Shown here: piece by piece, positions 1-46,294 of the stretch
How the letters are laid out: each line of letters starts with the position of its first letter
Position numbering within the stretch: position 1 is the first letter of the stretch
Position numbers and translations under genes: made by a program
Notes under the pieces: model-generated
Seen by the model: the letters and a program-made list of their open reading frames with translations, nothing else
Databases searched by the model: none
Told to the model about the DNA's origin: nothing
Source: an uncultured Candidatus Saccharibacteria bacterium
Lineage (GTDB): Bacteria > Patescibacteriota > Minisyncoccia > UBA6257 > JAUSGH01
Length of the DNA: 46,294 nt
Direction of reading: 5' to 3'
NCBI GenBank assembly: GCA_964372325.1
Contig: CAYJQG010000003.1
Coordinates: 1 to 46,294 of the forward strand

Positions 1-57
1 GACAATGAGGTCAAAGCTGCCCTAGCTGATGCTTGGGAAATCTTTGACCGGCCCTAA
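1..57 (+). CDS. 3' end of an unidentified gene entering from the left edge
   Basis: Frame +1 reads DNEVKAALADAWEIFDRP, then TAA at 55-57. No homology recognised. Its last 14 nt belong to the 40-nt tandem repeat. Confidence 0.3.
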   Translation, partial: DNEVKAALADAWEIFDRP

Positions 58-123
58 GGCGGTGGTGTCAGGTACCTTTTTTTTTGACCGGCCCTAAGGC
101 GGTGGTGTCAGGTACCTTTTTTA
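44..123. repeat. 40-nt tandem direct repeat, two copies (44-83, 84-123)
   Basis: TTGACCGGCCCTAAGGCGGTGGTGTCAGGTACCTTTTTTT is repeated head-to-tail, 39/40 identical. Copy 1 contains the stop codon of the upstream ORF. Copy 2 overlaps the RAYT stop codon (121-123). Confidence 0.9.
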
Positions 124-795
124 TTCCTGCAATTCTGGCCTTCCTCGTTCCCGCATTGCATTTTCTAACCCAAAACGTTTGACTATTTTTTCTACCCAAT
201 CATCGGCACCAAATGGTCGGCTTCTTTTCATCGCAACTTGGATATTTTCTAGTTCCTCTTTTGGCTGCGATGCATTTAGCCAATTGATATAATCGTGCGG
301 TTCCTCTGCTGGCCAAGGATGCAGTAGTTTTCTCTGTTCCGTGGTGCCAAACAAACGTACGTGTGCGCTCGACCATTTCCAATCTTCCGCTCGCCCGACT
401 AACGATGCTCGCTTCGCATTTCGCTCAACGTAACGCACAAGTGTAAGAAAATATTCATCGTCTTGTACCGGAAACGACTTGTATCGTCCTTGGTAAATAT
501 GTCCATACCCAATCGTTTTGGTATATGCATGCACGCGTTGGGTGTGCGTTAAAGAAACGCGCTGCATAAACCGCGACAAATCACCATCGTGCTCAGGATA
601 TAACACTAGGTGCCAATGATTAGGCATCAAACAATATGCCACAATGCGCATCGGCGCGAATTCTAACGATTCTTCGAGAACCCCCAAAAACCTTTTATAT
701 TCCTTGTCGTTTTGAAATAATGTCGAACGAAAATTTGCGCGATTTAATACATGATATACCATCCCGCCCACATCAACGCGCGATATTCTTCCCAT
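121..795 (-). CDS. REP-associated tyrosine transposase (RAYT, IS200/IS605-type Y1 HUH transposase)
   Basis: Motifs seen: N-terminal YHVLNRAN, HUH motif in MPNHWHLVLYP, catalytic-Tyr region IYQGRYKSFPV, and WKWSS. The start was moved from 933 to ATG 793-795 (MGRISRVD) because the upstream 46 codons look non-homologous and cross the flanking repeat. Confidence 0.85.
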   Translation of the reverse strand: MGRISRVDVGGMVYHVLNRANFRSTLFQNDKEYKRFLGVLEESLEFAPMRIVAYCLMPNHWHLVLYPEHDGDLSRFMQRVSLTHTQRVHAYTKTIGYGHIYQGRYKSFPVQDDEYFLTLVRYVERNAKRASLVGRAEDWKWSSAHVRLFGTTEQRKLLHPWPAEEPHDYINWLNASQPKEELENIQVAMKRSRPFGADDWVEKIVKRFGLENAMRERGRPELQE

Positions 796-843
796 ATATA
801 TGAGAAGATAGCACGTTGTGTCGCTTTCGCAAAAAAGGTACGC

Positions 844-860
844 AAAAGGTACCTGACACC
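844..860. repeat. Inverted copy of the 17-mer GGTGTCAGGTACCTTTT
   Basis: AAAAGGTACCTGACACC is the exact reverse complement of 64-80 and 104-120, so the RAYT gene is bracketed by inverted copies. A half copy lies at 831-841. Confidence 0.85.
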
Positions 861-1009
861 TATCACTATCATTATTTTCAATACAGGACTCAAGGCTCGG
901 GGCGCCCCTTTGTACGCAGAAGATTATAAACAATAACCTAACTAAGAATTTGCGTATATGCTTGCTTTCCGCTATACTCTGACCAGATCTTTTACCCTAG
1001 GATTATCAC

Positions 1010-1702
1010 ATGGGCAATGAACTTCCTTTATTGTTGTTCACCCGAGCAGAGCTTGATGCTGTTTTGCAACGCTCCGACCATACGCCCGAAGATGTATTGC
1101 GCGTGCTCGACCGTACTTTCAAAGCAAGATTCGATAGCAGCGCTGGTGTTTGGGAAGCATACTCGCTTCGCCGACATACATTGATGGTCATGGGACAATT
1201 CCGTAAATATTTTACCAGCAATCCTCTACCAGGAGGCGTAAGCTTTGGCTTTTTCGAACTCATTCTCGCACTCCACGATATTGGAAAGCCCGAAGCCATA
1301 CGCGAAGGGGATAAGCGCAAACAGCATGGATATACCATTGCAATTATCCATTCGACGCTCACGGAACTCGGGTACAACGCAAGTGATGTCGCATTTGCAA
1401 CCGCACTCATTAACGGTGATGCCATTGGGCAATATCTCCGCAACGGCAATCTTTTAGTGCATGCTCAAAAAATTGTGCGCATGGCTACACAAACCAGCTT
1501 GAATGTTCGAGATTTTTGGCAATTACTGCAGATTTATTTCCAGGTCGATGCCGGGAGTTACACCGAAGATGCTGGCGGCTTTTATTCACTTGATTGGCTT
1601 TTTGTTTTCCATCACAAGGCTCGATCAATGACTTTTGCTCCAGCAACACTTACAAAAATCGCTGCACTGGAGCAAGAAATATCTCGACTCACCGCAATTT
1701 GA
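1010..1702 (+). CDS. HD-domain phosphohydrolase-like protein
   Basis: 230-aa ORF with ATG at 1010. The HD signature is in ELILALHDIGKPEA, with further His residues downstream. No finer assignment is possible by eye. Confidence 0.6.
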   Translation: MGNELPLLLFTRAELDAVLQRSDHTPEDVLRVLDRTFKARFDSSAGVWEAYSLRRHTLMVMGQFRKYFTSNPLPGGVSFGFFELILALHDIGKPEAIREGDKRKQHGYTIAIIHSTLTELGYNASDVAFATALINGDAIGQYLRNGNLLVHAQKIVRMATQTSLNVRDFWQLLQIYFQVDAGSYTEDAGGFYSLDWLFVFHHKARSMTFAPATLTKIAALEQEISRLTAI

Positions 1703-1848
1703 AATCGGAAATCCTTATCGTTCAAAAACCATTGCATGTTGCTGTGGTTTTTTCAATTTTAATTTCATAACGTCATGCAGCAAGGCGTTATCCCCAATGA
1801 ATTAAATAATTTCTTTAATACGTGGTAAGATATATTTATATATTTTTT

Positions 1849-2013
1849 ATGGATGAATCCACCGTCAACGAACAACAGGCGCGAGAAATACAAGATTCAT
1901 TTCTCAAGGAATTGCAACGTATTAAAACTGAATTCGAAACCAAGCTCAACAATCTCGTCGAAGATTCACGCCAAAAACGTATCGACGAGATAAAGGCGAA
2001 GTTAGGAATGTAG
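1849..2013 (+). CDS. Small coiled-coil protein (54 aa)
   Basis: ATG at 1849 inside ORF 1822..2013. The heptad-like charged sequence contains KTEFETKLNNLVEDS, shared with the ORF at 4209..4457. Confidence 0.45.
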   Translation: MDESTVNEQQAREIQDSFLKELQRIKTEFETKLNNLVEDSRQKRIDEIKAKLGM

Positions 2014-2028
2014 GGGTTGTGTCCACTC

Positions 2029-4188
2029 ATGAAAAAACACCAAACACGCACTCGCAAAATAAAAGCGCTGGGAACAGTTCCCAATGTTCAACATTCGCTC
2101 AAAGGAAATAAAGGGGTTTACGGCACACTCGTCGGAGCAAAGCAATATTCAATGAATCGGCACGCCGGAGAACTGTTGCATCATCCTCCAACACCAAACA
2201 ATAAACCCATGGAATCAAAATCTGTCAATAAAAAGTTTCTTCCTCGACAACCCATGGTGCTGGGGACAATGGCAAAGATTCAATACGCATTAAAGGGCTA
2301 CAAAAAAGTAAGTGCAAATTTTGCGTTGGCGAAAACGTTAGATGCTGCGCGAGTAGCCTCTTTTACTGCAACCGAAACACCGAAAATCCCTACTACCGTA
2401 GAAGAGCGCTTTGAAGCAGTCTCTCAAAAACGATTAGATACCTTACGCGAAGAATCTCCCGCACCACAAGAAGGGTCTGCTCGTGCCGTAAGGGGTGATA
2501 TTGAAGAAGATGCGAATCGTGCGATTGCAGCTGGTGCAAGCGAAGCAGCGGTTCATAAGATTCGCGATATTGCTATTGCCGCTATTGACATATTAGTGGG
2601 TGCGCAGCGCACAGAACGTGAGCATGTTACTCCACTGAACGGGATCAAAGCTCACGATATTGAAGTAATACCATTATCAGAAGAAAAGATCGCGGCGGCA
2701 GAAGGCTCTTCTTCCACGCCCCCCACTCCAGCTACCCCAACACCGTCCCCAGTCGTACCGCTGCCACCTCCAGCTCCAATGCCTGTTCCTCAACCCCCAG
2801 CACCAACGATGTCGGGAGGGCGGCCCGTCCCTGCCCCTATTGCGCCAACATCCCCAGCCGCTCCTATGGCCGCACCTGCACCTGCGCTAGCCAGAACGCC
2901 AGCCCCAGCCCCAGCAGTAACTCCTCCAGTTGTTCCTCCGGCACCCGCAGCAGCTCCCACTTCCGCAGAAACCGCAGAGCAGGAACGATTAGCTAATTTT
3001 GCCACGGAAAAACTCGATAAAGCAGAAGACCGTTTTAATGAGCCGTTTACGCTTACATTGAACGGTCGCCTCATCGCAACGATTCAAGACGTCAATTTTG
3101 ATGAAAGTAAAGTAACCCTGGCGTTGCCAGATGGTAGGCCGGACGAAATGTCGATCAGCGCACTCGGAGGATTATTGGAGGATAAGGGGGTAGAGATATC
3201 CGGGGAACCGAAACTCGCGACTACGCCAGCAGCACCCGCTCCTGCCGCTGCACCAGCCGCCGCAGCTCCTGCACGTCCTACGGGTGCGCCAGCGGCGACG
3301 CCAACCGCCCCAACAAGCGAACGACTCCGTGAACGGCTTCAAGCGAAAGAAGTAAAAACAATGCGCATGGGCATCATTGAACGTTTCATTGTCCAGCCAT
3401 TGCGTCAAGCTGGTTCGATATTTAAACGCGCGGTGACCGACTTGCCACAAATTGTGTGGAACCGCTCTTGGTATAATTGGAATAATTCTTGGGCGGAACG
3501 GCGAGCAAACCAAATCGAAGAATATAATGAAGAAATAAAAGAAATCGATGACGAGCTCGCAGCATTAAAAACAGATCTCGTGATTCCAGATGTTGATTCT
3601 GGAGACAGACGCGCATTAAACAAGGATATTACACAACTAGAAAAACGACGCAGTATTTTGGATGCGAAACGCATAGAAGCGCAGGCCGCACTACGTGGAC
3701 GCGCAGCAACCTTGCGAAAATTCAAAGAACGGTGCGCATCGCATATTGAGGAACTAAAGGAACGCTTTGAATCTGGGATTGGCGAACATCGAATAAATTT
3801 ATTAACGTTACGCAAGCAAGCTGAAGATCTCACGAATTTAGTAAAAGTAGGCGAAGAACGGGTACGGGGGCAACGCGCAAGACTTGCTGAGTTAGCAGCC
3901 CAATATAGCAGTGCTGGCTGGTTTAGTGGTGCACGTAGTAAAGCGAAAAGAGATATTGCAAAGTGCAAGAAGGAAATTGATAAAAGCGCGGCGCTGATGG
4001 CAAAACAATCAAAAGCATTACGTGCGGTGAGTAGCGCGATAGCTCCACTCGAGCGCACCGTAGGACATTGGGACAAAACGCTTGCCAACTACATTGCATC
4101 ATCTGGGGAGGCGATCGCTGGCACGGCAATTGAAGACTATAAAAAACTTGCCCCGGGTGAAACCCCCGAACTTTCAGCACGTCGTTAA
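2029..4188 (+). CDS. Large Pro/Ala-rich plus coiled-coil protein, function unknown
   Basis: 723-aa ORF 2017..4188, first ATG at 2029. It has two long PAPxP low-complexity tracts, a hydrophobic segment and a C-terminal half rich in heptad-like E/K/R/L. The start is uncertain because there are several in-frame ATGs. Confidence 0.7.
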   Translation: MKKHQTRTRKIKALGTVPNVQHSLKGNKGVYGTLVGAKQYSMNRHAGELLHHPPTPNNKPMESKSVNKKFLPRQPMVLGTMAKIQYALKGYKKVSANFALAKTLDAARVASFTATETPKIPTTVEERFEAVSQKRLDTLREESPAPQEGSARAVRGDIEEDANRAIAAGASEAAVHKIRDIAIAAIDILVGAQRTEREHVTPLNGIKAHDIEVIPLSEEKIAAAEGSSSTPPTPATPTPSPVVPLPPPAPMPVPQPPAPTMSGGRPVPAPIAPTSPAAPMAAPAPALARTPAPAPAVTPPVVPPAPAAAPTSAETAEQERLANFATEKLDKAEDRFNEPFTLTLNGRLIATIQDVNFDESKVTLALPDGRPDEMSISALGGLLEDKGVEISGEPKLATTPAAPAPAAAPAAAAPARPTGAPAATPTAPTSERLRERLQAKEVKTMRMGIIERFIVQPLRQAGSIFKRAVTDLPQIVWNRSWYNWNNSWAERRANQIEEYNEEIKEIDDELAALKTDLVIPDVDSGDRRALNKDITQLEKRRSILDAKRIEAQAALRGRAATLRKFKERCASHIEELKERFESGIGEHRINLLTLRKQAEDLTNLVKVGEERVRGQRARLAELAAQYSSAGWFSGARSKAKRDIAKCKKEIDKSAALMAKQSKALRAVSSAIAPLERTVGHWDKTLANYIASSGEAIAGTAIEDYKKLAPGETPELSARR

Positions 4189-4208
4189 TACATACAATAA
4201 TATTGACT

Positions 4209-4457
4209 ATGACAAACACCACAACAACACAACAATCAAAAACAGAATTTGAAAAAAAGCTCAATGAATTACTTGCCGAAGTTTCCGCGAGTAAACAAGA
4301 CTTTGAAGTACAAAGTGCTGCAATGCTTTCGAATTTACATACTGAAATCTCTAAAGAGCGTAAATCGATCGCTCGAACTGACGGCCTTCTCAAGCGCGCG
4401 CTCCTTAAGGCGATGAGGGGTTTGCAGCAGACTGCGCGCAAACTATATAGCGAATAA
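4209..4457 (+). CDS. Small coiled-coil protein, paralogue of 1849..2013
   Basis: ATG at 4209. Contains KTEFEKKLNELLAEVS, matching KTEFETKLNNLVEDS in the upstream small ORF. Confidence 0.5.
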   Translation: MTNTTTTQQSKTEFEKKLNELLAEVSASKQDFEVQSAAMLSNLHTEISKERKSIARTDGLLKRALLKAMRGLQQTARKLYSE

Positions 4458-4515
4458 AGGCCTGCACGAGTCTTATAGTGTATTGCGGCTGCTGTTGTTC
4501 TGCTATTATTACTCC

Positions 4516-5463
4516 ATGCAACCTATCCGCATCGCCATATTAATGGGTGGGCCGTCGGCTGAATACGCAATCTCGTTGCGCACAGGCAAAATGATTTTGC
4601 AAAATCTCGACCGCGCACGCTACCGTGCGAGGTCGATTGTCGTGTCGAAAAAAGGACTGTGGCCAATACCATTTTCGCGCCTCAAAAAAGAGTTTGACCT
4701 TGTGTTTATCGCGATGCACGGTGAATATGGCGAAGACGGAACCGTACAAGCATTACTTGAAAAATATCACATTCCTTTTACGGGCTCGGGGTCACGGGCC
4801 AGTAGGTTGGGGATGAACAAGATTGCTTCGGGAAAATTATTTGAGCGCTCCAAGCTTCATGTGCCACAACCTGCAACCGCGCTCCCGCTGGTAGTAAAAC
4901 CGGCCGACCGTGGGTCAAGCGTAGGGGTTAGTATTGTAAAAAAAATTTCTGAGCTCACACCAGCAATTACTAAGGCACTCCAAAGCTCGTCTAGTATTTT
5001 GTTGCAACAATACATCCGCGGAAGAGAATTTACGTGTGGGGTGCTGGAATGGAAAATAGTAGGCACGAGAAACCAGGCACGAGAAACTTCCTGCCTTTGT
5101 CGCGGCAACCTTCTCGCGCTTCCACCTACAGAGATTATTCCCAAAGGCGCAACATTTTTCGATTTTAATGCAAAATATACTGCCGGTGCATCGAAAGAAG
5201 TTACGCCACCACGCATGCGCGCAAAAACTATTAACGCGATCCAACGCATCGCCTTGACTGCCCACCAGGCAATAGGCGCTCGAGGGTTTTCGCGCACTGA
5301 TATGATCCTCGACAAACAGGGAAGGCTCTGGGTGTTAGAAATCAATACTATTCCGGGGATGACTGCGACGAGTCTTTTGCCGCAAGGAGCAAAGGCGGCC
5401 GGAATCGAATTCGCAAAACTACTTGATGTTATTATCGATACTGCATTATCAAAAATCCACTAA
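4516..5463 (+). CDS. ddl: D-alanine--D-alanine ligase
   Basis: MQPIRIAILMGGPSAEYAISL N-terminus, HGEYGEDGTVQALLE, and an ATP-grasp C-terminus (RTDMILDKQGRLWVLEINTIPGMT). ATG 4516 was chosen. A roughly 20-aa extra loop lies at 5050-5109. Confidence 0.92.
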   Translation: MQPIRIAILMGGPSAEYAISLRTGKMILQNLDRARYRARSIVVSKKGLWPIPFSRLKKEFDLVFIAMHGEYGEDGTVQALLEKYHIPFTGSGSRASRLGMNKIASGKLFERSKLHVPQPATALPLVVKPADRGSSVGVSIVKKISELTPAITKALQSSSSILLQQYIRGREFTCGVLEWKIVGTRNQARETSCLCRGNLLALPPTEIIPKGATFFDFNAKYTAGASKEVTPPRMRAKTINAIQRIALTAHQAIGARGFSRTDMILDKQGRLWVLEINTIPGMTATSLLPQGAKAAGIEFAKLLDVIIDTALSKIH

Positions 5464-5466
5464 CGA

Positions 5467-5576
5467 AAAAATCCCAAACTCCAAGCATCAAATAACAAAT
5501 AAATTCCAATTTTTGGGCATTCGAATTTATATATTAGATATTATTTGGGATTTGGTATTTGAGATTTGGTGCTTAT
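5467..5576. repeat. CCCAAAT-hairpin element, copy A
   Basis: Left arm AAATCCCAAACTCCAAGCATCAAATAACAAATAAATTC and right arm TTATTTGGGATTTGGTATTTGAGATTTGGTGCTTAT are largely complementary. The same element occurs at 24541, 36473, 39770, 41357 and 44139. Confidence 0.85.
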
Positions 5577-5581
5577 ACTAG

Positions 5582-6073
5582 ATGCTAGTGTATAATAAAG
5601 AGATGGAGGAAATTGTTTGGGATGGGCCGGAATTCCACTTCCAAGAAAAAGATCTTGATTGGTATCTGCTTATTGGAGTAACGGGGGTTGTGCTCCTGAG
5701 TTTTGCCTTATGGCAACACAATTTGTTGTTTGCTTTTTTTGTACTTATTTCACTTGCACTTGTTGTTGCGCTTGCCCACCACGAAGCACCCATGCACCGA
5801 CATCGCGTTGACCAACACGGCATCCACATCAGCCACATGAAAACCTACCATTTCCGCGATCTTGAGGGTTTTGCAGTAGAACATACCGGGGAATTGGCAT
5901 CGGGGTGGGGGACAATTCGCTTATTGTCTCGCCATAGCTTTATGCCCTATGTCCATATTTTTATTCCCGTCGACCAGCTACACCATGTGCGAACTTTTCT
6001 CGCTGCGCATATTGAAGAGTTTCAATACGAGCATACGTTGACCGACGCGTTACTCCACTGGTTTAGGATATAA
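5582..6073 (+). CDS. Small membrane protein, unknown function
   Basis: 163-aa ORF with ATG at 5582. Two adjacent hydrophobic helices (LLIGVTGVVLLSFALW, LLFAFFVLISLALVVALA) are followed by a soluble domain. Confidence 0.65.
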   Translation: MLVYNKEMEEIVWDGPEFHFQEKDLDWYLLIGVTGVVLLSFALWQHNLLFAFFVLISLALVVALAHHEAPMHRHRVDQHGIHISHMKTYHFRDLEGFAVEHTGELASGWGTIRLLSRHSFMPYVHIFIPVDQLHHVRTFLAAHIEEFQYEHTLTDALLHWFRI

Positions 6074-6148
6074 ATTTTTTGCGCACCAATGGCGAATTAC
6101 TGCGCTGGAAGCTCCGCTCCTCCCGTGCAGTATCGCCGCGGGTACAGC

Positions 6149-6188
6149 CCTGCCTATCGGCAGGCAGGCCTGTCTGCCGATAGGCAGG
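6149..6188. repeat. Two abutting 20-nt CCTGCC palindrome units forming a 40-nt palindrome
   Basis: CCTGCCTATCGGCAGGCAGG (6149-6168) and CCTGTCTGCCGATAGGCAGG (6169-6188) are reverse complements of each other with one mismatch. Confidence 0.9.
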
Positions 6189-6228
6189 ACTCCCGTTTTC
6201 CCGACCCCTTTCCCGTTCAATTCCTACT

Positions 6229-6303
6229 TGGTGCGCCCAGTAGGAATCGAACCTACATCTTAAGCTTCGCAGGCTCACGCTCTATCCATTGAGCTATGGG
6301 CGC
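6229..6303 (-). tRNA. tRNA-Arg(GCG)
   Basis: The reverse complement folds as acceptor GCGCCCA/TGGGCGC, D-arm GCTC-AATGGATA-GAGC, anticodon arm TGAGC-CTGCGAA-GCTTA and T-arm GTAGG-TTCGATT-CCTAC. A73 and CCA are encoded. Length 75 nt. Confidence 0.9.
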
Positions 6304-6336
6304 TCTCCTTTGGACTTATGAGCATTAGCATAAACA

Positions 6337-6536
6337 AAAATCGCTCCGATGTCTATTAGACTCGGCTCCCCGAATAACATTTTGCCTATTTTTCTTAAAT
6401 TTTGGCTCCGACATTGTTAAAAATTTTCGACAGATACGCTTGTATATGTCTCAAATTTTTAATTTCGTCTCGCTCAAAATTCAAGAAAAATTGATCAAAA
6501 GCTTATCCGGGGAGCCAAGTCTATCGGGGCGATTTT
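6337..6536. mobile_element. MITE-like element, 200 nt, with roughly 35-40-nt terminal inverted repeats
   Basis: The left end AAAATCGCTCCGATGTCTATTAGACTCGGCTCCCCGAATAA (6337-6377) pairs with the right end TTATCCGGGGAGCCAAGTCTATCGGGGCGATTTT (6503-6536). It has no coding capacity. It touches the stop codon of the 3D-domain gene. Confidence 0.7.
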
Positions 6537-7018
6537 TACAGCACCACAACTTCAGTCTGCTTGATACCGAATTCGATTGCGGTGTCACGATCAGGGAACC
6601 AAATATCCATACGTTCATCAAAACGCCGACTCATACGATCTTCTACAACGAATATCTTTTCACCGAAAATTTTTGGGATTTGTACCTTGGTTCCAAATGG
6701 TAAAAAGTTTGCCGCAACAATGCCATCGTGCACTGTCTTCCCCGAAGCAGTAATGAATGGTGTTTCGTCAGTTTGGTCGGGTGTCGATGAATACGCAGTG
6801 ATAGTTACCGTGGAACGACGCCCAGCCAAGATCGACGGCTCAGCAGAACCCACTGCGGTAGTAGTGATCATTAATTCGTGCGATTTTTCCTGAAGCGTCA
6901 CAATGCTCGGCCCAGCGATTACTGCGGCATAGGCGATATTGAACATCAATATCAAGACCATAATATAGATAGCTGTTCCGATATTATGCGCTTTTAGTTG
7001 TTTAATGAGTTGTCCCAT
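6536..7018 (-). CDS. 3D-domain (MltA/RlpA-like double-psi beta-barrel) cell-wall protein with N-terminal anchor
   Basis: C-terminus ITAYSSTPDQTDETPFITASGKTVHDGIVAAN...VVEDRMSRRFDERMDIWF is typical of 3D domains. ATG 7016-7018 is preceded by AAGGAGGTG (7032-7040). An N-terminal hydrophobic helix is present. Confidence 0.8.
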   Translation of the reverse strand: MGQLIKQLKAHNIGTAIYIMVLILMFNIAYAAVIAGPSIVTLQEKSHELMITTTAVGSAEPSILAGRRSTVTITAYSSTPDQTDETPFITASGKTVHDGIVAANFLPFGTKVQIPKIFGEKIFVVEDRMSRRFDERMDIWFPDRDTAIEFGIKQTEVVVL

Positions 7019-7153
7019 AAATAATGCGAAACACCTCCTTCGAGGCATACATGAGATTATAGACCATATACTATCATAAATCAATGCCTTTGTCAAACTC
7101 ATAGAAAGTAAAACCCGCATATGTTGCGGGTTATTAGCGTGAGTTGACACCTC

Positions 7154-8149
7154 TTAACTTTCTAAACTACTCAAAATCGCCATTGCGCATTCGTAGCCAT
7201 GGTTAATGGCTTCGGTGATATTGCCTTTTTCAAAACCAACAGTCGAAAGTCCGTAAATGCGTTTCTTTGGGGCGATGGGGATGATGCGGTGCGGAGCAAG
7301 GTTGATTTCATCACCACGTTCGAGTGATGCGGCCATCGATGCGGCGAAATGGAAGAAGCGCTTCAAAAGAGGGATCGACGTTTCGCTTTGAAATACCTTA
7401 AAGTCTTTATGATGCAGCAACGCGAGTTGCATACGCAATTCAAGTACTTGGTCATGCGCCTCATCAAAGCTATAAAACACTCGGTGATAGGAATTACGCT
7501 TTTCGGGATCTTCAATGGGTAGCTGGTCATTTGAAAGGATAAAAATGGTGTCACACCCTGCCGCAATTGCCCGTTCAAGGTCGTAGTATAGTCCATCTGA
7601 ACACCACGCCTCCCCGCACTTCACCGGCGGGAGAAAACCGGCCATACTTGCCGCTGCTTGTATTGGCGGCCGCAATAACTCAGGATTTTCTCTATACTGT
7701 TTTTCGTTTGCTCTAATCATCGTGTATTCAAATCCATGCGTCTCATCGTGCATGGGGAATTCAAACACAATATTGCTTGATACAAGCCCCTGTACGTCCA
7801 ACCCCTTCACTATGCACTTCCCATCTGCAGACTTCTTTCCCCAAATTAATTCGCGCAAGCCCCTTTCAGAAAAAAACGAGTTTCTCTTTATCACTCTCCA
7901 CTTGATCTCGCTGCGATCAAATAATATATTCTGTCCCTGACTTTCGATGTACGCCCAAGTCTTTAACATCCCAGCCACACTGCCCGCGCTTACCACCTCG
8001 GCAAGATTTAGCGCATTTACCGAAACGGCTTGTACATAGTCTGGCTTAATTCCTTTCTCGTCGAATGCTTTGAGCATGCCTGCACTGTATGCCCCAGTGA
8101 AGCCGCCGCCAGCGCCGATAATTGCAATCTTTCCGAGACGCAGCGGCAT
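7154..8149 (-). CDS. Patatin-like phospholipase family protein
   Basis: Gly-rich oxyanion motif IIGAGGGFTGAY and a catalytic Asp-Gly in WCSDGLYYD. The nucleophile elbow reads AVSVNA rather than canonical GxSxG. ATG 8147-8149 has GGAGGT 4 nt upstream. Confidence 0.7.
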   Translation of the reverse strand: MPLRLGKIAIIGAGGGFTGAYSAGMLKAFDEKGIKPDYVQAVSVNALNLAEVVSAGSVAGMLKTWAYIESQGQNILFDRSEIKWRVIKRNSFFSERGLRELIWGKKSADGKCIVKGLDVQGLVSSNIVFEFPMHDETHGFEYTMIRANEKQYRENPELLRPPIQAAASMAGFLPPVKCGEAWCSDGLYYDLERAIAAGCDTIFILSNDQLPIEDPEKRNSYHRVFYSFDEAHDQVLELRMQLALLHHKDFKVFQSETSIPLLKRFFHFAASMAASLERGDEINLAPHRIIPIAPKKRIYGLSTVGFEKGNITEAINHGYECAMAILSSLES

Positions 8150-8293
8150 GATACCTCCATTAGACTTGCCCCCGAATAACATTTTGGGGGAAAGTCTATT
8201 ATCAATTTACTGCATTTAGTATGCACGTCTTATGCCACTTTTGCAAAATGAAGTCTTGCTGCGGCAGAGCTACCGGGTTTGTTATACTTAATA

Positions 8294-8989
8294 ATGATGA
8301 CTGTATTCTACCCACTTATCGTTGGATTACTTCCCAGTCTTGTCTGGACGCTCTTCTATCTTCACGAAGACGAAGACCACCCCGAGCCAAGAAAGATATT
8401 ATTCTACGCATTTCTTGCGGGGGGCGCTTCTACGTTTTTTGTCTTTGGCCCACAGATGTGGCTTAGCCAATATCTTCCGACATTGGGGATTGCGCAATTT
8501 AGTTTTGCGTCGTTATTTATGCTTGCGGGGCTTGAAGAGCTCTTTAAATTTTTGGCAGTATATATCGTGATATCAAAACGCAAAGAATTCGATACACCAA
8601 TTCATGCAATGGTATTTATGGTCATTGCTTCGTTGGGTTTTGCAGCGGTAGAAAATATTGCAGCAATTGTTACGCATGGGAATACTTTACAGCCATGGTT
8701 TTTGGGTTCGCAGGCGCTTGAGGTAACTTCGCTCCGCTTTGTTGGCGCAACACTACTCCACACCATAAGCTCGGCGTTCGTGGGGTATTATTGGGCACTT
8801 GCAATGATCGAGCGACGTAACTTTGTCCCGCTCATTGCCGAAGGCATCGGTATAGGAACGCTGATACACGCAATTTTTAATGGGTTAATCGTGTCGTTTG
8901 GGCCAACGACTATTCTTGCAACGTTACTACTTGTTACGATGAGCTTTTTTGTATTGAACGACTTTGAGGAGTTGAAGCAAGTGTCATAA
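8294..8989 (+). CDS. prsW: PrsW-family intramembrane glutamic/metalloprotease
   Basis: Multi-pass membrane protein with AGLEELFKFLAVY (EExxK) and LIHAIFNGL (HxxxN) motifs. Confidence 0.75.
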   Translation: MMTVFYPLIVGLLPSLVWTLFYLHEDEDHPEPRKILFYAFLAGGASTFFVFGPQMWLSQYLPTLGIAQFSFASLFMLAGLEELFKFLAVYIVISKRKEFDTPIHAMVFMVIASLGFAAVENIAAIVTHGNTLQPWFLGSQALEVTSLRFVGATLLHTISSAFVGYYWALAMIERRNFVPLIAEGIGIGTLIHAIFNGLIVSFGPTTILATLLLVTMSFFVLNDFEELKQVS

Positions 8990-9006
8990 GTGTATAGAAT
9001 AAAATA

Positions 9007-9447
9007 ATGACCATTCAAGACGGAGAACAACAAACTGAAATAGAATTAGTCAAAGCAAACACCACATTGTCGCGTGGCACAGTGCAGCGTGAGCTTGACG
9101 ACTTTGTCGAAGAAGCCGAAGGGCAACTCACTGTCGACGTATTCCAGACGCCAACTGAGTTTGTTATTCAGTCAACTGTTGCTGGTGTAGAACCAGAAGA
9201 TTTAGACGTAGCGATTACAAGCGAGTCAGCGACGATCCGTGGGAGGCGCGAGCACAGCGAAAAAGTAAAAGAGGAAGATTATATTTATCAAGAATGTTAT
9301 TGGGGAAAGTTTTCCCGTTCGGTGATGTTGCCAAGGGAAATCGACACCGAACATGCATCGGCGCTCGTGAAAAACGGAATCTTAACTGTACGACTCCCAA
9401 AGCTCGACAAAGAAAAAACAAAAAAAATTAAAGTCAGAGCCGATTAG
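9007..9447 (+). CDS. Hsp20/alpha-crystallin small heat-shock protein
   Basis: LTVDVFQTPTEFVIQSTVAGVEPEDLDVAI...GKFSRSVMLPREID...NGILTVRLPK is a classic alpha-crystallin domain pattern. Confidence 0.88.
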   Translation: MTIQDGEQQTEIELVKANTTLSRGTVQRELDDFVEEAEGQLTVDVFQTPTEFVIQSTVAGVEPEDLDVAITSESATIRGRREHSEKVKEEDYIYQECYWGKFSRSVMLPREIDTEHASALVKNGILTVRLPKLDKEKTKKIKVRAD

Positions 9448-9505
9448 AAGCTCTTCGTAACTCAGAGCCCGCAGGACCACTACGAATATATACGATTCGC
9501 TGAAT

Positions 9506-11728
9506 TTACCAACTCTCCACGATTAGCCACGATTTATCTTCCAGCGGAAGTTTCTGATATATCTCTTCGGTGATGTGTGGCATGAAGGGGTGCAGCATCT
9601 TCAAAGAATCTAGCAGTATACACAGTAGCAGTGCGTCGGTGTTTCTGTCTTGCTGATTTTTTGACTCCTCGAGATAAATATCGCAAAATTCGTGCCAGAA
9701 AAATTCATACAGTGTATGCAACGCAGGACCGAATTCATATTTTTTAATACTACTCTCTACTGTTTTTTTGGTTTTCTTTAGTGCGGCAATAATGGCCTTG
9801 TCGGCGGGGGTTACGGGCTTCGTGAGCTTGCGAGCTTCGTTTATCGAAACACGACCCAGCACAAAACGAGAGGCGTTCCAAATCTTATTCGCAAACTTCT
9901 TTCCAGCGAATACCGCGGCCTCGTCCCAACGAATGTCTTGGTTGCCCATCGACTGCCAAATAACACCAAACCGTGTTGCATCTGCGCCGTGTGTGTTCAC
10001 ATAATCCATTGGGTCAACGCCCGTGCCCAGGCTCTTCGACATTCTGCGACCGTCTTTTGCTAAAATTGTTGCATGGATAAGCGTTGTGTGGAATGGAGTT
10101 TTTTTATAGAACTCCAACCCCGAAAAAATCATACGTCCCACCCATAAGTTGATAATGTCCCGTGCAGTAATTAAGACACTCGATGGATAATATTGTTTAA
10201 TATCCCCATCGCTTAGTCCCGCGAATGGCCAAAGCGCAGACGAAAACCAGGTGTCGAGGACGTCTTCGGATTGTATAAATTTTGCGTTGCAATATTTACA
10301 TTTTGGCTCCTCTGCCGACACAATCATTTCTTTGCACTTCACGACATCTTCGCTACGACCTTCTTTTGGTACGCACTTAGGTTCGTGAAACCACACTGGT
10401 AACCGATGTCCCCACCAAATTTGGCGAGAAATACACCAATCTTTAATATGCGACAGCCAATTGAAAAATCCTTTTTCAAAATTCTTTGGGACAATCTTTG
10501 TTTTTTTAGACTTCACGACCGCCGCACTCTTTTTGGCGAGTACGCCCATTTTCAAGAACCATTGTTCTGATGGTAGTGGCTCAAGCACGGTATTGCAGCG
10601 CGAGCAGGCTGCGGTGTTATGTGTGTATGGTTCTTCTTTTAATAACAGACCAACTGCCCTTAAATCATTTACCACTTTTTCACGCGCGGCGAGCACTTTC
10701 ATTCCTGCATATTTTCCGGCAACTTCGTTCATGCGACCACGTTCGTCAATAATCTGCACTAGCGGTAACTGATGTCGTCCAGCAATTTCAAAGTCGGTCA
10801 TGTCGTGCGCGGGCGTCACTTTAATAACGCCGGTGCCAAATTTTGGATCAGCGGCCTCATCACCAACAACAAGAATTTTGATTGTTGTTTTTTGCGGCGT
10901 CTCGAGTGGGCTCCGCACGTCTAACGACTCCACCTCAATCGTCTTCCCAATATATTGTTTATACCGTTTGTCCTTTGGGTGCACCGCGAGCGCCGTGTCA
11001 CCAAATTTTGTTTCTGGTCGCACTGTGGCAAGCGTGAATGGGCCATATTGAATGTAGTACAACGTTGTTTGTTCCTCGTTATGTTCCACTTCTAAGTCCG
11101 ATAATGACGTCTGACACCGCGGACACCAACTCACCACTCTCTCCCCGCGATAAATTAACCCTTTTTCGTAATAATGGATAAAAGCTTTTGTAACCCACTT
11201 ACTGTACTCGGGGTCCATAGTAAACCGCGTGCGCGACCAATCACATGATGCTCCGAGTCTTTTTAGCTGATCCAAAATCATCGTCCCGTATTGTTCCTTC
11301 CACTCCCATACTTTTTCTATAAATTTTTCACGACCGAGATCAAAACGGCTAATATTTTCTTTGCGTAAATTCTTTTCAACAACATTTTGCGCGGCAATGC
11401 CGGCGTGGTCGATGCCGGGGAGCCACACTGCGTTGTACCCCTTCATGCGGTGATAGCGAATCAAGATGTCGGAGATGGTGGCGTTTAATGTATGGCCCAT
11501 GTGTAAACTTCCAGTGATGTTTGGTGGCGGCAATAAAATAATATAGCCTTTTTGCTGATCGCGGGTTGCTGATCGCGAATTGTTTTTGGTTATGCGATAA
11601 GCTATTCGCGATAAGCGACTAGCGATTTTTTCAGCCGACGGCTGAAAAAAACCCTTGTCCATCCATGATGCATAAATTCGCTCTTCAACAGATTTGGGAT
11701 CGTATTGCGATGATAATTCTTCAGCCAT
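9506..11728 (-). CDS. valS: Valine--tRNA ligase (short form lacking the C-terminal coiled coil)
   Basis: PPPNITGSLHMGH, a KMSKS-type RRMSKSLG, and the CP1 editing region TPAHD. ATG 11726-11728 was chosen. A roughly 22-aa repeat-built insertion lies before the HIGH motif. Confidence 0.92.
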   Translation of the reverse strand: MAEELSSQYDPKSVEERIYASWMDKGFFQPSAEKIASRLSRIAYRITKNNSRSATRDQQKGYIILLPPPNITGSLHMGHTLNATISDILIRYHRMKGYNAVWLPGIDHAGIAAQNVVEKNLRKENISRFDLGREKFIEKVWEWKEQYGTMILDQLKRLGASCDWSRTRFTMDPEYSKWVTKAFIHYYEKGLIYRGERVVSWCPRCQTSLSDLEVEHNEEQTTLYYIQYGPFTLATVRPETKFGDTALAVHPKDKRYKQYIGKTIEVESLDVRSPLETPQKTTIKILVVGDEAADPKFGTGVIKVTPAHDMTDFEIAGRHQLPLVQIIDERGRMNEVAGKYAGMKVLAAREKVVNDLRAVGLLLKEEPYTHNTAACSRCNTVLEPLPSEQWFLKMGVLAKKSAAVVKSKKTKIVPKNFEKGFFNWLSHIKDWCISRQIWWGHRLPVWFHEPKCVPKEGRSEDVVKCKEMIVSAEEPKCKYCNAKFIQSEDVLDTWFSSALWPFAGLSDGDIKQYYPSSVLITARDIINLWVGRMIFSGLEFYKKTPFHTTLIHATILAKDGRRMSKSLGTGVDPMDYVNTHGADATRFGVIWQSMGNQDIRWDEAAVFAGKKFANKIWNASRFVLGRVSINEARKLTKPVTPADKAIIAALKKTKKTVESSIKKYEFGPALHTLYEFFWHEFCDIYLEESKNQQDRNTDALLLCILLDSLKMLHPFMPHITEEIYQKLPLEDKSWLIVESW

Positions 11729-11784
11729 AAAATTATTCAAACATTAAATAGCGTAAGTTACAAATTAAAAATTTTCGAGGCAGT

Positions 11785-11813
11785 TTGACAATTATCACTG
11801 AATTTGCTATGAT
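11785..11813 (+). promoter_or_regulatory. Sigma70-type promoter for the small high-GC gene
   Basis: TTGACA (11785-11790), a 17-nt spacer, then TATGAT (11808-11813). AAGGAG at 11855-11860 precedes the ATG at 11866. Confidence 0.6.
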
Positions 11814-11865
11814 ATAGTTGTCCTGAAGATTCGGTCCCACCCCCTCTTACTTAAAAGGAGTGCCC

Positions 11866-12021
11866 ATGAACCGCATGAGTGCAACCTCCGCCGCGATCCT
11901 CATGGTCGCGACGACCGCCATCCTTGGGATGGCGGGGTGGATGCTCTCCCGGGCATTCACCAACCTCCAGGCGGAAGCGACCAGCCGCCTGGAGGAAATC
12001 GAGCAATTCAAAAACCTTTAG
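11866..12021 (+). CDS. 51-aa single-pass membrane peptide, high-GC3 cassette 1
   Basis: Not in the ORF track because it is under 60 aa. ATG 11866 lies 5 nt after AAGGAG. It encodes MNRMSATSAAILMVATTAILGMAGWMLSRAFTNLQAEATSRLEEIEQFKNL. By my count 42 of 51 codons end in G/C. Its own terminator follows. Confidence 0.55.
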   Translation: MNRMSATSAAILMVATTAILGMAGWMLSRAFTNLQAEATSRLEEIEQFKNL

Positions 12022-12023
12022 CC

Positions 12024-12059
12024 GCCGGTTCGGAGGAACCGGCGCTTCGTTGTTTTTTT
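12024..12059 (+). terminator. Intrinsic terminator
   Basis: Stem GCCGGTT-CGGAGG-AACCGGC, followed by GCTTCGTTGTTTTTTT. Confidence 0.75.
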
Positions 12060-12070
12060 ATACAAATCCT

Positions 12071-12120
12071 AAAGAGTTACTAAACAAGTTGACGGTCGTC
12101 AACTTGTTTAGTAACTCTTT
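12071..12120. repeat. Long palindrome P1 (24-bp arms, 2-nt centre)
   Basis: AAAGAGTTACTAAACAAGTTGACG-GT-CGTCAACTTGTTTAGTAACTCTTT. It overlaps the tsaD stop by 2 nt and is nearly identical to P2 at 44016. Confidence 0.95.
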
Positions 12121-13261
12121 ACAAACTCATTGTTCCATCTGCCACTAGTGGCAGCTTTTTCTTTTTACGCAACAGATGCATGTATGCACCAACCGCAATC
12201 ATTGCGGCGTTGTCGGTGCTATATTCAAATGCGGGAACATAGAATTGTGCCCCAGCTTTTGCGGCAACATCGGCAATTGCAGTACGCAGTGCAAGGTTCG
12301 CGGCAACGCCACCACAAAGGGCAACGGACCTTGCACCGTATTCACGGACGGCGCGGAGAGTCTTTGTGGACAAAACATCTATGGCAGCGGCTTGAAAAGA
12401 AGCTGCAACATCTTTTACTTGCAACACAGTACTCGACGCATTTTCGCGCTTCATTACCTTCCCAACATTTACATGCTCCTTTATATAATATAAAACCGCC
12501 GTCTTAAGCCCTGAAAAACTAAAATCAAAATTTTTTTCTTTCATCATTGGCCGAGGAAAGTTAATTGCTTTTGGGTTGCCGGTTCGTGCAATTTTTTCGA
12601 TCTCTGGGCCACCAGGGTAAGGAAGCTCGAGCATGCGCGCGACTTTATCGAATGCTTCACCAACTGCATCGTCGCGAGTCTCCCCTAGTTTTTCCCAATG
12701 CAACAAATTGTTCATCAAAAGCAACATGGTGTGGCCACCGCTCACCAGCAATGCAATTACTGGAAATTCAAAACCTATTTCTTTTTTCGTGCTTCGTGCT
12801 TCGCGCTTTGTGCTTACAGTTTTTTGCGGCAGCAAAAAACTGTAGAGGTGCCCCTCGAGGTGATTTGCGCCGACTATGGGGATGTCCAATTCTTCCCCCA
12901 ACTTCTTTGCAAATTCGATGCCGGTCCAAAGGGCGGGCTCGAGGCCAGGGCCTACTGTGACAACAATTGTATCGATGCGCAACGCCTTTACCAATCTGCG
13001 ATGGCCGCTTCCTTTCTTTCTACCTACTAAATTCACAATCCGTTTCCAAATCTTCGGTAAATTTTTGAGGTGTTCGCGTTTTGCAAGGTTTGGAACCACG
13101 CCTCCCCAATGGCGATGGATATGCGTTTGCGAAGAAATAATTTGTTCGATTACCGTAAACGACGGTACGCCGTTACTTTTTTTGTACACCGAAAGACTCG
13201 ACGCTTCGACTAGCGCAATTGACGTATCGTCACAACTTGTTTCTATGGCCAAGATGCGCAT
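12119..13261 (-). CDS. tsaD: tRNA N6-adenosine threonylcarbamoyltransferase TsaD
   Basis: MRILAIETSCDDTSIALV N-terminus, TVGPGLEPAL, and LLVSGGHT. The start was set at ATG 13259-13261. The upstream 51 codons of the ORF track look non-homologous. Confidence 0.9.
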   Translation of the reverse strand: MRILAIETSCDDTSIALVEASSLSVYKKSNGVPSFTVIEQIISSQTHIHRHWGGVVPNLAKREHLKNLPKIWKRIVNLVGRKKGSGHRRLVKALRIDTIVVTVGPGLEPALWTGIEFAKKLGEELDIPIVGANHLEGHLYSFLLPQKTVSTKREARSTKKEIGFEFPVIALLVSGGHTMLLLMNNLLHWEKLGETRDDAVGEAFDKVARMLELPYPGGPEIEKIARTGNPKAINFPRPMMKEKNFDFSFSGLKTAVLYYIKEHVNVGKVMKRENASSTVLQVKDVAASFQAAAIDVLSTKTLRAVREYGARSVALCGGVAANLALRTAIADVAAKAGAQFYVPAFEYSTDNAAMIAVGAYMHLLRKKKKLPLVADGTMSL

Positions 13262-13340
13262 GGCTCTTAGAATAAATGAAACTTGCGCTATGCGCAAATA
13301 TTTATTATTCTTTCTTATAGCTCTTCGGGGGGTTACCCTC

Positions 13341-13901
13341 ATGCTTACGCGCAAGCAACTTGTTACAACACTCCAGGCATTCCAAATACCTCTTCTGCGC
13401 TGGGACAGAGGCATTACAAAATCGGTGAATGATCTCTTGGCAGAGTTACAGGCCGGTGAGAGTCACCTTGAGATTCGGCCCGATGGGCTCGTGCGTTTGG
13501 TGCGTACGGTATGTGCGCGCATTCACCACCCGATGCGCGGTGTGTTGATTGAGGCGTATCAACGGCTGGCAAACAATGAAAAACGTGACCGTAATGTATT
13601 GCCGGGCGGGAAAGTGAAAGCGCACGAAACACCGCTCGAAGGTATATCTCGGGAATTGCATGAGGAACTACATCTTGCACCTACTCAGTACACCGTAGTT
13701 GGATATCCCACTCATTCGACTGACGACCGCGAAAGTGGCAAGTTCCCCGGGCTACGCACCCTATACGACATCTCGACATTCACGGTGCAACTCAAGAACC
13801 CTAATCGATTTGCAGAAGAATTTGCGGTACGCGATGGGAAAAAGTGCTTAGTATTTCGGTGGAGCAAAGATCCGCAATTTTTAATAAGTAATCGTAAATA
13901 A
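13341..13901 (+). CDS. NUDIX hydrolase
   Basis: Nudix box GGKVKAHETPLEGISRELHEELHL. The ORF track extends to 12876, but that part is antisense to tsaD. The start is ATG 13341, or possibly 13290. Confidence 0.7.
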   Translation: MLTRKQLVTTLQAFQIPLLRWDRGITKSVNDLLAELQAGESHLEIRPDGLVRLVRTVCARIHHPMRGVLIEAYQRLANNEKRDRNVLPGGKVKAHETPLEGISRELHEELHLAPTQYTVVGYPTHSTDDRESGKFPGLRTLYDISTFTVQLKNPNRFAEEFAVRDGKKCLVFRWSKDPQFLISNRK

Positions 13902-13963
13902 CACGAATTACTATTAGTGGCGATGACTATTCAATCCCCTTGATTGGGGAATTTTTTATATTG

Positions 13964-14038
13964 TGGTCCCATCGGGATTCGAACCCGAGTTTTTCCCGTG
14001 AAAGGGGAACGTCCTGGGCCAGGCTAGACGATAGGACC
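13964..14038 (-). tRNA. tRNA-Glu(UUC)
   Basis: The reverse complement folds as acceptor GGTCCTA/TGGGACC, anticodon arm TTCCC-CTTTCAC-GGGAA and T-arm TCGGG-TTCGAAT-CCCGA. CCA is not encoded. Confidence 0.88.
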
Positions 14039-14074
14039 AATACACAATGATGATATCGTAACATCATTTTATTG

Positions 14075-14120
14075 ACAAGAAAAATAAAAAGGATTTGGGG
14101 CGCCCCGTTTGGGGCGCCCC
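14075..14120 (-). terminator. Intrinsic terminator of high-GC cassette 2 (possibly bidirectional)
   Basis: GGGGCGCCCC-GTTT-GGGGCGCCCC hairpin at 14097-14120. T-rich runs follow on both strands. Confidence 0.7.
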
Positions 14121-14187
14121 GTATTTTTGTCTGCTCGTCCCTCTTTATTTACCAACCTCGCGAGGGACAATACGAGGCGGGGAACAC

Positions 14188-14418
14188 CTATTCCTTCACG
14201 GCGTAGGTGTTCCCCTGGCGGTCGCGCCAACCACCGCCGATGCGGCGGATGTGACGCGTCGTCGTGCCCTCCGCGATCACCATCGCGGTGGCGATGGACT
14301 GACCGCGACCAGCCCAACCGGACGAGATCACTCGGCAGGGGATGCCCTGCCGAAGCGTCTTCTTCGGCGCTTCCGGGGTCGTCGGGATCAGAGTGGTGGT
14401 CGACGCTTTGTTCTCCAT
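14188..14418 (-). CDS. 76-aa protein of unknown function, high-GC3 cassette 2
   Basis: ORF-track entry 14188..14418. The ATG is preceded by AAAGGGCAGGACG. By my count 63 of 76 codons end in G/C. This is the only frame in the GC-rich block that lacks Arg/Pro/Gly-junk composition, and a terminator lies downstream. Confidence 0.55.
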   Translation of the reverse strand: MENKASTTTLIPTTPEAPKKTLRQGIPCRVISSGWAGRGQSIATAMVIAEGTTTRHIRRIGGGWRDRQGNTYAVKE

Positions 14419-14515
14419 CGTCCTGCCCTTTCAAAAGCAGTTTACGGAGTGGGGAGGGCTCACATGACCGACAATCGGCCACCGATCCTCCATAGACTCT
14501 ATATTACACTGTTTA

Positions 14516-14968
14516 CTAATTATTGTCAACACCCGCCGCTGGGGCATTACCCATCGTCACAAGTGCAACCGCAACAACTGCGAGCGCCATACCTACCATT
14601 TGCAACGTTGTCGGCACATGCCGCACCCATGCAAACTTCACGAGCGTTGCGACAATCGGGATAAACGCCGTCATAGTGGTGATCAACAGCAGCGACCCTC
14701 CACTGTGAAATGCATTAAAATAGCAAACATTGGCCACAAAATAAATTACTGCACTTAAACCCAAAAATCCCAAGGCGCTGCCCGTTGGCCAAACAATTTG
14801 CGTACCATGGCTTTGCACACCGAGCGACACTATAGTGAGCAAAAGCATCACTGGAAAACAATGGAGCAACACCACGAGTGGCTGTAGGTTCTTCAGTTTC
14901 TGCTCAACAATAACGTTTTGCGTTCCGTAGAGAATAATCGCAAACAATATAAAGAGGAACGACTTCAT
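14516..14968 (-). CDS. Small DMT/EamA-like membrane transporter
   Basis: 150 aa, about five hydrophobic helices, with a GGAGG RBS at 14976-14980. Confidence 0.6.
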   Translation of the reverse strand: MKSFLFILFAIILYGTQNVIVEQKLKNLQPLVVLLHCFPVMLLLTIVSLGVQSHGTQIVWPTGSALGFLGLSAVIYFVANVCYFNAFHSGGSLLLITTMTAFIPIVATLVKFAWVRHVPTTLQMVGMALAVVAVALVTMGNAPAAGVDNN

Positions 14969-15040
14969 CGAACGCCCTCCTTCAAATAACTTAGACTAGG
15001 ATAACCCTCATAAGATAAAAAGTCAATTCGTCGTGGGGAT

Positions 15041-15162
15041 GGCAGTCATAAATTGCGCCATAGCACAAGGCGCCTTGAAGACCTGCCGGCAGGCAGAGGT
15101 GTATTCCGCAGTGGTACTCCGACGAAAGGCAACGCAGCGATATGGCGCAATTTATGACTGCC
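15041..15162. mobile_element. MITE-like element with perfect 22-bp terminal inverted repeats
   Basis: GGCAGTCATAAATTGCGCCATA (15041-15062) and TATGGCGCAATTTATGACTGCC (15141-15162). The interior carries a CCTGCCGGCAGGCAG unit (15082-15096). Confidence 0.8.
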
Positions 15163-15166
15163 TATT

Positions 15167-15574
15167 TTAATACAGCGGTCCAAGCCACGTGTCTAGGGCA
15201 TACATCCCAGGGCCGCCAGTTACAAGCACTAATGTTGCTGCAACGAGCAATAGGTCGAGTTCGTATCCATCAACAAGTTTTTTCCCTATACGAATTTTCC
15301 ACAGCGTTGCAACGAGCATCTGCACTACGAGTACTGCCGCGTATACTTGCGTATAAAAACCCAAGAGCAACCCAACGCCGCCGAAAAATTCGATCGCCGC
15401 GACGATTGTCCCCCATAATGCACCGGGCTTAAACCCCATTTGCGTAAACATTACTGCAGTGTGTTTTAGGTTTTTAATTTTTGGCCACCCGTGGGCTAAG
15501 AAAATAACGGCTACCACAAGACGCAGCGCCATAAGCGACCACTCGTGATAATTAAGTAAAGTTTGGATGATCAT
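15167..15574 (-). CDS. DoxX-family membrane protein
   Basis: LRLVVAVIFLAHGWPK and a four-helix hydrophobic profile. ATG 15572-15574 was chosen. Confidence 0.7.
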   Translation of the reverse strand: MIIQTLLNYHEWSLMALRLVVAVIFLAHGWPKIKNLKHTAVMFTQMGFKPGALWGTIVAAIEFFGGVGLLLGFYTQVYAAVLVVQMLVATLWKIRIGKKLVDGYELDLLLVAATLVLVTGGPGMYALDTWLGPLY

Positions 15575-15631
15575 ATATTTATTATAGCATGGCACCATTA
15601 AGCAACTCTTCATCCCAACCCTATTTCCTCG

Positions 15632-15803
15632 TCAGCCACTTCGCAATAGACAAATGGCGTTCGCGCGTCGTCATACATAATCACAAAAATTTGAACTCGC
15701 CCTTGTCCCGCCATATGGCGGGACTTCGGAACTCACACATCAAATTTTTGTGTATGTATTTCCTCCGCGCTCGGCCATTTGTAACTATTGCTGCGCAGGC
15801 TGA
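15632..15803. repeat. Three-level nested inverted repeat
   Basis: The outer arms are imperfect (15632-15667 and 15766-15803). The middle arms are CATACATAATCACAAAAATTTGA and TCAAATTTTTGTGTATGTAT. The core is a perfect 20-nt palindrome, GTCCCGCCATATGGCGGGAC (15705-15724). Confidence 0.75.
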
Positions 15804-15938
15804 CTGTGGAAATGGGGTTGGGCTGGCGCCTTATCGTCTCATAATTCTTCTATTCGCCAACGCTTCGTATGGAACATGCCCCGTAGCCCCGCCCCGTCAT
15901 TATTCTATTTTAAATAAAGGCGGAGCTGAGTGAGAAGA

Positions 15939-15974
15939 CCCTCCTATCGGTGGGCAGGCCTGCCGGCGGGCAGG
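15939..15974. repeat. Degenerate double CCTGCC palindrome unit
   Basis: CCTCCTATCGGTGGGCAGG followed by CCTGCCGGCGGGCAGG. Confidence 0.7.
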
Positions 15975-16044
15975 TAGGGCTGCGCAGGTTGGCTGCGAAA
16001 TGACGGGCTGGCTTTAGCTCTAACAGATTTGCTTAATCTTTTTT

Positions 16045-18159
16045 CTATTCCAGATGTACGTTTTTCTGAAATAACTCGAATCGCTTTTTAAGCGCTGGGA
16101 ATTCTTTGAGTGTTTGGTCTTTTTTAATTATTGCAACTGCTGCAGCACGAGCAGCTTTTACAAGTTCCATATTATTTAACGCTTGCATTGCCATGTCGGG
16201 CACACCAGTTTGACTGGCCCCCAAAAACTCTCCTGGGCCACGAATAGCTAAATCTTTTTCGGCGAGCTCGAAACCATTTTTTGCTTCGATCAACGATTTT
16301 AATCGTCGTTCGGATGTCTCACTTTTAGAATCGGTGAACAGCAAACAAAACGATTGGTGCTCGCCACGCCCCACCCGACCCCGAAACTGATACAGCTGCG
16401 CCAAACCAAAACGCTCTGCGCCTTCGACCATCATAATTGTTGCGTTCGGAATATCGACACCGACTTCGATCACTGACGTTGAAACGAGAATATCAATCTC
16501 GTGCGCAGCGAATTTTGCCATTACACTTCCTTTTTCTTTTGGCTTCATTTTGCCGTGGAGCATTGCAAGGTGAAGGTTGGGGAAAATTTTTGTCGATAGT
16601 TTTTCAAACTCTTCTTTTAATGCCTTAGCTTCGTTCCAGCGCAGCAAGTCTGCCGCGCCTTCGACATGTTCAACTTTTTCGATGCGTGGATAAATCACAA
16701 ACGCTTGTCGCCCTTTTTTAATTTGTTCGCGAATAAATTCATATGCCTTTGGTCTATTTTCTGGTGAAACAATTTTTGTCATGATTTCTTTGCGACCCTC
16801 GGGAAGTTCAGTAATCGTCGACAAATCGAGGTCACCAAATACCGTAAGCATTATTGTGCGAGGTATTGGAGTTGCGCTCATCGACAAGAAGTGGGGGATA
16901 TACTCTTGTTTTTGTGCCGTTAACGCCGCGCGTTGCGCAACACCAAAACGATGTTGCTCGTCGACAATTGCAAGCGCAAGCGCTGGAAATTTTAACGTTT
17001 TTTCGATAATAGCGTGCGTGCCGATGACTAATTTAATTTCCTTGCGCGCAACTTTTTCTTGAAAATCTGCCTTTTTGATATCTGCCTCTAGGCCAGATTC
17101 AAAAAATATCTTTGCCCCCGCACCGGTTAACATACCAATGGGCACATTGCAGCGCCCGAAAATTCTCGTCAATGTTTTGTAGTGTTGCTGCGCCAAGACC
17201 TCGGTTGGGGCCATAAATGCTGACTGATATCCATTTTCTGCCGCAACGATTGCGGCAATCGCCGCGATAACCGTTTTCCCCGAACCGACATCGCCCTGCA
17301 ACAGTCGGTTCATTGGTCGGCTCTCTGCGATGTCGTTTAAGACCTCCATTAAGCTTTGCCTTTGCCCACCAGTGAGCTCGAACGGCAACATCTTTTTTAA
17401 TTGTTCAACGAATTCATCTTTCGCTTTTAACGCTGGGGCTTTTTCTTGTGCGAGTCGAAGACGCATCTTGATATTGTTGATCTGCAGCAAAAAAAGATCT
17501 TCAAATGCGAAACGTTGTTTGGCTTGCATTGCCATTTCAATAGTTTTCGGAAAATGAATCTGGCGAAGCGCAATATTAATTTCTGGGAATGCGTTTGTGC
17601 GCAACACTTCTTCGGGCAAAAAATCTTCGAGCCGCTCGAGATTTGCGAGCACAGGCTTTGTGAGATATCGAATACCTTTTGAGGTGAGCCCCTTTGTTTC
17701 GGGATACACCGGGATAAGCCCCGCGGTGTGCTTTGCTTCGCCCATGTTACCACCCACGAGTTCGTATGAAGGGTTTGAAAGGTACAAACCGTTTTCACCA
17801 TCGGTTACTTTCCCCGCAAAGTTTGCAATACGACCCTGGCGCAATGTTTTCGCAATAAACGGCTGGTTAAACCATACTGCAGTAATAACTCCAGTCTCGT
17901 CCATGATTTCAGCCTCGACGATTACCATATGTTTCCGAAATGTGCGACGTACTCCTATGCGCTGTATAACTCCCTGGAGTGTTGCAAGTTGATTCATTTC
18001 CAAATCGGCGATGTGCACAACGTTTGAAAAATCTTCGTACCGAGTAGGGAAGTGCCACAACAAGTCGCGCACGGTTTTTATACCAAGCTTTGCAAGCTTT
18101 ATTAAAAATCGTGGCGGAAGTCCTTTGATGTTAATTATCGGTGTTGAAATAGAAAGCAT
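16045..18159 (-). CDS. recG: ATP-dependent DNA helicase RecG
   Basis: LLQGDVGSGKT (Walker A), VDEQHRFGV (DEQH box) and QFRGRVGRG. ATG 18157-18159 (MLSISTPIINIKGL) was chosen. Confidence 0.92.
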   Translation of the reverse strand: MLSISTPIINIKGLPPRFLIKLAKLGIKTVRDLLWHFPTRYEDFSNVVHIADLEMNQLATLQGVIQRIGVRRTFRKHMVIVEAEIMDETGVITAVWFNQPFIAKTLRQGRIANFAGKVTDGENGLYLSNPSYELVGGNMGEAKHTAGLIPVYPETKGLTSKGIRYLTKPVLANLERLEDFLPEEVLRTNAFPEINIALRQIHFPKTIEMAMQAKQRFAFEDLFLLQINNIKMRLRLAQEKAPALKAKDEFVEQLKKMLPFELTGGQRQSLMEVLNDIAESRPMNRLLQGDVGSGKTVIAAIAAIVAAENGYQSAFMAPTEVLAQQHYKTLTRIFGRCNVPIGMLTGAGAKIFFESGLEADIKKADFQEKVARKEIKLVIGTHAIIEKTLKFPALALAIVDEQHRFGVAQRAALTAQKQEYIPHFLSMSATPIPRTIMLTVFGDLDLSTITELPEGRKEIMTKIVSPENRPKAYEFIREQIKKGRQAFVIYPRIEKVEHVEGAADLLRWNEAKALKEEFEKLSTKIFPNLHLAMLHGKMKPKEKGSVMAKFAAHEIDILVSTSVIEVGVDIPNATIMMVEGAERFGLAQLYQFRGRVGRGEHQSFCLLFTDSKSETSERRLKSLIEAKNGFELAEKDLAIRGPGEFLGASQTGVPDMAMQALNNMELVKAARAAAVAIIKKDQTLKEFPALKKRFELFQKNVHLE

Positions 18160-18236
18160 AGCAATCTCTTTGGTGTTTGGGACGAGTATACTCTCGCTAT
18201 AGTTTATTTGCAAATGTGCTCAACGTCTTCTATCGG

Positions 18237-18308
18237 TGCCCCCAGTAGGAATCGAACCTACATCAACGGTTTCGAAGACCGATACTTTATCCATTAAGCT
18301 ATGGGGGC
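18237..18308 (-). tRNA. tRNA-Arg(UCG)
   Basis: The reverse complement folds as acceptor GCCCCCA/TGGGGGC, anticodon arm TCGGT-CTTCGAA-ACCGT and T-arm GTAGG-TTCGATT-CCTAC. A73 is present and CCA is not encoded. Confidence 0.88.
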
Positions 18309-18434
18309 TATGAGACTTGTCTCCTAATAACATCATCTCATTAAAGAAGAGTCTATATATTGTCTCTATTGTGCCATGATCTTCACAAAAAAGACAGAGT
18401 GTAGTAAATTAGGACACATAACCGTTATAATCTT

Positions 18435-18505
18435 GCCCTCATAGCTCAGTGGTAGAGCAGCTGCCTTTTAAGCAGTTGATCATGGTTCGATTCCATGTGA
18501 GGGCA
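18435..18505 (+). tRNA. tRNA-Lys(UUU)
   Basis: Acceptor GCCCTCA/TGAGGGC, D-arm GCTC-AGTGGTA-GAGC, anticodon arm GCTGC-CTTTTAA-GCAGT and T-arm CATGG-TTCGATT-CCATG. CCA is not encoded. Confidence 0.9.
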
Positions 18506-18509
18506 CAAG

Positions 18510-18583
18510 GCCCCTATAGCTTAGTGGTAAAGCACCTGCCTCTTAAGCAGAGTACCTTGGTTCGATTCCAAGTGGGGGCACCA
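18510..18583 (+). tRNA. tRNA-Lys(CUU)
   Basis: Acceptor GCCCCTA/TGGGGGC, anticodon loop CTCTTAA and T-arm CTTGG-TTCGATT-CCAAG. A73 and CCA are encoded. Confidence 0.88.
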
Positions 18584-18623
18584 AAATCTGACTTTCCGAT
18601 TTTTTAGAGCCAATTAGCGGATA

Positions 18624-19421
18624 TTATTCTATTGGCCGCCCGTAGCGCACGAGTTCGTCGTAAAGCGAAGCATCGTGCATTTTAATTTCTTCCATCGTTT
18701 TCGGAGAATGCAATATCTCTTCAAGTACCCCGGGTTTTTGCCCTACTGCTTCGTGCAACGTCGCTCGCATCGATCGCGCTACCGAGGTAATTTGTTTATA
18801 CAACGTAGGGCATAAAACACGTATAACCTCTGCCCAGCGCTTTACGACCTCAAATTCTTCTTGTGCGTGCGCCTTCGATAATCGGAAAAACAAAAAATTC
18901 GCCTCTGGGCTCTGGCGCATCTCTTCCGTGAGGTATTGACGATCGTCCGCAGGATCGAACTTTTCGCTAAATTCCTCAACTGCGGAGCTCGGATACCCCA
19001 ACGCAAGACCAAGTTGCTTTTTATCTCCACTTTCTACAGCGCCACACAGAAACTGCAGTACTTCATTCGTCTGCGCAATAGCAAAATCGATTGAAGTTGC
19101 AAATACTGTTTCATTGTCCTCTTCAAGAATTTCTTCAATTTCTTTTTCGTAGAGCAGCCCACTGTACTCCAAACACTCTTCGATGGCTCTAATCCTTTTT
19201 GTAAATTCTTCGGCGGTTACAATTTTCGACGACGCTCTATGCTGCAAACCAATGAGCGATGCGGGTTTTACGCCTTGCATCGTTAATATCATTAATGCCC
19301 GGTCTTGATGGTTTAGAAAAGGCATCTGTGCGAACCGCTCCATAAGCCCTTCAATTTTCTCTTGTTGTTCCGCGTCACTTCTCCCGCTGGGGGATGGTGC
19401 TATGTTCAATTGTTTTGTCAT
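18624..19421 (-). CDS. Hypothetical protein (265 aa, acidic, helical)
   Basis: Long ORF with an ATG start. No motif recognised. Confidence 0.65.
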   Translation of the reverse strand: MTKQLNIAPSPSGRSDAEQQEKIEGLMERFAQMPFLNHQDRALMILTMQGVKPASLIGLQHRASSKIVTAEEFTKRIRAIEECLEYSGLLYEKEIEEILEEDNETVFATSIDFAIAQTNEVLQFLCGAVESGDKKQLGLALGYPSSAVEEFSEKFDPADDRQYLTEEMRQSPEANFLFFRLSKAHAQEEFEVVKRWAEVIRVLCPTLYKQITSVARSMRATLHEAVGQKPGVLEEILHSPKTMEEIKMHDASLYDELVRYGRPIE

Positions 19422-19461
19422 GCTGTTGATTATAGCCTAAGACTTGTACAATATTAATACT

Positions 19462-20046
19462 ATGTCTATCGATCTACCAAAAAATGGCGACCTCTTTTCG
19501 CCCGATGACCTTACCAGGGCATCGCAAGCTTTAGCGCAACACGCGCCAACACCACCACCGCAACCGAACAGCCCCGAAGGCAAGCCAAAAAAGCGCTCAC
19601 TCTTTCTTTCGCTTGAAAGCCTTATGGTTGCATTACTCCCCCCGACAGGGAGCAACGAAGACTCCGTATCCACCGCGGAAGCACTACAAACCGGCTTGTT
19701 TTATCTTGACTGCACAAAAGAAGAGTTTTTTAACCGCGCTGGCACTGTTCATGAGCGTTTAAACTTTTTTATCCCTCCGTTTAATCCCACAGAAGAAAGC
19801 AGCAGTCGCCGCGCACGACGTGCACGGGGTGTTGCAGCATACCAGAAAATTCTTTTTGCAATTGTGTTGGCCGAATCTAGTGGTAGAGTTGTTTGGCCAG
19901 CGGGCGAACACCGAACATATGCCGAACTCAATACATTATTAACGAAACATACCATTCATCCATTGCCCGATATCCCAGACTTCCACGGAGAAGAAGCGGC
20001 TAAAAAATTAAAGGGCGTCGATGGAATTTCTGAGATAAATTTTTAG
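19462..20046 (+). CDS. Hypothetical protein (194 aa)
   Basis: ATG 19462 inside ORF 19444..20046, divergent from 18624..19421. Pro-rich N-terminus. No motif recognised. Confidence 0.6.
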   Translation: MSIDLPKNGDLFSPDDLTRASQALAQHAPTPPPQPNSPEGKPKKRSLFLSLESLMVALLPPTGSNEDSVSTAEALQTGLFYLDCTKEEFFNRAGTVHERLNFFIPPFNPTEESSSRRARRARGVAAYQKILFAIVLAESSGRVVWPAGEHRTYAELNTLLTKHTIHPLPDIPDFHGEEAAKKLKGVDGISEINF

Positions 20047-20113
20047 CATCATTCTTCTCCTTAACTGTGTACGTTATTGGCGATTAGTCATATATAACGT
20101 AAACAGTTGCGAA

Positions 20114-20282
20114 GTAGCCCCTCACGCTATGTATGCCTCGGCTTATGACTTTTCGGGAGACCGCTTCGCCAGCTTTAGACGATTATAAGCTGGCTGCACT
20201 TGGCTTTGAGTCTCCCTCAAAGTCATAAGCCGAGGCATACTATATTATTATTAAGTTATTATTGGATAGTGCGAGGGGTTAC
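20114..20282. mobile_element. MITE family X, copy 1 (169 nt)
   Basis: Ends GTAGCCCCTCACGCTATGTATGCCTCGGCTTATGAC and GTCATAAGCCGAGGCATAC...GGATAGTGCGAGGGGTTAC. The same ends occur at 23110..23444. TTGCGAA is present on both flanks (20107-20113, 20284-20290). Confidence 0.8.
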
Positions 20283-20378
20283 ATTGCGAACTATTGACTT
20301 TACTGAGAACCTTTGCTACAGTCTTATTCGGTTCCTTGATTTACTCGCCACGCACAACCAGATGAAGGAGGTCGCGTC

Positions 20379-20798
20379 ATGAAGTATTCCCCGATTCCTG
20401 GAGTTGGAATTTCATTTGACCTTGTGAGTGCACCTGAAGTGCCGCTCACCTTACCCAACTTTCGTCGTATTATGGATGAAGCCCTTCGTGGGCTTGAAGT
20501 TGAACCGGGAGATTTGGTTCTTGAAACTCCTGGGGCATCGAGCGTCTATATTCTCGACTATATTATTCCGATCGAAGAGGAGATGAGCCTTGCAGATTTC
20601 TATAAGTTGCTCGACGCTGCTCGAGAAACAATTGCTCATGCCGAGCACAACATCAGCCCCACGCTTGAGTTGCCCGATGGCGACGGTGTGCTTAATTTCA
20701 AGAAGCGTTTGCCGGTGGTGAGCACCGATGATTGGAATGAAGATGAGAATCCTCGGACGCCACAGTCCAATCCCAATGAAGATGATTATTATGTTTGA
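20379..20798 (+). CDS. Hypothetical acidic protein (139 aa)
   Basis: A strong RBS, GAAGGAGG, lies 8 nt upstream of ATG 20379. No motif recognised. It ends 11 nt before the tRNA cluster. Confidence 0.7.
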   Translation: MKYSPIPGVGISFDLVSAPEVPLTLPNFRRIMDEALRGLEVEPGDLVLETPGASSVYILDYIIPIEEEMSLADFYKLLDAARETIAHAEHNISPTLELPDGDGVLNFKKRLPVVSTDDWNEDENPRTPQSNPNEDDYYV

Positions 20799-20809
20799 TT
20801 CTCCTCCGT

Positions 20810-20914
20810 AGCCGAGTGGCGGAATGGCAGACCTGTCTGACGGCAGGCAGGCGCGGCAGTTTCAAGAACTGCTGCCTAAGGGCCACGAGGGTTCAACTCC
20901 CTCCCCGGCTACCA
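20810..20914 (+). tRNA. tRNA-Leu(CAA) interrupted in the D-loop by a 20-nt palindrome
   Basis: Without 20832-20851 it is an 85-nt class II tRNA. The fold is AGCCGAG TG GCG-GAATGGCAGA-CGC G GCAGT-TTCAAGA-ACTGC, variable arm TGCCTAAGGGCCAC, T-arm GAGGG-TTCAACT-CCCTC, then CCCGGCT A CCA. There is one A-C mismatch in the acceptor stem. Confidence 0.75.
20832..20851. repeat. CCTGCC-family palindrome unit inside tRNA-Leu
   Basis: CCTGTCTG-ACGG-CAGGCAGG, an 8-bp stem including one G-T pair, with a 4-nt loop. Confidence 0.9.
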
Positions 20915-21006
20915 CAGTGGCACAGCGCGAATCGCACATCTTACTTTCGTTACTTGCAACGTGCGGCTCGCGATAAGCGATTTGCGATAAGCTATCTTCC
21001 CCACGT

Positions 21007-21084
21007 GGCCGGGTGGCGAAACTGGCAAACGCGGCGTATTTAAAATGCGTGCAACTGAGGGTTCGAATCCCTCCCCGGCTACCA
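21007..21084 (+). tRNA. tRNA-Leu(UAA)-like with truncated variable region
   Basis: GGCCGGG TG GCG-AAACTGGCAAA-CGC G GCGTA-TTTAAAA-TGCGT GCAACT GAGGG-TTCGAAT-CCCTC CCCGGCT A CCA. The D-arm and 3' half are Leu-type, but the variable loop is only 6 nt and the anticodon stem has two G-U pairs. Confidence 0.5.
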
Positions 21085-21154
21085 CTCCGAATACCGCACG
21101 TAGCGCCTAACGCCAAGCGCTTCGCGATAAGCGATAAGCGATATGCTAACAACT

Positions 21155-21232
21155 GGCGCCGTGGCCGAGGATGGTTCAGGCAGCGGTTTGCAAAACCGCT
21201 CACGGCGTGTCCACTCACGCCCGGCGTCTCCA
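21155..21232 (+). tRNA. tRNA-Cys(GCA)-like, atypical
   Basis: GGCGCCG TG GCC-GAGGATGGTTCA-GGC A GCGGT-TTGCAAA-ACCGC TCAC GGCGT-GTCCACTC-ACGCC CGGCGTC T CCA. U73 and GCA fit Cys identity. The D-arm looks class II-like and the T-loop lacks the TTC consensus. Confidence 0.45.
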
Positions 21233-21252
21233 CTTTCAGATTTCTGATCTCT

Positions 21253-21280
21253 GACCCCTACGGGGGTCTTTTCTATTTTC
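21253..21280 (+). terminator. Intrinsic terminator after the tRNA cluster
   Basis: GACCCC-TACG-GGGGTC, followed by TTTTCTATTTTC. Confidence 0.75.
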
Positions 21281-21375
21281 TTCATCTTCAATACTATTAA
21301 ACTACGCAAAATTATTTTACATCTATTGCACTGCTTTGTTGTACCGCTGTTGCACCGCAAAATTACTACTATCAC

Positions 21376-21417
21376 CAAAACTCGAATAACATACGATCGT
21401 ATGTTATTCGAGTTTTG
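21376..21417. repeat. Long perfect palindrome P3 (42 nt)
   Basis: CAAAACTCGAATAACATACGA|TCGTATGTTATTCGAGTTTTG, centred on CGATCG. Confidence 0.95.
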
Positions 21418-21479
21418 TGGGTGCGTAGTGAAAGTTTGGATATGTCCAGGTCCATATACATAGTGACCAGTACAGCCTA

Positions 21480-21507
21480 TTGACAGATTTTGGTGGTCTG
21501 CTATAAT
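21480..21507 (+). promoter_or_regulatory. Near-consensus sigma70 promoter
   Basis: TTGACA (21480-21485), a 16-nt spacer, then TATAAT (21502-21507). Confidence 0.55.
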
Positions 21508-21543
21508 GAGTAGCGATGTGATAGATGGCTTGTTGCAAAGGGC

Positions 21544-21571
21544 TTGACAGAATTAATAGGTATGGTATAAT
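21544..21571 (+). promoter_or_regulatory. Second near-consensus sigma70 promoter
   Basis: TTGACA (21544-21549), a 16-nt spacer, then TATAAT (21566-21571). It lies 64 nt downstream of the first. Confidence 0.55.
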
Positions 21572-21893
21572 AAGCCCATACGGTTGAAGTGAAGTGATGA
21601 ATGGAATGGATGAACAACGACAGCACGACAGCACATTGGCTTCATAAAAAAATTGTTTCTAAATATAAGGTAAGGATTTAGGGCATATAGATGTTGGCGG
21701 AAGATACGGCAGCAAATTGCTTATCGCGCGTCGCTAATCGTTAGCAATAACGATTCACGACCTGCGACCCGCAATTTGCCGCTGCCTCTTTCGCCAACAT
21801 CTGGCGACGATTTTCGGGTCTCTGTACCGGAGCCTTTTGGCTTCGGAGTTATACAGAGGATACGAATTTCGGAATTACTTTTAGAGGTGGACC

Positions 21894-22595
21894 ATGAACT
21901 CCCGTTTGAACTCCCGTTTGAACTCCCGTTTCGTCACGCTCAATGCGGGCCTTATCGAGAAGCTCGAAGCCGCTCACGCGGCCTTCGACAAGGCCCACAA
22001 GCCCGACCCCGCGCTCCGCGCGGAGGTAACGGCCGAGATCGCGGCGCGGCCGCATCTCGTGAGCGTCGAACCGCTGGGCAATACCACGCGCGGCGTGGTT
22101 GCCCAGCGGGCTCTGGTGCAGGGCCTCGCAGACCTCGTGTCCGCGGGAGTCTGCCGGTCGGGGATCCTGATCGAGCTCGCAAACTCGATCGGGGAGGCTC
22201 CGGCCGACCCGAAGCGGGACAAGCTGTGGGTCCTCCGCAAGGAGGGGCCCGCGGCCCAGCGGCGCTTTGCGCTGCTGGCCGAAGCCGGCGGGGGCACCCC
22301 CGTCGAGGCCCATCAGCGCCTCCAGGCGTTGGTGGCCGCTGGCGCGGTGGCTGGAGCTTCGCTCCAGGTCCGCTGTGCCGCGGCGTCTGCGAAGACGCTT
22401 GCGGCGAAGTTCGCCAAGGCGTTCGAGCGGGAGCTTTCCCGCCCGGCGCCGGCGGCGGCTTCGGCCCGCCCCCACGCGGCGGTGACGAACGTCGGGGCGG
22501 AGGTGGAAAGGGCCCTGGCAGGGGCCAAATCCACCACTCCCGCCGCCCCCGCTCCGGCCGCGCCCGCGGTCGGAAAAGGGAGGGGGGGCAAGTAG
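21894..22595 (+). CDS. 233-aa Ala-rich protein of unknown function, high-GC cassette 3
   Basis: GAGGTGG lies 4 nt before ATG 21894. It is the only frame in the GC-rich block with protein-like composition. The overlapping 216-345-aa ORFs on both strands are Arg/Pro/Gly junk. It begins with three 12-nt tandem repeats (21897-21932, NSRL NSRL NSRF). Confidence 0.6.
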   Translation: MNSRLNSRLNSRFVTLNAGLIEKLEAAHAAFDKAHKPDPALRAEVTAEIAARPHLVSVEPLGNTTRGVVAQRALVQGLADLVSAGVCRSGILIELANSIGEAPADPKRDKLWVLRKEGPAAQRRFALLAEAGGGTPVEAHQRLQALVAAGAVAGASLQVRCAAASAKTLAAKFAKAFERELSRPAPAAASARPHAAVTNVGAEVERALAGAKSTTPAAPAPAAPAVGKGRGGK

Positions 22596-22869
22596 GCCGC
22601 ACGGGCCTAGGTCGCCCCGAGCGGAACTCCGGGTGGTCGTATGGAGGGTTCGCCCTCTGTACGTTCCACCCGGGGTAACCCGCGCCTGAACGATCTCCAA
22701 CTCTCCCCCGAGTAGCGCCGCCGGGCTTAACCGCCCAATGGCACTCAAAGTATGCGCGCTGTGCCCTACGGGGCTAGCCGCAGGCGCTTCTCGGGAGCCT
22801 GTGGCCTGGTCAAGGAACAATTTCTCTTTTTGCCCCTTGTGGGGCAGGAGATGAAAATGAAGTGATAAC

Positions 22870-22928
22870 ATTTCACCCCCGCACATCGCGGGGGTGAAAT
22901 ATTTTTAATCCGCTTTGCGGATTTTTTT
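22870..22928 (+). terminator. Two tandem intrinsic terminators
   Basis: ATTTCACCCCC-GCACATCGC-GGGGGTGAAAT followed by ATTTTT, then AATCCGC-TTT-GCGGATT followed by TTTTT. Confidence 0.75.
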
Positions 22929-22956
22929 GACTTTACAACGATAACCGTGCTATACT
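22927..22956 (+). promoter_or_regulatory. Possible sigma70 promoter
   Basis: TTGACT, an 18-nt spacer, then TATACT. No convincing ORF lies downstream before the MITE at 23110. Confidence 0.35.
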
Positions 22957-23109
22957 GTTATTAAAGGTGTTATCGTATAAATTGCGATTAACCACTTGTC
23001 AATAAAAATGGTCCTTGTATCAAGGGCTGTTTTTATTTACTATGAGCATGCGTGGATTCGGGCTCGTAGTTTATGCAGTAAAATAACACCTTTGACAAGT
23101 GGTGAAGCG

Positions 23110-23444
23110 GTAACCCCTCACGCTACGTATGCCTCGACTCATGACTTTAGGGGAGCCCACCTTGCGAAGGATATGTTTCCCGAACGGATATCGCTTCTCA
23201 AAAACAGAATAATTTTACTCCGGTAAAATTTCCTTCTCTCTCGGTCCCATCTTATTAAAACATAGGTTATTGACGGACGGGACCTCCGAGATGTTTCTCG
23301 AAACGATATCCGTTCGGGAAACATTCGTTATTGCACCTGCCTGCCGGCAGATAGGCTTGGCTTCGGAACCCAGTCTCCCTCAAAGTTATGAGCCGAGAGC
23401 ATACTTATATTACTCAGTTATTATTGGATAGCGTGAGGGGTTAC
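23110..23444. mobile_element. MITE family X, copy 2 (335 nt), carrying nested inserts
   Basis: It has the same ends as 20114..20282, in the same orientation. It contains a 152-nt inner element with perfect 21-bp inverted repeats (23173-23193 and 23304-23324) and a CCTGCC unit at 23336-23356. Confidence 0.8.
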
Positions 23445-23577
23445 ACAACGAAGGCTTGCATTTTTAAATAGGGTATGCTATACTAGTTAACGATTGGAGA
23501 ATTTACTACTGGTGATGTAACTGGCACTTGGTGCGGTCGTCGCTAGTGGAGAGTTCTTTGATAGAAACGAGGTTCCC

Positions 23578-24444
23578 ATGTTGAAGCTCGAAATTCCTAT
23601 GGACTTTGATCCGGACCATGATCCGGACCTTGATTGGAAAAAAGAGTTTGATTCTTCGACGCAGTGCGATCTCGCATTGCTCGAAGAGCGCCGCCGACAT
23701 ATCGGCATGGCATTTGCCATGCACAATTTGGTTTGCAATCTTTCGAAGCTTGCCATTTCGTACATGAAGCGCGGCAATACCGTCGCTCTCAATAAGTGCA
23801 TTTGGGCGATGCTCCTCAAGTTTAACCAGCTTTATGGCCTGAGTGCACCGAAATGGTTTCTTGCGCAACGCATTAACGAAGCGGCGCAGGAAGTACTTGA
23901 GACGCTTATCATGTTGCGTTTTGCAAATTATGTACTTGATCTCAAGATGGATTTTTCCAAGCGCGAGTCTATAGCGACCGTGATCAACGATCTCCGCAAG
24001 GTTATTGTTGCACATTCGCAAGTTCCGCGCACCGACGATGATGCTGCGATGGATAGCGAAATTGCGAGCGTTGAACACGAATTCTTTTTTGACCCCGCCC
24101 ATCGGCTCGCTGGAACAAGCGACGCTGTTGGTGAAATCGGAAAAATGTTACTCAACCTTTTGACTGACGATGCGTTGAACAAGATTCAAGACCGTAAGGC
24201 CCTGCGCCGACGCTTTATCGATTTCGGCAACGAGTTGCAGGAGTATCTTTCGCGGTTTGAGACTTGCTATGGTATGGCGATTGACAACACGCAGCGTCGC
24301 GATTTCTTCGCCACGTTCCGTGGCAAGATGTTGAAGCTCGACCAACTCATTGAGCGTGAACAGCACGCATACTCGTTGATTCTTGACCAAGAGGCCGTGC
24401 TACGGCTCATGATTGAGACTGTACTTCCGCGAGATAGGCGATAA
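23578..24444 (+). CDS. Hypothetical helical protein (288 aa)
   Basis: Long ORF with ATG at 23578. No motif recognised. Confidence 0.65.
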   Translation: MLKLEIPMDFDPDHDPDLDWKKEFDSSTQCDLALLEERRRHIGMAFAMHNLVCNLSKLAISYMKRGNTVALNKCIWAMLLKFNQLYGLSAPKWFLAQRINEAAQEVLETLIMLRFANYVLDLKMDFSKRESIATVINDLRKVIVAHSQVPRTDDDAAMDSEIASVEHEFFFDPAHRLAGTSDAVGEIGKMLLNLLTDDALNKIQDRKALRRRFIDFGNELQEYLSRFETCYGMAIDNTQRRDFFATFRGKMLKLDQLIEREQHAYSLILDQEAVLRLMIETVLPRDRR

Positions 24445-24488
24445 CTTAACGACTAAGGATGACAATATAAAAATTTTCGAACAACTAC

Positions 24489-24508
24489 GCCCCCAGCCGG
24501 GGGCTTTT
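24489..24508 (+). terminator. Intrinsic terminator
   Basis: GCCCCC-AGCC-GGGGGC, followed by TTTT. Confidence 0.75.
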
Positions 24509-24540
24509 CAGTTTACGTAAGGATTTAACTACTAGTACAG

Positions 24541-24818
24541 AAATCCCAAATCCCAAGCATCAAATAACAAATAAATTCTAATTTTTTAAATTCGAATTTA
24601 TATATTGAATATTATTTGGGATTTGATTATTGTCTCTGAATTACGAAACTCCAGCTTCAATGCTTTTTCGCTCATTTCGGCTGCGAATGCGCAAGAAAAA
24701 ACTCGAGAGATACTCGTGTATATCCCTCGTTTTTTCTTGCGGCGTCTCGCTCGAAATGATTCGAAAAATCATTTGAAGGGAGTTTCGTAACTCAGAGTTA
24801 TTAAGATTTGGTGCTTAT
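24541..24818. repeat. CCCAAAT-hairpin element, copy B, split by a nested 164-nt MITE
   Basis: The left arm is at 24541-24580. The right arm is split into 24611-24628 and 24805-24818 by an insert with ends CTCTGAATTACGAAACTCC (24634-24652) and GGAGTTTCGTAACTCAGAG (24779-24797). Confidence 0.8.
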
Positions 24819-24849
24819 GTATTGAGTGGCTTGTTGCTATACACTCGTT

Positions 24850-27800
24850 TTAATCGTATTCAATAAAATCTTCGTCTTCGAAGCTTTCGAGTTTGCGTTT
24901 TGCTGGTGTATGGTTTTTAAACATGGTGAGCTCGGCGGGGATTTCGTACAAAAAACGCGATGGAGTTTCGTGGAATGTAAGCGTGAGCTCGAGACGTGCA
25001 CGAGTCATTGCTACATACATTAGCCGTCGCTCTTCTTCGAGCGCGCCATCTTCGCCGATAGAGCGGCCGTGGGGCAGCAACCCTTCACTGCAACCCGCAA
25101 CAAACACTTGGTTAAACTCCAAGCCTTTGGCTGCATGGATCGTCATGAGGTGTACGACACCTCCGGCCAGGCGCTTCGCACGAACAGCGGTGCGGCCGTT
25201 GGGCATTTCGAGTGAAGAGACGAGGCTGACTTGTTCGAGAAACTCAGTTAATCCGGCTGATGGAAGAGGTTGCTTCGTACCCATCGACTCGCTCGGGGTT
25301 CCCTGCCTGCCGGCAGGCAGGCCTGCCCGACGGTTAGGCGGGCTCGCAATGACGACCTCAGGAACTGTGTTCGTCATAAGACCCAAGTGGTTAAACGTCC
25401 CAGCAAACATAATGAGCTCGTTAATATTTTCAATACGCTCTTCTCCATTTTTCTGCTTTTCCATTGCCGCGATATAGTCAGTACTTTCTAAAAAGAAATT
25501 GATGAGATCCAATAATTTCTCTGTTTTTGCACGCTCGGGCAATTCAGATGCAAGCATCGCCATTTCTTTTTTCCCAAAATTCTTTTCCAATCGTTCGAGT
25601 GCCATACTGTTCTTTGGGTTGGCTGCATATTGGAGTGCCGCAATAATATCTTTAATCTCCATACGGTCGTAAAAACGCAGCCCTCCATAAATGCGGTAGG
25701 GGATGCTGTTTTGAAGTAGGGCTTGTTCTATGGCACGCGACTGTGCGTTGGTGCGATAAAGGACTGCGATGTTTGGTTCGGCGTTCTGCGACTCGAGTAA
25801 CGCAAGAATTCTCCCGGCAACAAAATAACTCTCACCGCTTTCGTCTTTAAAGCCATGAATTTCGACAACATTCCCATTCTTGTTTTTCGTCCACAATGTT
25901 TTCGGTTTCTGAACGATGTTGTGACGGATCACCGCGCTCGATGCACCAATGATGTTCCCGGTTGAACGATAATTCTCTTCAAGCTTTATAACCGTTGCCC
26001 CCTCCCAATCGCGCTCGAAATTTAAAAAATTTCTAAAATCTGAGCCTCGAAACGCATAAATGGAGTTATGTACCACAATGCCGTTAGCGATATAATTATG
26101 TACATGTTCCACGTCGAGGTCGTAGACCAAACCGTTATACTCTTCGATAACCACTCGCTCAATGTCATCTTCCACAATAGACTCTTGTTCATAAATTGCG
26201 GTAGCCATTGTAACACGCGCATGAGAGGCTGGCTGAAAAAATAAACGTTTTTTTGTTGTAAGACACGCACTGCGCACAATTTCTATCTCGGCATTTACAC
26301 GCTGTAAGCTTTTCGCTATTTTTTCAATTTCTTTATACCGCAGGCGTACAATCTCCATGCGCCAATCATGCAACTTACCCTTTCGTGTTTTGAACCCCAA
26401 CTTCTCGATTTCCTTTTTTAATAACTCATCTTTCGTATTCACGCTTATTCTACTCATCCCCCAAGGATTCACTATACTTTTTCGCTTGTCGTCGAATAAT
26501 GCAACGCGTATGCGCAAACGCCGTGATGTATGACGGATCGTCCCTTGAGGGATCCAATGGGGGTACGCAAAATATAAGAGTTCCTCCTTAAATAATTTTT
26601 GTGCTCGTTCTTTCGTATCAATTACCGTGAACAGTCGATCCACGCTTTGCTGACTAAGCTTCATATTCCGATTATTGGTATCAAATACTACCGTTGGTAT
26701 CCCATATTGAAATGCGTAAAGAAACTCATAGTATTCTGCCTTGCCCCTATCGGTACACACGCGTAGCACCCACATCTTGTCTGCTTTTTCTTGATTATTT
26801 CGCACAACAAGGCCGATCTGCTTTTTTCCTCTTGGGCCCCACCGCGCTCCTTTTGCGATACCAATGCGGAACCCTTTATCTTTGCGATACATAAGATATA
26901 CAAAATAAATATCGCGCACCAATTGTAGCCGAGTAAAGATGAGATGGTTTGGCGTCAAGGTAATTTCTTTGCCTGTTTTCGTCGTTATCTTGATGAGCTT
27001 CCCGTTATATTTTCGTTTATAAATTTTCAGTACTTTTGCCTCGCAAACTTCGCCGTTACCCCCAGCTGAACATATTGTCTCTCCTCGTTTTATCTCTTTT
27101 ATCATTTTCTGCCCCCGTTTTGTCGCAATGAATGTCTCGGGAAGAACACACTGTGCGTCGTCCCCAACAACGCTCAAATTCTTATGTATTCCGGCCAAAC
27201 ACTTAATAAGTGCATACTGCGCACTATTGGTGTCTTGATATTCGTCGACTAAGATATGGTCGTACCGCGCCTGCCACTGTTGCAGCACGTCGGGGTACCC
27301 AATAAATATTCGTACTGGCTTTTCGATAAGGTCATCGAAGTCGAACGCGTTATTTTCTTGAAGGGCAGTTTCATAGCTTTCATAAACTCTTGAGACGAGT
27401 TGGTCGAGGAAGTTTGGGGAGTGAGGACCAGCATAATATGGATCCCGGACCGAAGACGACGTTGATCCCAGCTCAGAGGCTGGGATGACAACGCTTTGAT
27501 GTCCCGCTAACTCATTTTTAATTTTCCCGATACGCGCACGAAACATTGCGGGGTTGTAGCGCTCTTTGTCTATTCCCATATTTTTTACGATACCCTTTAA
27601 GAGGCGTAGCGCGTCGTCGTCGTCGAAGATAGAAAAATTTCTCGTACGACCGATGCGGTGACCTTCGAGTTTCAAAAAACGAGCTCCCCAAGAGTGGAAG
27701 GTTCCTACGAATGGCATATCGCCGGTTGCTAATCGCGGGTCCTGCCTGCCGACGGGCAGGTCGGTGGTCGCGGGTCGCAGATTGTGGGTCGCAGACTGTG

Positions 27801-28053
27801 GGGTTTCTTCGCTTACTAACGATTTGCGATTCGCAATAAGCGCCCTGCTGACACGCTCTTTCATCTCCTGCGCTGCCTTGTTGGTAAACGTAATGGCAAG
27901 AATACGGTCGGGTAACACTCCGCGCTCTAGGAGATGCACAATGCGACTTGTAAGCGTCTTGGTTTTGCCCGACCCCGCGCCAGCGACGATAAGTAACGGC
28001 CCACCAGCGTGGTCGACTGCTTGCTGTTGAGGGGGGTTGAGTTGAGCGTCCAT
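24850..28053 (-). CDS. uvrD: UvrD/PcrA-type DNA helicase, intein-containing precursor
   Basis: LNPPQQQAVDHAGGPLLIVAGAGSGKT, TFHSWGARFL, VDEYQDTN, VVGDDAQ / SIYAFRGSD (motif III, split by the intein), TIHAAKGLEF and YVAMTRAR. Confidence 0.92.
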   Translation of the reverse strand: MDAQLNPPQQQAVDHAGGPLLIVAGAGSGKTKTLTSRIVHLLERGVLPDRILAITFTNKAAQEMKERVSRALIANRKSLVSEETPQSATHNLRPATTDLPVGRQDPRLATGDMPFVGTFHSWGARFLKLEGHRIGRTRNFSIFDDDDALRLLKGIVKNMGIDKERYNPAMFRARIGKIKNELAGHQSVVIPASELGSTSSSVRDPYYAGPHSPNFLDQLVSRVYESYETALQENNAFDFDDLIEKPVRIFIGYPDVLQQWQARYDHILVDEYQDTNSAQYALIKCLAGIHKNLSVVGDDAQCVLPETFIATKRGQKMIKEIKRGETICSAGGNGEVCEAKVLKIYKRKYNGKLIKITTKTGKEITLTPNHLIFTRLQLVRDIYFVYLMYRKDKGFRIGIAKGARWGPRGKKQIGLVVRNNQEKADKMWVLRVCTDRGKAEYYEFLYAFQYGIPTVVFDTNNRNMKLSQQSVDRLFTVIDTKERAQKLFKEELLYFAYPHWIPQGTIRHTSRRLRIRVALFDDKRKSIVNPWGMSRISVNTKDELLKKEIEKLGFKTRKGKLHDWRMEIVRLRYKEIEKIAKSLQRVNAEIEIVRSACLTTKKRLFFQPASHARVTMATAIYEQESIVEDDIERVVIEEYNGLVYDLDVEHVHNYIANGIVVHNSIYAFRGSDFRNFLNFERDWEGATVIKLEENYRSTGNIIGASSAVIRHNIVQKPKTLWTKNKNGNVVEIHGFKDESGESYFVAGRILALLESQNAEPNIAVLYRTNAQSRAIEQALLQNSIPYRIYGGLRFYDRMEIKDIIAALQYAANPKNSMALERLEKNFGKKEMAMLASELPERAKTEKLLDLINFFLESTDYIAAMEKQKNGEERIENINELIMFAGTFNHLGLMTNTVPEVVIASPPNRRAGLPAGRQGTPSESMGTKQPLPSAGLTEFLEQVSLVSSLEMPNGRTAVRAKRLAGGVVHLMTIHAAKGLEFNQVFVAGCSEGLLPHGRSIGEDGALEEERRLMYVAMTRARLELTLTFHETPSRFLYEIPAELTMFKNHTPAKRKLESFEDEDFIEYD
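26065..27150 (-). mobile_element. Intein (362 aa) in helicase motif III
   Basis: It starts at Cys302 (TGT, 27148-27150), right after GDDAQ. Block B is LTPNHLIFT. It ends at VVHN663 and is followed by Ser (+1) of SIYAFRG. About 250 central residues are unassigned and could be a homing-endonuclease-like domain. Confidence 0.85.
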
Positions 28054-28074
28054 ATGTGGTACAGTAGGCTTTAT

Positions 28075-29127
28075 ATGCGATCGATTTCCCTAATGCTTAA
28101 TGGAATAAAGGATAGCATCTCAGGCGCACTAGAAACAACTTTGCTTGTGCCGATAGTCGTGCTTATTGTTGGTACTCTCGTGCACACCGCGCTGATATGG
28201 CGCAATAATTCCCATTCGCCACAAGAAAATTTTGGTGGGCCAACACCGCACAACACTTGGGAATATCAGCTCCGCGCTGCCTCGCTTGAAGATGGCGTGC
28301 ACTTATATATTAACGATACCCTACCCCAAGACAATGAAGAGCTTAATTTACCGCTACCCGACCATGGCGCATTCGCGCCTGGCGCCGGCCCTTCCCTGGG
28401 GAATGCCGCGCCATATGACGGAGTGATACGCTACACCATTGCCCGCGGAGACACGTTGTCGACTATTGCGACAAAATTTGGCGTTACTGTTCGTGCGCTC
28501 GAGGCGACAAATAAATACCTACGCGGCAATGCGCTCCGTGTCGGAGGCATACTCACCGTGCTCCCCGTGCCTGGTGTTGTTCATATTATCGAATCGAACT
28601 CGGAAGACCTGCGCACTATTGCTGCGATGTATGGAGTGCCAGAAGCACGCATACGTGCATACAACAAAACCGCCATGCTTACTGGACTCACGGTTGGTAC
28701 CGAACTCTTAATTCCCGAAACACCACGAGAATATTTAACTACTGACATCTCAAAGCTTCCCGAGCACAAAGGATATTTTGCTCTTCCTGCAGCAGGTCGG
28801 AATTGGGGAAAACTCCACGACTATAACGCCGTTGATATCGCGAACAATTGTGGGACACCTATTTACGCCGCTGCTGCAGGGACTGTTATCGAATCATTCG
28901 ACACTGGGGCGTGGAACGGTGGTTATGGAAATTATTTATTAATTGAGCACACGAATGGCGCTCGCACACGCTATGCGCACAACGAGCGAAATGCCATACG
29001 CACTGGTGCGTACGTGCTCCAAGGCGACCTTATTGCGTATATTGGAAACACGGGTAACGCCCATGGGCCGACGGGGTGCCACCTACACTTCGAAATCATT
29101 GGAGCGAGGAATACATTTGGGAAATGA
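28075..29127 (+). CDS. LysM-repeat M23 metallopeptidase (cell-wall endopeptidase)
   Basis: N-terminal TM helix. Two LysM motifs (YTIARGDTLSTIATKFGV, IIESNSEDLRTIAAMYGV). M23 signatures are GYGNYLLIEHTNGARTRYAHN and GPTGCHLHFEI. The start at ATG 28075 is tentative. Confidence 0.85.
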   Translation: MRSISLMLNGIKDSISGALETTLLVPIVVLIVGTLVHTALIWRNNSHSPQENFGGPTPHNTWEYQLRAASLEDGVHLYINDTLPQDNEELNLPLPDHGAFAPGAGPSLGNAAPYDGVIRYTIARGDTLSTIATKFGVTVRALEATNKYLRGNALRVGGILTVLPVPGVVHIIESNSEDLRTIAAMYGVPEARIRAYNKTAMLTGLTVGTELLIPETPREYLTTDISKLPEHKGYFALPAAGRNWGKLHDYNAVDIANNCGTPIYAAAAGTVIESFDTGAWNGGYGNYLLIEHTNGARTRYAHNERNAIRTGAYVLQGDLIAYIGNTGNAHGPTGCHLHFEIIGARNTFGK

Positions 29128-29170
29128 CAAGAAACTAGAAACTGGATACTAGAAACTAATAACTATCTCC

Positions 29171-29533
29171 ATGATCAAAAATTTTTATGATCTCAGGGTG
29201 TGGCAAGACGCACATCAACTTACGCTTGATGTGTATCGTATTACTAAAAAATATCCAAGCGAAGAACGCTTTGGCTTAACTGCACAAATGCGCAGCTCGG
29301 CTGCTTCGACACCCGCGAATATTGCAGAGGGCTTTGGAAGATTTCATTACAAAGATAAGGTCCGGTTTTATTTACAAGCACGTGCTTCTGCGGTCGAACT
29401 GCAGAACCATTTAATCCTCTCGCAAGATCTTGAATATATCTCTAAAGAATCCGCGCGTATATTATTCAGCAAGGCAAGTCTGGTGATAAAAGAATTAAAT
29501 GGGCTTATCCGTAAAACCGGTCCTAGTGCCTAG
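29171..29533 (+). CDS. Four-helix-bundle protein (23S rRNA intervening-sequence protein / Avd-like family)
   Basis: FYDLRVWQDAHQLTLDVYRITKKYPSEERFGLTAQMRSSAASTPANIAEGFGR is the characteristic N-terminal pattern of this family. Confidence 0.8.
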   Translation: MIKNFYDLRVWQDAHQLTLDVYRITKKYPSEERFGLTAQMRSSAASTPANIAEGFGRFHYKDKVRFYLQARASAVELQNHLILSQDLEYISKESARILFSKASLVIKELNGLIRKTGPSA

Positions 29534-29554
29534 TTACTAGTGCCCAATTTCTTT

Positions 29555-30427
29555 ATGCGTCAACCGCTTGGTCAACATTTTTTAAAGAATACCGGCGTTA
29601 TTACGCAAATTATCGATGCGCTAGATTTGCGTACCGGTGAAACGGTGGTTGAAATTGGGCCAGGGGAGGGGGCGCTCACATTTCCGCTTGCGGAGCGATG
29701 CGCGAAGTTCGATTGCAAACTTATTGCGATTGAAAAAGATGAAGCGTTAGTTAAGAAATTACGAAATTGGAAAATTAAGAAATTAATTGGAGATGTCACC
29801 ATCATGCACGGCGATGCACTCGAAGAAATTCCTAAGCTCTTCACGTCATGGCAAATACACCGTGGATCCCTGCCTGCCGGTAGGCATGGCCAGATTGAAC
29901 CTCAGATGACGGATATTAAAATTGTTGGCAACATCCCTTACTACATCACCGGAAAACTGCTACGCACCATCAGCGAGCTCGAGCACAAACCTAAATGTAC
30001 CGTGCTTATGGTGCAACGCGAGGTGGCCGAACGCATTGTAACAAAGCCACCGCACATGAACTTGCTCGCCGCAGCAACACAAATTTGGGCAGATGCAGAA
30101 ATTATTGCACTACTTAAACAAAAAGATTTTGACCCGCCGCCAGAAGTAGAGTCGGCGGTTGTACGACTGCTAAGCGCTAAGCGCTTAGCGCCATGCCTAC
30201 CGGCAGGCAGGCTTAGCGCTGATAAGCTCGCGCATTATTATTCGTTTATCCACGTCGCGTTTAAACAACCAAGAAAAACATTGCTGAATAATTTATGCGG
30301 GGGCTTCGATATATCTAAGTCGCAGATCATCGATACGCTGAAGGGGAGTGGGTGGAACGAAAAAACTCGGGGGCAAGAGTTAGGCATCGCACAGCTACTC
30401 AACCTCACAAATAAATTTTTTAACTAG
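29555..30427 (+). CDS. rsmA: 16S rRNA (adenine1518/1519-N6)-dimethyltransferase RsmA/KsgA
   Basis: GQHFLKN, VVEIGPGEGALT (SAM motif), VGNIPYYITG and PPPEVESAVVRL. ATG 29555 was chosen. Two palindrome-unit insertions are present. Confidence 0.9.
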   Translation: MRQPLGQHFLKNTGVITQIIDALDLRTGETVVEIGPGEGALTFPLAERCAKFDCKLIAIEKDEALVKKLRNWKIKKLIGDVTIMHGDALEEIPKLFTSWQIHRGSLPAGRHGQIEPQMTDIKIVGNIPYYITGKLLRTISELEHKPKCTVLMVQREVAERIVTKPPHMNLLAAATQIWADAEIIALLKQKDFDPPPEVESAVVRLLSAKRLAPCLPAGRLSADKLAHYYSFIHVAFKQPRKTLLNNLCGGFDISKSQIIDTLKGSGWNEKTRGQELGIAQLLNLTNKFFN

Positions 30428-30443
30428 TGGTCAACCTACGACC

Positions 30444-30674
30444 GTGGGTCCCGCATCGCGGTGCGGGATGCTCAATTTTCCAACCACTCGCTTCGCTCGT
30501 ATTTGTGGATCCCAGCCCGAGAGCTGGGATCTATTAAGTCTAAAACTACGTGGATCCTGGATTGTTATCCAGGACGCTCAATTTTCCAACCACTCGCTTC
30601 GCTCGTGGGGAAAAACCATGGGTCCCGCATCGCGGTGCGGGACGCTCAATTTTCCAACCACTCGCTTCGCTCGT
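30444..30674. repeat. Array of hairpin modules sharing a 31-nt tail (three copies)
   Basis: GCTCAATTTTCCAACCACTCGCTTCGCTCGT occurs at 30470-30500, 30576-30606 and 30644-30674. Each copy is preceded by a GC-rich hairpin (TCCCGCA..TGCGGGA twice, TCCTGGA..TCCAGGA once). An extra hairpin lies at 30508-30531. Confidence 0.85.
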
Positions 30675-30734
30675 GGGGAAAATTGGCGCTTATCCCCACC
30701 CAATTTACACCGAGCGATGCTATAATAAAGTTGT

Positions 30735-31577
30735 ATGCCCACCTTAACGCAACTTATGGGCAGGCGTTTTTTAATACTTGGGCTTAGCACGGTCCTTGGC
30801 GGTTTTTTGTTACTCCTTGGTATTGGGCAATTGGGGTTACTGCCCACGGCTCCGGCACCAACAACGCTTTCTTTAAGCACTTCTCCTCTCGCCTCCGTTT
30901 CTCTTGCTGCATCTTCACAAAATCTTTCGCCATCTCTTCCGTCGCTTGTCGCCCCAGAAGACAATGTCACCGTGCAACTTGCCGCAAAAATTGCAAAAGA
31001 GATTTTAGCACGTAACCCCGATGGGCCACGCACTACTCAAGATGGCGAGAAAATTGTGCTACCCAATGTCGATGGATTCATTGAGCAATACCTCAAAGAT
31101 GGGGCAGTAAATTTTGACACAACTATATTTTATCCAGAAGTTTCACCTAGCAAGCTCTATATCGCCGCCCCTACTGTCCCAGGCTCGATTGAAGAATTTA
31201 CCGCCATCGAGCAATATCAGAAAAGTTTTGACGAAATTTTTAACACTTGGCTACTCGCTCTTTCCGTTCCTCCGGCTACAGATGACTCGTCGCTCGGCAC
31301 GTTTTTTGACAACGCAATGTCCGTTCTTAATACCATGCTACAGCAGCTGTATGCTCTTATGACTCCTCAATCCCTCATACAAAAACATCAACAACTGCTT
31401 CGCGCCCTTGAAGGGACGCGTATCGCCCTTATAAAGCTTCGTTCTTATGAAGCTGACCCATTGCAGGCTATATTAACATTGAACTTACTCACGGAAATTA
31501 ATGGCGAGTTTTTCGTAGTAAAAAATTCTATTGCCAACCTCATCAGCGCGCCGTCTCTCGAGACACTAAAGCCATGA
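30735..31577 (+). CDS. Membrane-anchored protein, first gene of the T4SS-like locus
   Basis: 280 aa, with an N-terminal TM helix (FLILGLSTVLGGFLLLLGIGQLGLL) and then a Ser/Pro-rich linker. Its stop overlaps the next ATG (ATGA). Confidence 0.7.
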   Translation: MPTLTQLMGRRFLILGLSTVLGGFLLLLGIGQLGLLPTAPAPTTLSLSTSPLASVSLAASSQNLSPSLPSLVAPEDNVTVQLAAKIAKEILARNPDGPRTTQDGEKIVLPNVDGFIEQYLKDGAVNFDTTIFYPEVSPSKLYIAAPTVPGSIEEFTAIEQYQKSFDEIFNTWLLALSVPPATDDSSLGTFFDNAMSVLNTMLQQLYALMTPQSLIQKHQQLLRALEGTRIALIKLRSYEADPLQAILTLNLLTEINGEFFVVKNSIANLISAPSLETLKP

Positions 31578-33202
31578 TCAATATAAAAAAAATCTTTACT
31601 TCTTTCATTCTCTGTACCATAGTTCTTCAGAGTGTTATTCTCGTACCGCAAACGCACGCACAATCTGATGGCCTCGGGGTCATTGGTCGAGCAACGACAC
31701 GCACCCAACGTATTACTGCCGCTACGATCAAACTCAGCATTGCCACTTTGAGCCATGGTATATCTACTAAAAATTTAATTGCAGCAGCAAAGGCCGCGGG
31801 GTTCGACCTCGCCAACCCATTGAAATTTTTATTGAATATCACCGTAAGCTCTGAAGGGGCAGCGAATTTTTTAAATTTTCTTCAAGTTTATCAGCATTGG
31901 CTTCATACGAAAAATGCTCTTGCAACAGCAACTAAGGAACTCGCCGATGCACAACGTGAGGTCTGGGATGATATCCTCGATGTGCTCGAAAAAATTCTTC
32001 TTGAAACGCTTAAAAAACGCATCCTCGACACGATGGTTGACCAAATCGTTAACTGGATTCAAGGCGGGGGAGACCCTAAATTCATTACTAACTGGCAAGG
32101 GTTTTTTGGCGACATCGCACAAGGAGTTGCCGGTGAATTTGTAAAAGAACTTGGTTTGGGTTTTTTGTGTTCGCCATTTAGCCTTAAGGTACGGCTTGCA
32201 TTGCTGCCAGTCAATCGTTTTGCTGGTAAAAACTTTTCATGTACGCTCGACCAAATTACTGGAAATATTCAAAATTTTTATAAAGACTTCCGCAATGGAA
32301 GTTGGCTTGCACTCGACACTTCTTGGCAACCACAAAATAATTTCTATGGGGCACTCTGGCTTGGGTGGGATGCGCAACAAAATCTTATTGCAAATTCCCT
32401 GTTTGCGAAAGCCAATGAAGCAGTTTCTTCTCCGGGAGGCTTCCTTTCACAAAAAGTTTGCGTAGATGCGCTTGGTAAAAAAATTGACGCACGTCGGGAG
32501 GGGCGAAGGGGCGTGAAGTGCAGTATTGTCACCCCAGGTTCATTACTTGGAGACGTGGTTGCAAAAGCCGCGGGTGTAGATATCGATTCACTCATCACCG
32601 CCAAAGAACTTAGTGCATATATCGCAGCCATTGCCAATGCCTTAATTAATCGCGTTATCGTTGGAGCCGCAGGGCTCGCTGGGGCTAATGTATCGCCTGA
32701 TACCAAGGGACCGCAGGTTTACGCCGATATCGCCAACGAAGTTGACCAAACAAATAGGGGGTCAAAAGATTTCACTATCAGTAAAATTCCTGGTGCCCCA
32801 CAAAGCTCTGCGGTTATCGATTCTATAGAGGGGCGCCTCCGTGACGCGCTGGATACCCTGCAAGAGGCCAATAGTATTCTCATACAGTCACTCCAGCTTA
32901 AAAAGAACTATCTTGTACTTTGCCCGCAGTCTAACGCCGCTCTTCAAGCTTTTACTAATGATGTACACCAACAACAAACCGTGATTGATGGCAAAGTAAA
33001 AAAATTCGGTAGCGATCTGCAAGCGCTCTCTAAACTTTCTCCAACTGATGTGGGGAAATTTGTGTTCGCGCAAACCTATTCTTCACCTGAATATCTTGCC
33101 GAGCTTGATGAGCCAGAATCGCTAAAGACGGGGGCGCAAAAATCTCAAGAACAAATCCAAAAACACCTTACGGATTTTGGTGAACGTCGTTCATGCAAAT
33201 GA
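31574..33202 (+). CDS. Secreted protein of unknown function (542 aa)
   Basis: Signal peptide MINIKKIFTSFILCTIVLQSVILVPQTHAQ. Translationally coupled to the upstream gene. No motif recognised. Confidence 0.75.
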   Translation: MINIKKIFTSFILCTIVLQSVILVPQTHAQSDGLGVIGRATTRTQRITAATIKLSIATLSHGISTKNLIAAAKAAGFDLANPLKFLLNITVSSEGAANFLNFLQVYQHWLHTKNALATATKELADAQREVWDDILDVLEKILLETLKKRILDTMVDQIVNWIQGGGDPKFITNWQGFFGDIAQGVAGEFVKELGLGFLCSPFSLKVRLALLPVNRFAGKNFSCTLDQITGNIQNFYKDFRNGSWLALDTSWQPQNNFYGALWLGWDAQQNLIANSLFAKANEAVSSPGGFLSQKVCVDALGKKIDARREGRRGVKCSIVTPGSLLGDVVAKAAGVDIDSLITAKELSAYIAAIANALINRVIVGAAGLAGANVSPDTKGPQVYADIANEVDQTNRGSKDFTISKIPGAPQSSAVIDSIEGRLRDALDTLQEANSILIQSLQLKKNYLVLCPQSNAALQAFTNDVHQQQTVIDGKVKKFGSDLQALSKLSPTDVGKFVFAQTYSSPEYLAELDEPESLKTGAQKSQEQIQKHLTDFGERRSCK

Positions 33203-33222
33203 TTATCTTGATTATTTAACCT

Positions 33223-35103
33223 ATGAAACTACTCCGGCGATTTTCTCAATTCATTCTTACCTCAACCGCACTCCTCGTGCCGCAGTTTGTATTTGCCCAA
33301 GCGGTCGAGAAGATTTTTGATATCAGCTCCGCCTTTGTCGTCGGGATCCAAGCCGCCGCTTCTACCGTTATCATGATGTCGATCTACGGCGTCATGTTTG
33401 TCATCGGAAAAATTGGGAGTTTGTGCCTGATCGTTATTGGTTACATCTTGGACTTCGGTCTCCAATTGAATGCCACGGTTATTGACCAAGCCATTGTGAA
33501 ATCGGGCTGGGTTATTGTCCGGGATGTTTCCAATATCGGATTCTTGTTTGCCATTCTTGTTATCGCTTTTACTATTGTCACGCGCACACAAACGCATGGC
33601 ACGCGCGAACTGTTTGGTAAGCTCCTTATCGCGGCAGTACTCATTAATTTCAGTCTCGTGATTTCTGGCTTCTTTATTGATGCTGGTGGTGTTTTTTCCT
33701 CATTCTTTAAGGACAGAATTACTACTGGCGGAACGACAGTTGCAGAAAATATGCTAGCCGCGACCTCCTACGACAAGATCCTATCGCAGTTTGGTAGTGG
33801 AAGTTTTGAAGCGTTTAAGGCCGGTGACCCGGCAGCGTCTGGAGACCAGGCTCTTAAAAATGGCCTTCTATTCGGTCCAGCAGTAATCCAATATATTGCC
33901 AACCTTTTCTTTGTCGCACTCTTTACATTTTTCCTTGTGGCGGGCATGACTGCTGTTACAGTAATGGTATATGTCCGCTTTCTTTGGCTTATTGGCCTGC
34001 TTATTCTCGCGCCTGCAGCCTGGCTTTCGTTTGCAACCCCACAACTATCAAAATATTTTAGTGAGTGGTGGGATTATTTCTTGCGTTGGACGTTTTTCTT
34101 ACCCGCATCAATGTTTTTCTTATATCTCTCTGTTCTAGCAGGAACAACTCTCGGAGACACCCTCGACTTTACGTTTAAACTTTCCGGTGCGTATGCTACT
34201 GGATCTTATACGGCATCTGCGATCGGAGGACTTTTACCCTCGTTCGCTCAAATGATTGTTGTCATCGGACTTGCCATGATGGGACTTTTAGCCGGTGAAA
34301 AACTCGGTGGGTCAGCAACAAAAATGGCGTTCACTGCTGGCAATTGGGCACGCGGCAAGGTAACTGGCGGGGGGCCCAGCGGAATATCTCGCGGCGTTTT
34401 AGGTGCATATCTTCGCGGAGGAGTAGATAAGAATGGGGCCTCGCGTGGAGAGCGACTCCACGCACGAATTCAAACTGGCGGAGCGTTCTACGCTCCACTG
34501 CGCGGACTAGCTGAGAACATAGAAAAAATGAGCAAGCCCTCAAGTAAGACCACTGAAATACAGGCCCGTCTCGGCAGTATAAAAAATGACGGCTTGTTAA
34601 CTTCCATGGCCAATAAAGGTGGGTACGACGAGGAGACTGCTATCGCGCTTACAAAAGAACTTGCCAAGCGTGGTAAGCTTAAAACAGTCGATTCCGATGG
34701 GATCCTCAATCTTAAACGTGCTTCCAAGGGGAATGAAGCTGTCGAAAAAGAAATAGCCAAGGTCCGTCCCGACATGGTTGGTGATAGATCGAAGATAAAA
34801 GTTACTGAGGCCATGAACAAGCTTGCCGCTACCCAAAAAGGGCTTTTGCCTCCTGCTGTGTTTAGAGTTAAAAATGCTGATGGCACGTTTAATGAACCGT
34901 CGGTATTTGCCCTATTTGCGCTGAGCAACTCAGATCTTCTTACCCTTATAAAAAATGCCAGAAAAACCGATGAAATTAAAGAAGTGTGCAAGACAATCAA
35001 AAAAGCGATCGCAGATCTTAGAGGCTCAATGCATGACAAGTCCACTGAGTATACACGGTTAAATACATACGTGACGGCGAGTCCTGGTTTTTCAGCGTTA
35101 TAA
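33223..35103 (+). CDS. Polytopic membrane protein, VirB6/TrbL/PrgH-like by topology and position
   Basis: 626 aa, with a signal-like N-terminus, at least seven hydrophobic spans in the first ~370 aa and a hydrophilic C-terminal third. It lies two genes upstream of the PrgI-like gene. The assignment has no motif-level proof. Confidence 0.55.
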   Translation: MKLLRRFSQFILTSTALLVPQFVFAQAVEKIFDISSAFVVGIQAAASTVIMMSIYGVMFVIGKIGSLCLIVIGYILDFGLQLNATVIDQAIVKSGWVIVRDVSNIGFLFAILVIAFTIVTRTQTHGTRELFGKLLIAAVLINFSLVISGFFIDAGGVFSSFFKDRITTGGTTVAENMLAATSYDKILSQFGSGSFEAFKAGDPAASGDQALKNGLLFGPAVIQYIANLFFVALFTFFLVAGMTAVTVMVYVRFLWLIGLLILAPAAWLSFATPQLSKYFSEWWDYFLRWTFFLPASMFFLYLSVLAGTTLGDTLDFTFKLSGAYATGSYTASAIGGLLPSFAQMIVVIGLAMMGLLAGEKLGGSATKMAFTAGNWARGKVTGGGPSGISRGVLGAYLRGGVDKNGASRGERLHARIQTGGAFYAPLRGLAENIEKMSKPSSKTTEIQARLGSIKNDGLLTSMANKGGYDEETAIALTKELAKRGKLKTVDSDGILNLKRASKGNEAVEKEIAKVRPDMVGDRSKIKVTEAMNKLAATQKGLLPPAVFRVKNADGTFNEPSVFALFALSNSDLLTLIKNARKTDEIKEVCKTIKKAIADLRGSMHDKSTEYTRLNTYVTASPGFSAL

Positions 35104-35116
35104 TATCCTATTTTCT

Positions 35117-36343
35117 ATGGCTACTACCAACCTTTGGGAACTCCTTATTAAATTACCCGAAACTATTTACGACCAGTTGGTTTCTTTGGATGCCACTAAT
35201 AATATTATGGCGCTCAACCAACGATTTAATATTCCCCTCGCAAAGAGATCAGTAATTTCGTTACTTATTATTCGTCTCGTTACTAAAGAAATCGCTACAA
35301 CAGACTTTATTAGTCACCTCTCCTTAGAGCTTGACATTAGCGATTCAGCGGCAAGCATCCTGGCAAAAGAAATCGAAGATTCTGTGCTGCATCCTATAGA
35401 AAAAGAACTACAAGTAACCGGGGTTGATATGTCGATGTTCCATCGTATCAGTGGCCCCACGAGGCTACCCAACCTAGAACCTATAAACAAGCCCGCGGAT
35501 TCGGTTCAGTCTCCCCCAAAAGCTCCGGCGGGCATTGGGCACGAAACACGAACGGATTCGACTCTTCTTCGCCCCTCAACTACGCTCGGGGCTTCCGCCT
35601 CTGCTGAAGCTATGGCAGATAAATCAGGCGCGCAAGCCAACTCGCTCGATGTGGCTCAAAATAAACCATCGCAGATAGAACAAATGGTACCGACAGAAAC
35701 ACTGCCGTCAACCCCACTACCGACCGATAATTCTGCCCCGACAATACTCCGCGAAGAAAAAGCTGCAGTTACGCCAATGGTGCAAACGCCACGACCAACA
35801 TTTTCTATTAAAATTCCGTTGCAATGGAAAAAATATACTGCGCCCGCGCCGGTTTCAGCTACGATTGAGACGGCGGTATCGGAGGTCGGGGGTAGCACGT
35901 CGCAAGCCGCAGATCGCGAGTCGCTGGTTGTGGGTAGCGCGTCGAGGGTTGCGGAGCCTATGCCCAGCAAAGCCGCTAGCGAGTTGAGCCAAACCATCGA
36001 GGGACCCCCTCGCAATGACGACGGTATAGACAAAAAAAATGCTGGGTCGCCAAAAATTCCGATCCCAATTCCTATTCCAAAACCAAAACCCAGCGTTGCT
36101 GTGCCAATGACGACCTTAGACATTACGCCTCCAGTGCGAGCGACAAATAACGGCAAAGCGCAAAGCTTACCTACCAATAAACAAGACGCAAAGCGCGAAG
36201 CGGACGACCGAAAAATATCCATTCCTACACCACCGCCAAAAATTATGGAATTTAGTGCTTCGCCCACCACGCTACCGCAAGTGAAGAGGGTGGTGCATTA
36301 TAGTAGATACCATACGTTGGTTGATCAATCGACTGGGGTATAG
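35117..36343 (+). CDS. Hypothetical Pro/Ser/Thr-rich protein (408 aa)
   Basis: Long ORF with ATG at 35117. Structured N-terminal ~110 aa, then a low-complexity region. No TM helix seen. Confidence 0.65.
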   Translation: MATTNLWELLIKLPETIYDQLVSLDATNNIMALNQRFNIPLAKRSVISLLIIRLVTKEIATTDFISHLSLELDISDSAASILAKEIEDSVLHPIEKELQVTGVDMSMFHRISGPTRLPNLEPINKPADSVQSPPKAPAGIGHETRTDSTLLRPSTTLGASASAEAMADKSGAQANSLDVAQNKPSQIEQMVPTETLPSTPLPTDNSAPTILREEKAAVTPMVQTPRPTFSIKIPLQWKKYTAPAPVSATIETAVSEVGGSTSQAADRESLVVGSASRVAEPMPSKAASELSQTIEGPPRNDDGIDKKNAGSPKIPIPIPIPKPKPSVAVPMTTLDITPPVRATNNGKAQSLPTNKQDAKREADDRKISIPTPPPKIMEFSASPTTLPQVKRVVHYSRYHTLVDQSTGV

Positions 36344-36470
36344 GGTTTAGAAACTAGGCACTAGACACTAGTGATTAGCCACTAGACACTAGCCACTAGA
36401 AACTGGACACTAGAAACTGGACACTAGAAACTGGAAACTGGGAACTAGTAAATAGCCACTAGACACTAAT
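36344..36470. repeat. CTAG-rich tandem repeat tract
   Basis: Iterations of (A/C)CACTAGA(A/C)ACTGG, including CACTAGAAACTGGA three times around 36394-36440. Related tracts lie at 29128-29165, 29520-29545, 43974-44000 and 45427-45460. Confidence 0.8.
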
Positions 36471-36472
36471 GG

Positions 36473-36557
36473 AAAAATCCCAAATTTCAAGCACCAAATA
36501 ACAAATAAATTCCATTAAATATTATTTGAGATTTGGTATTTGAGATTTGGTGCTTAT
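36473..36557. repeat. CCCAAAT-hairpin element, copy C (short loop)
   Basis: AAAAATCCCAAATTTCAAGCACCAAATAACAAATAAATTCC paired with TTATTTGAGATTTGGTATTTGAGATTTGGTGCTTAT. It ends 12 nt before ATG 36570. Confidence 0.85.
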
Positions 36558-36569
36558 GTTTAATTTTTT

Positions 36570-37049
36570 ATGCAGTACCAAGTACCACAATTTATTGAGG
36601 TTGAAGACACCATTGTTGGGCCGTTAACGATTAAGCAGTTTATTTATCTTGCAACGTCGGGTTTTATTTGTGTTATTTTGTATTTTATTCTCCAAGGAGC
36701 TGTATTTTTTATTGTCGCCGCACTTGTCGGTGGCAGTGGGCTGACACTCGCATTCGCAAAGTATAACGGGCGCCCCGTTACTACGGTGCTTGTTGCCGCC
36801 TTTCGTTATTTTTTAAACCCTCGTATCTATATATGGAAGCGCAAAGAAGAGGTTGCAGCGCTCCGCGCAGCTGAAGCAGAGAAACATGAGTCCGCCGTTC
36901 AACAGTTGTGGCTCCGCATTACCGCGGGAAAAGATATCGTGCCCCAGCGCCCGAAAGAGCGTTCGGCATTTGGGGTCCCGCAAAAATACCAAGTGATTGA
37001 GCATGTGTCGGGGGCGAGAGAGAACGTGAAGAGGATTGATTATAGGTAA
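36570..37049 (+). CDS. PrgI-family (VirB3-like) T4SS membrane protein
   Basis: MQYQVPQFIEVEDTIVGPLTIKQFIYL followed by two TM helices is the hallmark PrgI-family N-terminus. It lies immediately upstream of the VirB4-like genes, as in Gram-positive conjugation operons. Confidence 0.75.
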   Translation: MQYQVPQFIEVEDTIVGPLTIKQFIYLATSGFICVILYFILQGAVFFIVAALVGGSGLTLAFAKYNGRPVTTVLVAAFRYFLNPRIYIWKRKEEVAALRAAEAEKHESAVQQLWLRITAGKDIVPQRPKERSAFGVPQKYQVIEHVSGARENVKRIDYR

Positions 37050-37324
37050 AATGCACTAATGAGCGCCCGCTTTGTCGCCCTTCGTCGGAGTACCACAGAG
37101 AGTACACCTCCTCAGGGCTTCGCGCGGGCATCTCATTATTGCATTTTACTCGCGCCATGAAGTACGTTACCGGGCCGATTTCGTTGTCGTGCCTCCTCGC
37201 AGTACCACCGCGGGTACAGCTTCGTCGGCACTCCTAGAACTCGGCCCGGTAACGTACTTCTACCACTTACCGAGAGCTCTAAGGGCTTCGCGCGGGCATC
37301 TCATTATTGCATTTTACTCGCGCC
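37050..37324. mobile_element. Composite GC-rich MITE-like insert
   Basis: A 43-nt direct repeat, AGGGCTTCGCGCGGGCATCTCATTATTGCATTTTACTCGCGCC, occurs at 37114-37156 and 37282-37324. A perfect 20-bp inverted repeat is GAAGTACGTTACCGGGCCGA (37159-37178) with 37241-37260. It shares modules with 6127-6148 and 15100-15128. Confidence 0.8.
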
Positions 37325-37386
37325 GTCATTATTATTCTTTTTCCTTTTTCCTTTTTCATTCTTCGTTTTTAATTTATACTACATAC

Positions 37387-38040
37387 ATGCCTCCCATAGC
37401 TCGGCCAACGCAAGAATTTGTCGCAATTGACCGCATCCAAGACGGTGTGGTGATTTTAAAAGACGGAGCTCTCCGGCAAATTTTACTTGTTTCGGGCACC
37501 AACTTCGACCTAAAGTCCGAAGACGAAAAACAGCTTATCATCGCATCGTACCAAAACTTTTTGAACTCGCTCAAATTTTCTTTACAAATGATCGTGCACT
37601 CTCGCCGCGTGAATGTCGAACGCTATTTAGCCCGCCTTGGAGAACGCTCGCTTACCGAAACCAATGAGCTCTTGCGTAACCAAATCGCTGAATACAGCCA
37701 ATTTATTCGTTCGTTTGTCGGAGAAAACCCCATTATGACTAAAACTTTTTTCGCCGTTGTTCCATTTGATCCCGTTTCTATTCCCGGTGCCGCGGCCATA
37801 ACGCGCACTGGTCTTTTTGGGTTTTTCAAAAAGTCCGCACCCGAAGCCGCTACAGCCGACGCCACACGTACCCTACACGACCACATTGAACAGCTCTCGC
37901 AACGTACCACCCACATTATTTCAGGGCTTCAAGAAATCGGGCTCCGTGCGGTGCCGTTGCAAGACCAAGAAATTACTGAGCTACTCTACAACCTCTACAA
38001 CCCAGAGCCAGTAGAGAAAACGAGCGTTGCTGAGAAATAA
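37387..38040 (+). CDS. VirB4 N-terminal-domain-like protein (217 aa, no NTPase motifs)
   Basis: ATG 37387. The ORF-track extension to 37072 reads through the MITE. The pattern TQEFVAIDRIQDGVVILKDGALRQILLVSGTNFDLKSEDEKQ..YQNFLNSL resembles the N-terminal region of conjugative VirB4/TraC-type ATPases. Assigned by eye only. Confidence 0.5.
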   Translation: MPPIARPTQEFVAIDRIQDGVVILKDGALRQILLVSGTNFDLKSEDEKQLIIASYQNFLNSLKFSLQMIVHSRRVNVERYLARLGERSLTETNELLRNQIAEYSQFIRSFVGENPIMTKTFFAVVPFDPVSIPGAAAITRTGLFGFFKKSAPEAATADATRTLHDHIEQLSQRTTHIISGLQEIGLRAVPLQDQEITELLYNLYNPEPVEKTSVAEK

Positions 38041-38047
38041 AAACTTT

Positions 38048-39757
38048 ATGCCAGAAAATAATAACATCGAAAATTTTATTGCACCACCAAGTGTTGAGGT
38101 GAATGCCAATTATTTAAAAATCGGCAATGAATTTGCGAAGACGCTCTTCATTTACACCTACCCACGCTACCTTTCGACGGGTTGGTTTTCACCAATCATT
38201 AACATGCCGAGCCTCTTAGACATTGCTATTTTTGTGCACCCCGTTGACCCAGCGCTTGCCTTGAAAAATTTGCGTAAAAAGTCTGCGCAAATTGAGTCGC
38301 AAATCATGTCGGTTGAAGAAAAGGGGCTGGTTAGAAACCCCCTCCTTGAAACCGCCTACCAAGACGTCGAAACATTGCGCGATTCACTCCAGCAGTCACG
38401 AGAAAATCTTTTTAATGTTGCCGTGTATATTACGATATTCGCTGACTCTCTCCCGAACCTTGGGAAACTTGAGTCAGAGATCACGAGTTTTCTCGAAGGG
38501 CGCATTGTGTATGCGAAGCCTGCCGCATTCCAACAAGTTGAAGGGTGGACCGCAACGCTCCCCTTAGGGCTCGACAAGTTGCTTATTACCTCGCCCATGG
38601 ACACGGCGCCGATTTCTTCGTTCTTCCCATTTGTTTCTGCAAACCTCACCTCCGAAACCGGAATTTTGTATGGCGTGAACCCGGGCAATAACACCCTTAT
38701 CCTTTTCGACCGATTCTCACTCGAAAATGCGAACATGGTCATTTTTGCCAAGTCTGGTTCTGGTAAGTCGTACGCTACCAAACTCGAAGCGCTCCGCCTC
38801 TTAATGCTTGGGACTGATGTGATTATTATCGACCCTGAAAATGAATATCAAAATTTGGCAAACACGGTCGGTGGAAGTTTTATTAAAATTTCACTCGCCT
38901 CCGAGCAACATATTAACCCATTTGACATCCCTATTATTCCCAAAGGCGAAGACCCGAGCGACATCTTAAAGTCCCATATTGCCGGGCTCGCAGGCATGAT
39001 GAAAATTATGTTGGGGAAAATTTCTCCCGAAGAAGATGCGCTCCTCGACCGGGCGCTGCTCGAAGCGTATGCATCGCGCGACATTGCACCCGGCAAAGAA
39101 TTTGCAAATGCCATCCCGCCCCTTTTAGAAGATATCGAAACTGTGCTCCGCGGTATTGAGGGTGGGGGGCCGCTTGCCGAACGATTGTTTAAATTTACTA
39201 AGGGCAGCTACGCCGGTTTTCTCGACAAACCAACCAACGTCAGCGTACAGAACCGCCTCGTAGTTTTTTCGGTACGCGATCTTGAAGAAGAACTGCGCCC
39301 TATCGCGGTTTACCTCGTCTTAAACTTTATTTGGAATATTATTCGGGCAGAGATTAAGCAACGTATTTTAATTGTCGATGAAGCCTGGTGGATGATGAAA
39401 AACCCCGACAGCGCCCAATTTTTGTTTAGCCTTGTGAAGCGCGCTCGCAAATATTACCTTGGTATAACCACCGTTACCCAAGACGTTGAAGATTTTTTGC
39501 TTTCGCCGTATGGCCGGCCTATTATCACCAACTCCTCGCTCCAACTTTTATTAAAACAAGCTCCTGCGATGATGGACATTGTTTCGAAAACTTTCGCACT
39601 TGCCGAGGGAGAAAAAACTTTGCTCACCGAAGTCCCCGTAGGGCAGGGTATTTTCATCGCTGGCCTTCAACACGCACCAATCCAAATTGTTGCGTCGTAT
39701 CTCGAAGACCAGATTGTGACAACAAAGCCGCAACAGATATTGGAGGAACAACAATAG
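38048..39757 (+). CDS. virB4: VirB4/TrbE/PrgJ-like T4SS ATPase
   Basis: Walker A FAKSGSGKSYATK, Walker B ILIVDEAWWMM, the YLKIGNEFAKTLFIYTYPRYL N-domain and TQDVEDF. The start is ATG 38048, or TTG 38027 overlapping the upstream stop. Confidence 0.85.
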   Translation: MPENNNIENFIAPPSVEVNANYLKIGNEFAKTLFIYTYPRYLSTGWFSPIINMPSLLDIAIFVHPVDPALALKNLRKKSAQIESQIMSVEEKGLVRNPLLETAYQDVETLRDSLQQSRENLFNVAVYITIFADSLPNLGKLESEITSFLEGRIVYAKPAAFQQVEGWTATLPLGLDKLLITSPMDTAPISSFFPFVSANLTSETGILYGVNPGNNTLILFDRFSLENANMVIFAKSGSGKSYATKLEALRLLMLGTDVIIIDPENEYQNLANTVGGSFIKISLASEQHINPFDIPIIPKGEDPSDILKSHIAGLAGMMKIMLGKISPEEDALLDRALLEAYASRDIAPGKEFANAIPPLLEDIETVLRGIEGGGPLAERLFKFTKGSYAGFLDKPTNVSVQNRLVVFSVRDLEEELRPIAVYLVLNFIWNIIRAEIKQRILIVDEAWWMMKNPDSAQFLFSLVKRARKYYLGITTVTQDVEDFLLSPYGRPIITNSSLQLLLKQAPAMMDIVSKTFALAEGEKTLLTEVPVGQGIFIAGLQHAPIQIVASYLEDQIVTTKPQQILEEQQ

Positions 39758-39769
39758 CAGGGTTTTAAG

Positions 39770-40025
39770 AAAATCCCAAGCACTAAATAACAAATAAATT
39801 CTAATTTTTTTATTCGAATCTATATATTAGACCCACTGCTTAATTATCTTTCTACTGCAATTCTAAAATCATGGCTACAACTTGTCAAAAAAAGTTCACA
39901 AGATACACTGTATATTGCTCACTTTTTTTGACTGCGTTTCGCTCACGATTTTAGAATTTCGTAACGAAAATAATTAAGCAGCGGGTCTATTGAATATTAT
40001 TTGGGATTTGGGATTTGGTGCTTAT
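39770..40025. repeat. CCCAAAT-hairpin element, copy D, with a nested 160-nt insert
   Basis: The arms are at 39770-39810 and 39993-40025. The nested element has ends AGACCCACTGCTTAATTAT (39829-39847) and ATAATTAAGCAGCGGGTCT (39970-39988), plus an inner inverted repeat. Confidence 0.8.
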
Positions 40026-40061
40026 GTTTTTAGTGGCTATTAGCTATACCCTTAATTTTTT

Positions 40062-40541
40062 ATGCCTCCTCTAACTAATCTATTAAACAACGCCCCACAA
40101 AAACCACCCATAAAGGTATCTACTGCCGAGATGGTACTCGTACTTACCATCTCGGGCATGATCGACGCCCTTGACGCCGCTCTTAGTTTTATCCCAGGGC
40201 TTGGCTGGATCTCCAACTTCTTCATCAACCTTATGGCAACCGCCTTGATTCAGCTGTACCTCATGCTCCGTGGCTTAAAATGGTATTATAGTATTGTAGG
40301 CAACCTAATAGAATTTATACCGGTTTTGAATATATTGCCGCTTCGTACGGTTGGCCTTGCGCTAACCTTTGCGCTTACCCAATCAACATACTCCACCGCT
40401 GCCGCAAGAATTATTCGCTCGCGCTCGGGAGGTGCAATGTTGAGAAAGGTTACTTCTCGCGTCAATCCCGAAGAGGCGGCTGCAGCCTTACAATATATAT
40501 CTTCGACCACCGCAGCGAAGACACCACCGGAGGACGGTTAG
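40062..40541 (+). CDS. Small polytopic membrane protein (159 aa)
   Basis: ATG 40062. Three to four hydrophobic helices and a basic, Ala-rich C-terminus. No motif recognised. Confidence 0.65.
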   Translation: MPPLTNLLNNAPQKPPIKVSTAEMVLVLTISGMIDALDAALSFIPGLGWISNFFINLMATALIQLYLMLRGLKWYYSIVGNLIEFIPVLNILPLRTVGLALTFALTQSTYSTAAARIIRSRSGGAMLRKVTSRVNPEEAAAALQYISSTTAAKTPPEDG

Positions 40542-40661
40542 CCCTAGTGCGTAATTCCTAATATCTAATATCTAATTTCTAATTTCTAATAAAATGACTA
40601 AGCAATAAATGATAAAAAAAATCTAAACTTTATTCATTAGATATTAGAAATTTTCTCATCA

Positions 40662-41345
40662 ATGTTTCTCGGGTTTGTAAAAATTCTCTCGCTGGTCTAT
40701 GCACTCTTCGCCACACAGGCTGCTTTTGCGCAAGCTGCTCCTTTTGAATTTGTGACCTCTTGGCGAGCACATAGCTATGCGCCACCAATGTACGTGGGGA
40801 AAATTCTCCCCACCGCAAATACGAGAGTAACCGCGAGCTTCACACTGCTTGAAAAACATGCCTCAGTCGACACGTCAAAAACTATGGTACGTTGGTTTTT
40901 AAACGACCAATTTCTTACATCTGGGATAGGCGCACAATCGGTAACGTTTACGACCGACGACCTTACCTTGTCTGGGGCGCTTACACTTAAAGTTTTTATC
41001 CCTCGCTTCCGTGGGAAAGAAGACTTAATTAGGTTTATCGATATTCCCATCGTAAGGCCGGAGTTGGTTATCCGCGCGCCGTATATTGGCGGTAATATTA
41101 ACGCTGGGAACCATACATTCGAAGCATTGCCGTATTTTTGGAACATCAATTCCACGAGTGATTTACTTATTCGGTGGGTGGCGGGGAACGACCAAAGCCC
41201 TGAGGGCAGAGGCCAAGGGGCAATTACCCTTACCATTCCGCAGCCAAGGAGACCCACGCCGCTCACTATTTCACTCTCTGCAAAACATGCAACCAACGAA
41301 TTTGAAGTTGGGAGCGCGAGCGTGGAACTTTTAATTGCGGAATAA
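40662..41345 (+). CDS. Secreted protein (227 aa)
   Basis: Signal peptide MFLGFVKILSLVYALFATQAAFAQA, followed by beta-rich composition. Confidence 0.7.
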   Translation: MFLGFVKILSLVYALFATQAAFAQAAPFEFVTSWRAHSYAPPMYVGKILPTANTRVTASFTLLEKHASVDTSKTMVRWFLNDQFLTSGIGAQSVTFTTDDLTLSGALTLKVFIPRFRGKEDLIRFIDIPIVRPELVIRAPYIGGNINAGNHTFEALPYFWNINSTSDLLIRWVAGNDQSPEGRGQGAITLTIPQPRRPTPLTISLSAKHATNEFEVGSASVELLIAE

Positions 41346-41356
41346 TATATAAAGAC

Positions 41357-41457
41357 TAAGCACTAAATCCCAAGCATCAAATAACAAATAAATCTTAATT
41401 GAGTGGTTTCCATGATTAGAATTTAAGAGTTGAATATTATTTGGGATTTGGCGCTTA
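41357..41457. repeat. CCCAAAT-hairpin element, copy E
   Basis: TAAGCACTAAATCCCAAGCATCAAATAACAAATAAATC paired with TTATTTGGGATTTGGCGCTTA. Confidence 0.8.
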
Positions 41458-41497
41458 ACCTTATATCCTTATAAATAATGAGAGTTATACTATAATT

Positions 41498-42748
41498 ATG
41501 TCTTCTTTGTTTCTATTATCTACGCCTGTCGCCAATGCTGCTCCCGCTGCTGCTCCTGCAGCCAATGCTGCACCAACGGAGGCTCCCTCTACCCGCAAAG
41601 TTCTTGATTGTGGGCCACAACCTGGCGGCGAATATAAACTTTGCGTTACGCTCCCTGGCCAGCCCGGTGAGGGAGTTGTTACTGGGCCGATACAATACCT
41701 ATCGGTCGTTTACAACAGCGCGCTCACACTAATCGCGATAGCGGTGGTTGGGATTATTATGTATCGCGGTATTTTGTATATCTTGGCACGCGGCAACCCC
41801 GCAGAACAAACCGATGCGCGCGACGCCATCACCAAAGCAGTGCTCGGGCTTGTGCTCGGCCTTTCGGCGGTTTTAATTCTCCGCACTATCAACCCGGCTC
41901 TTATAGACAATGTGCGCGAACTCCCGGTGCCACAAATCCCCAAACAAGAAAACTCTGTTCTAAATGCACTGATAGCCGAACAAAATAGAAGCTCTCTGGC
42001 TTTAGAGAATTTAAAAAAAGAAATGACTAGGCTCGACCGGATTGTCCAGGATACCCCTAAAGAGCTTCAAGAAAAGGCAAGAAATGCTGCTCATGGTAGG
42101 ACATTTGATGATTTATTGGCTCAGGAAAAGCAACAAGTAGAAAAATCGTTTAAGCTTATCACTGGAAGCACCGCAGAGCAACGAACTAGCGCCGCATTGA
42201 ATCAAATGAAACCATTGTGGCAGCAGTATTTTACCGAACTTGAAAAGACCAATCACTTACTATCAACTCTTTCCAGCTTAAAAGAGGCGGGGGGGAAGAG
42301 CCGTGAAGCAAATCAATTTGAATTTTTAATAACGTATGACCTTAATACTAATAAAGGGGCTGAGCTTGTTCAACAGATACCAGACGACGAACTTAAAACA
42401 TTATTCCGCAAGTCATCAAGCGTTCCGTACCCCAATGTCGATGCTAATTCTTTCTGGCTTGGCACAAAGGCTGCCTTTATAAATCTTTTTAATCTCCCGG
42501 CAGTTGGGACGACAGACAAAGATCTTTCCCCTATACTGGGGCAGTGGATGTCTGAACAACAGGCGGAAAATTTATTTATGGCGTATTTTAGAGAAGGGGC
42601 TGAAGCCACTCAAAACCTCACAAACGTAGCTCAAATACAAACAACAGCGAAAAACCAGATGGACCTTCTACTTCAATATAAGCCAAACCTCCGCAAAAAC
42701 ATAGCGGTGATTCAAAGGCTCAATGCAAGCGATTCTTGGAGGAAGTAA
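41498..42748 (+). CDS. T4SS-pilin-like (TrbC/VirB2-type hairpin) protein with a long helical C-terminal extension
   Basis: It has a signal peptide, a Cys pair (CGPQPGGEYKLC), and two hydrophobic helices (LTLIAIAVVGIIMY and AVLGLVLGLSAVLIL) separated by the charged loop RGNPAEQTDARD. The C-terminal ~270 aa are heptad-like. Confidence 0.55.
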   Translation: MSSLFLLSTPVANAAPAAAPAANAAPTEAPSTRKVLDCGPQPGGEYKLCVTLPGQPGEGVVTGPIQYLSVVYNSALTLIAIAVVGIIMYRGILYILARGNPAEQTDARDAITKAVLGLVLGLSAVLILRTINPALIDNVRELPVPQIPKQENSVLNALIAEQNRSSLALENLKKEMTRLDRIVQDTPKELQEKARNAAHGRTFDDLLAQEKQQVEKSFKLITGSTAEQRTSAALNQMKPLWQQYFTELEKTNHLLSTLSSLKEAGGKSREANQFEFLITYDLNTNKGAELVQQIPDDELKTLFRKSSSVPYPNVDANSFWLGTKAAFINLFNLPAVGTTDKDLSPILGQWMSEQQAENLFMAYFREGAEATQNLTNVAQIQTTAKNQMDLLLQYKPNLRKNIAVIQRLNASDSWRK

Positions 42749-42776
42749 CCTTGCCTTATAAAACATACAATCGATT

Positions 42777-43973
42777 ATGCGCTTAACTAAAATTTTCCTT
42801 GTTATAGTCACTGCTCTCTCTCTGGTCTCTCTAGGCTATTTTATCTACGTCTCGTTTTTTAAGCCCGCGCCGACACCCACGACACAAGCCCCTTCGATTA
42901 CTAAACAACTTAAAGCAGTTGGTACCCCAAAAAAGAAAAACCTTGTTGTACTAACAAAGCAATCTGCGTCTGCGTATTGGACGGCCACTACGACAAATAC
43001 GCTCTACTATGTAGCAAACGATGGGCGAGTGCTTAAAACTTTTGGCGACGGCAGAGAAGAAGAGGTGAGCAGCCAAACATTACCAAACTTTTATGCAGCG
43101 ACCTCAAATGCATCGGGCGCTCTTGCGTTGGGCACGTTTAGCTACCCCATATCTCCCGTGTTTGCCATGTTTAGCACCGACACCAATGCCTGGGAACGCT
43201 TACCAGCAGGAACTATCGCAGCGGCATTTAGCCCCGACGGCAACGCGATCGCCTATATCCAAGATGGGCCGAGGCAGGGGTCGGGGAGTGATGCAACGGG
43301 ACTCTCTGGAACACTGTCGGTGCTCCAAGTTGGCGATAAAAAATCGAGGGTGATTGGCCGCATTACTATTGCCGACGGCACACTGCAGTGGCCGAAGTCC
43401 AACACGATGTACATCACCACCCGCCCGTCTTCAGAAATTTCGGCTGAGGTTTGGGAATTGCGTCTCTTGAATAATAAAAAAGGCGCGCCACTTGCGCCCA
43501 AAGACATTGCATCGTTTACCATACAACGTGTTGACGTCGATACCCGCACCACCATGGTACTCCACGGCAACATTGCTGACGTTGGTCTCCAGTTAATTAG
43601 TAAAGATGCGGCTACCTCGGAACTATACCTCACTAATAGAGCTGGGGTTACACTCACGAAGCTCCCATTCCTCACCCTGCCCTCGAAGTGCACATTCGAC
43701 GATGTAGTGCTATATTGTGCGTTGCCCAACACATTCCCCACACGCGCACGCTTGCCTGAAGACTACTCCCAAGAACGCTTTTACACCGCCGATGCACTTA
43801 TTTCGTACGACACCACAACTGGTTCGGCGCGAGTGCTCTATGAGAGTGGCGCTGTTATTGACGCCGAACAACTCACCGTACGCGATGGTGGTTCGACGTC
43901 GCTCACCACGAGCAAAGAACTATTATTTAGAAATCGATACGATGGAAAACTGTATTCGCTGCAGCTTGACTAG
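42777..43973 (+). CDS. Membrane-anchored beta-propeller-like protein
   Basis: N-terminal TM helix, then repeated Ser/Thr/Gly-rich beta segments including a TolB-like FSPDGNAIAY motif. Confidence 0.6.
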   Translation: MRLTKIFLVIVTALSLVSLGYFIYVSFFKPAPTPTTQAPSITKQLKAVGTPKKKNLVVLTKQSASAYWTATTTNTLYYVANDGRVLKTFGDGREEEVSSQTLPNFYAATSNASGALALGTFSYPISPVFAMFSTDTNAWERLPAGTIAAAFSPDGNAIAYIQDGPRQGSGSDATGLSGTLSVLQVGDKKSRVIGRITIADGTLQWPKSNTMYITTRPSSEISAEVWELRLLNNKKGAPLAPKDIASFTIQRVDVDTRTTMVLHGNIADVGLQLISKDAATSELYLTNRAGVTLTKLPFLTLPSKCTFDDVVLYCALPNTFPTRARLPEDYSQERFYTADALISYDTTTGSARVLYESGAVIDAEQLTVRDGGSTSLTTSKELLFRNRYDGKLYSLQLD

Positions 43974-44015
43974 GGTATAGGGTTTAGCCACTAGCCACTA
44001 AGCTGGCAAAACGAA

Positions 44016-44057
44016 AATTTACTAAACAAGTTGACGATCGTCAACTTGTTTAGTAAA
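44016..44057. repeat. Long perfect palindrome P2 (42 nt)
   Basis: ATTTACTAAACAAGTTGACGA|TCGTCAACTTGTTTAGTAAAT. It shares 19 of 20 arm positions with P1. Confidence 0.95.
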
Positions 44058-44138
44058 TAGCCTATTAACACTAAAAAAATCCCTACAAATATTGTTGGGG
44101 AAATAGTTTACTCATCATCTTCAGTTTTATCGAACCAA

Positions 44139-44255
44139 CCAATACCAAAACCACGAACTTCAAGCATCAAATAACAAATAAATTCTAATTTTTTAAATTC
44201 GAATTTATGTTATTGAGTATTATTTGAAGTTTGGTATTTGAGATTTGGTGCTTAT
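44139..44255. repeat. CCCAAAT-hairpin element, copy F (diverged left arm)
   Basis: CCAATACCAAAACCACGAACTTCAAGCATCAAATAACAAATAAATTC paired with TTATTTGAAGTTTGGTATTTGAGATTTGGTGCTTAT. Confidence 0.75.
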
Positions 44256-44275
44256 GAGTGGTAAACCCTACACCC

Positions 44276-44719
44276 TTAAAGGGGCTTCACCACGACGTAC
44301 CTCCCAGGACCGAGACCGATACTTTCAGTTTTTACGTCTGGCCGAGTTCCTAGTTCGTTGTGCACTAATCTCCGTTCGTAGGCATTCATTGCGGGGAGTG
44401 CCACTTCGCCTTTCGTCACTAATGCTTTTCGCGCTGCAGCCTTTGCGATTTCCACAATAAGCCTCTCGCGTTCTTTTCGATAATTGTTGATGTCGACAAA
44501 AACGTATTCTAGACTTCTTTTCTGCGCGAATAACCGCAACAATGTCTCAAAATTTGCAATGAGTTCTGGGACCCATGCTTTTATCCAATCGCCTTCGTTG
44601 ATGAAGACCCTTATCTTCCTCCCCTCAACGTCTTTGTCGACACTCACGTCGGCAAAACCGGCGAGCTCGAGTGCTTTTTTAAGTATTTCTACTAACGGTT
44701 CCATAACATTTAACAACAT
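44276..44719 (-). CDS. jag: Jag/KhpB RNA-binding protein (KH + R3H)
   Basis: R3H region NAYERRLVHNELGTRPDVKTESIG. It lies immediately downstream of yidC. Confidence 0.85.
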   Translation of the reverse strand: MLLNVMEPLVEILKKALELAGFADVSVDKDVEGRKIRVFINEGDWIKAWVPELIANFETLLRLFAQKRSLEYVFVDINNYRKERERLIVEIAKAAARKALVTKGEVALPAMNAYERRLVHNELGTRPDVKTESIGLGPGRYVVVKPL

Positions 44720-44736
44720 TTAACGGTTCCATAATA

Positions 44737-45426
44737 TTATTCCTGATCTACTAATTTTCTATTAATATGTAGCTGCTGTACCAGCGAGAACAGCGACGAC
44801 GTTAACCAATAAAGCCCAACTGCGGCAGGCAGTACCCCTAAAATCACTATTGTCAGAACCGGACCTATGTACATCATTTGTCGCCCTACTCGAGAGACAA
44901 CATCATTCTTATCGCCATTGGTTTTCGGTAGCGTCAATCGACTCTGATAATACTGCGCCGCTGCTGCTAAAACTACAATCACCATACTCTTTTCCTCTAA
45001 GTTAAGCAAGTACAAAAACGTCGGGTCGATGTGCGTGACACTTGGCAAGAACGCATAGAGCCCCGTCAACGCTTCTTCTTTTAACCCATACAAAAATACC
45101 TGGTACAACGCAATGAGTATTGGCAGCTGCAACACAATAAGCCCAATACTTGAAAATGGGTTGATGTTGTGGTGCCTATATAGCTCCATCATTGCTTTTG
45201 CTTGTTCTTCTTTATTGTCTTTATATCGCTCTTGTACACGTTTCATCTCAGGCTGCAGCCGCTGCATAATTGTTTGGTTCTTGAACATCTTATAAAAGAG
45301 TGGGTACAGCAATAAGCGCACCAAAACCGTTAACAATATAATTGCGAGGCCCAGGTCACGAAACGCGAGCAAATATAAACCAATCAAGAGGTTAAATAAG
45401 GGCTGGTATAGGAGGAGGTCAAACAT
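44737..45426 (-). CDS. yidC: Membrane protein insertase YidC (short form)
   Basis: Five-helix profile with LLYPLFYKMFKNQTIMQRLQPEMKRVQERYKDNKE and NPFSSIGLIVLQLPILIALY. Confidence 0.9.
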   Translation of the reverse strand: MFDLLLYQPLFNLLIGLYLLAFRDLGLAIILLTVLVRLLLYPLFYKMFKNQTIMQRLQPEMKRVQERYKDNKEEQAKAMMELYRHHNINPFSSIGLIVLQLPILIALYQVFLYGLKEEALTGLYAFLPSVTHIDPTFLYLLNLEEKSMVIVVLAAAAQYYQSRLTLPKTNGDKNDVVSRVGRQMMYIGPVLTIVILGVLPAAVGLYWLTSSLFSLVQQLHINRKLVDQE

Positions 45427-45610
45427 AATTAATTAGGGATTAGGCACTAGGCACTAGTAATTATTAAATTTCTAATATCTCATTGCTCGTACTTTATAGA
45501 ATTTCTAATTCCAAATATCTAATTTCTAATAAAACCTTGCAGTGTCTAATGTTTTTAAGAATCAACTATTAAACATTAGACATTTTAATATTTGCTTATT
45601 TTATTAAGAA

Positions 45611-45946
45611 TTAGGTATTAGAATTCCCTAGCATGGCGTCGAGCGAGGTCAGTAATATTTCTTTAGTCGCCTTTGCTGCGCTCGCATGCACAATACATAC
45701 ATACTCTGCTACTGCGAATTTATCGAGGTGCTCTCTAAAGAAATCGTAGATCGTTCGCTTGATGCGATTGCGCACCACTGCGCGTTTATCAACGCTCTTC
45801 CCCACAACTACCGCAAAACGCGATATTGTTTTTGTGGCGGGGAATATCTTTATAGTACAATATTGCCCCTTAACAGTTCGAGTTGGCCGGATAGAGCCAA
45901 CTCGCTTAAAATCTTGTGTTGTGAGGTGGTATTTTTGGGGGAGCAT
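45611..45946 (-). CDS. rnpA: Ribonuclease P protein component
   Basis: Basic 111-aa protein with KRAVVRNRIKRTIYDFFR (RNR motif). It lies between rpmH and yidC. Confidence 0.88.
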   Translation of the reverse strand: MLPQKYHLTTQDFKRVGSIRPTRTVKGQYCTIKIFPATKTISRFAVVVGKSVDKRAVVRNRIKRTIYDFFREHLDKFAVAEYVCIVHASAAKATKEILLTSLDAMLGNSNT

Positions 45947-45960
45947 AATCGATAATTTCT

Positions 45961-45998
45961 AATTCCTAATACCTGCCTGCCGGCAGGTATTAGGAATT
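45961..45998. repeat. 38-nt palindrome containing a CCTGCC unit
   Basis: AATTCCTAATACCTGCCTGCCGGCAGGTATTAGGAATT. It overlaps the rpmH stop codon. Confidence 0.9.
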
Positions 45999-46134
45999 AT
46001 ACTACCGAGAGTTTGTGTCGCCCTTTTCTGCGACGTGCTTTTAATACGCGGCGTCCGCCAAATGTACGCGAACGCTTTAAAAAACCGTGCGACCGTGCCC
46101 TTTTTCGCTTTTTCGGTTGATAGGTCTTGGACAT
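45997..46134 (-). CDS. rpmH: 50S ribosomal protein L34
   Basis: Not in the ORF track (45 aa). The reverse complement reads [45 protein letters not shown], then TAA. Confidence 0.9.
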
Positions 46135-46244
46135 ACTATATATACTAGCATCAATCCTTATTACTTACAACTCTCTCTTAGTCTCTCTCCCCCAAATCGA
46201 TGCCATGCATAACCTCGGATATATTTTGAATACATCCTAAACAT

Positions 46245-46292
46245 AGAGTTACTCATCAAGTTACGCGATCGCGTAACTTGATGAGTAACTCT
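46245..46292. repeat. Long perfect palindrome P4 (48 nt)
   Basis: AGAGTTACTCATCAAGTTACGCGA|TCGCGTAACTTGATGAGTAACTCT, centred on GCGATCGC. Its arms are related to P1 and P2. Confidence 0.95.
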
Positions 46293-46294
46293 CA

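Follow-up and report, generated by a model that had tools for sequence, protein, structure and literature searches.

Is a short palindrome that lies within a tRNA gene, within two protein genes and between genes a mobile sequence, and, if so, what moves it? The question is raised by a 46,294-nt stretch of DNA (the window), in which an earlier note had listed ten places bearing such a sequence. The palindrome family (P) has two forms: P1, the 20-nt perfect palindrome CCTGCCTGCCGGCAGGCAGG, that is, (CCTG)2CCGG(CAGG)2, and P2, the 21-nt asymmetric variant CCTGCCTGCCGGTAGGCATGG. All ten listed places contain a P copy, for a total of about 12 units, and are laid out as follows (strand where assigned):

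6149..6188, intergenic, 40 nt 3' of tRNA-Arg(GCG): two tandem P units, CCTGCCTATCGGCAGGCAGG + CCTGTCTGCCGATAGGCAGG
15082..15097, intergenic, EamA gene on one side and DoxX gene on the other: 16-nt short form, CCTGCCGGCAGGCAGA
15939..15978, intergenic, adjoining the recG stop: two degenerate P units, CCTCCTATCGGTGGGCAGG + CCTGCCGGCGGGCAGGTAGG
20810..20914, plus strand: tRNA-Leu(CAA) gene (ARAGORN, Infernal), its D-arm split by a P copy
20832..20851, between GGCAGA and the 3' strand of the D-stem: P copy CCTGTCTGACGGCAGGCAGG, 2 mismatches
23336..23355, intergenic: P copy CCTGCCTGCCGGCAGATAGG
25302..25342, inside uvrD (minus strand): exact P1 at 25302-25321 and a degenerate second unit
27741..27760, inside uvrD: P copy CCTGCCTGCCGACGGGCAGG, read as LPVGRQ
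27761..27802, abutting the previous copy: six degenerate 7-nt repeats, TCGGTGG TCGCGGG TCGCAGA TTGTGGG TCGCAGA CTGTGGG
29869..29889, plus strand, inside rsmA: exact P2 CCTGCCTGCCGGTAGGCATGG, read as LPAGRHG
30169..30219, bracketing the second rsmA copy: heptamer repeats, on the minus strand CGCTAAG / P2 / CGCTAAG CGCTTAG CGCTTAG
30191..30211, minus strand, inside rsmA: exact P2 in opposite orientation, read as CLPAGR (LPAGRL)
45963..45996, rnpA/rpmH spacer: 34-nt perfect hairpin TTCCTAATA-CCTGCCTGCCGGCAGG-TATTAGGAA, with a 16-nt P form at its tip (45972-45987)

With up to three mismatches allowed, the window held 11 matches to P1 compared with 0 in all 100 shuffles, which confirms that the palindromes are real and that their number is above chance. 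The exact 20-mer P1 occurs only at 25302-25321. Most copies have diverged, with 2-3 mismatches, and therefore look like relics of past activity; fold analysis found paired changes in the diverged copies. Several extents required adjustment: the copy given as 15082-15096 is the 16-nt short form ending at 15097, the one given as 15939-15974 is two degenerate units ending at 15978, only the first 20 nt of 25302-25342 are exact, and the copy at 45972-45987 is a short form tipping the longer hairpin. The 6149-6188 copy is indeed two units, and together these form a near-perfect 40-nt hairpin; as single-stranded DNA they fold into one structure with an 18-bp stem (-20.3 kcal/mol, z = -6.9), and both units carry matching changes. 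The 45963-45996 hairpin (-15.7 kcal/mol, z = -9.4) is adjoined by a TAATTCC heptamer array (TRF 45953-45974). The copy at 23336 had been placed inside a MITE, but it lies beside the supposed element, separated by 11 nt from a 25-nt inverted-repeat pair (23173-23197 / 23300-23324).

The four coding copies are in frame and leave their ORFs open, as had been claimed (LPVGRQ and LPAGRQ in UvrD, LPAGRH and LPAGRL in RsmA). The 25302-25342 segment is read as GLPAGRQG within a 38-aa lineage-specific UvrD insert, and is followed by CTCGCAATGAC, the arm of an NTS-like hairpin. The repeats at 27761-27802 are translated as PQSATHNLRPATTD (TRF period 14 at 27772-27802), and TRF also reports the repeats at the second rsmA copy (30169-30191, period 7). 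Both rsmA copies are exact members of the 21-nt asymmetric subfamily and not private mutants. A syntenic relative lacks all four segments in its UvrD and RsmA; the UvrD of L286 has no LPVGRQ segment, and P segments are also missing from most RsmA homologues. Homologue comparison and alignment to the solved B. subtilis KsgA chain, which leaves a 13-residue gap opposite the 29869-29889 segment, place the window's coding copies in length-variable loops, in keeping with the suggestion that they are tolerated there. Occupancy of the same sites in other lineages, which the earlier note would have read as ancestry, was found for one copy only, at the GGATC/P2 site of RsmA (29869-29889) in the related CPR genome L313. 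The two genomes match at 20/21 positions of that copy and share 51% identity in RsmA. The copy is probably ancestral to the two lineages, and this does not call the mobility of the family into question.

Across the wider set of sites, ORFs read through 30% of P2 sites and 10% of P1 sites, compared with 38% of random positions; P2 is found in such ORFs almost as often as random positions are, and P1 is depleted about fourfold. Removing 20 nt usually breaks the ORF and frames are kept through the inserts, which leaves the proposed role as a processing signal unsupported for mRNA and equally opposes an intron removed at the RNA level. We give hardly any credence to the latter, or to chance or an assembly or adapter artefact. 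Such doubts could arise from the small size and high GC content of P and from the many metagenome assemblies among its sources, but the shuffles never reached the observed count, diverged copies carry paired changes, and P is present in cultured isolates and in complete genomes from many laboratories.

Exact P1 and P2 recur, letter for letter, in unrelated contigs that number in the hundreds and span at least 10 phyla. Exact P1 was found in at least 120 genome loci, compared with about 1 expected by chance in 596 Gb. Its hosts are Patescibacteria, Bacteroidota (cultured isolates included), Omnitrophota, Planctomycetota, Verrucomicrobiota, Elusimicrobia, Nitrospirota, Desulfobacterota, Bdellovibrionota, Chloroflexi and Ignavibacteria, and there were no cyanobacteria among the 120 genome matches listed. 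Viral contigs also carry exact P1 (35 contigs) and exact P2 (7 contigs), the latter being present in at least 120 metagenome contigs as well. The earlier note could not assign P to a described REP, BIME or MITE family, and the exact sequence was not found in the searchable literature.

Six comparisons of filled and empty sites (L141:10422; L149:1537; L141:10690/L149:8812; L152:515/822; L145:2284/L077:2760; L004) differ by exactly 20 nt, without target duplication. P is nested within P, between CCTGCCTGCCG and the following G, lies in the loops of GGATTCCCGC...GCGGGAATGAC hairpins, and forms tandem arrays of at least 10 P2 units (L154). Perfect arms of at least 7 bp flank 13.2% of P2 sites compared with 0.9% of control positions, and P2 abuts the right-hand arm of the surrounding hairpin. 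Perfect hairpins host only 10-16% of P sites, the remainder being without obvious structure, and direct repeats flanking P are of length 7 only. These data show that P is a real repeat whose new copies are exact 20-nt additions without target duplication, and that insertion prefers single-strand-exposed loops, namely hairpins, other P copies and tRNA D-loops. The idea of a hairpin-targeted mini-element is thus supported by the duplication-free presence/absence differences, the nesting and the hairpin-loop enrichment.

Such insertion could be the work of a Y1 (HUH) IS200-like tyrosine transposase, such as the one at 121-795 of the window, moving P as in REP/RAYT systems by single-strand 'peel and paste' at hairpins without duplication. 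HUH Y1 enzymes are established hairpin-specific, duplication-free mobilisers (cited in PMC3116915 and PMC11893778), the window's 224-aa protein (PF01797, E = 1e-14) belongs to a very widespread and highly conserved family (62-75% identity), and the 6149-6188 doublet is REPIN-like. However, the Y1 gene is bordered not by P but by a 17-nt inverted repeat of its own, GGTGTCAGGTACCTTTT, and no P copy comes within 5 kb of it. The 2.0 Mb of P-bearing loci contain a single further Y1 homologue, and six contigs with close Y1 homologues hold 0-1 P-like copies. P lacks a terminal GTAG or CGTC tag, and the protein's match to the NCBIfam REP-associated tyrosine transposase is sub-threshold (64.9 against a cut-off of 80). 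We regard mobilisation by Y1 as quite unlikely.

At tRNA genes, P is linked to a different enzyme. In the window, a P copy does lie within tRNA-Leu, as first described: ARAGORN calls a canonical 85-nt tRNA-Leu(CAA) only after deletion of 20832-20851, with no call at 20810 under default settings, and Infernal scores 20810-20911 at 37.7 bits with the insert left in. Exact P occupies the equivalent position in a Giovannonibacteria tRNA-Leu fragment (L099). In one clade of domain-only GIY-YIG genes (~80 aa), 12/12 loci examined have P in the D-loop of an upstream partial tRNA and an intact tRNA just downstream. The layout is a 5' part of the tRNA with P in its D-loop, a 77-95-aa GIY-YIG gene, and the intact same tRNA. 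In 7 of 12 GIY-bearing loci, a GIY-YIG ORF begins 16-80 nt downstream of P. Among GIY ORFs, those that reach 108 bits or more with the clade profile all have P upstream (12 independent loci, one P being recognisable only as a diverged copy), and none of those at 75 bits or below does. Seven GIY proteins were picked blind, only for the length of their contigs; all seven, complete isolate genomes among them, show this layout, and P is identical across their loci while the proteins are 51-75% identical to a reference member. The frequency of cassettes lacking P can be gauged only from these seven picks and L289, not from the P-scanned loci. P also lies beside a GIY domain within host coding sequence (L060) and next to a non-tRNA hairpin (L236). 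Comparison of the P clade with the SRM-flanked GIY-YIG clade (hhalign probability 99.6%, E = 5e-24) shows homology to the genes flanked by NTS/SRM-type hairpins. P is shown by these loci to be a fixed cassette part beside Ssn-like GIY-YIG genes at tRNA genes. This link is a new result, and the cross-phylum identity and the 21-nt in-frame subtype likewise go beyond the earlier note. No GIY-YIG ORF is present in the 46-kb window.

The cassette layout could mean that solo P copies are not independently mobile but are scars of former cassettes, the nuclease having been lost by recombination of the duplicated target segments. B/B recombination in A-P-B-GIY-A-B-C predicts exactly A-P-B-C, which is the window's tRNA-Leu(CAA) with P and without target duplication, and the GIY-linked P at L060 and L236, outside tRNA genes, is in line with this account. 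However, solo copies mostly occupy the loops of short hairpins or of proteins, other P copies and tandem arrays, with no trace of duplicated flanks or cassette remnants, and P-in-P nesting and the L154 arrays are hard to derive from cassette loss; we regard this account as unlikely. The constancy of P, letter-perfect in cassettes although the nuclease diverges and nearly unchanged at the first rsmA site, might instead reflect a host-selected signal spread by gene conversion, either a tag by which an Ssn-like nuclease restricts incoming single-stranded DNA, as NTS does in the transformation of Neisseria, or an RNA hairpin for transcript stability or processing; NTS/SsnA modulates transformation (PMC11893778). 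A signal role is implausible for copies in essential coding regions and a tRNA, most window copies are decaying, and self-nesting with precise insertion polymorphisms is a signature of mobile DNA, so we consider selection for such a signal improbable.

We favour, with a probability of roughly 0.6, the reading that P is the cognate DNA hairpin of an Ssn-like single-domain GIY-YIG single-strand-DNA nuclease clade, the window copies being solo, non-autonomous members. On single-stranded DNA, Ssn nucleases bind to hairpins and make their cut upstream, and NTS/dRS3 'Ssn-related motif' hairpins flank their genes, mobility having been raised only as a hypothesis (Chenal et al. 2025, PMC11893778). By analogy, P would be mobilised by its linked nuclease. 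SsnA requires the single-stranded form of its hairpin for binding and places its nick next to it; the P-clade enzyme may likewise recognise the folded P hairpin on single-stranded DNA and nick at or near its foot. The released or copied hairpin could then be joined in at a nick in some other exposed loop, since P is self-complementary with a flush foot, and this would add exactly 20 nt without duplication; the ligation step must be assumed, as GIY-YIG enzymes only cut. Within coding DNA, survival would be limited to events that preserve the frame, either the 21-nt form or P accompanied by 7-nt repeats in multiples of three; these would lie in surface loops that tolerate changes of length and would presumably appear in the protein as LPAGR-type peptides. 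At tRNA genes, recombination of the duplicated segments may delete the nuclease gene and leave a complete tRNA carrying solo P, an arrangement that the window's tRNA-Leu(CAA) resembles.

Several observations count against this reading. The window has no GIY-YIG ORF, most P sites lie outside perfect hairpins, P sits on one side of the gene and not both, the strict 7-nt flanking repeats are left unexplained, and P neither shares sequence with the published NTS/SRM consensus nor has the oriented flank needed by SsnA.

Among known systems, Ssn resembles P in pairing a many-copy short hairpin repeat with a physically linked single-domain GIY-YIG gene (~80-95 aa), and NTS-type hairpins co-occur with P and host it in their loops. 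However, P is unrelated in sequence to NTS/SRM CGTCATTCCCGCGMAVGCGGGAATCYRG, is a perfect palindrome without oriented flank, and is confined to the 5' side of the gene, within a partial copy of the tRNA whose intact version follows the gene. P is also common in coding sequence (NTS, 2%), has exact insertion polymorphisms, and occurs in three groups that PMC11893778 does not mention, namely Bacteroidota, Patescibacteria and Omnitrophota. REP/REPIN elements with RAYT (Bertels & Rainey 2011, PMC3116915; Di Nocera et al. 2013, PMC3733652) are similarly dispersed, many-copy palindromes of ~20 nt. They too form doublets that fold into longer hairpins, insert without target duplication and occasionally lie in frame in replication and repair genes. 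P differs in lacking the GTAG/CGTC terminal tag and not flanking the window's Y1 gene, in recurring across phyla where REPs are lineage-specific, and in its linked gene, a GIY-YIG nuclease and not an HUH transposase.

Cyanobacterial small dispersed repeats (SDR) are reportedly 21-27 nt long, regarded as mobile, nested and associated with tandem heptamer repeats; no enzyme is known to be linked to them. SDR resemble P in size, nesting, heptamer repeats and off-centre palindrome insertion, while their hosts, and probably their sequences, differ. The off-centre case is SDR5, which a passage in PMC4390886 places precisely between nt 3 and 4 of the HIP1 palindrome. Phage T4 SegB (PMC2330249), a GIY-YIG homing endonuclease whose free-standing gene lies amid a cluster of tRNA genes, has a target that includes a conserved tRNA-gene motif. 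Unlike the P-linked nuclease, SegB is multi-domain, cuts double-stranded DNA, and has neither a dispersed hairpin repeat nor a partial tRNA duplication. Rickettsia palindromic elements, together with mitochondrial GC-cluster or hairpin elements (the subject of PMC4478555 and PMC2800124), resemble P as palindromic selfish DNA whose insertions are tolerated in frame in protein genes and also in RNA genes. These elements are 30-150 nt, lineage-restricted and without a linked GIY-YIG cassette, whereas P is 20-21 nt and crosses phyla.

The repeat studied here, P, is a hairpin of 20-21 nt that occurs as P1, a 20-nt perfect palindrome with the structure (CCTG)2-CCGG-(CAGG)2, and as P2 (CCTGCCTGCCGGTAGGCATGG), an asymmetric variant of 21 nt. 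Eleven matches to CCTGCCTGCCGGCAGGCAGG with no more than three mismatches were found in the window and none in any of 100 dinucleotide-preserving shuffles, which places the copy number above expectation. A copy was present at all ten places that the earlier note had listed, for a total of about 12 units, as follows.

6149-6188: two P units; the 40-mer forms a single hairpin (-20.3 kcal/mol, z = -6.9)
15082-15097: short 16-nt form of P
15939-15978: two degenerate P units
20832-20851: P copy within tRNA-Leu(CAA)
23336-23355: P copy, 11 nt beyond a 25-nt inverted-repeat pair
25302-25342: exact 20-mer within uvrD, followed by a degenerate unit
27741-27760: P copy in uvrD
29869-29889 and 30191-30211: a pair of exact 21-nt copies within rsmA, one the reverse complement of the other
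45972-45987: short 16-nt form capping a perfect 34-nt hairpin

The 6149-6188 pair folds as one hairpin because deviations from the consensus are mirrored between its two units. The copy at 23336 had been placed inside a MITE, but its position outside the inverted-repeat pair puts it beside the supposed element instead. One exact P1 and two exact P2 copies stand against about nine diverged units. With some 12 units in 46 kb, stable DNA hairpins and hundreds of loci elsewhere, P has the character of a hairpin repeat, that is, an inverted repeat of 20-50 nt in many copies. P1 is free of stop codons in all six frames and encodes LPAGR in two of three. The arm motif of the Neisseria NTS hairpin repeat, CTCGCAATGAC, is present at two places in the window, no more than chance would give.

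The host is a Patescibacteria (CPR) bacterium whose RsmA is at most about 58% identical to any collection protein; named matches in the protein collection were from Ca. Harrisonbacteria and Parcubacteria. Two other regions of the window stood out. At 14069-14968 (minus strand) an EamA transporter gene is seemingly split into ORFs of 137 and 150 aa, whereas the EamA of the distant syntenic relative L287 is a single gene of 288 aa; the split may be due to a frameshift or an assembly error, or may mark a pseudogene. About 1 kb at 21700-22900 has 56% G+C against 46% for the contig, with long overlapping ORFs on both strands and internal repeats (a 12-nt unit three times at 21895-21931 and an inverted 114-nt match at 21689-21802); its ORFs had no Pfam match, and the region had no Rfam match.

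P is widely distributed. Exact P1 was found at 120 or more loci in a one-genome-per-species collection, where about one would be expected by chance in 596 Gb. Hosts among the matches listed include Patescibacteria, Bacteroidota, Omnitrophota, Planctomycetota, Verrucomicrobiota, Elusimicrobia, Nitrospirota, Desulfobacterota, Bdellovibrionota, Chloroflexi, Ignavibacteria and uncultured "Gammaproteobacteria", and cultured isolates of Winogradskyella, Flagellimonas, Longitalea, Flavivirga, Aquiflexum, Agriterribacter and Aestuariivivens also carry it, as do 35 viral contigs. Exact P2 recurs in 7 viral and at least 120 metagenome contigs, so the 21-nt variant in rsmA is not a private mutation, and one contig holds a tandem array of at least ten 21-nt units. 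The flanking sequences of all these copies are mutually unrelated. An artefact is ruled out by the isolate genomes and the diverged copies. The exact P sequence gave no match in the searchable literature.

The earlier note had stated that the four coding-sequence copies keep their ORFs open, and this held for both genes. UvrD (24850-28053, minus strand, 1067 aa, with an intein) is open through its two copies, read as TTDLPVGRQDPR and RRAGLPAGRQGTPSES, and RsmA (29540-30427) through its own two, read as RGSLPAGRHGQ and APCLPAGRLSA. All four P-encoded segments are missing from L286, a distant syntenic relative with the gene order uvrD-rsmA, and the RsmA segments also from most RsmA homologues; when RsmA is aligned with the solved KsgA chain of B. 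subtilis, the first lies opposite a 13-residue gap. The empty-site comparison for these genes covered the distant syntenic relatives L286, L287 and L313, no sister genome above about 55-58% protein identity being present in the collections. Within that set L313/L314 is the closer relative, having the M23, uvrD, IVP and rsmA neighbourhood in common with the window. In its RsmA loop GGATC is followed by CCTGCCTGCCGGCGGGCATGG where the window, at the same position, has GGATC followed by P2, and the two RsmA proteins are only 51% identical. This first copy was probably inherited from a common ancestor; selection, gene conversion by other copies or recurrent insertion at a hot spot could account for its near-perfect conservation.

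Several features of the uvrD-rsmA region were seen alongside. The UvrD intein has 362 residues (302-663; window 26065-27150, minus strand) with Intein_splicing and Hint domains and is inserted at DDAQ/C...HN/SIYAFRG; UvrD of L286 is intein-free. Directly upstream of rsmA, 29171-29533 encodes a 120-aa '23S rRNA-intervening sequence protein' (PF05635, a bAvd-like four-helix bundle), bracketed by heptamer arrays of AGAAACT (four units) and CCTAGTG (three units) at 29130-29158 and 29522-29544. The adjacency to rsmA recurs in L313, and PF05635 genes lie near P in five other loci. Five further CPR RsmA homologues (P0039, P0040, P0048, P0062 and P0070) contain in-frame peptides typical of other hairpin repeats (CHSREGGNP..., SNGMNPVR...), and at L315:2380-2480 two P copies are nested in an NTS-type hairpin (GTCATTGCGAG...), all inside the second RsmA loop. 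From these loops, colonisation of protein loops by hairpin repeats seems to be general among these CPR.

The copy reported inside a tRNA was equally clear. Once 20832-20851 is taken out, ARAGORN calls a canonical 85-nt tRNA-Leu(CAA); at default settings neither ARAGORN nor Rfam called a tRNA at 20810-20914, and a permissive Infernal search scored the interrupted gene at 37.7 bits. The neighbouring tRNA (21007-21084) has the anticodon TAA and a Leu-type D-arm with only a short variable region, as against the long arm expected for tRNA-Leu, and the 92-nt spacer between the two holds GCGATAA-type heptamers.

An insertion of 20 nt shifts the reading frame and one of 21 nt keeps it; 20 or 21 nt together with three heptamers was also counted as frame-keeping. 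Scoring read-through as an ORF open with at least 100 codons on each side, we found it at 30% of P2 sites (n = 122), 10% of P1 sites (n = 154) and 38% of random positions in the same loci (n about 1500). The 1-nt change in length largely lifts the barrier to entering coding sequence, and in reduced CPR genomes selfish hairpins regularly contribute short peptide insertions to essential proteins. Every frame of P is in use (MPTGRQ, CLPVGM, HAYRQAG, LPAGRx), and the four LPAGR readings in the window therefore reflect the codon structure of the motif and not peptide selection. At P1 sites in long ORFs, removing the 20 nt usually breaks the ORF, which argues against removal of P from mRNA; together with the continuity of frames through P, this speaks against the processing signal that had been offered as an alternative, as far as mRNA is concerned, and splicing of the coding-sequence inserts from mRNA, as an intron would be, was rejected on the same continuity. 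At L060:3861-4150 a GIY-YIG domain with P just upstream lies in frame within a 714-aa host ORF; there the 20 nt of P compensate for the frame shift of the cassette, so that 14 intervening host codons are read out of frame.

To look for empty sites, P was deleted from each site and the joined flanks were searched by blastn. At L141:10422 and L149:1537, P occupies the loop of a different hairpin repeat, many copies of which are empty. L141 has P at GCCCCGTAG/GGGC, a site that is empty in L149, a tRNA D-loop is filled at L152:515 and empty at L152:822, the variable loop of a tRNA-Met contains P in L145 and is empty in L077, and L004 has a filled and an empty member in a duplicated segment. In every filled/empty case (six pairs) exactly 20 nt were gained with no target duplication, which speaks against classical target-site duplication. 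Target choice was not random. P is frequently nested within another P, after CCTGCCTGCCG/G, and is frequent in loops of hairpins of the GGATTCCCGC...GCGGGAATGAC type; inverted arms that pair perfectly over 7 bp or more enclose 13.2% of P2 and 5.9% of P1 sites, as against 0.9% and 1.2% of the respective control positions. These data show that solo P copies arise by exact insertion of 20 nt, preferentially into loops, and bear out the proposal of a mobile mini-element. Immediate flank preferences are weak (A at -1 and T at +1 for P1; G at -1 in 59% and C at +1 in 58% of P2 sites). In its own orientation P2 abuts the right-hand arm (mean gap 4.6 nt to the left arm and 1.8 nt to the right arm), and this asymmetric placement points to a strand-specific insertion event. 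At L015:3990-4225, the two halves of one tRNA, about 130 nt apart, enclose a complete tRNA-Met gene, with P in the D-arm of the 5' half.

P is also associated with heptamers. The 7-mers to the left and right of P2 are identical at 10 of 126 sites (8%), and identical flanking k-mers were found at none of the same sites for k = 5, 6, 8 or 9; allowing one mismatch, 15 of the 126 matched, against a control rate of 0.7%. The same 7-mer often continues in tandem on both sides (e.g., GAAAATT, CTTTTGA, GTAATTG, GATTTGC). In the window, the second rsmA copy reads on the minus strand CGCTAAG, P2, CGCTAAG, CGCTTAG, CGCTTAG; after the uvrD copy at 27741 come six degenerate heptamers, translated PQSATHNLRPATTD; and the copy at 45972 adjoins a TAATTCC array. 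P may prefer heptamer arrays or may help to create them. Period-7 tandem repeats are unusually abundant across the whole contig and mostly intergenic (e.g., 36348-36468, 5543-5569, 12786-12815, 37337-37370, 40558-40591 and 45500-45530), one array reaching 17 units; many are of CTAGNNA or ATTTGGG form and are reminiscent of the heptamer STRR repeats of cyanobacteria.

The window encodes a Y1/HUH IS200-like transposase (121-795, minus strand, 224 aa; NCBIfam REP-associated-transposase score 64.9, under the cut-off of 80), and its mobilising P was the explanation considered first. Because HUH enzymes are established duplication-free mobilisers of hairpins, we retain it as a minority candidate, but it was set aside for want of any linkage to P: the gene is bracketed by its own 17-nt inverted repeat GGTGTCAGGTACCTTTT and not by P, just one other Y1 gene was found in 2.0 Mb of P-bearing DNA, and six contigs with close Y1 homologues hold 0-1 P-like copies. 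Copies of GGTGTCAGGTACCTTTT lie at 64-80 and 104-120 opposite 844-860, with a 40-bp tandem duplication at 41-120. Homologues that are 62-75% identical occur on thousands of contigs, many of them no longer than about 1 kb, so this transposase is more conserved than the host's housekeeping RsmA; nearly all are exactly 224 aa, in many phyla.

A different partner came to light on examining P-bearing tRNA fragments. Several P-bearing "tRNAs" elsewhere proved to be 5' tRNA fragments followed by a small ORF and then an intact tRNA. The ORF encodes a domain-only GIY-YIG protein (77-95 aa, PF01541); among 12 GIY-bearing loci ascertained by P, it lies 16-80 nt downstream of the repeat in 7. Comparing all ORFs of 90 aa or longer around P with one another had given no recurrent neighbour, since these genes fall below that length. 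In all sequence gathered, P lies just upstream at all 12 independent loci with profile scores of at least 108 bits, counting L311, whose P was too diverged for the automatic scan and was recognised by inspection. ORFs scoring 75 bits or less were without P, and those inspected (L290-L296) had hairpins of the GTCATCCC.../...GGGATGAC type instead.

As the profile-scored loci had been found via P, we ran a blind test. Searching the protein collection with the profile yielded thousands of homologues, with names including Omnitrophica, WWE3, Chitinophagales, Dokdonia, Muricauda, Ekhidna and Sphingobacteriales, and seven GIY proteins were picked solely by the length of their contigs. All seven showed the same cassette: the first 33 or so nt of a tRNA, carrying P in the D-loop, the GIY-YIG ORF, and an intact tRNA that begins within a few bases of the stop codon. 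The tRNAs were Leu-GAG, Leu-CAA, Arg-ACG (with two different proteins), Arg-TCG, Met and Leu-TAA. P was exact in four of the seven and diverged, doubled or interrupted by a nested element in three. P is thus a conserved part of a GIY-YIG/tRNA cassette. The seven nucleases share only 51-75% identity with the reference member while P is identical in cassettes, a comparison which indicates that P is under sequence constraint there. In P-clade loci P was found only 5' of the gene and never 3', the stop codon being followed by the tRNA. One viral contig found by protein alone has a P-like hairpin 22 nt upstream; scans of viral contigs with single GIY proteins gave no matches. The window contains no GIY-YIG ORF.

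These observations can be arranged into a possible route. A nuclease of this kind, resembling the single-domain GIY-YIG ssDNA nucleases called Ssn, would recognise folded P on single-stranded DNA and nick beside it; the flush-footed hairpin could then be sealed into a nick in another exposed loop, and replication would establish the insert in both strands. If the duplicated tRNA(22-33) segments of the cassette recombined, the nuclease gene would be lost and a solo P left in a complete tRNA, the state of tRNA-Leu(CAA) in the window. P may be read, with a probability of roughly 30%, as the smallest known mobile DNA that is autonomous in trans: a 20-nt blunt-footed hairpin excised by an Ssn-like GIY-YIG nuclease and sealed by host ligase into nicked single-stranded loops, with a cassette that docks at tRNAs and a spread across phyla. 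If true, this would be a transposition route without transposase-mediated strand transfer, in which the parent cassette docks at tRNA genes by duplicating their 5' halves, and which would have carried a letter-perfect sequence over more than 10 bacterial phyla and their viruses and written 7-residue loops into essential proteins. The family bears on the long-standing question of how short bacterial hairpin repeats (REP, dRS3/NTS, SDR) multiply and on what the newly described Ssn nucleases do outside Neisseria. The invariant 20-mer, clean filled and empty sites and defined tRNA-gene cassette make P a test case, with Dokdonia, Muricauda/Flagellimonas and Ekhidna as cultured hosts to work with, and a new nuclease/hairpin pair would add to the ssDNA toolset proposed for Ssn enzymes.

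Ssn proteins (CDD cd10448, about 94 aa) bind the Neisseria NTS/dRS3 hairpin repeat CGTCATTCCCGCGMAVGCGGGAATCYRG and related "SRM" hairpins solely as ssDNA and cleave upstream of the hairpin, and their gene is flanked by the repeats (Chenal et al. 2025, PMC11893778). That paper notes NTS-ssnA-NTS as IS-like, leaves spread of the repeat as a hypothesis and places 2% of NTS in coding sequence; it makes no mention of Bacteroidetes, Patescibacteria, tRNA or the P sequence. The P-linked proteins match the SRM-flanked GIY clade by hhalign with 99.6% probability (E = 5e-24, 29% identity), and their closest solved structures are UPF0213 proteins and SLX1. The hairpins that recurrently host P are of NTS/SRM type.

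P was further compared with other repeat systems. P1 lacks the GTAG/CGTC end tag of REP/REPIN-RAYT elements, and the GGTAGG of P2 is internal, not terminal; the Y1 gene of the window is flanked by its own repeat and not by P, and REP elements are extragenic whereas four window copies of P are in coding sequence and one in a tRNA. As to a MITE of the DDE type, the six pairs are without duplication, 7-nt direct flanks occur at 8% of P2 sites, and no full-length parent element was found. Compared by description, the cyanobacterial SDR share with P their unit size (21-27 nt), precise off-centre insertion in palindromes, and nesting. With the Ssn system P shares, in related loci and not in the window, a many-copy hairpin repeat beside a single-domain GIY-YIG gene. 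It differs in that its sequence is unrelated to the NTS consensus and P1 is perfectly symmetric without an oriented flank, P lies on one side of the gene only and not on both, the cassette docks at a tRNA with partial tRNA duplication, occupancy of coding sequence is high against the 2% of NTS, and there is direct filled/empty evidence. On these sequence comparisons the family would be best filed as a new variant of the Ssn-nuclease/hairpin-repeat kind, with its own hairpin, a tRNA-docked cassette and an in-frame, gene-colonising subtype of 21 nt.

Follow-up and report, generated by a model that had tools for sequence, protein, structure and literature searches.

A tRNA-Leu(CAA) gene of an uncultured Saccharibacteria bacterium interrupted by a 20-bp palindrome that recurs in tRNA genes

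A class II tRNA-Leu(CAA) gene at positions 20810 to 20914 (forward strand) of a contig from an ultra-small, uncultured Candidatus Saccharibacteria bacterium is interrupted in its D-arm by a 20-nt hairpin. The hairpin is one copy of a short palindrome, here called PAL, that is scattered through the window (the whole 46,294-nt contig, CAYJQG010000003.1) and is found again within tRNA sequence in many other metagenome contigs. The gene is, on balance, probably a disabled or dispensable one that was struck by a mobile palindrome.

Read from the sequence, the gene carries the hallmarks of a leucine tRNA, namely a CAA anticodon in a 7-nt loop with U33, a long variable arm, and A73, along with a 3-bp D-stem and GG in the D-loop. 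Its length is 105 nt, or 85 nt once the insert is taken out, and the CCA end is encoded. The gene is parsed as AGCCGAG-TG-GCG-GAATGGCAGA-[CCTGTCTGACGGCAGGCAGG]-CGC-G-GCAGT-TTCAAGA-ACTGC-TGCCTAAGGGCCAC-GAGGG-TTCAACT-CCCTC-CCCGGCT-A-CCA, in which the hairpin breaks the continuity of the D-arm by separating the D-loop from the 3' strand of the D-stem. ARAGORN called no tRNA in the unedited gene, and Rfam with default filters did not match it; under permissive filters, the Rfam tRNA model (RF00005) scored positions 20810 to 20911 at 37.7 bits against a gathering score of 29, with a 23-nt insertion in the D-loop. Once 18 to 24 nt around positions 20832 to 20851 were deleted, ARAGORN called an 85-nt tRNA-Leu(CAA), and excision of exactly 20 nt rebuilds this tRNA with zero surplus bases. 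Sequence, Rfam, and ARAGORN scans with and without the insert thus confirm the anatomy given in an earlier note on this DNA, which had described a class II tRNA-Leu(CAA) with a hairpin at the D-loop/D-stem junction whose deletion restores an 85-nt tRNA. Absent from that note is a detail of the restored acceptor stem, in which six of the seven positions are paired, leaving an A6·C67 mismatch, so that the stem does not count as fully paired; the neighboring tRNA-Leu(TAA) (21007 to 21084, forward strand; called by ARAGORN and scored at 54.6 bits by Rfam) has G6-C67 at this position. Apart from the acceptor stem, every stem is intact, as are the anticodon loop, A73, and the CCA end that the gene encodes. 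A promoter-like site lies upstream of the gene and a terminator-like hairpin downstream. As the cluster of three tRNA-like genes is closed by such a hairpin with a T tract (21246 to 21278, forward strand), the sequence suggests that the interrupted gene is probably still transcribed.

The PAL consensus, CCTGCCTGCCGGCAGGCAGG, is a perfect 20-bp palindrome without a head sequence. The copy in the tRNA gene (CCTGTCTGACGGCAGGCAGG; 20832 to 20851) follows the last base of the D-loop and differs from the consensus at two positions, namely by C9>A in the loop and by C5>T, which turns one base pair of the RNA hairpin into G·U. It is predicted to fold into a hairpin of 8 bp, one of them G·U, capped by an ACGG loop; this structure is closed and stable and does not compete with the tRNA stems. 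Within 4 mismatches of the consensus, there are 10 distinct copies in the window, and within 3 mismatches of the tRNA copy, there are 6 distinct sites against 0.00 expected from 100 shuffles. Five of the 10 copies are internal to genes, two each in uvrD and rsmA and one in the tRNA. In uvrD, the copy at 25302 to 25321 is the exact consensus and is read as LPAGRQ in a 10-residue insertion, while that at 27741 to 27760 is read as LPVGRQ in an insertion of about 33 residues. In rsmA, one copy (29869 to 29888) is read as LPAGRH, and another, found in the search for mismatches to the consensus (30192 to 30211), is nested in a different palindromic repeat (GCGCTAAGCGCTTAGCGC). All four are translated in frame, and the uvrD and rsmA orthologues of the related locus L004 lack all four insertions. 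The proposal of the earlier note that the insert shares its family with palindromes in uvrD and rsmA is therefore well founded. Outside these genes, two tandem intergenic copies (6149 to 6188) lie 41 nt past the 3' end of tRNA-Arg(GCG), a degenerate intergenic copy (15955 to 15978) lies directly downstream of recG, a copy located by the mismatch search (23336 to 23355) sits in a variable segment missing from relatives, and an intergenic 40-nt hairpin with a PAL-like 16-mer (CCTGCCTGCCGGCAGG) as its tip (45960 to 45999) adjoins rnpA. PAL is also found in the relatives L001, L004, and L006. No consistent flanking duplication was seen around the copies in the window. Miniature inverted-repeat elements (MITEs) are made up of terminal inverted repeats around an internal segment and are accompanied by a target-site duplication; PAL was rejected as a MITE because the whole element is one 20-bp palindrome and lacks consistent duplication at its flanks.

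Known classes of intron do not describe the insert. A group I intron was rejected, as the insert is only 20 nt long and sits at the D-loop/D-stem junction, as opposed to a ribozyme core of more than about 200 nt in the anticodon loop. Rfam matched no intron family with either default or permissive filters, and by size, position, and this result the insert differs from the group I introns in the anticodon loop that the earlier note names as the known interruptions of bacterial tRNA genes. The bulge-helix-bulge motif has a 3-nt bulge on either side of a 4-bp helix where exon and intron meet. An intron of this type was likewise rejected because an unbroken 8-bp helix has both junctions at its base, and no complementary stretch is available in the 3' portion of the insert to the exon bases that precede the 5' junction. 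A Pfam scan of the ORFs in the 46-kb window identified no splicing endonuclease or RNA ligase. Alternatively, the 20 nt could be an artefact of assembly or sequencing and be absent from the real genome, as chimeric reads can create palindromes. This is exceedingly improbable, given that the same tRNA position is occupied in many independent assemblies from different projects, that diverged PAL copies stand in frame within conserved proteins, and that the tRNA copy is itself 2 positions off the consensus.

Occupied tRNA positions were collected by a metagenome scan with an exact-match, T-loop-anchored pattern that placed PAL 9 to 39 nt upstream of a T-loop, and the comparison sample is the non-random set of genomes that this pattern selects. 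PAL was found within tRNA sequence in at least 120 metagenome stretches (at least 129 matches), a widespread, site-preferring pattern that does away with the notion of a one-off oddity. Among the matches listed, ARAGORN could restore 52 PAL-bearing tRNAs with 54 insertions, of which 16 are at position 21/22 and 8 at the equivalent site of class II leucine tRNAs, the window gene included, with further clusters at 23/24 (3), 31/32 (5), 35/36 (8), and 38/39 (5). The insertions among these matches are concentrated at loop/stem junctions, and the site occupied in the window is the commonest. The same site, with PAL between GGCAGA and CGCG, is filled in the tRNA-Leu of L023, L052, L060, L083, L108, L110, and L127. 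Exact consensus sequence is seen in 79 of the 110 unique tRNA-embedded copies among the matches listed, and the sequence backgrounds in which PAL occurs span 30 to 68% GC. Some insertions among these matches fall within the anticodon or the anticodon loop, and the tRNAs concerned could therefore not work.

The state of PAL-bearing tRNAs elsewhere bears directly on how the window gene is to be read. Among the matches listed, 35 of the 52 restorable PAL-bearing tRNAs are accompanied on their contig by an uninterrupted tRNA of identical anticodon, usually 90 to 450 nt away, and a fully paired acceptor stem is present in 14 of 45 unique PAL-bearing tRNAs versus 164 of 171 uninterrupted ones in these loci (Fisher p = 4e-20). 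About 80 of the at least 129 matches are beyond restoration because their 5' part is degenerate or missing. The PAL-bearing copies among the matches listed are mostly relics. Where twins can be compared, as in L110, in which an identical PAL-free twin lies 700 nt from the PAL-bearing tRNA-Leu, the tRNA model gives 57.2 bits without PAL and 45.8 bits with it, so that PAL alone costs about 11 bits. The earlier note had left three explanations standing, a tRNA that functions with an extra helix, removal of the helix by some activity, and a freshly inactivated gene. The redundancy and damage of PAL-bearing tRNAs among the matches listed, together with the A6·C67 mismatch of the window copy, favor inactivation; "freshly" is not borne out, as the insert has already drifted from the family consensus.

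A functional tRNA-Leu(CAA), whether the hairpin is tolerated or removed, is rather unlikely when the two routes are combined. The examples that would speak for function are intact PAL-bearing tRNAs without a twin on the DNA examined, which are found in L023 (in a six-tRNA array), L108, L021, and an array shared by L013, L057, and L096. That the twinless genes of the window, L023, L108, and L021 yield working tRNAs, with the hairpin tolerated or excised, is unlikely. Were the hairpin retained, the 8-bp PAL helix would form a fifth arm at the D-loop/D-stem junction of a tRNA that would still mature, be aminoacylated by LeuRS, and serve in translation. Apart from the insert, the cloverleaf is intact and exceeds the Rfam gathering score, PAL is predicted to be a stable closed module that leaves the tRNA stems alone, all 8 of its pairs are kept (one via G·U), and structurally perfect tRNA-Leu of L023, L108, and L110 are filled at the same site; the 46-kb contig, moreover, holds no second, intact tRNA-Leu(CAA). 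A21, next to the D-stem, belongs to the tRNA core, and it is exactly these two that the insertion parts. Retention could not be functional in the anticodon loops where PAL also occurs, L110 keeps its identical PAL-free twin, and most PAL-bearing tRNAs among the matches listed are redundant and damaged, as the window copy is in its acceptor stem, all of which makes retention quite unlikely. A further hint was sought in the sense-strand transitions of tRNA-embedded PALs, where wobble-preserving changes outnumber disruptive ones 22:6 among the matches listed. This asymmetry is suggestive and could reflect an RNA-level constraint on the hairpin, but it was set aside as evidence of selection and left uncounted because subfamily inheritance and a transcription-linked C>T bias confound it.

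It is also conceivable, if very unlikely, that the hairpin is removed from the transcript, either by an endonuclease and a ligase or by an RNase III-like cut that would leave a base-paired two-piece tRNA. Sequence-specific recognition would produce an insert conserved across very different tRNAs and genomes, as is the case for the 79 of 110 exact copies among the matches listed, but recent or ongoing transposition explains this conservation equally well. The insertions abut a stem, so stacking is possible; however, the bulge-helix-bulge motif is missing, as are a splicing endonuclease and an RNA ligase among the window genes. There are a few otherwise perfect genes with PAL at the junction of anticodon loop and stem (38/39), such as the tRNA-Arg(TCT) of L010 and L058 with two PALs each, yet in both loci an intact gene for this tRNA follows about 350 nt downstream. 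In mRNAs, PAL is clearly kept, as the uvrD and rsmA frames require it, and the acceptor-stem decay of most PAL copies is not expected of genes that are spliced and functional.

Small GIY-YIG nuclease genes are frequent neighbors of PAL in other loci. Among the matches listed, 30 of 56 small GIY-YIG ORFs have a PAL copy 12 to 90 nt upstream, and 25 of 52 PAL-bearing tRNAs lie within 600 nt of a GIY-YIG ORF, which in every case is on their own strand. The usual layout is a tRNA 5' part, PAL, and a truncated remainder, followed by the GIY-YIG gene and then an intact tRNA. From this recurrent arrangement, PAL in the tRNA-Leu(CAA) gene could be the scar of a larger tRNA-targeting cassette made up of a small GIY-YIG gene and a partial tRNA copy. 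Such an origin is highly doubtful here, since no GIY-YIG ORF or remnant was found anywhere in the window, excision of 20 nt restores the tRNA without extra bases, and solo PALs are common outside tRNA contexts. The window does contain a RAYT-like gene (124 to 795; 54.9 bits to PF01797 and 64.9 bits to NF047646, under the cut-off of 80). The repeat that flanks it is GGTGTCAGGTACC (at 64, 104, and 848) and not PAL, whose nearest copy is at 6149, and a RAYT-like gene is present in just 2 of 165 PAL-bearing sequences examined. With a different flanking repeat and no association with PAL elsewhere, RAYT was rejected as the evident mobiliser of PAL; it may act on PAL in trans.

In the sequence of events that we favor, a gene hit by a mobile element, PAL would have been scattered in this and related Patescibacteria genomes through intergenic DNA, protein genes, and, preferentially, tRNA loop/stem junctions. 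It would move at the DNA level with the help of an enzyme encoded elsewhere, candidates being the small GIY-YIG nucleases near many PAL-bearing tRNAs or a Y1/HUH transposase like that encoded at 124 to 795. The clustering at junctions may mean that PAL favors certain targets, such as hairpins in single-stranded DNA. Copies in protein genes would survive only when in frame. One copy would have entered the tRNA-Leu(CAA) gene where the D-loop meets the 3' strand of the D-stem, after which the gene would no longer give a working tRNA and would now be in early decay.

PAL resembles several known systems without matching any of them. REPs are imperfect palindromes, overwhelmingly extragenic, that flank their RAYT gene (PMC3116915). 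PAL shares with REP/REPIN-RAYT systems the form of a short, highly repeated hairpin palindrome that presumably relies for its movement on an enzyme from another locus of the genome, and the window has its RAYT-like gene, but PAL is perfect and lacks the conserved 5' head of REPs, lies within genes in 5 of its 10 window copies, and does not flank that gene. Rickettsia palindromic elements (RPEs), reportedly described by Ogata et al. in 2000 as selfish DNA within protein-coding genes, are about 100 to 150 bp long and restricted to Rickettsia. PAL is similar in being in frame in conserved uvrD and rsmA and missing from the L004 orthologues, and differs in its length of 20 bp, its Patescibacteria host, and its range of backgrounds (30 to 68% GC); to our knowledge, a preference for tRNA loop/stem junctions is no described property of RPEs. 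The small dispersed repeats of Nostocaceae, said to have been introduced by Elhai et al. in 2008 as "very small mobile repeated elements" and mentioned in PMC3116915, are alike by description, being mobile-looking repeats of 20 to 27 nt, some palindromic, nested, and without obvious target-site duplication. They belong to another phylum and presumably differ in sequence, and we know of no report of a tRNA-junction preference or nuclease-cassette association for them. GC-rich palindromic clusters of fungal mitochondria are organellar, longer, and heterogeneous in sequence; like PAL, they are short GC-rich palindromes that spread in genes and spacers of an AT-richer genome, whereas PAL is one exact 20-mer common to unrelated genomes. 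Non-canonical archaeal tRNA introns, which occur in the D-, T-, or variable regions and are cut by EndA at a bulge-helix-bulge, are also tRNA interruptions of tens of nucleotides away from the canonical 37/38 site, but PAL has no such motif and a bacterial host, and most PAL-bearing copies look dead. SegB of phage T4 is a free-standing GIY-YIG homing endonuclease encoded in a tRNA gene cluster. In loci related to the window, though not in the window itself, small GIY-YIG genes likewise lie among tRNA genes with neighboring tRNA sequence duplicated or converted, but a fixed 20-bp palindrome is no known feature of Seg systems, and homing in PAL loci is only putative.

A literature search for the PAL 20-mer or its 16-nt core returned no paper containing either, and one combining Parcubacteria, GIY-YIG, palindromic repeats, and tRNA genes found nothing relevant. 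The PAL family and its tRNA targeting appear to be undescribed, and we know of no prior description of an exact 20-bp palindrome with a tRNA-junction preference and a GIY-YIG association. Few known mobile or proliferating elements would be smaller than PAL, which would also drive the turnover of tRNA genes in minimal genomes. It is often found in company with small GIY-YIG cassettes, which leave behind a dead copy of the tRNA next to one that has been rebuilt. As tRNA finders silently overlook PAL-interrupted genes, gaps in tRNA sets or extra pseudo-tRNAs in candidate-phyla-radiation genomes may partly stem from PAL. If the hairpin were tolerated or excised, it would represent a new bacterial tRNA architecture or mode of processing, and a PAL-specific excising activity would point to a novel class of intervening sequence in bacterial tRNAs, defined by its sequence and disseminated through PAL.

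The empty site was looked for in sister genomes, and two scans of genome contigs found nothing related, their lone match being an unrelated tRNA-Leu in L009. No match to a filled or empty D-arm was returned by the metagenome scan, and BLAST of the restored tRNA against all comparison loci gave no orthologue, only a short match to the T-arm and acceptor of L009. No tRNA-Leu occupies the corresponding place in L001, L004, or L006, which are syntenic relatives, and the whole segment from about 18.6 to 23.5 kb has no protein matches in syntenic relatives. The position of the interrupted gene in this lineage-specific segment, along with two further aberrant tRNA-like genes, adds to the case for inactivation. 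Exact-protein look-ups of the window ORFs matched no record, and an adjacent 139-aa ORF had no homologue except itself. A phage origin of the neighboring ORFs was rejected, the only match being a weak one to PHROG (E = 0.002, to a family of unknown function).

It speaks against a disabled gene that TTG makes up 16.6% of leucine codons, and some tRNA must therefore read UUG. The sole other reader of UUR codons in view is the adjacent tRNA-Leu(TAA), which is a candidate for reading UUG besides UUA. Under the favored reading of a disabled tRNA-Leu(CAA) gene, UUG would be read by this tRNA via wobble or by a tRNA-Leu(CAA) encoded elsewhere in the genome. The tRNA-Leu(TAA) is atypical itself. It resembles the interrupted gene in D-arm, T-arm, and acceptor, but has a variable loop of just about 6 nt. 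At 78 nt it is a length outlier, since 48 tRNA-Leu were called in the loci and the majority of them fall between 83 and 87 nt. The same segment of about 18.6 to 23.5 kb also holds a foreign, GC-rich ORF and a Cys-like tRNA whose T-loop is aberrant.

Apart from 20 additional bases, the interrupted gene at 20810-20914 (+) has the form of a class II tRNA-Leu(CAA). Its acceptor strands are AGCCGAG and CCCGGCT, and its D-arm, GCG-GAATGGCAGA-[CCTGTCTGACGGCAGGCAGG]-CGC, carries the insert (inner bracket, 20832-20851). The anticodon arm is GCAGT-TTCAAGA-ACTGC, the variable arm has 14 nt, and the T-arm is GAGGG-TTCAACT-CCCTC; A73 is present and CCA is encoded. ARAGORN makes no tRNA call here on the unmodified window, and the Rfam search with default filters does not match the gene. 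Once the filters are relaxed, 20810-20911 matches the Rfam tRNA model at 37.7 bits, above the gathering score of 29, and the alignment places 23 inserted nt in the D-loop. The insert is predicted to fold into an 8-bp hairpin with one G·U pair and the loop ACGG, leaving the other predicted helices uninvaded. The sequence reading, Rfam score, and predicted fold thus bear out the earlier note, which had described a tRNA-Leu(CAA) with a 20-nt hairpin in its D-loop. Its further claim that deletion restores an 85-nt tRNA agrees with ARAGORN, which calls an 85-nt tRNA-Leu(caa) once 18-24 nt around the insert are removed. The D-arm, anticodon arm, variable arm, T-arm, A73, and CCA are as it described them, but it had overlooked an A6·C67 mismatch in the acceptor stem, where the tRNA-Leu(TAA) next door has G6-C67. 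Group I and bulge-helix-bulge introns were both rejected as identities for the insert, as it lacks their defining features.

The insert is one copy of a dispersed repeat, here called PAL, whose consensus is the perfect palindrome CCTGCCTGCCGGCAGGCAGG. The window has six distinct sites that differ from the tRNA copy by at most 3 mismatches, where 0.00 were expected, and ten distinct copies that differ from the consensus by at most 4. The proposed kinship with palindromes in uvrD and rsmA was confirmed by two copies in each gene. All four are in frame (LPAGRQ, LPVGRQ, LPAGRH) and fall in short insertions missing from the orthologues of L004, a syntenic relative. A 40-nt hairpin at 45960-45999 also has a PAL-like 16-mer at its tip, one further copy is nested within a different palindromic repeat, and PAL is found in L004 and the other syntenic relatives, L001 and L006. 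As PAL is present where orthologous genes are without it, its distribution carries the signature of an inserting element, of which selection would retain only in-frame copies in proteins. At least three more short palindromic families occur in the window, one with a copy within uvrD: CAAGTTGACGRTCGTCAACTTG (12085-12106, 44027-44048), (G)TCCCGCATCGCGGTGCGGGA(C) (30449-30468, 30622-30643), and ATCCCAGC...GCTGGGAT (27465-27486, 30509-30530). Small hairpin repeats seem to be abundant in this genome.

JGI metagenome contigs were scanned for a degenerate PAL with the T-loop motif GGTTCRANTCC 9-39 nt downstream, a pattern that sees insertions only at about positions 12-42 and samples genomes non-randomly. 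The scan gave at least 129 matches in at least 120 stretches, almost all of them tRNA sequence. Among the matches listed, 79 of 110 unique copies have the exact PAL consensus, and the contigs, from many projects, range from 30 to 68% GC (median 41%). Excising PAL in silico yields an ARAGORN tRNA in 52 of the listed cases, the window included, spanning Arg, Lys, Ile, Val, Asn, Met, Leu, Glu, Ala, Trp, and Ser. Their 54 insertions, among the matches listed, cluster at 21/22, the junction of D-loop and D-stem (16), at the equivalent junction of class II tRNA-Leu, which is the site used in the window (8), and at 23/24 (3), 31/32 (5), 35/36 (8), and 38/39 (5). Among the listed matches, the window motif GGCAGA|PAL|CGCG is found again in tRNA-Leu genes whose anticodons are TAG, CAG, and TAA. 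That the insert is an artefact is barely credible.

PAL-bearing copies are usually redundant and usually damaged. Among the matches listed, 35 of the 52 restorable tRNAs share their locus with an uninterrupted tRNA that has the same anticodon; the distance is typically 90-450 nt, and the uninterrupted gene most often lies just upstream. All seven acceptor pairs are present in 14 of 45 unique PAL-bearing tRNAs versus 164 of 171 uninterrupted tRNAs of the same loci (Fisher p = 4e-20). About 80 of the 129 matches listed cannot be restored at all, with only a D-loop stub 5' of PAL and a pristine 3' part that is sometimes identical to that of the neighbor. Some listed copies lie inside a CAT anticodon or at anticodon-loop edges, where a working tRNA could not carry them. 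Of 12 tRNA-Leu genes with PAL at the window's site, only those of L023, L108, and L110 keep a perfect acceptor stem. The L110 twins score 57.2 and 45.8 bits with the Rfam model, so that PAL alone costs about 11 bits; the window's score is the lowest of those obtained for PAL-bearing tRNAs (L023, 45.5; L021, 42.9; L108, 41.4). Since most such tRNAs look dead and hence unselected, a preference for certain targets, such as hairpins that tRNA genes form as single-stranded DNA, would account for the clustering at loop/stem junctions better than selection for positions that can be tolerated. An array of 13 tRNAs with unique anticodons, which may be phage-borne, recurs in L013, L057, and L096 (e.g., L057:91-1390); it has PAL in the mid D-loop of tRNA-Ile(GAT) and in the T-arm region of tRNA-Ser(GCT), both with perfect acceptor stems, and includes a 74-nt class I-like tRNA-Leu(CAG).

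For the window gene, we consider it probable that tRNA-Leu(CAA) was disabled by the PAL insertion, or was already dispensable when PAL arrived, and that decay has begun at A6·C67. Several observations count against this. There is no intact tRNA-Leu(CAA) twin in the 46-kb window, the rest of the cloverleaf and CCA are intact, the tRNA cluster has a predicted terminator (a hairpin at 21246-21268), pairing in the insert is kept through its G·U pair, and a few intact PAL-bearing tRNAs elsewhere have no twin on the fetched DNA. Sense-strand transitions in the tRNA-embedded copies listed are wobble-preserving in 22 cases and disruptive in 6. This excess is compatible with RNA-level constraint, but inheritance within subfamilies, or C>T bias of the non-template strand, would have the same effect. 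That the tRNA works with the hairpin as a fifth arm is doubtful, and that the hairpin is removed post-transcriptionally is unlikely. In 13 window genes, 16.6% of the Leu codons are TTG, so UUG needs a reader. A tRNA-Leu(UAA) can read UUG by wobble, and the adjacent gene, or one outside the view, could do so here.

Small GIY-YIG ORFs of about 75-95 aa (PF01541, 61-65 bits) occur in 50 of 130 sequences (129 listed loci and the window). Among the matches listed, such an ORF lies within 600 nt of 25 of 52 PAL-bearing tRNAs, always on the same strand, and PAL stands 12-90 nt upstream of 30 of 56 of the ORFs. The recurrent layout is a truncated tRNA (5' part, PAL, and a few tRNA bases), the ORF, and an intact tRNA of the same anticodon, often followed by a degenerate 5' part, PAL, and an intact 3' part. 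Modules with an ORF of about 75 aa are found in L010, L024 (9760-10360), L039, L046, L058, L060, L077, L087, L106, L107 (6560-7180), L110, L115, and L120. The module resembles a nuclease cassette that targets tRNA genes and then rebuilds the gene it has hit. We infer that such cassettes insert into tRNA genes, bringing a partial tRNA copy that restores the gene; leftover copies would then gather PALs, which would favor tRNA-shaped targets and be tolerated only in unneeded copies. The PAL in tRNA-Leu(CAA) could be the scar of such a cassette, which we regard as improbable; the window has no GIY-YIG ORF, so its PAL is a solo copy. In L010 (5214-5340) and L058 (4763-4900), from different metagenomes and differing in sequence, a tRNA-Arg(TCT) carries two PALs (21/22 and 38/39) in an otherwise perfect cloverleaf, with an intact twin about 350 nt downstream past the GIY-YIG ORF.

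Candidate movers of PAL are the GIY-YIG nucleases and RAYT-like transposases. A RAYT-like Y1/HUH transposase gene at 124-795 (-) (PF01797, 54.9 bits; NF047646, 64.9 bits, cut-off 80) is flanked not by PAL but by a short repeat of its own, present in inverted copies (GGTGTCAGGTACC and then a T run; 64-76, 104-116, 848-860). Gene and repeat form a REP/RAYT-type arrangement distinct from PAL, and only one other PAL-bearing locus among those examined has a similar gene. REPs are imperfect, extragenic, and adjacent to their own RAYT (PMC3116915), whereas PAL is none of these. Lacking the defining features, PAL was rejected as a REP/RAYT member and as a MITE. By mechanism it is like other small proliferating palindromic DNA capable of residing within genes, namely REP/REPIN, Rickettsia RPEs, Nostoc SDRs, and mitochondrial GC clusters. 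A literature search found no paper with the 20-mer or its 16-nt core, and keyword searches found no account of such elements in these bacteria. PAL is a very small cross-lineage palindromic element that prefers tRNA loop/stem junctions and is linked to tRNA-associated GIY-YIG cassettes, a phenomenon that is widespread and apparently undescribed. The window's tRNA-Leu(CAA) is probably an ordinary casualty, yet it opened the view onto this phenomenon.

The range of PAL extends beyond tRNA and beyond Patescibacteria. In IMG/VR, the 20-mer is found unchanged in 35 stretches (38-68% GC), for the most part in repeats of other kinds, and only 3 of its 70 copies there have tRNA-like surroundings. In high-GC contigs of this collection, PAL is part of a 21-nt unit repeated ten times in tandem (CATGCCTACCGGCAGGCAGGC; L163:3916-4125), is flanked by GTGAGAGG repeats (L130, L153, L159), or is the core of a longer inverted element (L150). 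The 20-mer is therefore common to very different genomes.

The window is a complete contig of 46,294 bp. Its RecG is at most 73% identical to any entry in the protein collection searched, the named relatives being "Patescibacteria group," "Candidatus Paceibacterota," and "Parcubacteria"; the host is a candidate-phyla-radiation bacterium without a close sequenced relative. The groundwater-metagenome contigs L001, L004, and L006 share recG, tsaD, valS, uvrD, and rsmA with the window, but have no tRNA-Leu near recG and no counterpart of the ORFs at about 18.6-23.5 kb, a segment in which orphan ORFs lie alongside tRNA-Leu(CAA). The neighboring tRNA-Leu(TAA) (21007-21084, +; 54.6 bits as tRNA) is 78 nt long with a class I-like variable loop of only about 6 nt, while most of the 48 tRNA-Leu called in comparison loci have 83-87 nt; this gene is a class I tRNA-Leu of an unusual kind or else a second Leu gene that has been damaged. 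A third tRNA-like gene (21155-21233, +) has the Cys anticodon GCA, ends in U73 and CCA, and combines a class II-like D-arm with a non-canonical T-loop (GGCGTG-TCCACT-CACGCC). Neither ARAGORN nor the Rfam tRNA model calls it, and its sole match is to the tRNA-Sec model (27.1 bits; gathering score 47). Two perfect predicted sigma-70 consensus promoters (TTGACA-16-TATAAT with TG; 21480-21571) precede an orphan, Ala/Pro-rich ORF of about 65% GC (21894-22595, +). The surrounding 56% GC block, which adjoins the tRNA cluster, is probably recently acquired foreign DNA. Farther along, uvrD (24850-28053, -) contains, at about residues 300-663, an intein (matches to Intein_splicing and Hint) that L001 has and the L004 orthologue does not. 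A "23S rRNA-intervening sequence protein" gene (29171-29533, +; PF05635, 117 bits) sits between an M23 peptidase gene and rsmA, a position at which no gene is called in L004. A type IV secretion-like cluster (36570-43973, +) encodes a PrgI-family protein, a TraG/VirB4-like ATPase, and a T4SS pilin domain, and is followed by a jag(R3H)-yidC-rnpA group (44276-45946, -), whose usual place is near the replication origin.

Follow-up and report, generated by a model that had tools for sequence, protein, structure and literature searches.

A Patescibacteria-type chromosomal locus for type IV secretion, with six lineage-conserved partner genes, in a member of the Paceibacteria

The segment at 30735-43973 of the window (the whole 46,294-nucleotide stretch of DNA that was analysed) is a true type IV secretion system (T4SS) locus of eleven genes on the chromosome of a member of the Paceibacteria. 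It is a typical representative of the non-conjugative T4SS of ultrasmall Patescibacteria that was described between 2023 and 2025, and nothing about it is new at the system level. As a whole, the locus is best explained as a vertically inherited Patescibacteria-type T4SS that combines a core translocon, one pilin and six partner proteins and has a role in host contact (probability of roughly 0.75). The functional part of this explanation draws on homology and on one experiment in a different class, the Saccharimonadia. An ORF check of the window confirmed the coordinates and shared strand of all eleven genes that the initial annotation had described as co-directional:

30735..31577, + strand: g1, bitopic membrane protein with a transmembrane (TM) segment at about residues 10-39, a low-complexity linker and a helical ectodomain (TM scan)
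31574..33202, + strand: g2, secreted protein with a Sec signal, mostly helical, with invariant cysteines (homologue alignment, AF2)
33223..35103, + strand: g3, polytopic membrane protein of a divergent VirB6/TrbL-like type, its hydrophilic C-terminal domain (about 230 aa) being variable (orthologues, TM scan)
35117..36343, + strand: g4, cytoplasmic protein whose N-terminal domain (about 100 aa) is conserved and whose tail is disordered and rich in Pro (TM scan, conservation profile)
36570..37049, + strand: g5, PrgI/VirB3-like membrane protein (PF12666)
37387..38040, + strand: g6, TrsD/TraD-like protein, the VirB4 N-terminal domain as its own ORF (NF041427)
38048..39757, + strand: g7, VirB4 ATPase domain with Walker A GSGKS and Walker B ILIVDEA (NF045971, PDB 4ag5, motifs)
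40062..40541, + strand: g8, small polytopic membrane protein in which D, KG and E-IP..LP motifs are conserved (60-orthologue alignment)
40662..41345, + strand: g9, secreted and weakly Ig-like protein, predicted from sequence to be all-beta (signal peptide, profile)
41498..42748, + strand: g10, VirB2/TrbC-type T4SS pilin, domain at about residues 61-140 (PF18895)
42777..43973, + strand: g11, TolB/PD40-type beta-propeller with an N-terminal TM anchor (profile, TM scan)

Coding sequence makes up about 91% of the locus, and its GC content (0.44-0.48) equals that of the flanks. The earlier description of the genes as tightly packed applies to g1-g4, g6-g7 and g10-g11, which overlap or are spaced by 7-28 nt, but not to the five larger gaps between g4 and g5 (226 nt), g5 and g6 (337 nt), g7 and g8 (304 nt), g8 and g9 (120 nt), and g9 and g10 (152 nt). 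Similarly, a signal peptide or TM segment, at first ascribed to almost every product, is present in eight of the eleven, which count as envelope proteins, and lacking in g4, g6 and g7 by TM scan. Repeat elements occupy all five of the larger gaps, and a further repeat lies at the convergent end of g11 and jag:

36465..36561, no strand: A/U-rich palindromic repeat between g4 and g5 (repeat families D2-D4; hairpin z-score -4.7)
37050..37386, no strand: 337-nt spacer between g5 and g6 with two copies of a 46-nt direct repeat and internal inverted repeats (D17, I8)
39754..40029, no strand: A/U-rich palindromic repeat in the g7/g8 gap, carrying a nested insert (about 190 nt) (repeat search)
41348..41462, no strand: A/U-rich palindromic repeat between g9 and g10 (hairpin z-score -4.4)
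44138..44259, no strand: A/U-rich palindromic repeat at the convergent g11/jag end (hairpin z-score -3.6)

The spacing of g5 and g6 is about 20-60 nt in orthologues versus 337 nt here, and the spacer is probably an inserted repeat element. The A/U-rich palindrome is one and the same repeat at all four of its sites, and the copy at the g11/jag end may act as a bidirectional terminator.

The recognised components are the PrgI/VirB3-like protein, VirB4, the VirB2-type pilin and a divergent VirB6/TrbL, and the order proposed at the outset is upheld, in that the core genes follow the arrangement PrgH (VirB6)-PrgI (VirB3)-PrgJ (VirB4). The ATPase g7 is, by profile match, a VirB4 of the Gram-positive CD1110/MPF-FATA type: it scores 351 bits against the CD1110 family model NF045971 (cutoff 325), matches PDB 4ag5 at 3.5e-41, and retains intact Walker motifs as read from its translation. 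A grouping of the ATPase with FtsK or HerA, named beforehand as the outcome that would overturn the assignment, was thus rejected. Immediately upstream of g7, g6 had been regarded as unassignable, a view that can be set aside. It matches the TrsD model NF041427 at 1.7e-11 as well as the N-termini of VirB4 models, and when g6 and g7 are concatenated they align without a break to TIGR00929 (over positions 18-734 of 792) and raise the NF045971 score to 390 bits. On these profile matches VirB4 is split, with g6 encoding its TrsD-like N-terminal domain, and the two parts are fused in six of 80 related loci (L002, L004, L010, L034, L037 and L039).

The other core assignments also agree with the first reading. 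The PrgI/VirB3-like g5 scores 37.9 bits against PF12666 (gathering score 27) and is present in 51 of 51 loci. The window copy of g3 has no match in a Pfam scan, and its identification as VirB6/TrbL comes through orthologues: five of 45 syntenic orthologues match TrbL (PF04610, best 1.3e-7) and one matches TrbL_4. The multiple TM segments of g3 fall within residues 34-363, and conservation is limited to residues ~60-400. The pilin g10 scores 29.8 bits against the T4SS_pilin family PF18895 (cutoff 26.6), which is also matched by 52 of 56 orthologues, 11 of the 56 matching TrbC (PF04956); a pilin is found in 55 of 56 loci. The C-terminal extension of g10, first put at 270 aa, does have about that length (~275 aa), and proves to be a tail that is little conserved and varies between lineages. 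Among the pilin orthologues there is one M23 fusion.

Six further genes are conserved with this core. Five of them, the bitopic g1, secreted g2, polytopic g8, Ig-like g9 and propeller g11, are membrane or extracytoplasmic proteins, and g4 is cytoplasmic. Among loci with enough upstream sequence, g1 is present in 35 of 51; its core domain has no Pfam match in 36 orthologues, no PDB match was found, and its AF2 model is all-helical at low confidence (pLDDT 47). TSP3 repeats are carried by six of the 36 g1 orthologues. At E<=1e-10 the g2 family comprises 4,706 cluster representatives, yet among 60 homologues no name goes beyond ‘hypothetical protein’ and the core has no Pfam match. Its cysteines C199, C223, C296 and C316 are invariant, and its AF2 model (pLDDT 72.9) contains a 70-residue helix; a Foldseek search of PDB and BFVD gave nothing for it at E<=0.001. 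The g4 protein has no TM segment, is found in 38 of 51 loci and lacks Pfam matches in 52 orthologues, and g8 is found in 46 of 56 loci, its orthologues having no consistent Pfam match. Both g9 and g11 are found in 51 of 56 loci. The g9 profile reaches the cell-surface protein 7biz at 2.4e-4 and Hoc at 4.8e-3 in PDB, suggesting a weakly Ig-like protein; that of g11, with a TM segment at residues 1-28, finds a TolB propeller (E=1.1e-12) among PDB structures, which bears out the initial impression of a propeller at 42777. Of the seven proteins initially listed as belonging to no nameable family, three can therefore be removed (the TrsD-like 37387, the TolB/PD40-type 42777 and the weakly Ig-like 40662), the label of g9 and g11 being one of fold only. 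The conserved families still without an identity are narrowed to g1, g2, g4 and g8 (30735, 31574, 35117 and 40062).

The functions that are missing were also anticipated: no domain of a relaxase, a coupling protein (T4CP, VirD4-type), VirB11 or a lytic transglycosylase was detected in the scanned ORFs of at least 100 aa across the whole 46-kb contig. For the relaxase and the coupling ATPase this holds for both Pfam and NCBIfam models. The contig likewise shows no integrase, and the locus borders no tRNA boundary. None of the eleven families has a sequence match to the VirB8-like (NTF2-fold) proteins PrgL/PrgD/TcpC, the lone bitopic candidate being the all-helical, low-confidence g1; no VirB1-like hydrolase (PrgK, TrsG, CD419) occurs among g1-g11; and no VirB7-10 or CedA-like match was found in the locus. 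A LysM-M23 peptidase is encoded at 28009-29127, 1.6 kb upstream of the locus, and adjoins ksgA in only eight related loci. The same contig carries recG and, at 121-933, an IS200-like transposase. VirD4 homologues occur in most Patescibacteria genomes at a distance from virB4 (PMC12102498), and a T4CP could be encoded elsewhere in this genome.

The inheritance of the locus was assessed from the loci of the best 80 of 598 VirB4 relatives in Patescibacteria. All of these 80 are from Patescibacteria MAGs, with VirB4 identities of 55-74%; the named lineages among them are Paceibacteria/Parcubacteria groups, and some are labelled only ‘Saccharibacteria’ or ‘bacterium’. Near the origin, the locus has ksgA on one side and jag-yidC-rnpA on the other. 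Where both flanks are available (43 loci), the ksgA-yidC slot is occupied in 27, and all eleven families are present in 21, collinear in 20 of them. The gene order of the eleven families thus recurs in related genomes far beyond chance, the initially unassigned genes being kept with the core, and the slot is common to at least 27 species-level genomes. This conserved order in dozens of Paceibacteria species indicates a vertically inherited chromosomal locus and not an integrative and conjugative element (ICE), the ordinary origin against which the initial annotation had asked that the locus be checked.

The reference system for this locus is the chromosomal T4SS of Patescibacteria, as represented by S. 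epibionticum SEML1_0006-0019 (Wang et al. 2023) and catalogued by Quinonero-Coronel et al. in 2025 with its gene order, missing relaxase and origin-proximal site (PMC12102498). That survey describes the order VirB6-x-VirB3-TrsD-VirB4-x-VirB2 and a position near rnpA, ksgA and dnaA (PMC12102498). The present locus shares this order and a site near rnpA, ksgA and the origin, together with a VirB4 of MPF-FATA ancestry with an adjoining TrsD-like protein, PrgI/VirB3, VirB6, a PF18895 pilin, a monoderm setting and the lack of a linked relaxase or T4CP. It differs in having just one pilin, extended by a long and variable tail, rather than an array of 2-11 pilins, and in that peptidase or lysozyme genes are not directly downstream of virB4. 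The text and accessible supplements of PMC12102498 make no mention of the conserved Paceibacteria-specific partners g1, g2, g4, g8, g9 and TolB-like g11. Among the MPF-FATA systems (pCF10 Prg/Pcf, pGO1/pSK41 Trs, C. difficile CTn2), the split into TrsD and a TrsE-like VirB4 resembles pGO1. In contrast to that class, the locus lacks a relaxase, T4CP (PcfC), PrgK/TrsG-type hydrolase, PrgB adhesin and recognisable VirB8-like PrgL/PrgD, possesses a VirB2-type pilin that Gram-positive systems do not have, and keeps to one chromosomal site instead of moving.

The stripped-down, non-conjugative apparatus that was initially proposed is supported by the absence of a linked relaxase or T4CP and by the fixed chromosomal slot, and none of the refuting outcomes named with it was borne out. 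The accompanying expectation of undescribed biology fares less well, since the same architecture and non-conjugative inference are already published (PMC12102498, PMC10633639, PMC12857230). The lack of a linked coupling protein and relaxase favours host contact with uptake, or a two-step (Sec-dependent) export, over conjugative DNA export. In the proposed host-contact system, VirB4 docked on VirB3 and VirB6 would extract the pilin from the membrane, and a VirB2-based filament or conduit would be built through the monoderm wall. The g2, g9 and g11 proteins would span the wall or sit at the tip and take over from the missing VirB8, VirB1 and adhesin, and the assembled structure would touch the host cell. 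The 275-aa pilin tail may be incompatible with canonical pilus packing. A bolder version, tentative and rather unlikely, is that all six partners form a Paceibacteria-specific extracellular assembly without counterpart in characterised T4SSs, replacing VirB8, VirB1 and the adhesin and acting as a device for host contact or penetration of the host membrane. Within such an assembly g2 would stand out, as a family of ~4,700 cluster representatives whose fold has no match, and the TM-anchored g11 propeller is also of note. The roles proposed for g1, g2, g4, g8, g9 and g11 are assigned from location and synteny.

The VirB4-type ATPase without a coupling protein or relaxase is a feature shared with H. 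pylori ComB, Bordetella Ptl and crenarchaeal Ced, systems that show that T4CP-less machines can import DNA or export Sec-delivered proteins. ComB and Ptl possess a diderm VirB7-10 core that is absent here. A dedicated machine for importing DNA or nucleotides, like ComB or Ced, could feed an organism that is unable to make nucleotides, and import is the function proposed by the authors of the survey (PMC12102498). A system that, like ComB, has VirB4 only and neither T4CP nor relaxase, the recG on the contig and weak matches to CedB and CedD point the same way, but the latter scores (39.6 and 30 bits) are far below the cutoffs of 700 and 600, the VirB7-10 homologues of ComB are wanting, and no DNA-binding or nuclease domain is found in the locus. 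Moreover, loss of comEC in S. epibionticum abolishes transformation and leaves the cells viable, so the essential role of the T4SS is not exerted through ComEC-dependent DNA uptake, and the import reading is considered unlikely. About equally doubtful is the export of effector proteins that manipulate or lyse the host, possibly in a Ptl-like two-step route with Sec-exported substrates such as g2 and g9, both of them products of the locus that have a Sec signal. Wang et al. deemed protein export possible (PMC10633639), and Bordetella Ptl and Brucella VirB function without a T4CP (PMC12102498). However, no toxin, enzyme or effector-like domain is present in the eleven proteins, and g2, g9 and g11 are conserved at fixed positions like structural parts and do not show the variability of effectors.

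It is distinctly unlikely that VirB4, VirB3 and VirB6 assemble a VirB2 filament solely for adhesion, with nothing translocated. Gram-negative pilus biogenesis needs VirB4 but not VirD4 (PMC13463995), the pilin is nearly universal among the loci, and proteins of the Ig-like and propeller kinds are typically part of surface structures; yet adhesion in these bacteria is already served by type IV pili (PMC10633639), and a long variable tail would be unusual in a packed filament. Finally, the transfer module of an ICE or decayed plasmid, with relaxase, coupling protein and integrase outside the locus or lost, would account for the best VirB4 score being against a conjugative-element family (CD1110 of CTn2), for TrsD and PrgI being families of conjugation systems and for the IS200-like transposase, but is very improbable and largely refuted because of the synteny, to which can be added a composition equal to the flanks, the lack of mobility genes and tRNA boundary on the contig, and the presence of relaxases in only 103 of ~3,000 genomes surveyed (PMC12102498).

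Much of the uncultured diversity of bacteria belongs to the Patescibacteria, whose cells live attached to other microbes. In 2023, Wang et al. found by Tn-seq that the T4SS of S. epibionticum is essential for epibiotic growth (PMC10633639), and no T4SS other than that of Patescibacteria is known to be required for the carrier's own growth. The locus provides a clean and complete Paceibacteria example, with eleven genes as one conserved origin-proximal module, and adds the detail that VirB4 is split here and fused in some relatives. Its partner genes g1, g2, g4, g8, g9 and g11 are concrete targets for structural and genetic work.

Eleven open reading frames (g1 to g11) occupy the plus strand between 30735 and 43973 of the window, exactly where the initial annotation had placed them, and together they make up a genuine, complete T4SS locus of the known Patescibacteria kind, typical for Paceibacteria.

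30735-31577, plus strand: g1, bitopic protein
31574-33202, plus strand: g2, protein with a Sec signal
33223-35103, plus strand: g3, putative VirB6
35117-36343, plus strand: g4, cytoplasmic protein (conserved N-domain of 100 aa, Pro-rich tail)
36570-37049, plus strand: g5, PrgI/VirB3-like protein
37387-38040, plus strand: g6, TrsD/TraD-like protein
38048-39757, plus strand: g7, VirB4-like ATPase
40062-40541, plus strand: g8, small polytopic protein with conserved motifs D, KG and E-IP..LP
40662-41345, plus strand: g9, protein with a signal peptide, all-beta as read from sequence
41498-42748, plus strand: g10, pilin-like protein
42777-43973, plus strand: g11, propeller-like protein

The locus had been described as tightly packed, which holds within the close-set blocks g1-g4, g6-g7, g8-g9 and g10-g11 but not at five intervals of 120-337 nt (g4|g5, g5|g6, g7|g8, g8|g9 itself, and g9|g10) that are filled by repeat elements. 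Similarly, the statement that almost every product carries a signal peptide or TM segments is correct for eight of the eleven in a hydropathy scan, but not for g4, g6 and g7, where the scan found neither. A longer g6 (37072-38040, TTG start) was rejected because its 105 additional codons run through a repeat element and orthologues begin at the MPP... position. Scanning the locus for promoter and terminator consensus sequences gave counts not above those in shuffled sequence.

The four core components originally named are borne out by family models. The product of g5 exceeds the gathering score of Pfam PrgI (37.9 bits vs 27), and g7, with Walker A (GSGKS) and Walker B (ILIVDEA) motifs in its translation, exceeds the cutoff of the NCBIfam VirB4-like CD1110 family (351 bits vs 325) and matches the solved VirB4 C-terminal domain 4ag5 (3.5e-41). 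The TrbC/VirB2-type pilin-like protein g10 passes Pfam T4SS_pilin (29.8 bits vs 26.6), as do 52 of 56 orthologues, and 11 of the 56 match TrbC/VirB2; conservation is limited to residues ~61-140, and the 275-aa tail varies in length and sequence. One g10 orthologue (alignment A9) is fused to a Peptidase_M23 domain (2e-33), which hints that the pilin is connected with the LysM-M23 peptidase encoded at window 28009-29127. The VirB6/TrbL-like call for g3 is accepted by way of its orthologues: g3 itself has no direct Pfam match, but TrbL/VirB6 is matched by 5 of 45 syntenic orthologues (best 1.3e-7) and TrbL_4 by one, consistent with g3 being a divergent VirB6 whose hydrophilic C-terminal domain is variable. 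Comparison of the g3 profile with PDB sequences returned merely coiled-coil noise from that C-terminal domain.

The gene at 37387, to which no family had been assigned, does have one, as g6 matches the TrsD/TraD family (1.7e-11) and also several VirB4 models over their N-terminal 100-200 positions. Joined in silico, g6 and g7 match TIGR00929 VirB4_CagE without a break from model position 18 to 734 (of 792) and raise the CD1110 score to 390 bits, and the natural fusion orthologues in two related loci, L004 and L034, behave in the same way, indicating from sequence that the locus ATPase is a split VirB4, as is TrsD/TrsE of pGO1.

The g11 family profile matches a TolB beta-propeller in the PDB (1.1e-12), in agreement with the earlier description of this product as propeller-like, and g11 is a TM-anchored PD40/TolB-like propeller. 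For g9, the profile shows weak similarity to Ig-like surface proteins (2.4e-4, 4.8e-3). The g2 family is large, with 4,706 representatives of 50%-identity clusters at E<=1e-10, and has a conserved core (~140-360) holding four invariant cysteines; among 60 homologues, none is named beyond 'hypothetical protein' and none has a Pfam match to the core. An AF2 model of g2 (pLDDT 72.9) is nearly all helical, with one helix of 70 residues. A resemblance of g2 to coronavirus spike S2/HR1 (profile vs PDB, E ~1e-4) was rejected because the coiled-coil alignment behind it has low posteriors and many gaps and Foldseek found neither spike nor any other fold match in PDB or BFVD at E<=0.001. No orthologue of g1, g4 or g8 has a Pfam match to the core domain, and a comparison with PDB sequences, made for g1 alone, gave no match. 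Sequence support for g1 as a VirB8-like NTF2 protein is absent, and its AF2 model (9-sequence alignment) is all-helical at low confidence (pLDDT 47); a VirB8-like fold appears unlikely. All-against-all hhalign revealed no paralogy among the eleven families, including g8 as a second pilin (best probability just 34% over 18 residues).

Relatives were sought with g7 as the query and one genome per species. The best 80 loci among the 598 relatives all come from Patescibacteria MAGs (55-74% identity); those named by lineage are Harrison-, Wolfe-, Jorgensen-, Kaiser- and Nomurabacteria (Paceibacteria/Parcubacteria groups), and some records are labelled merely 'Saccharibacteria' or 'bacterium'. In tblastn and iterative HMM searches of locus ORFs, all eleven families recur in unchanged order. 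Where at least 7.5 kb of sequence precedes g7 (51 loci), g1 was found in 35, g2 in 33, g3 and g4 in 38 each and g5 in 51; where at least 4.5 kb follows g7 (56 loci), g8 was found in 46, g9 in 51, g10 in 55, and g11 and YidC in 51 each. Both flanks are available for 43 loci, of which 21 hold all eleven families (collinear in 20) and 27 are bounded by ksgA and yidC. A Kaiserbacteria-like subclade (L056-L080) keeps g5-g11 and yidC and lacks g1-g4 upstream, so that g1-g4 and g5-g11 behave as two separable sub-modules. Directly before g5, this subclade encodes a ~210-aa protein with six TM segments that may be a compact VirB6 substitute.

The initial annotation had allowed that the locus might belong to an ordinary ICE, or that its unassigned genes might not be conserved with the core. 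The recurrent order and position rule out an ICE, and core and unassigned genes are conserved together. Both flanks consist of housekeeping genes: upstream are an intein-bearing UvrD/PcrA, the LysM-M23 peptidase, a 23S-IVS four-helix protein and KsgA, and downstream, on the opposite strand, are Jag, YidC and RnpA of the origin region. GC content is even over locus and flanks. As originally reported, no relaxase, VirD4/TcpA, VirB11 or transglycosylase domain occurs among the ORFs of at least 100 aa scanned across the contig, whose full 46,294 bp make up the window.

Repeats and mobile or mobile-like genes are distributed within and around the locus.

5459-5580, 24531-24822, 36465-36561, 39754-40029, 41348-41462, 44138-44259: A/U-rich palindromic intergenic repeat family
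6141, 6161, 15951, 20824, 25294, 27733, 29861, 30184, 45964: GC-rich palindrome CCTGCCTGCCGGCAGGCAGG, ~26 nt each
29122-29179, 36327-36489, 43968-44000, 45413-45477: intergenic tandem arrays of a 7-nt unit (CTAGAAA, CTAGACA or CTGGACA), one directly 3' of g4 and another directly 3' of g11
30441-30674: 3x60-nt direct repeat with a GC hairpin per copy, just upstream of g1
37050-37386: composite repeat of 2x46 nt with an internal 20-nt inverted repeat, filling the unusually long g5-g6 spacer
121-933, minus strand: IS200-like Y1 transposase gene, adjoined at the contig end by a perfect 2x40-nt tandem repeat (43-122)
24850-28053, minus strand: UvrD/PcrA helicase gene with an intein (Intein_splicing/Hint, residues ~298-663)
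29171-29533: small 23S-rRNA-IVS four-helix-bundle protein gene

Of the five A/U-rich copies that were folded, four form long hairpins (z -3.6 to -4.7) and one (folded as 5455-5581) is not significant (z -1.5). The copies lie at operon-like boundaries within the T4SS locus and at two sites where gene ends converge, and so may be terminators; the repeat is absent from all 80 related loci and is therefore genome-specific and outside the conserved system. Four CCTGCCTGCCGGCAGGCAGG copies are in frame within the uvrD and ksgA coding sequences, encoding LPAGRQG-like peptides, and those in KsgA are insertions relative to orthologues, recalling Rickettsia palindromic elements; the motif is also present in two related loci (L038, L049). 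A possible extended -10 box, TGCTATAAT, lies at 30718-30726, 8 nt 5' of the g1 ATG. The 23S-rRNA-IVS protein gene also occurs in nine related loci (L005, L006, L012, L015, L018, L023, L058, L071, L076) at sites that differ by genome (g4/g5, g5/g6, g6/g7 or after g11), and it behaves like a mobile gene repeatedly landing within the T4SS locus. At ~21-24 kb, a GC-rich stretch (0.57 vs 0.46) with overlapping ORFs on both strands (window 20114-24500), two of which were tested and have no Pfam match, is bracketed by direct repeats (20114-20301 and 23110-23463). It adjoins tRNA-Leu and a 102-nt tRNA-like Rfam match (20810-20911, 37.7 bits) that holds a CCTGCCTGCCGGCAGGCAGG copy and has no ARAGORN call.

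The interpretation of the locus as a stripped-down T4SS-like apparatus is correct, but such systems are already published. A survey of ~3,000 Patescibacteria genomes (Quinonero-Coronel et al. 2025; PMC12102498) described a monophyletic VirB4 clade of MPF-FATA origin accompanied by TrsD, PrgI/VirB3, VirB6 and VirB2-like pilins, rarely linked to a relaxase or T4CP and often near dnaA, rnpA, ksgA and rpmH; its supplementary table gives the order VirB6-x-VirB3-TrsD-VirB4-x-VirB2. By Tn-seq, the Saccharibacteria T4SS, which is Gram-positive-like in composition with pilins and without a coupling protein or relaxase, was found to be essential for epibiotic growth (Wang et al. 2023; PMC10633639), and a 2025 review counts this system among the recognised branches of the T4SS superfamily. 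The available text and supplementary material of PMC12102498 do not mention a PD40/TolB component. The analysis adds a little to the published picture: labels at fold level for g11 and g9, and how large the g2 family is. The interest of the locus rests mainly with its conserved unknown partner proteins.

The analysis establishes the parts list, envelope location and vertical inheritance of the locus. In the proposed mechanism, VirB4 (g6 and g7) would dock on VirB3 (g5) and VirB6 (g3), pull the pilin g10 out of the membrane and then build a filament or conduit across the monoderm wall. Components that span the wall or lie distally would be g2, g9, g11 and perhaps also g1 and g8, and the structure would contact the host cell. 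Because the locus has neither a linked coupling protein nor a linked relaxase, conjugative export is very unlikely; the live options are contact with the host combined with uptake, and two-step export that depends on Sec.
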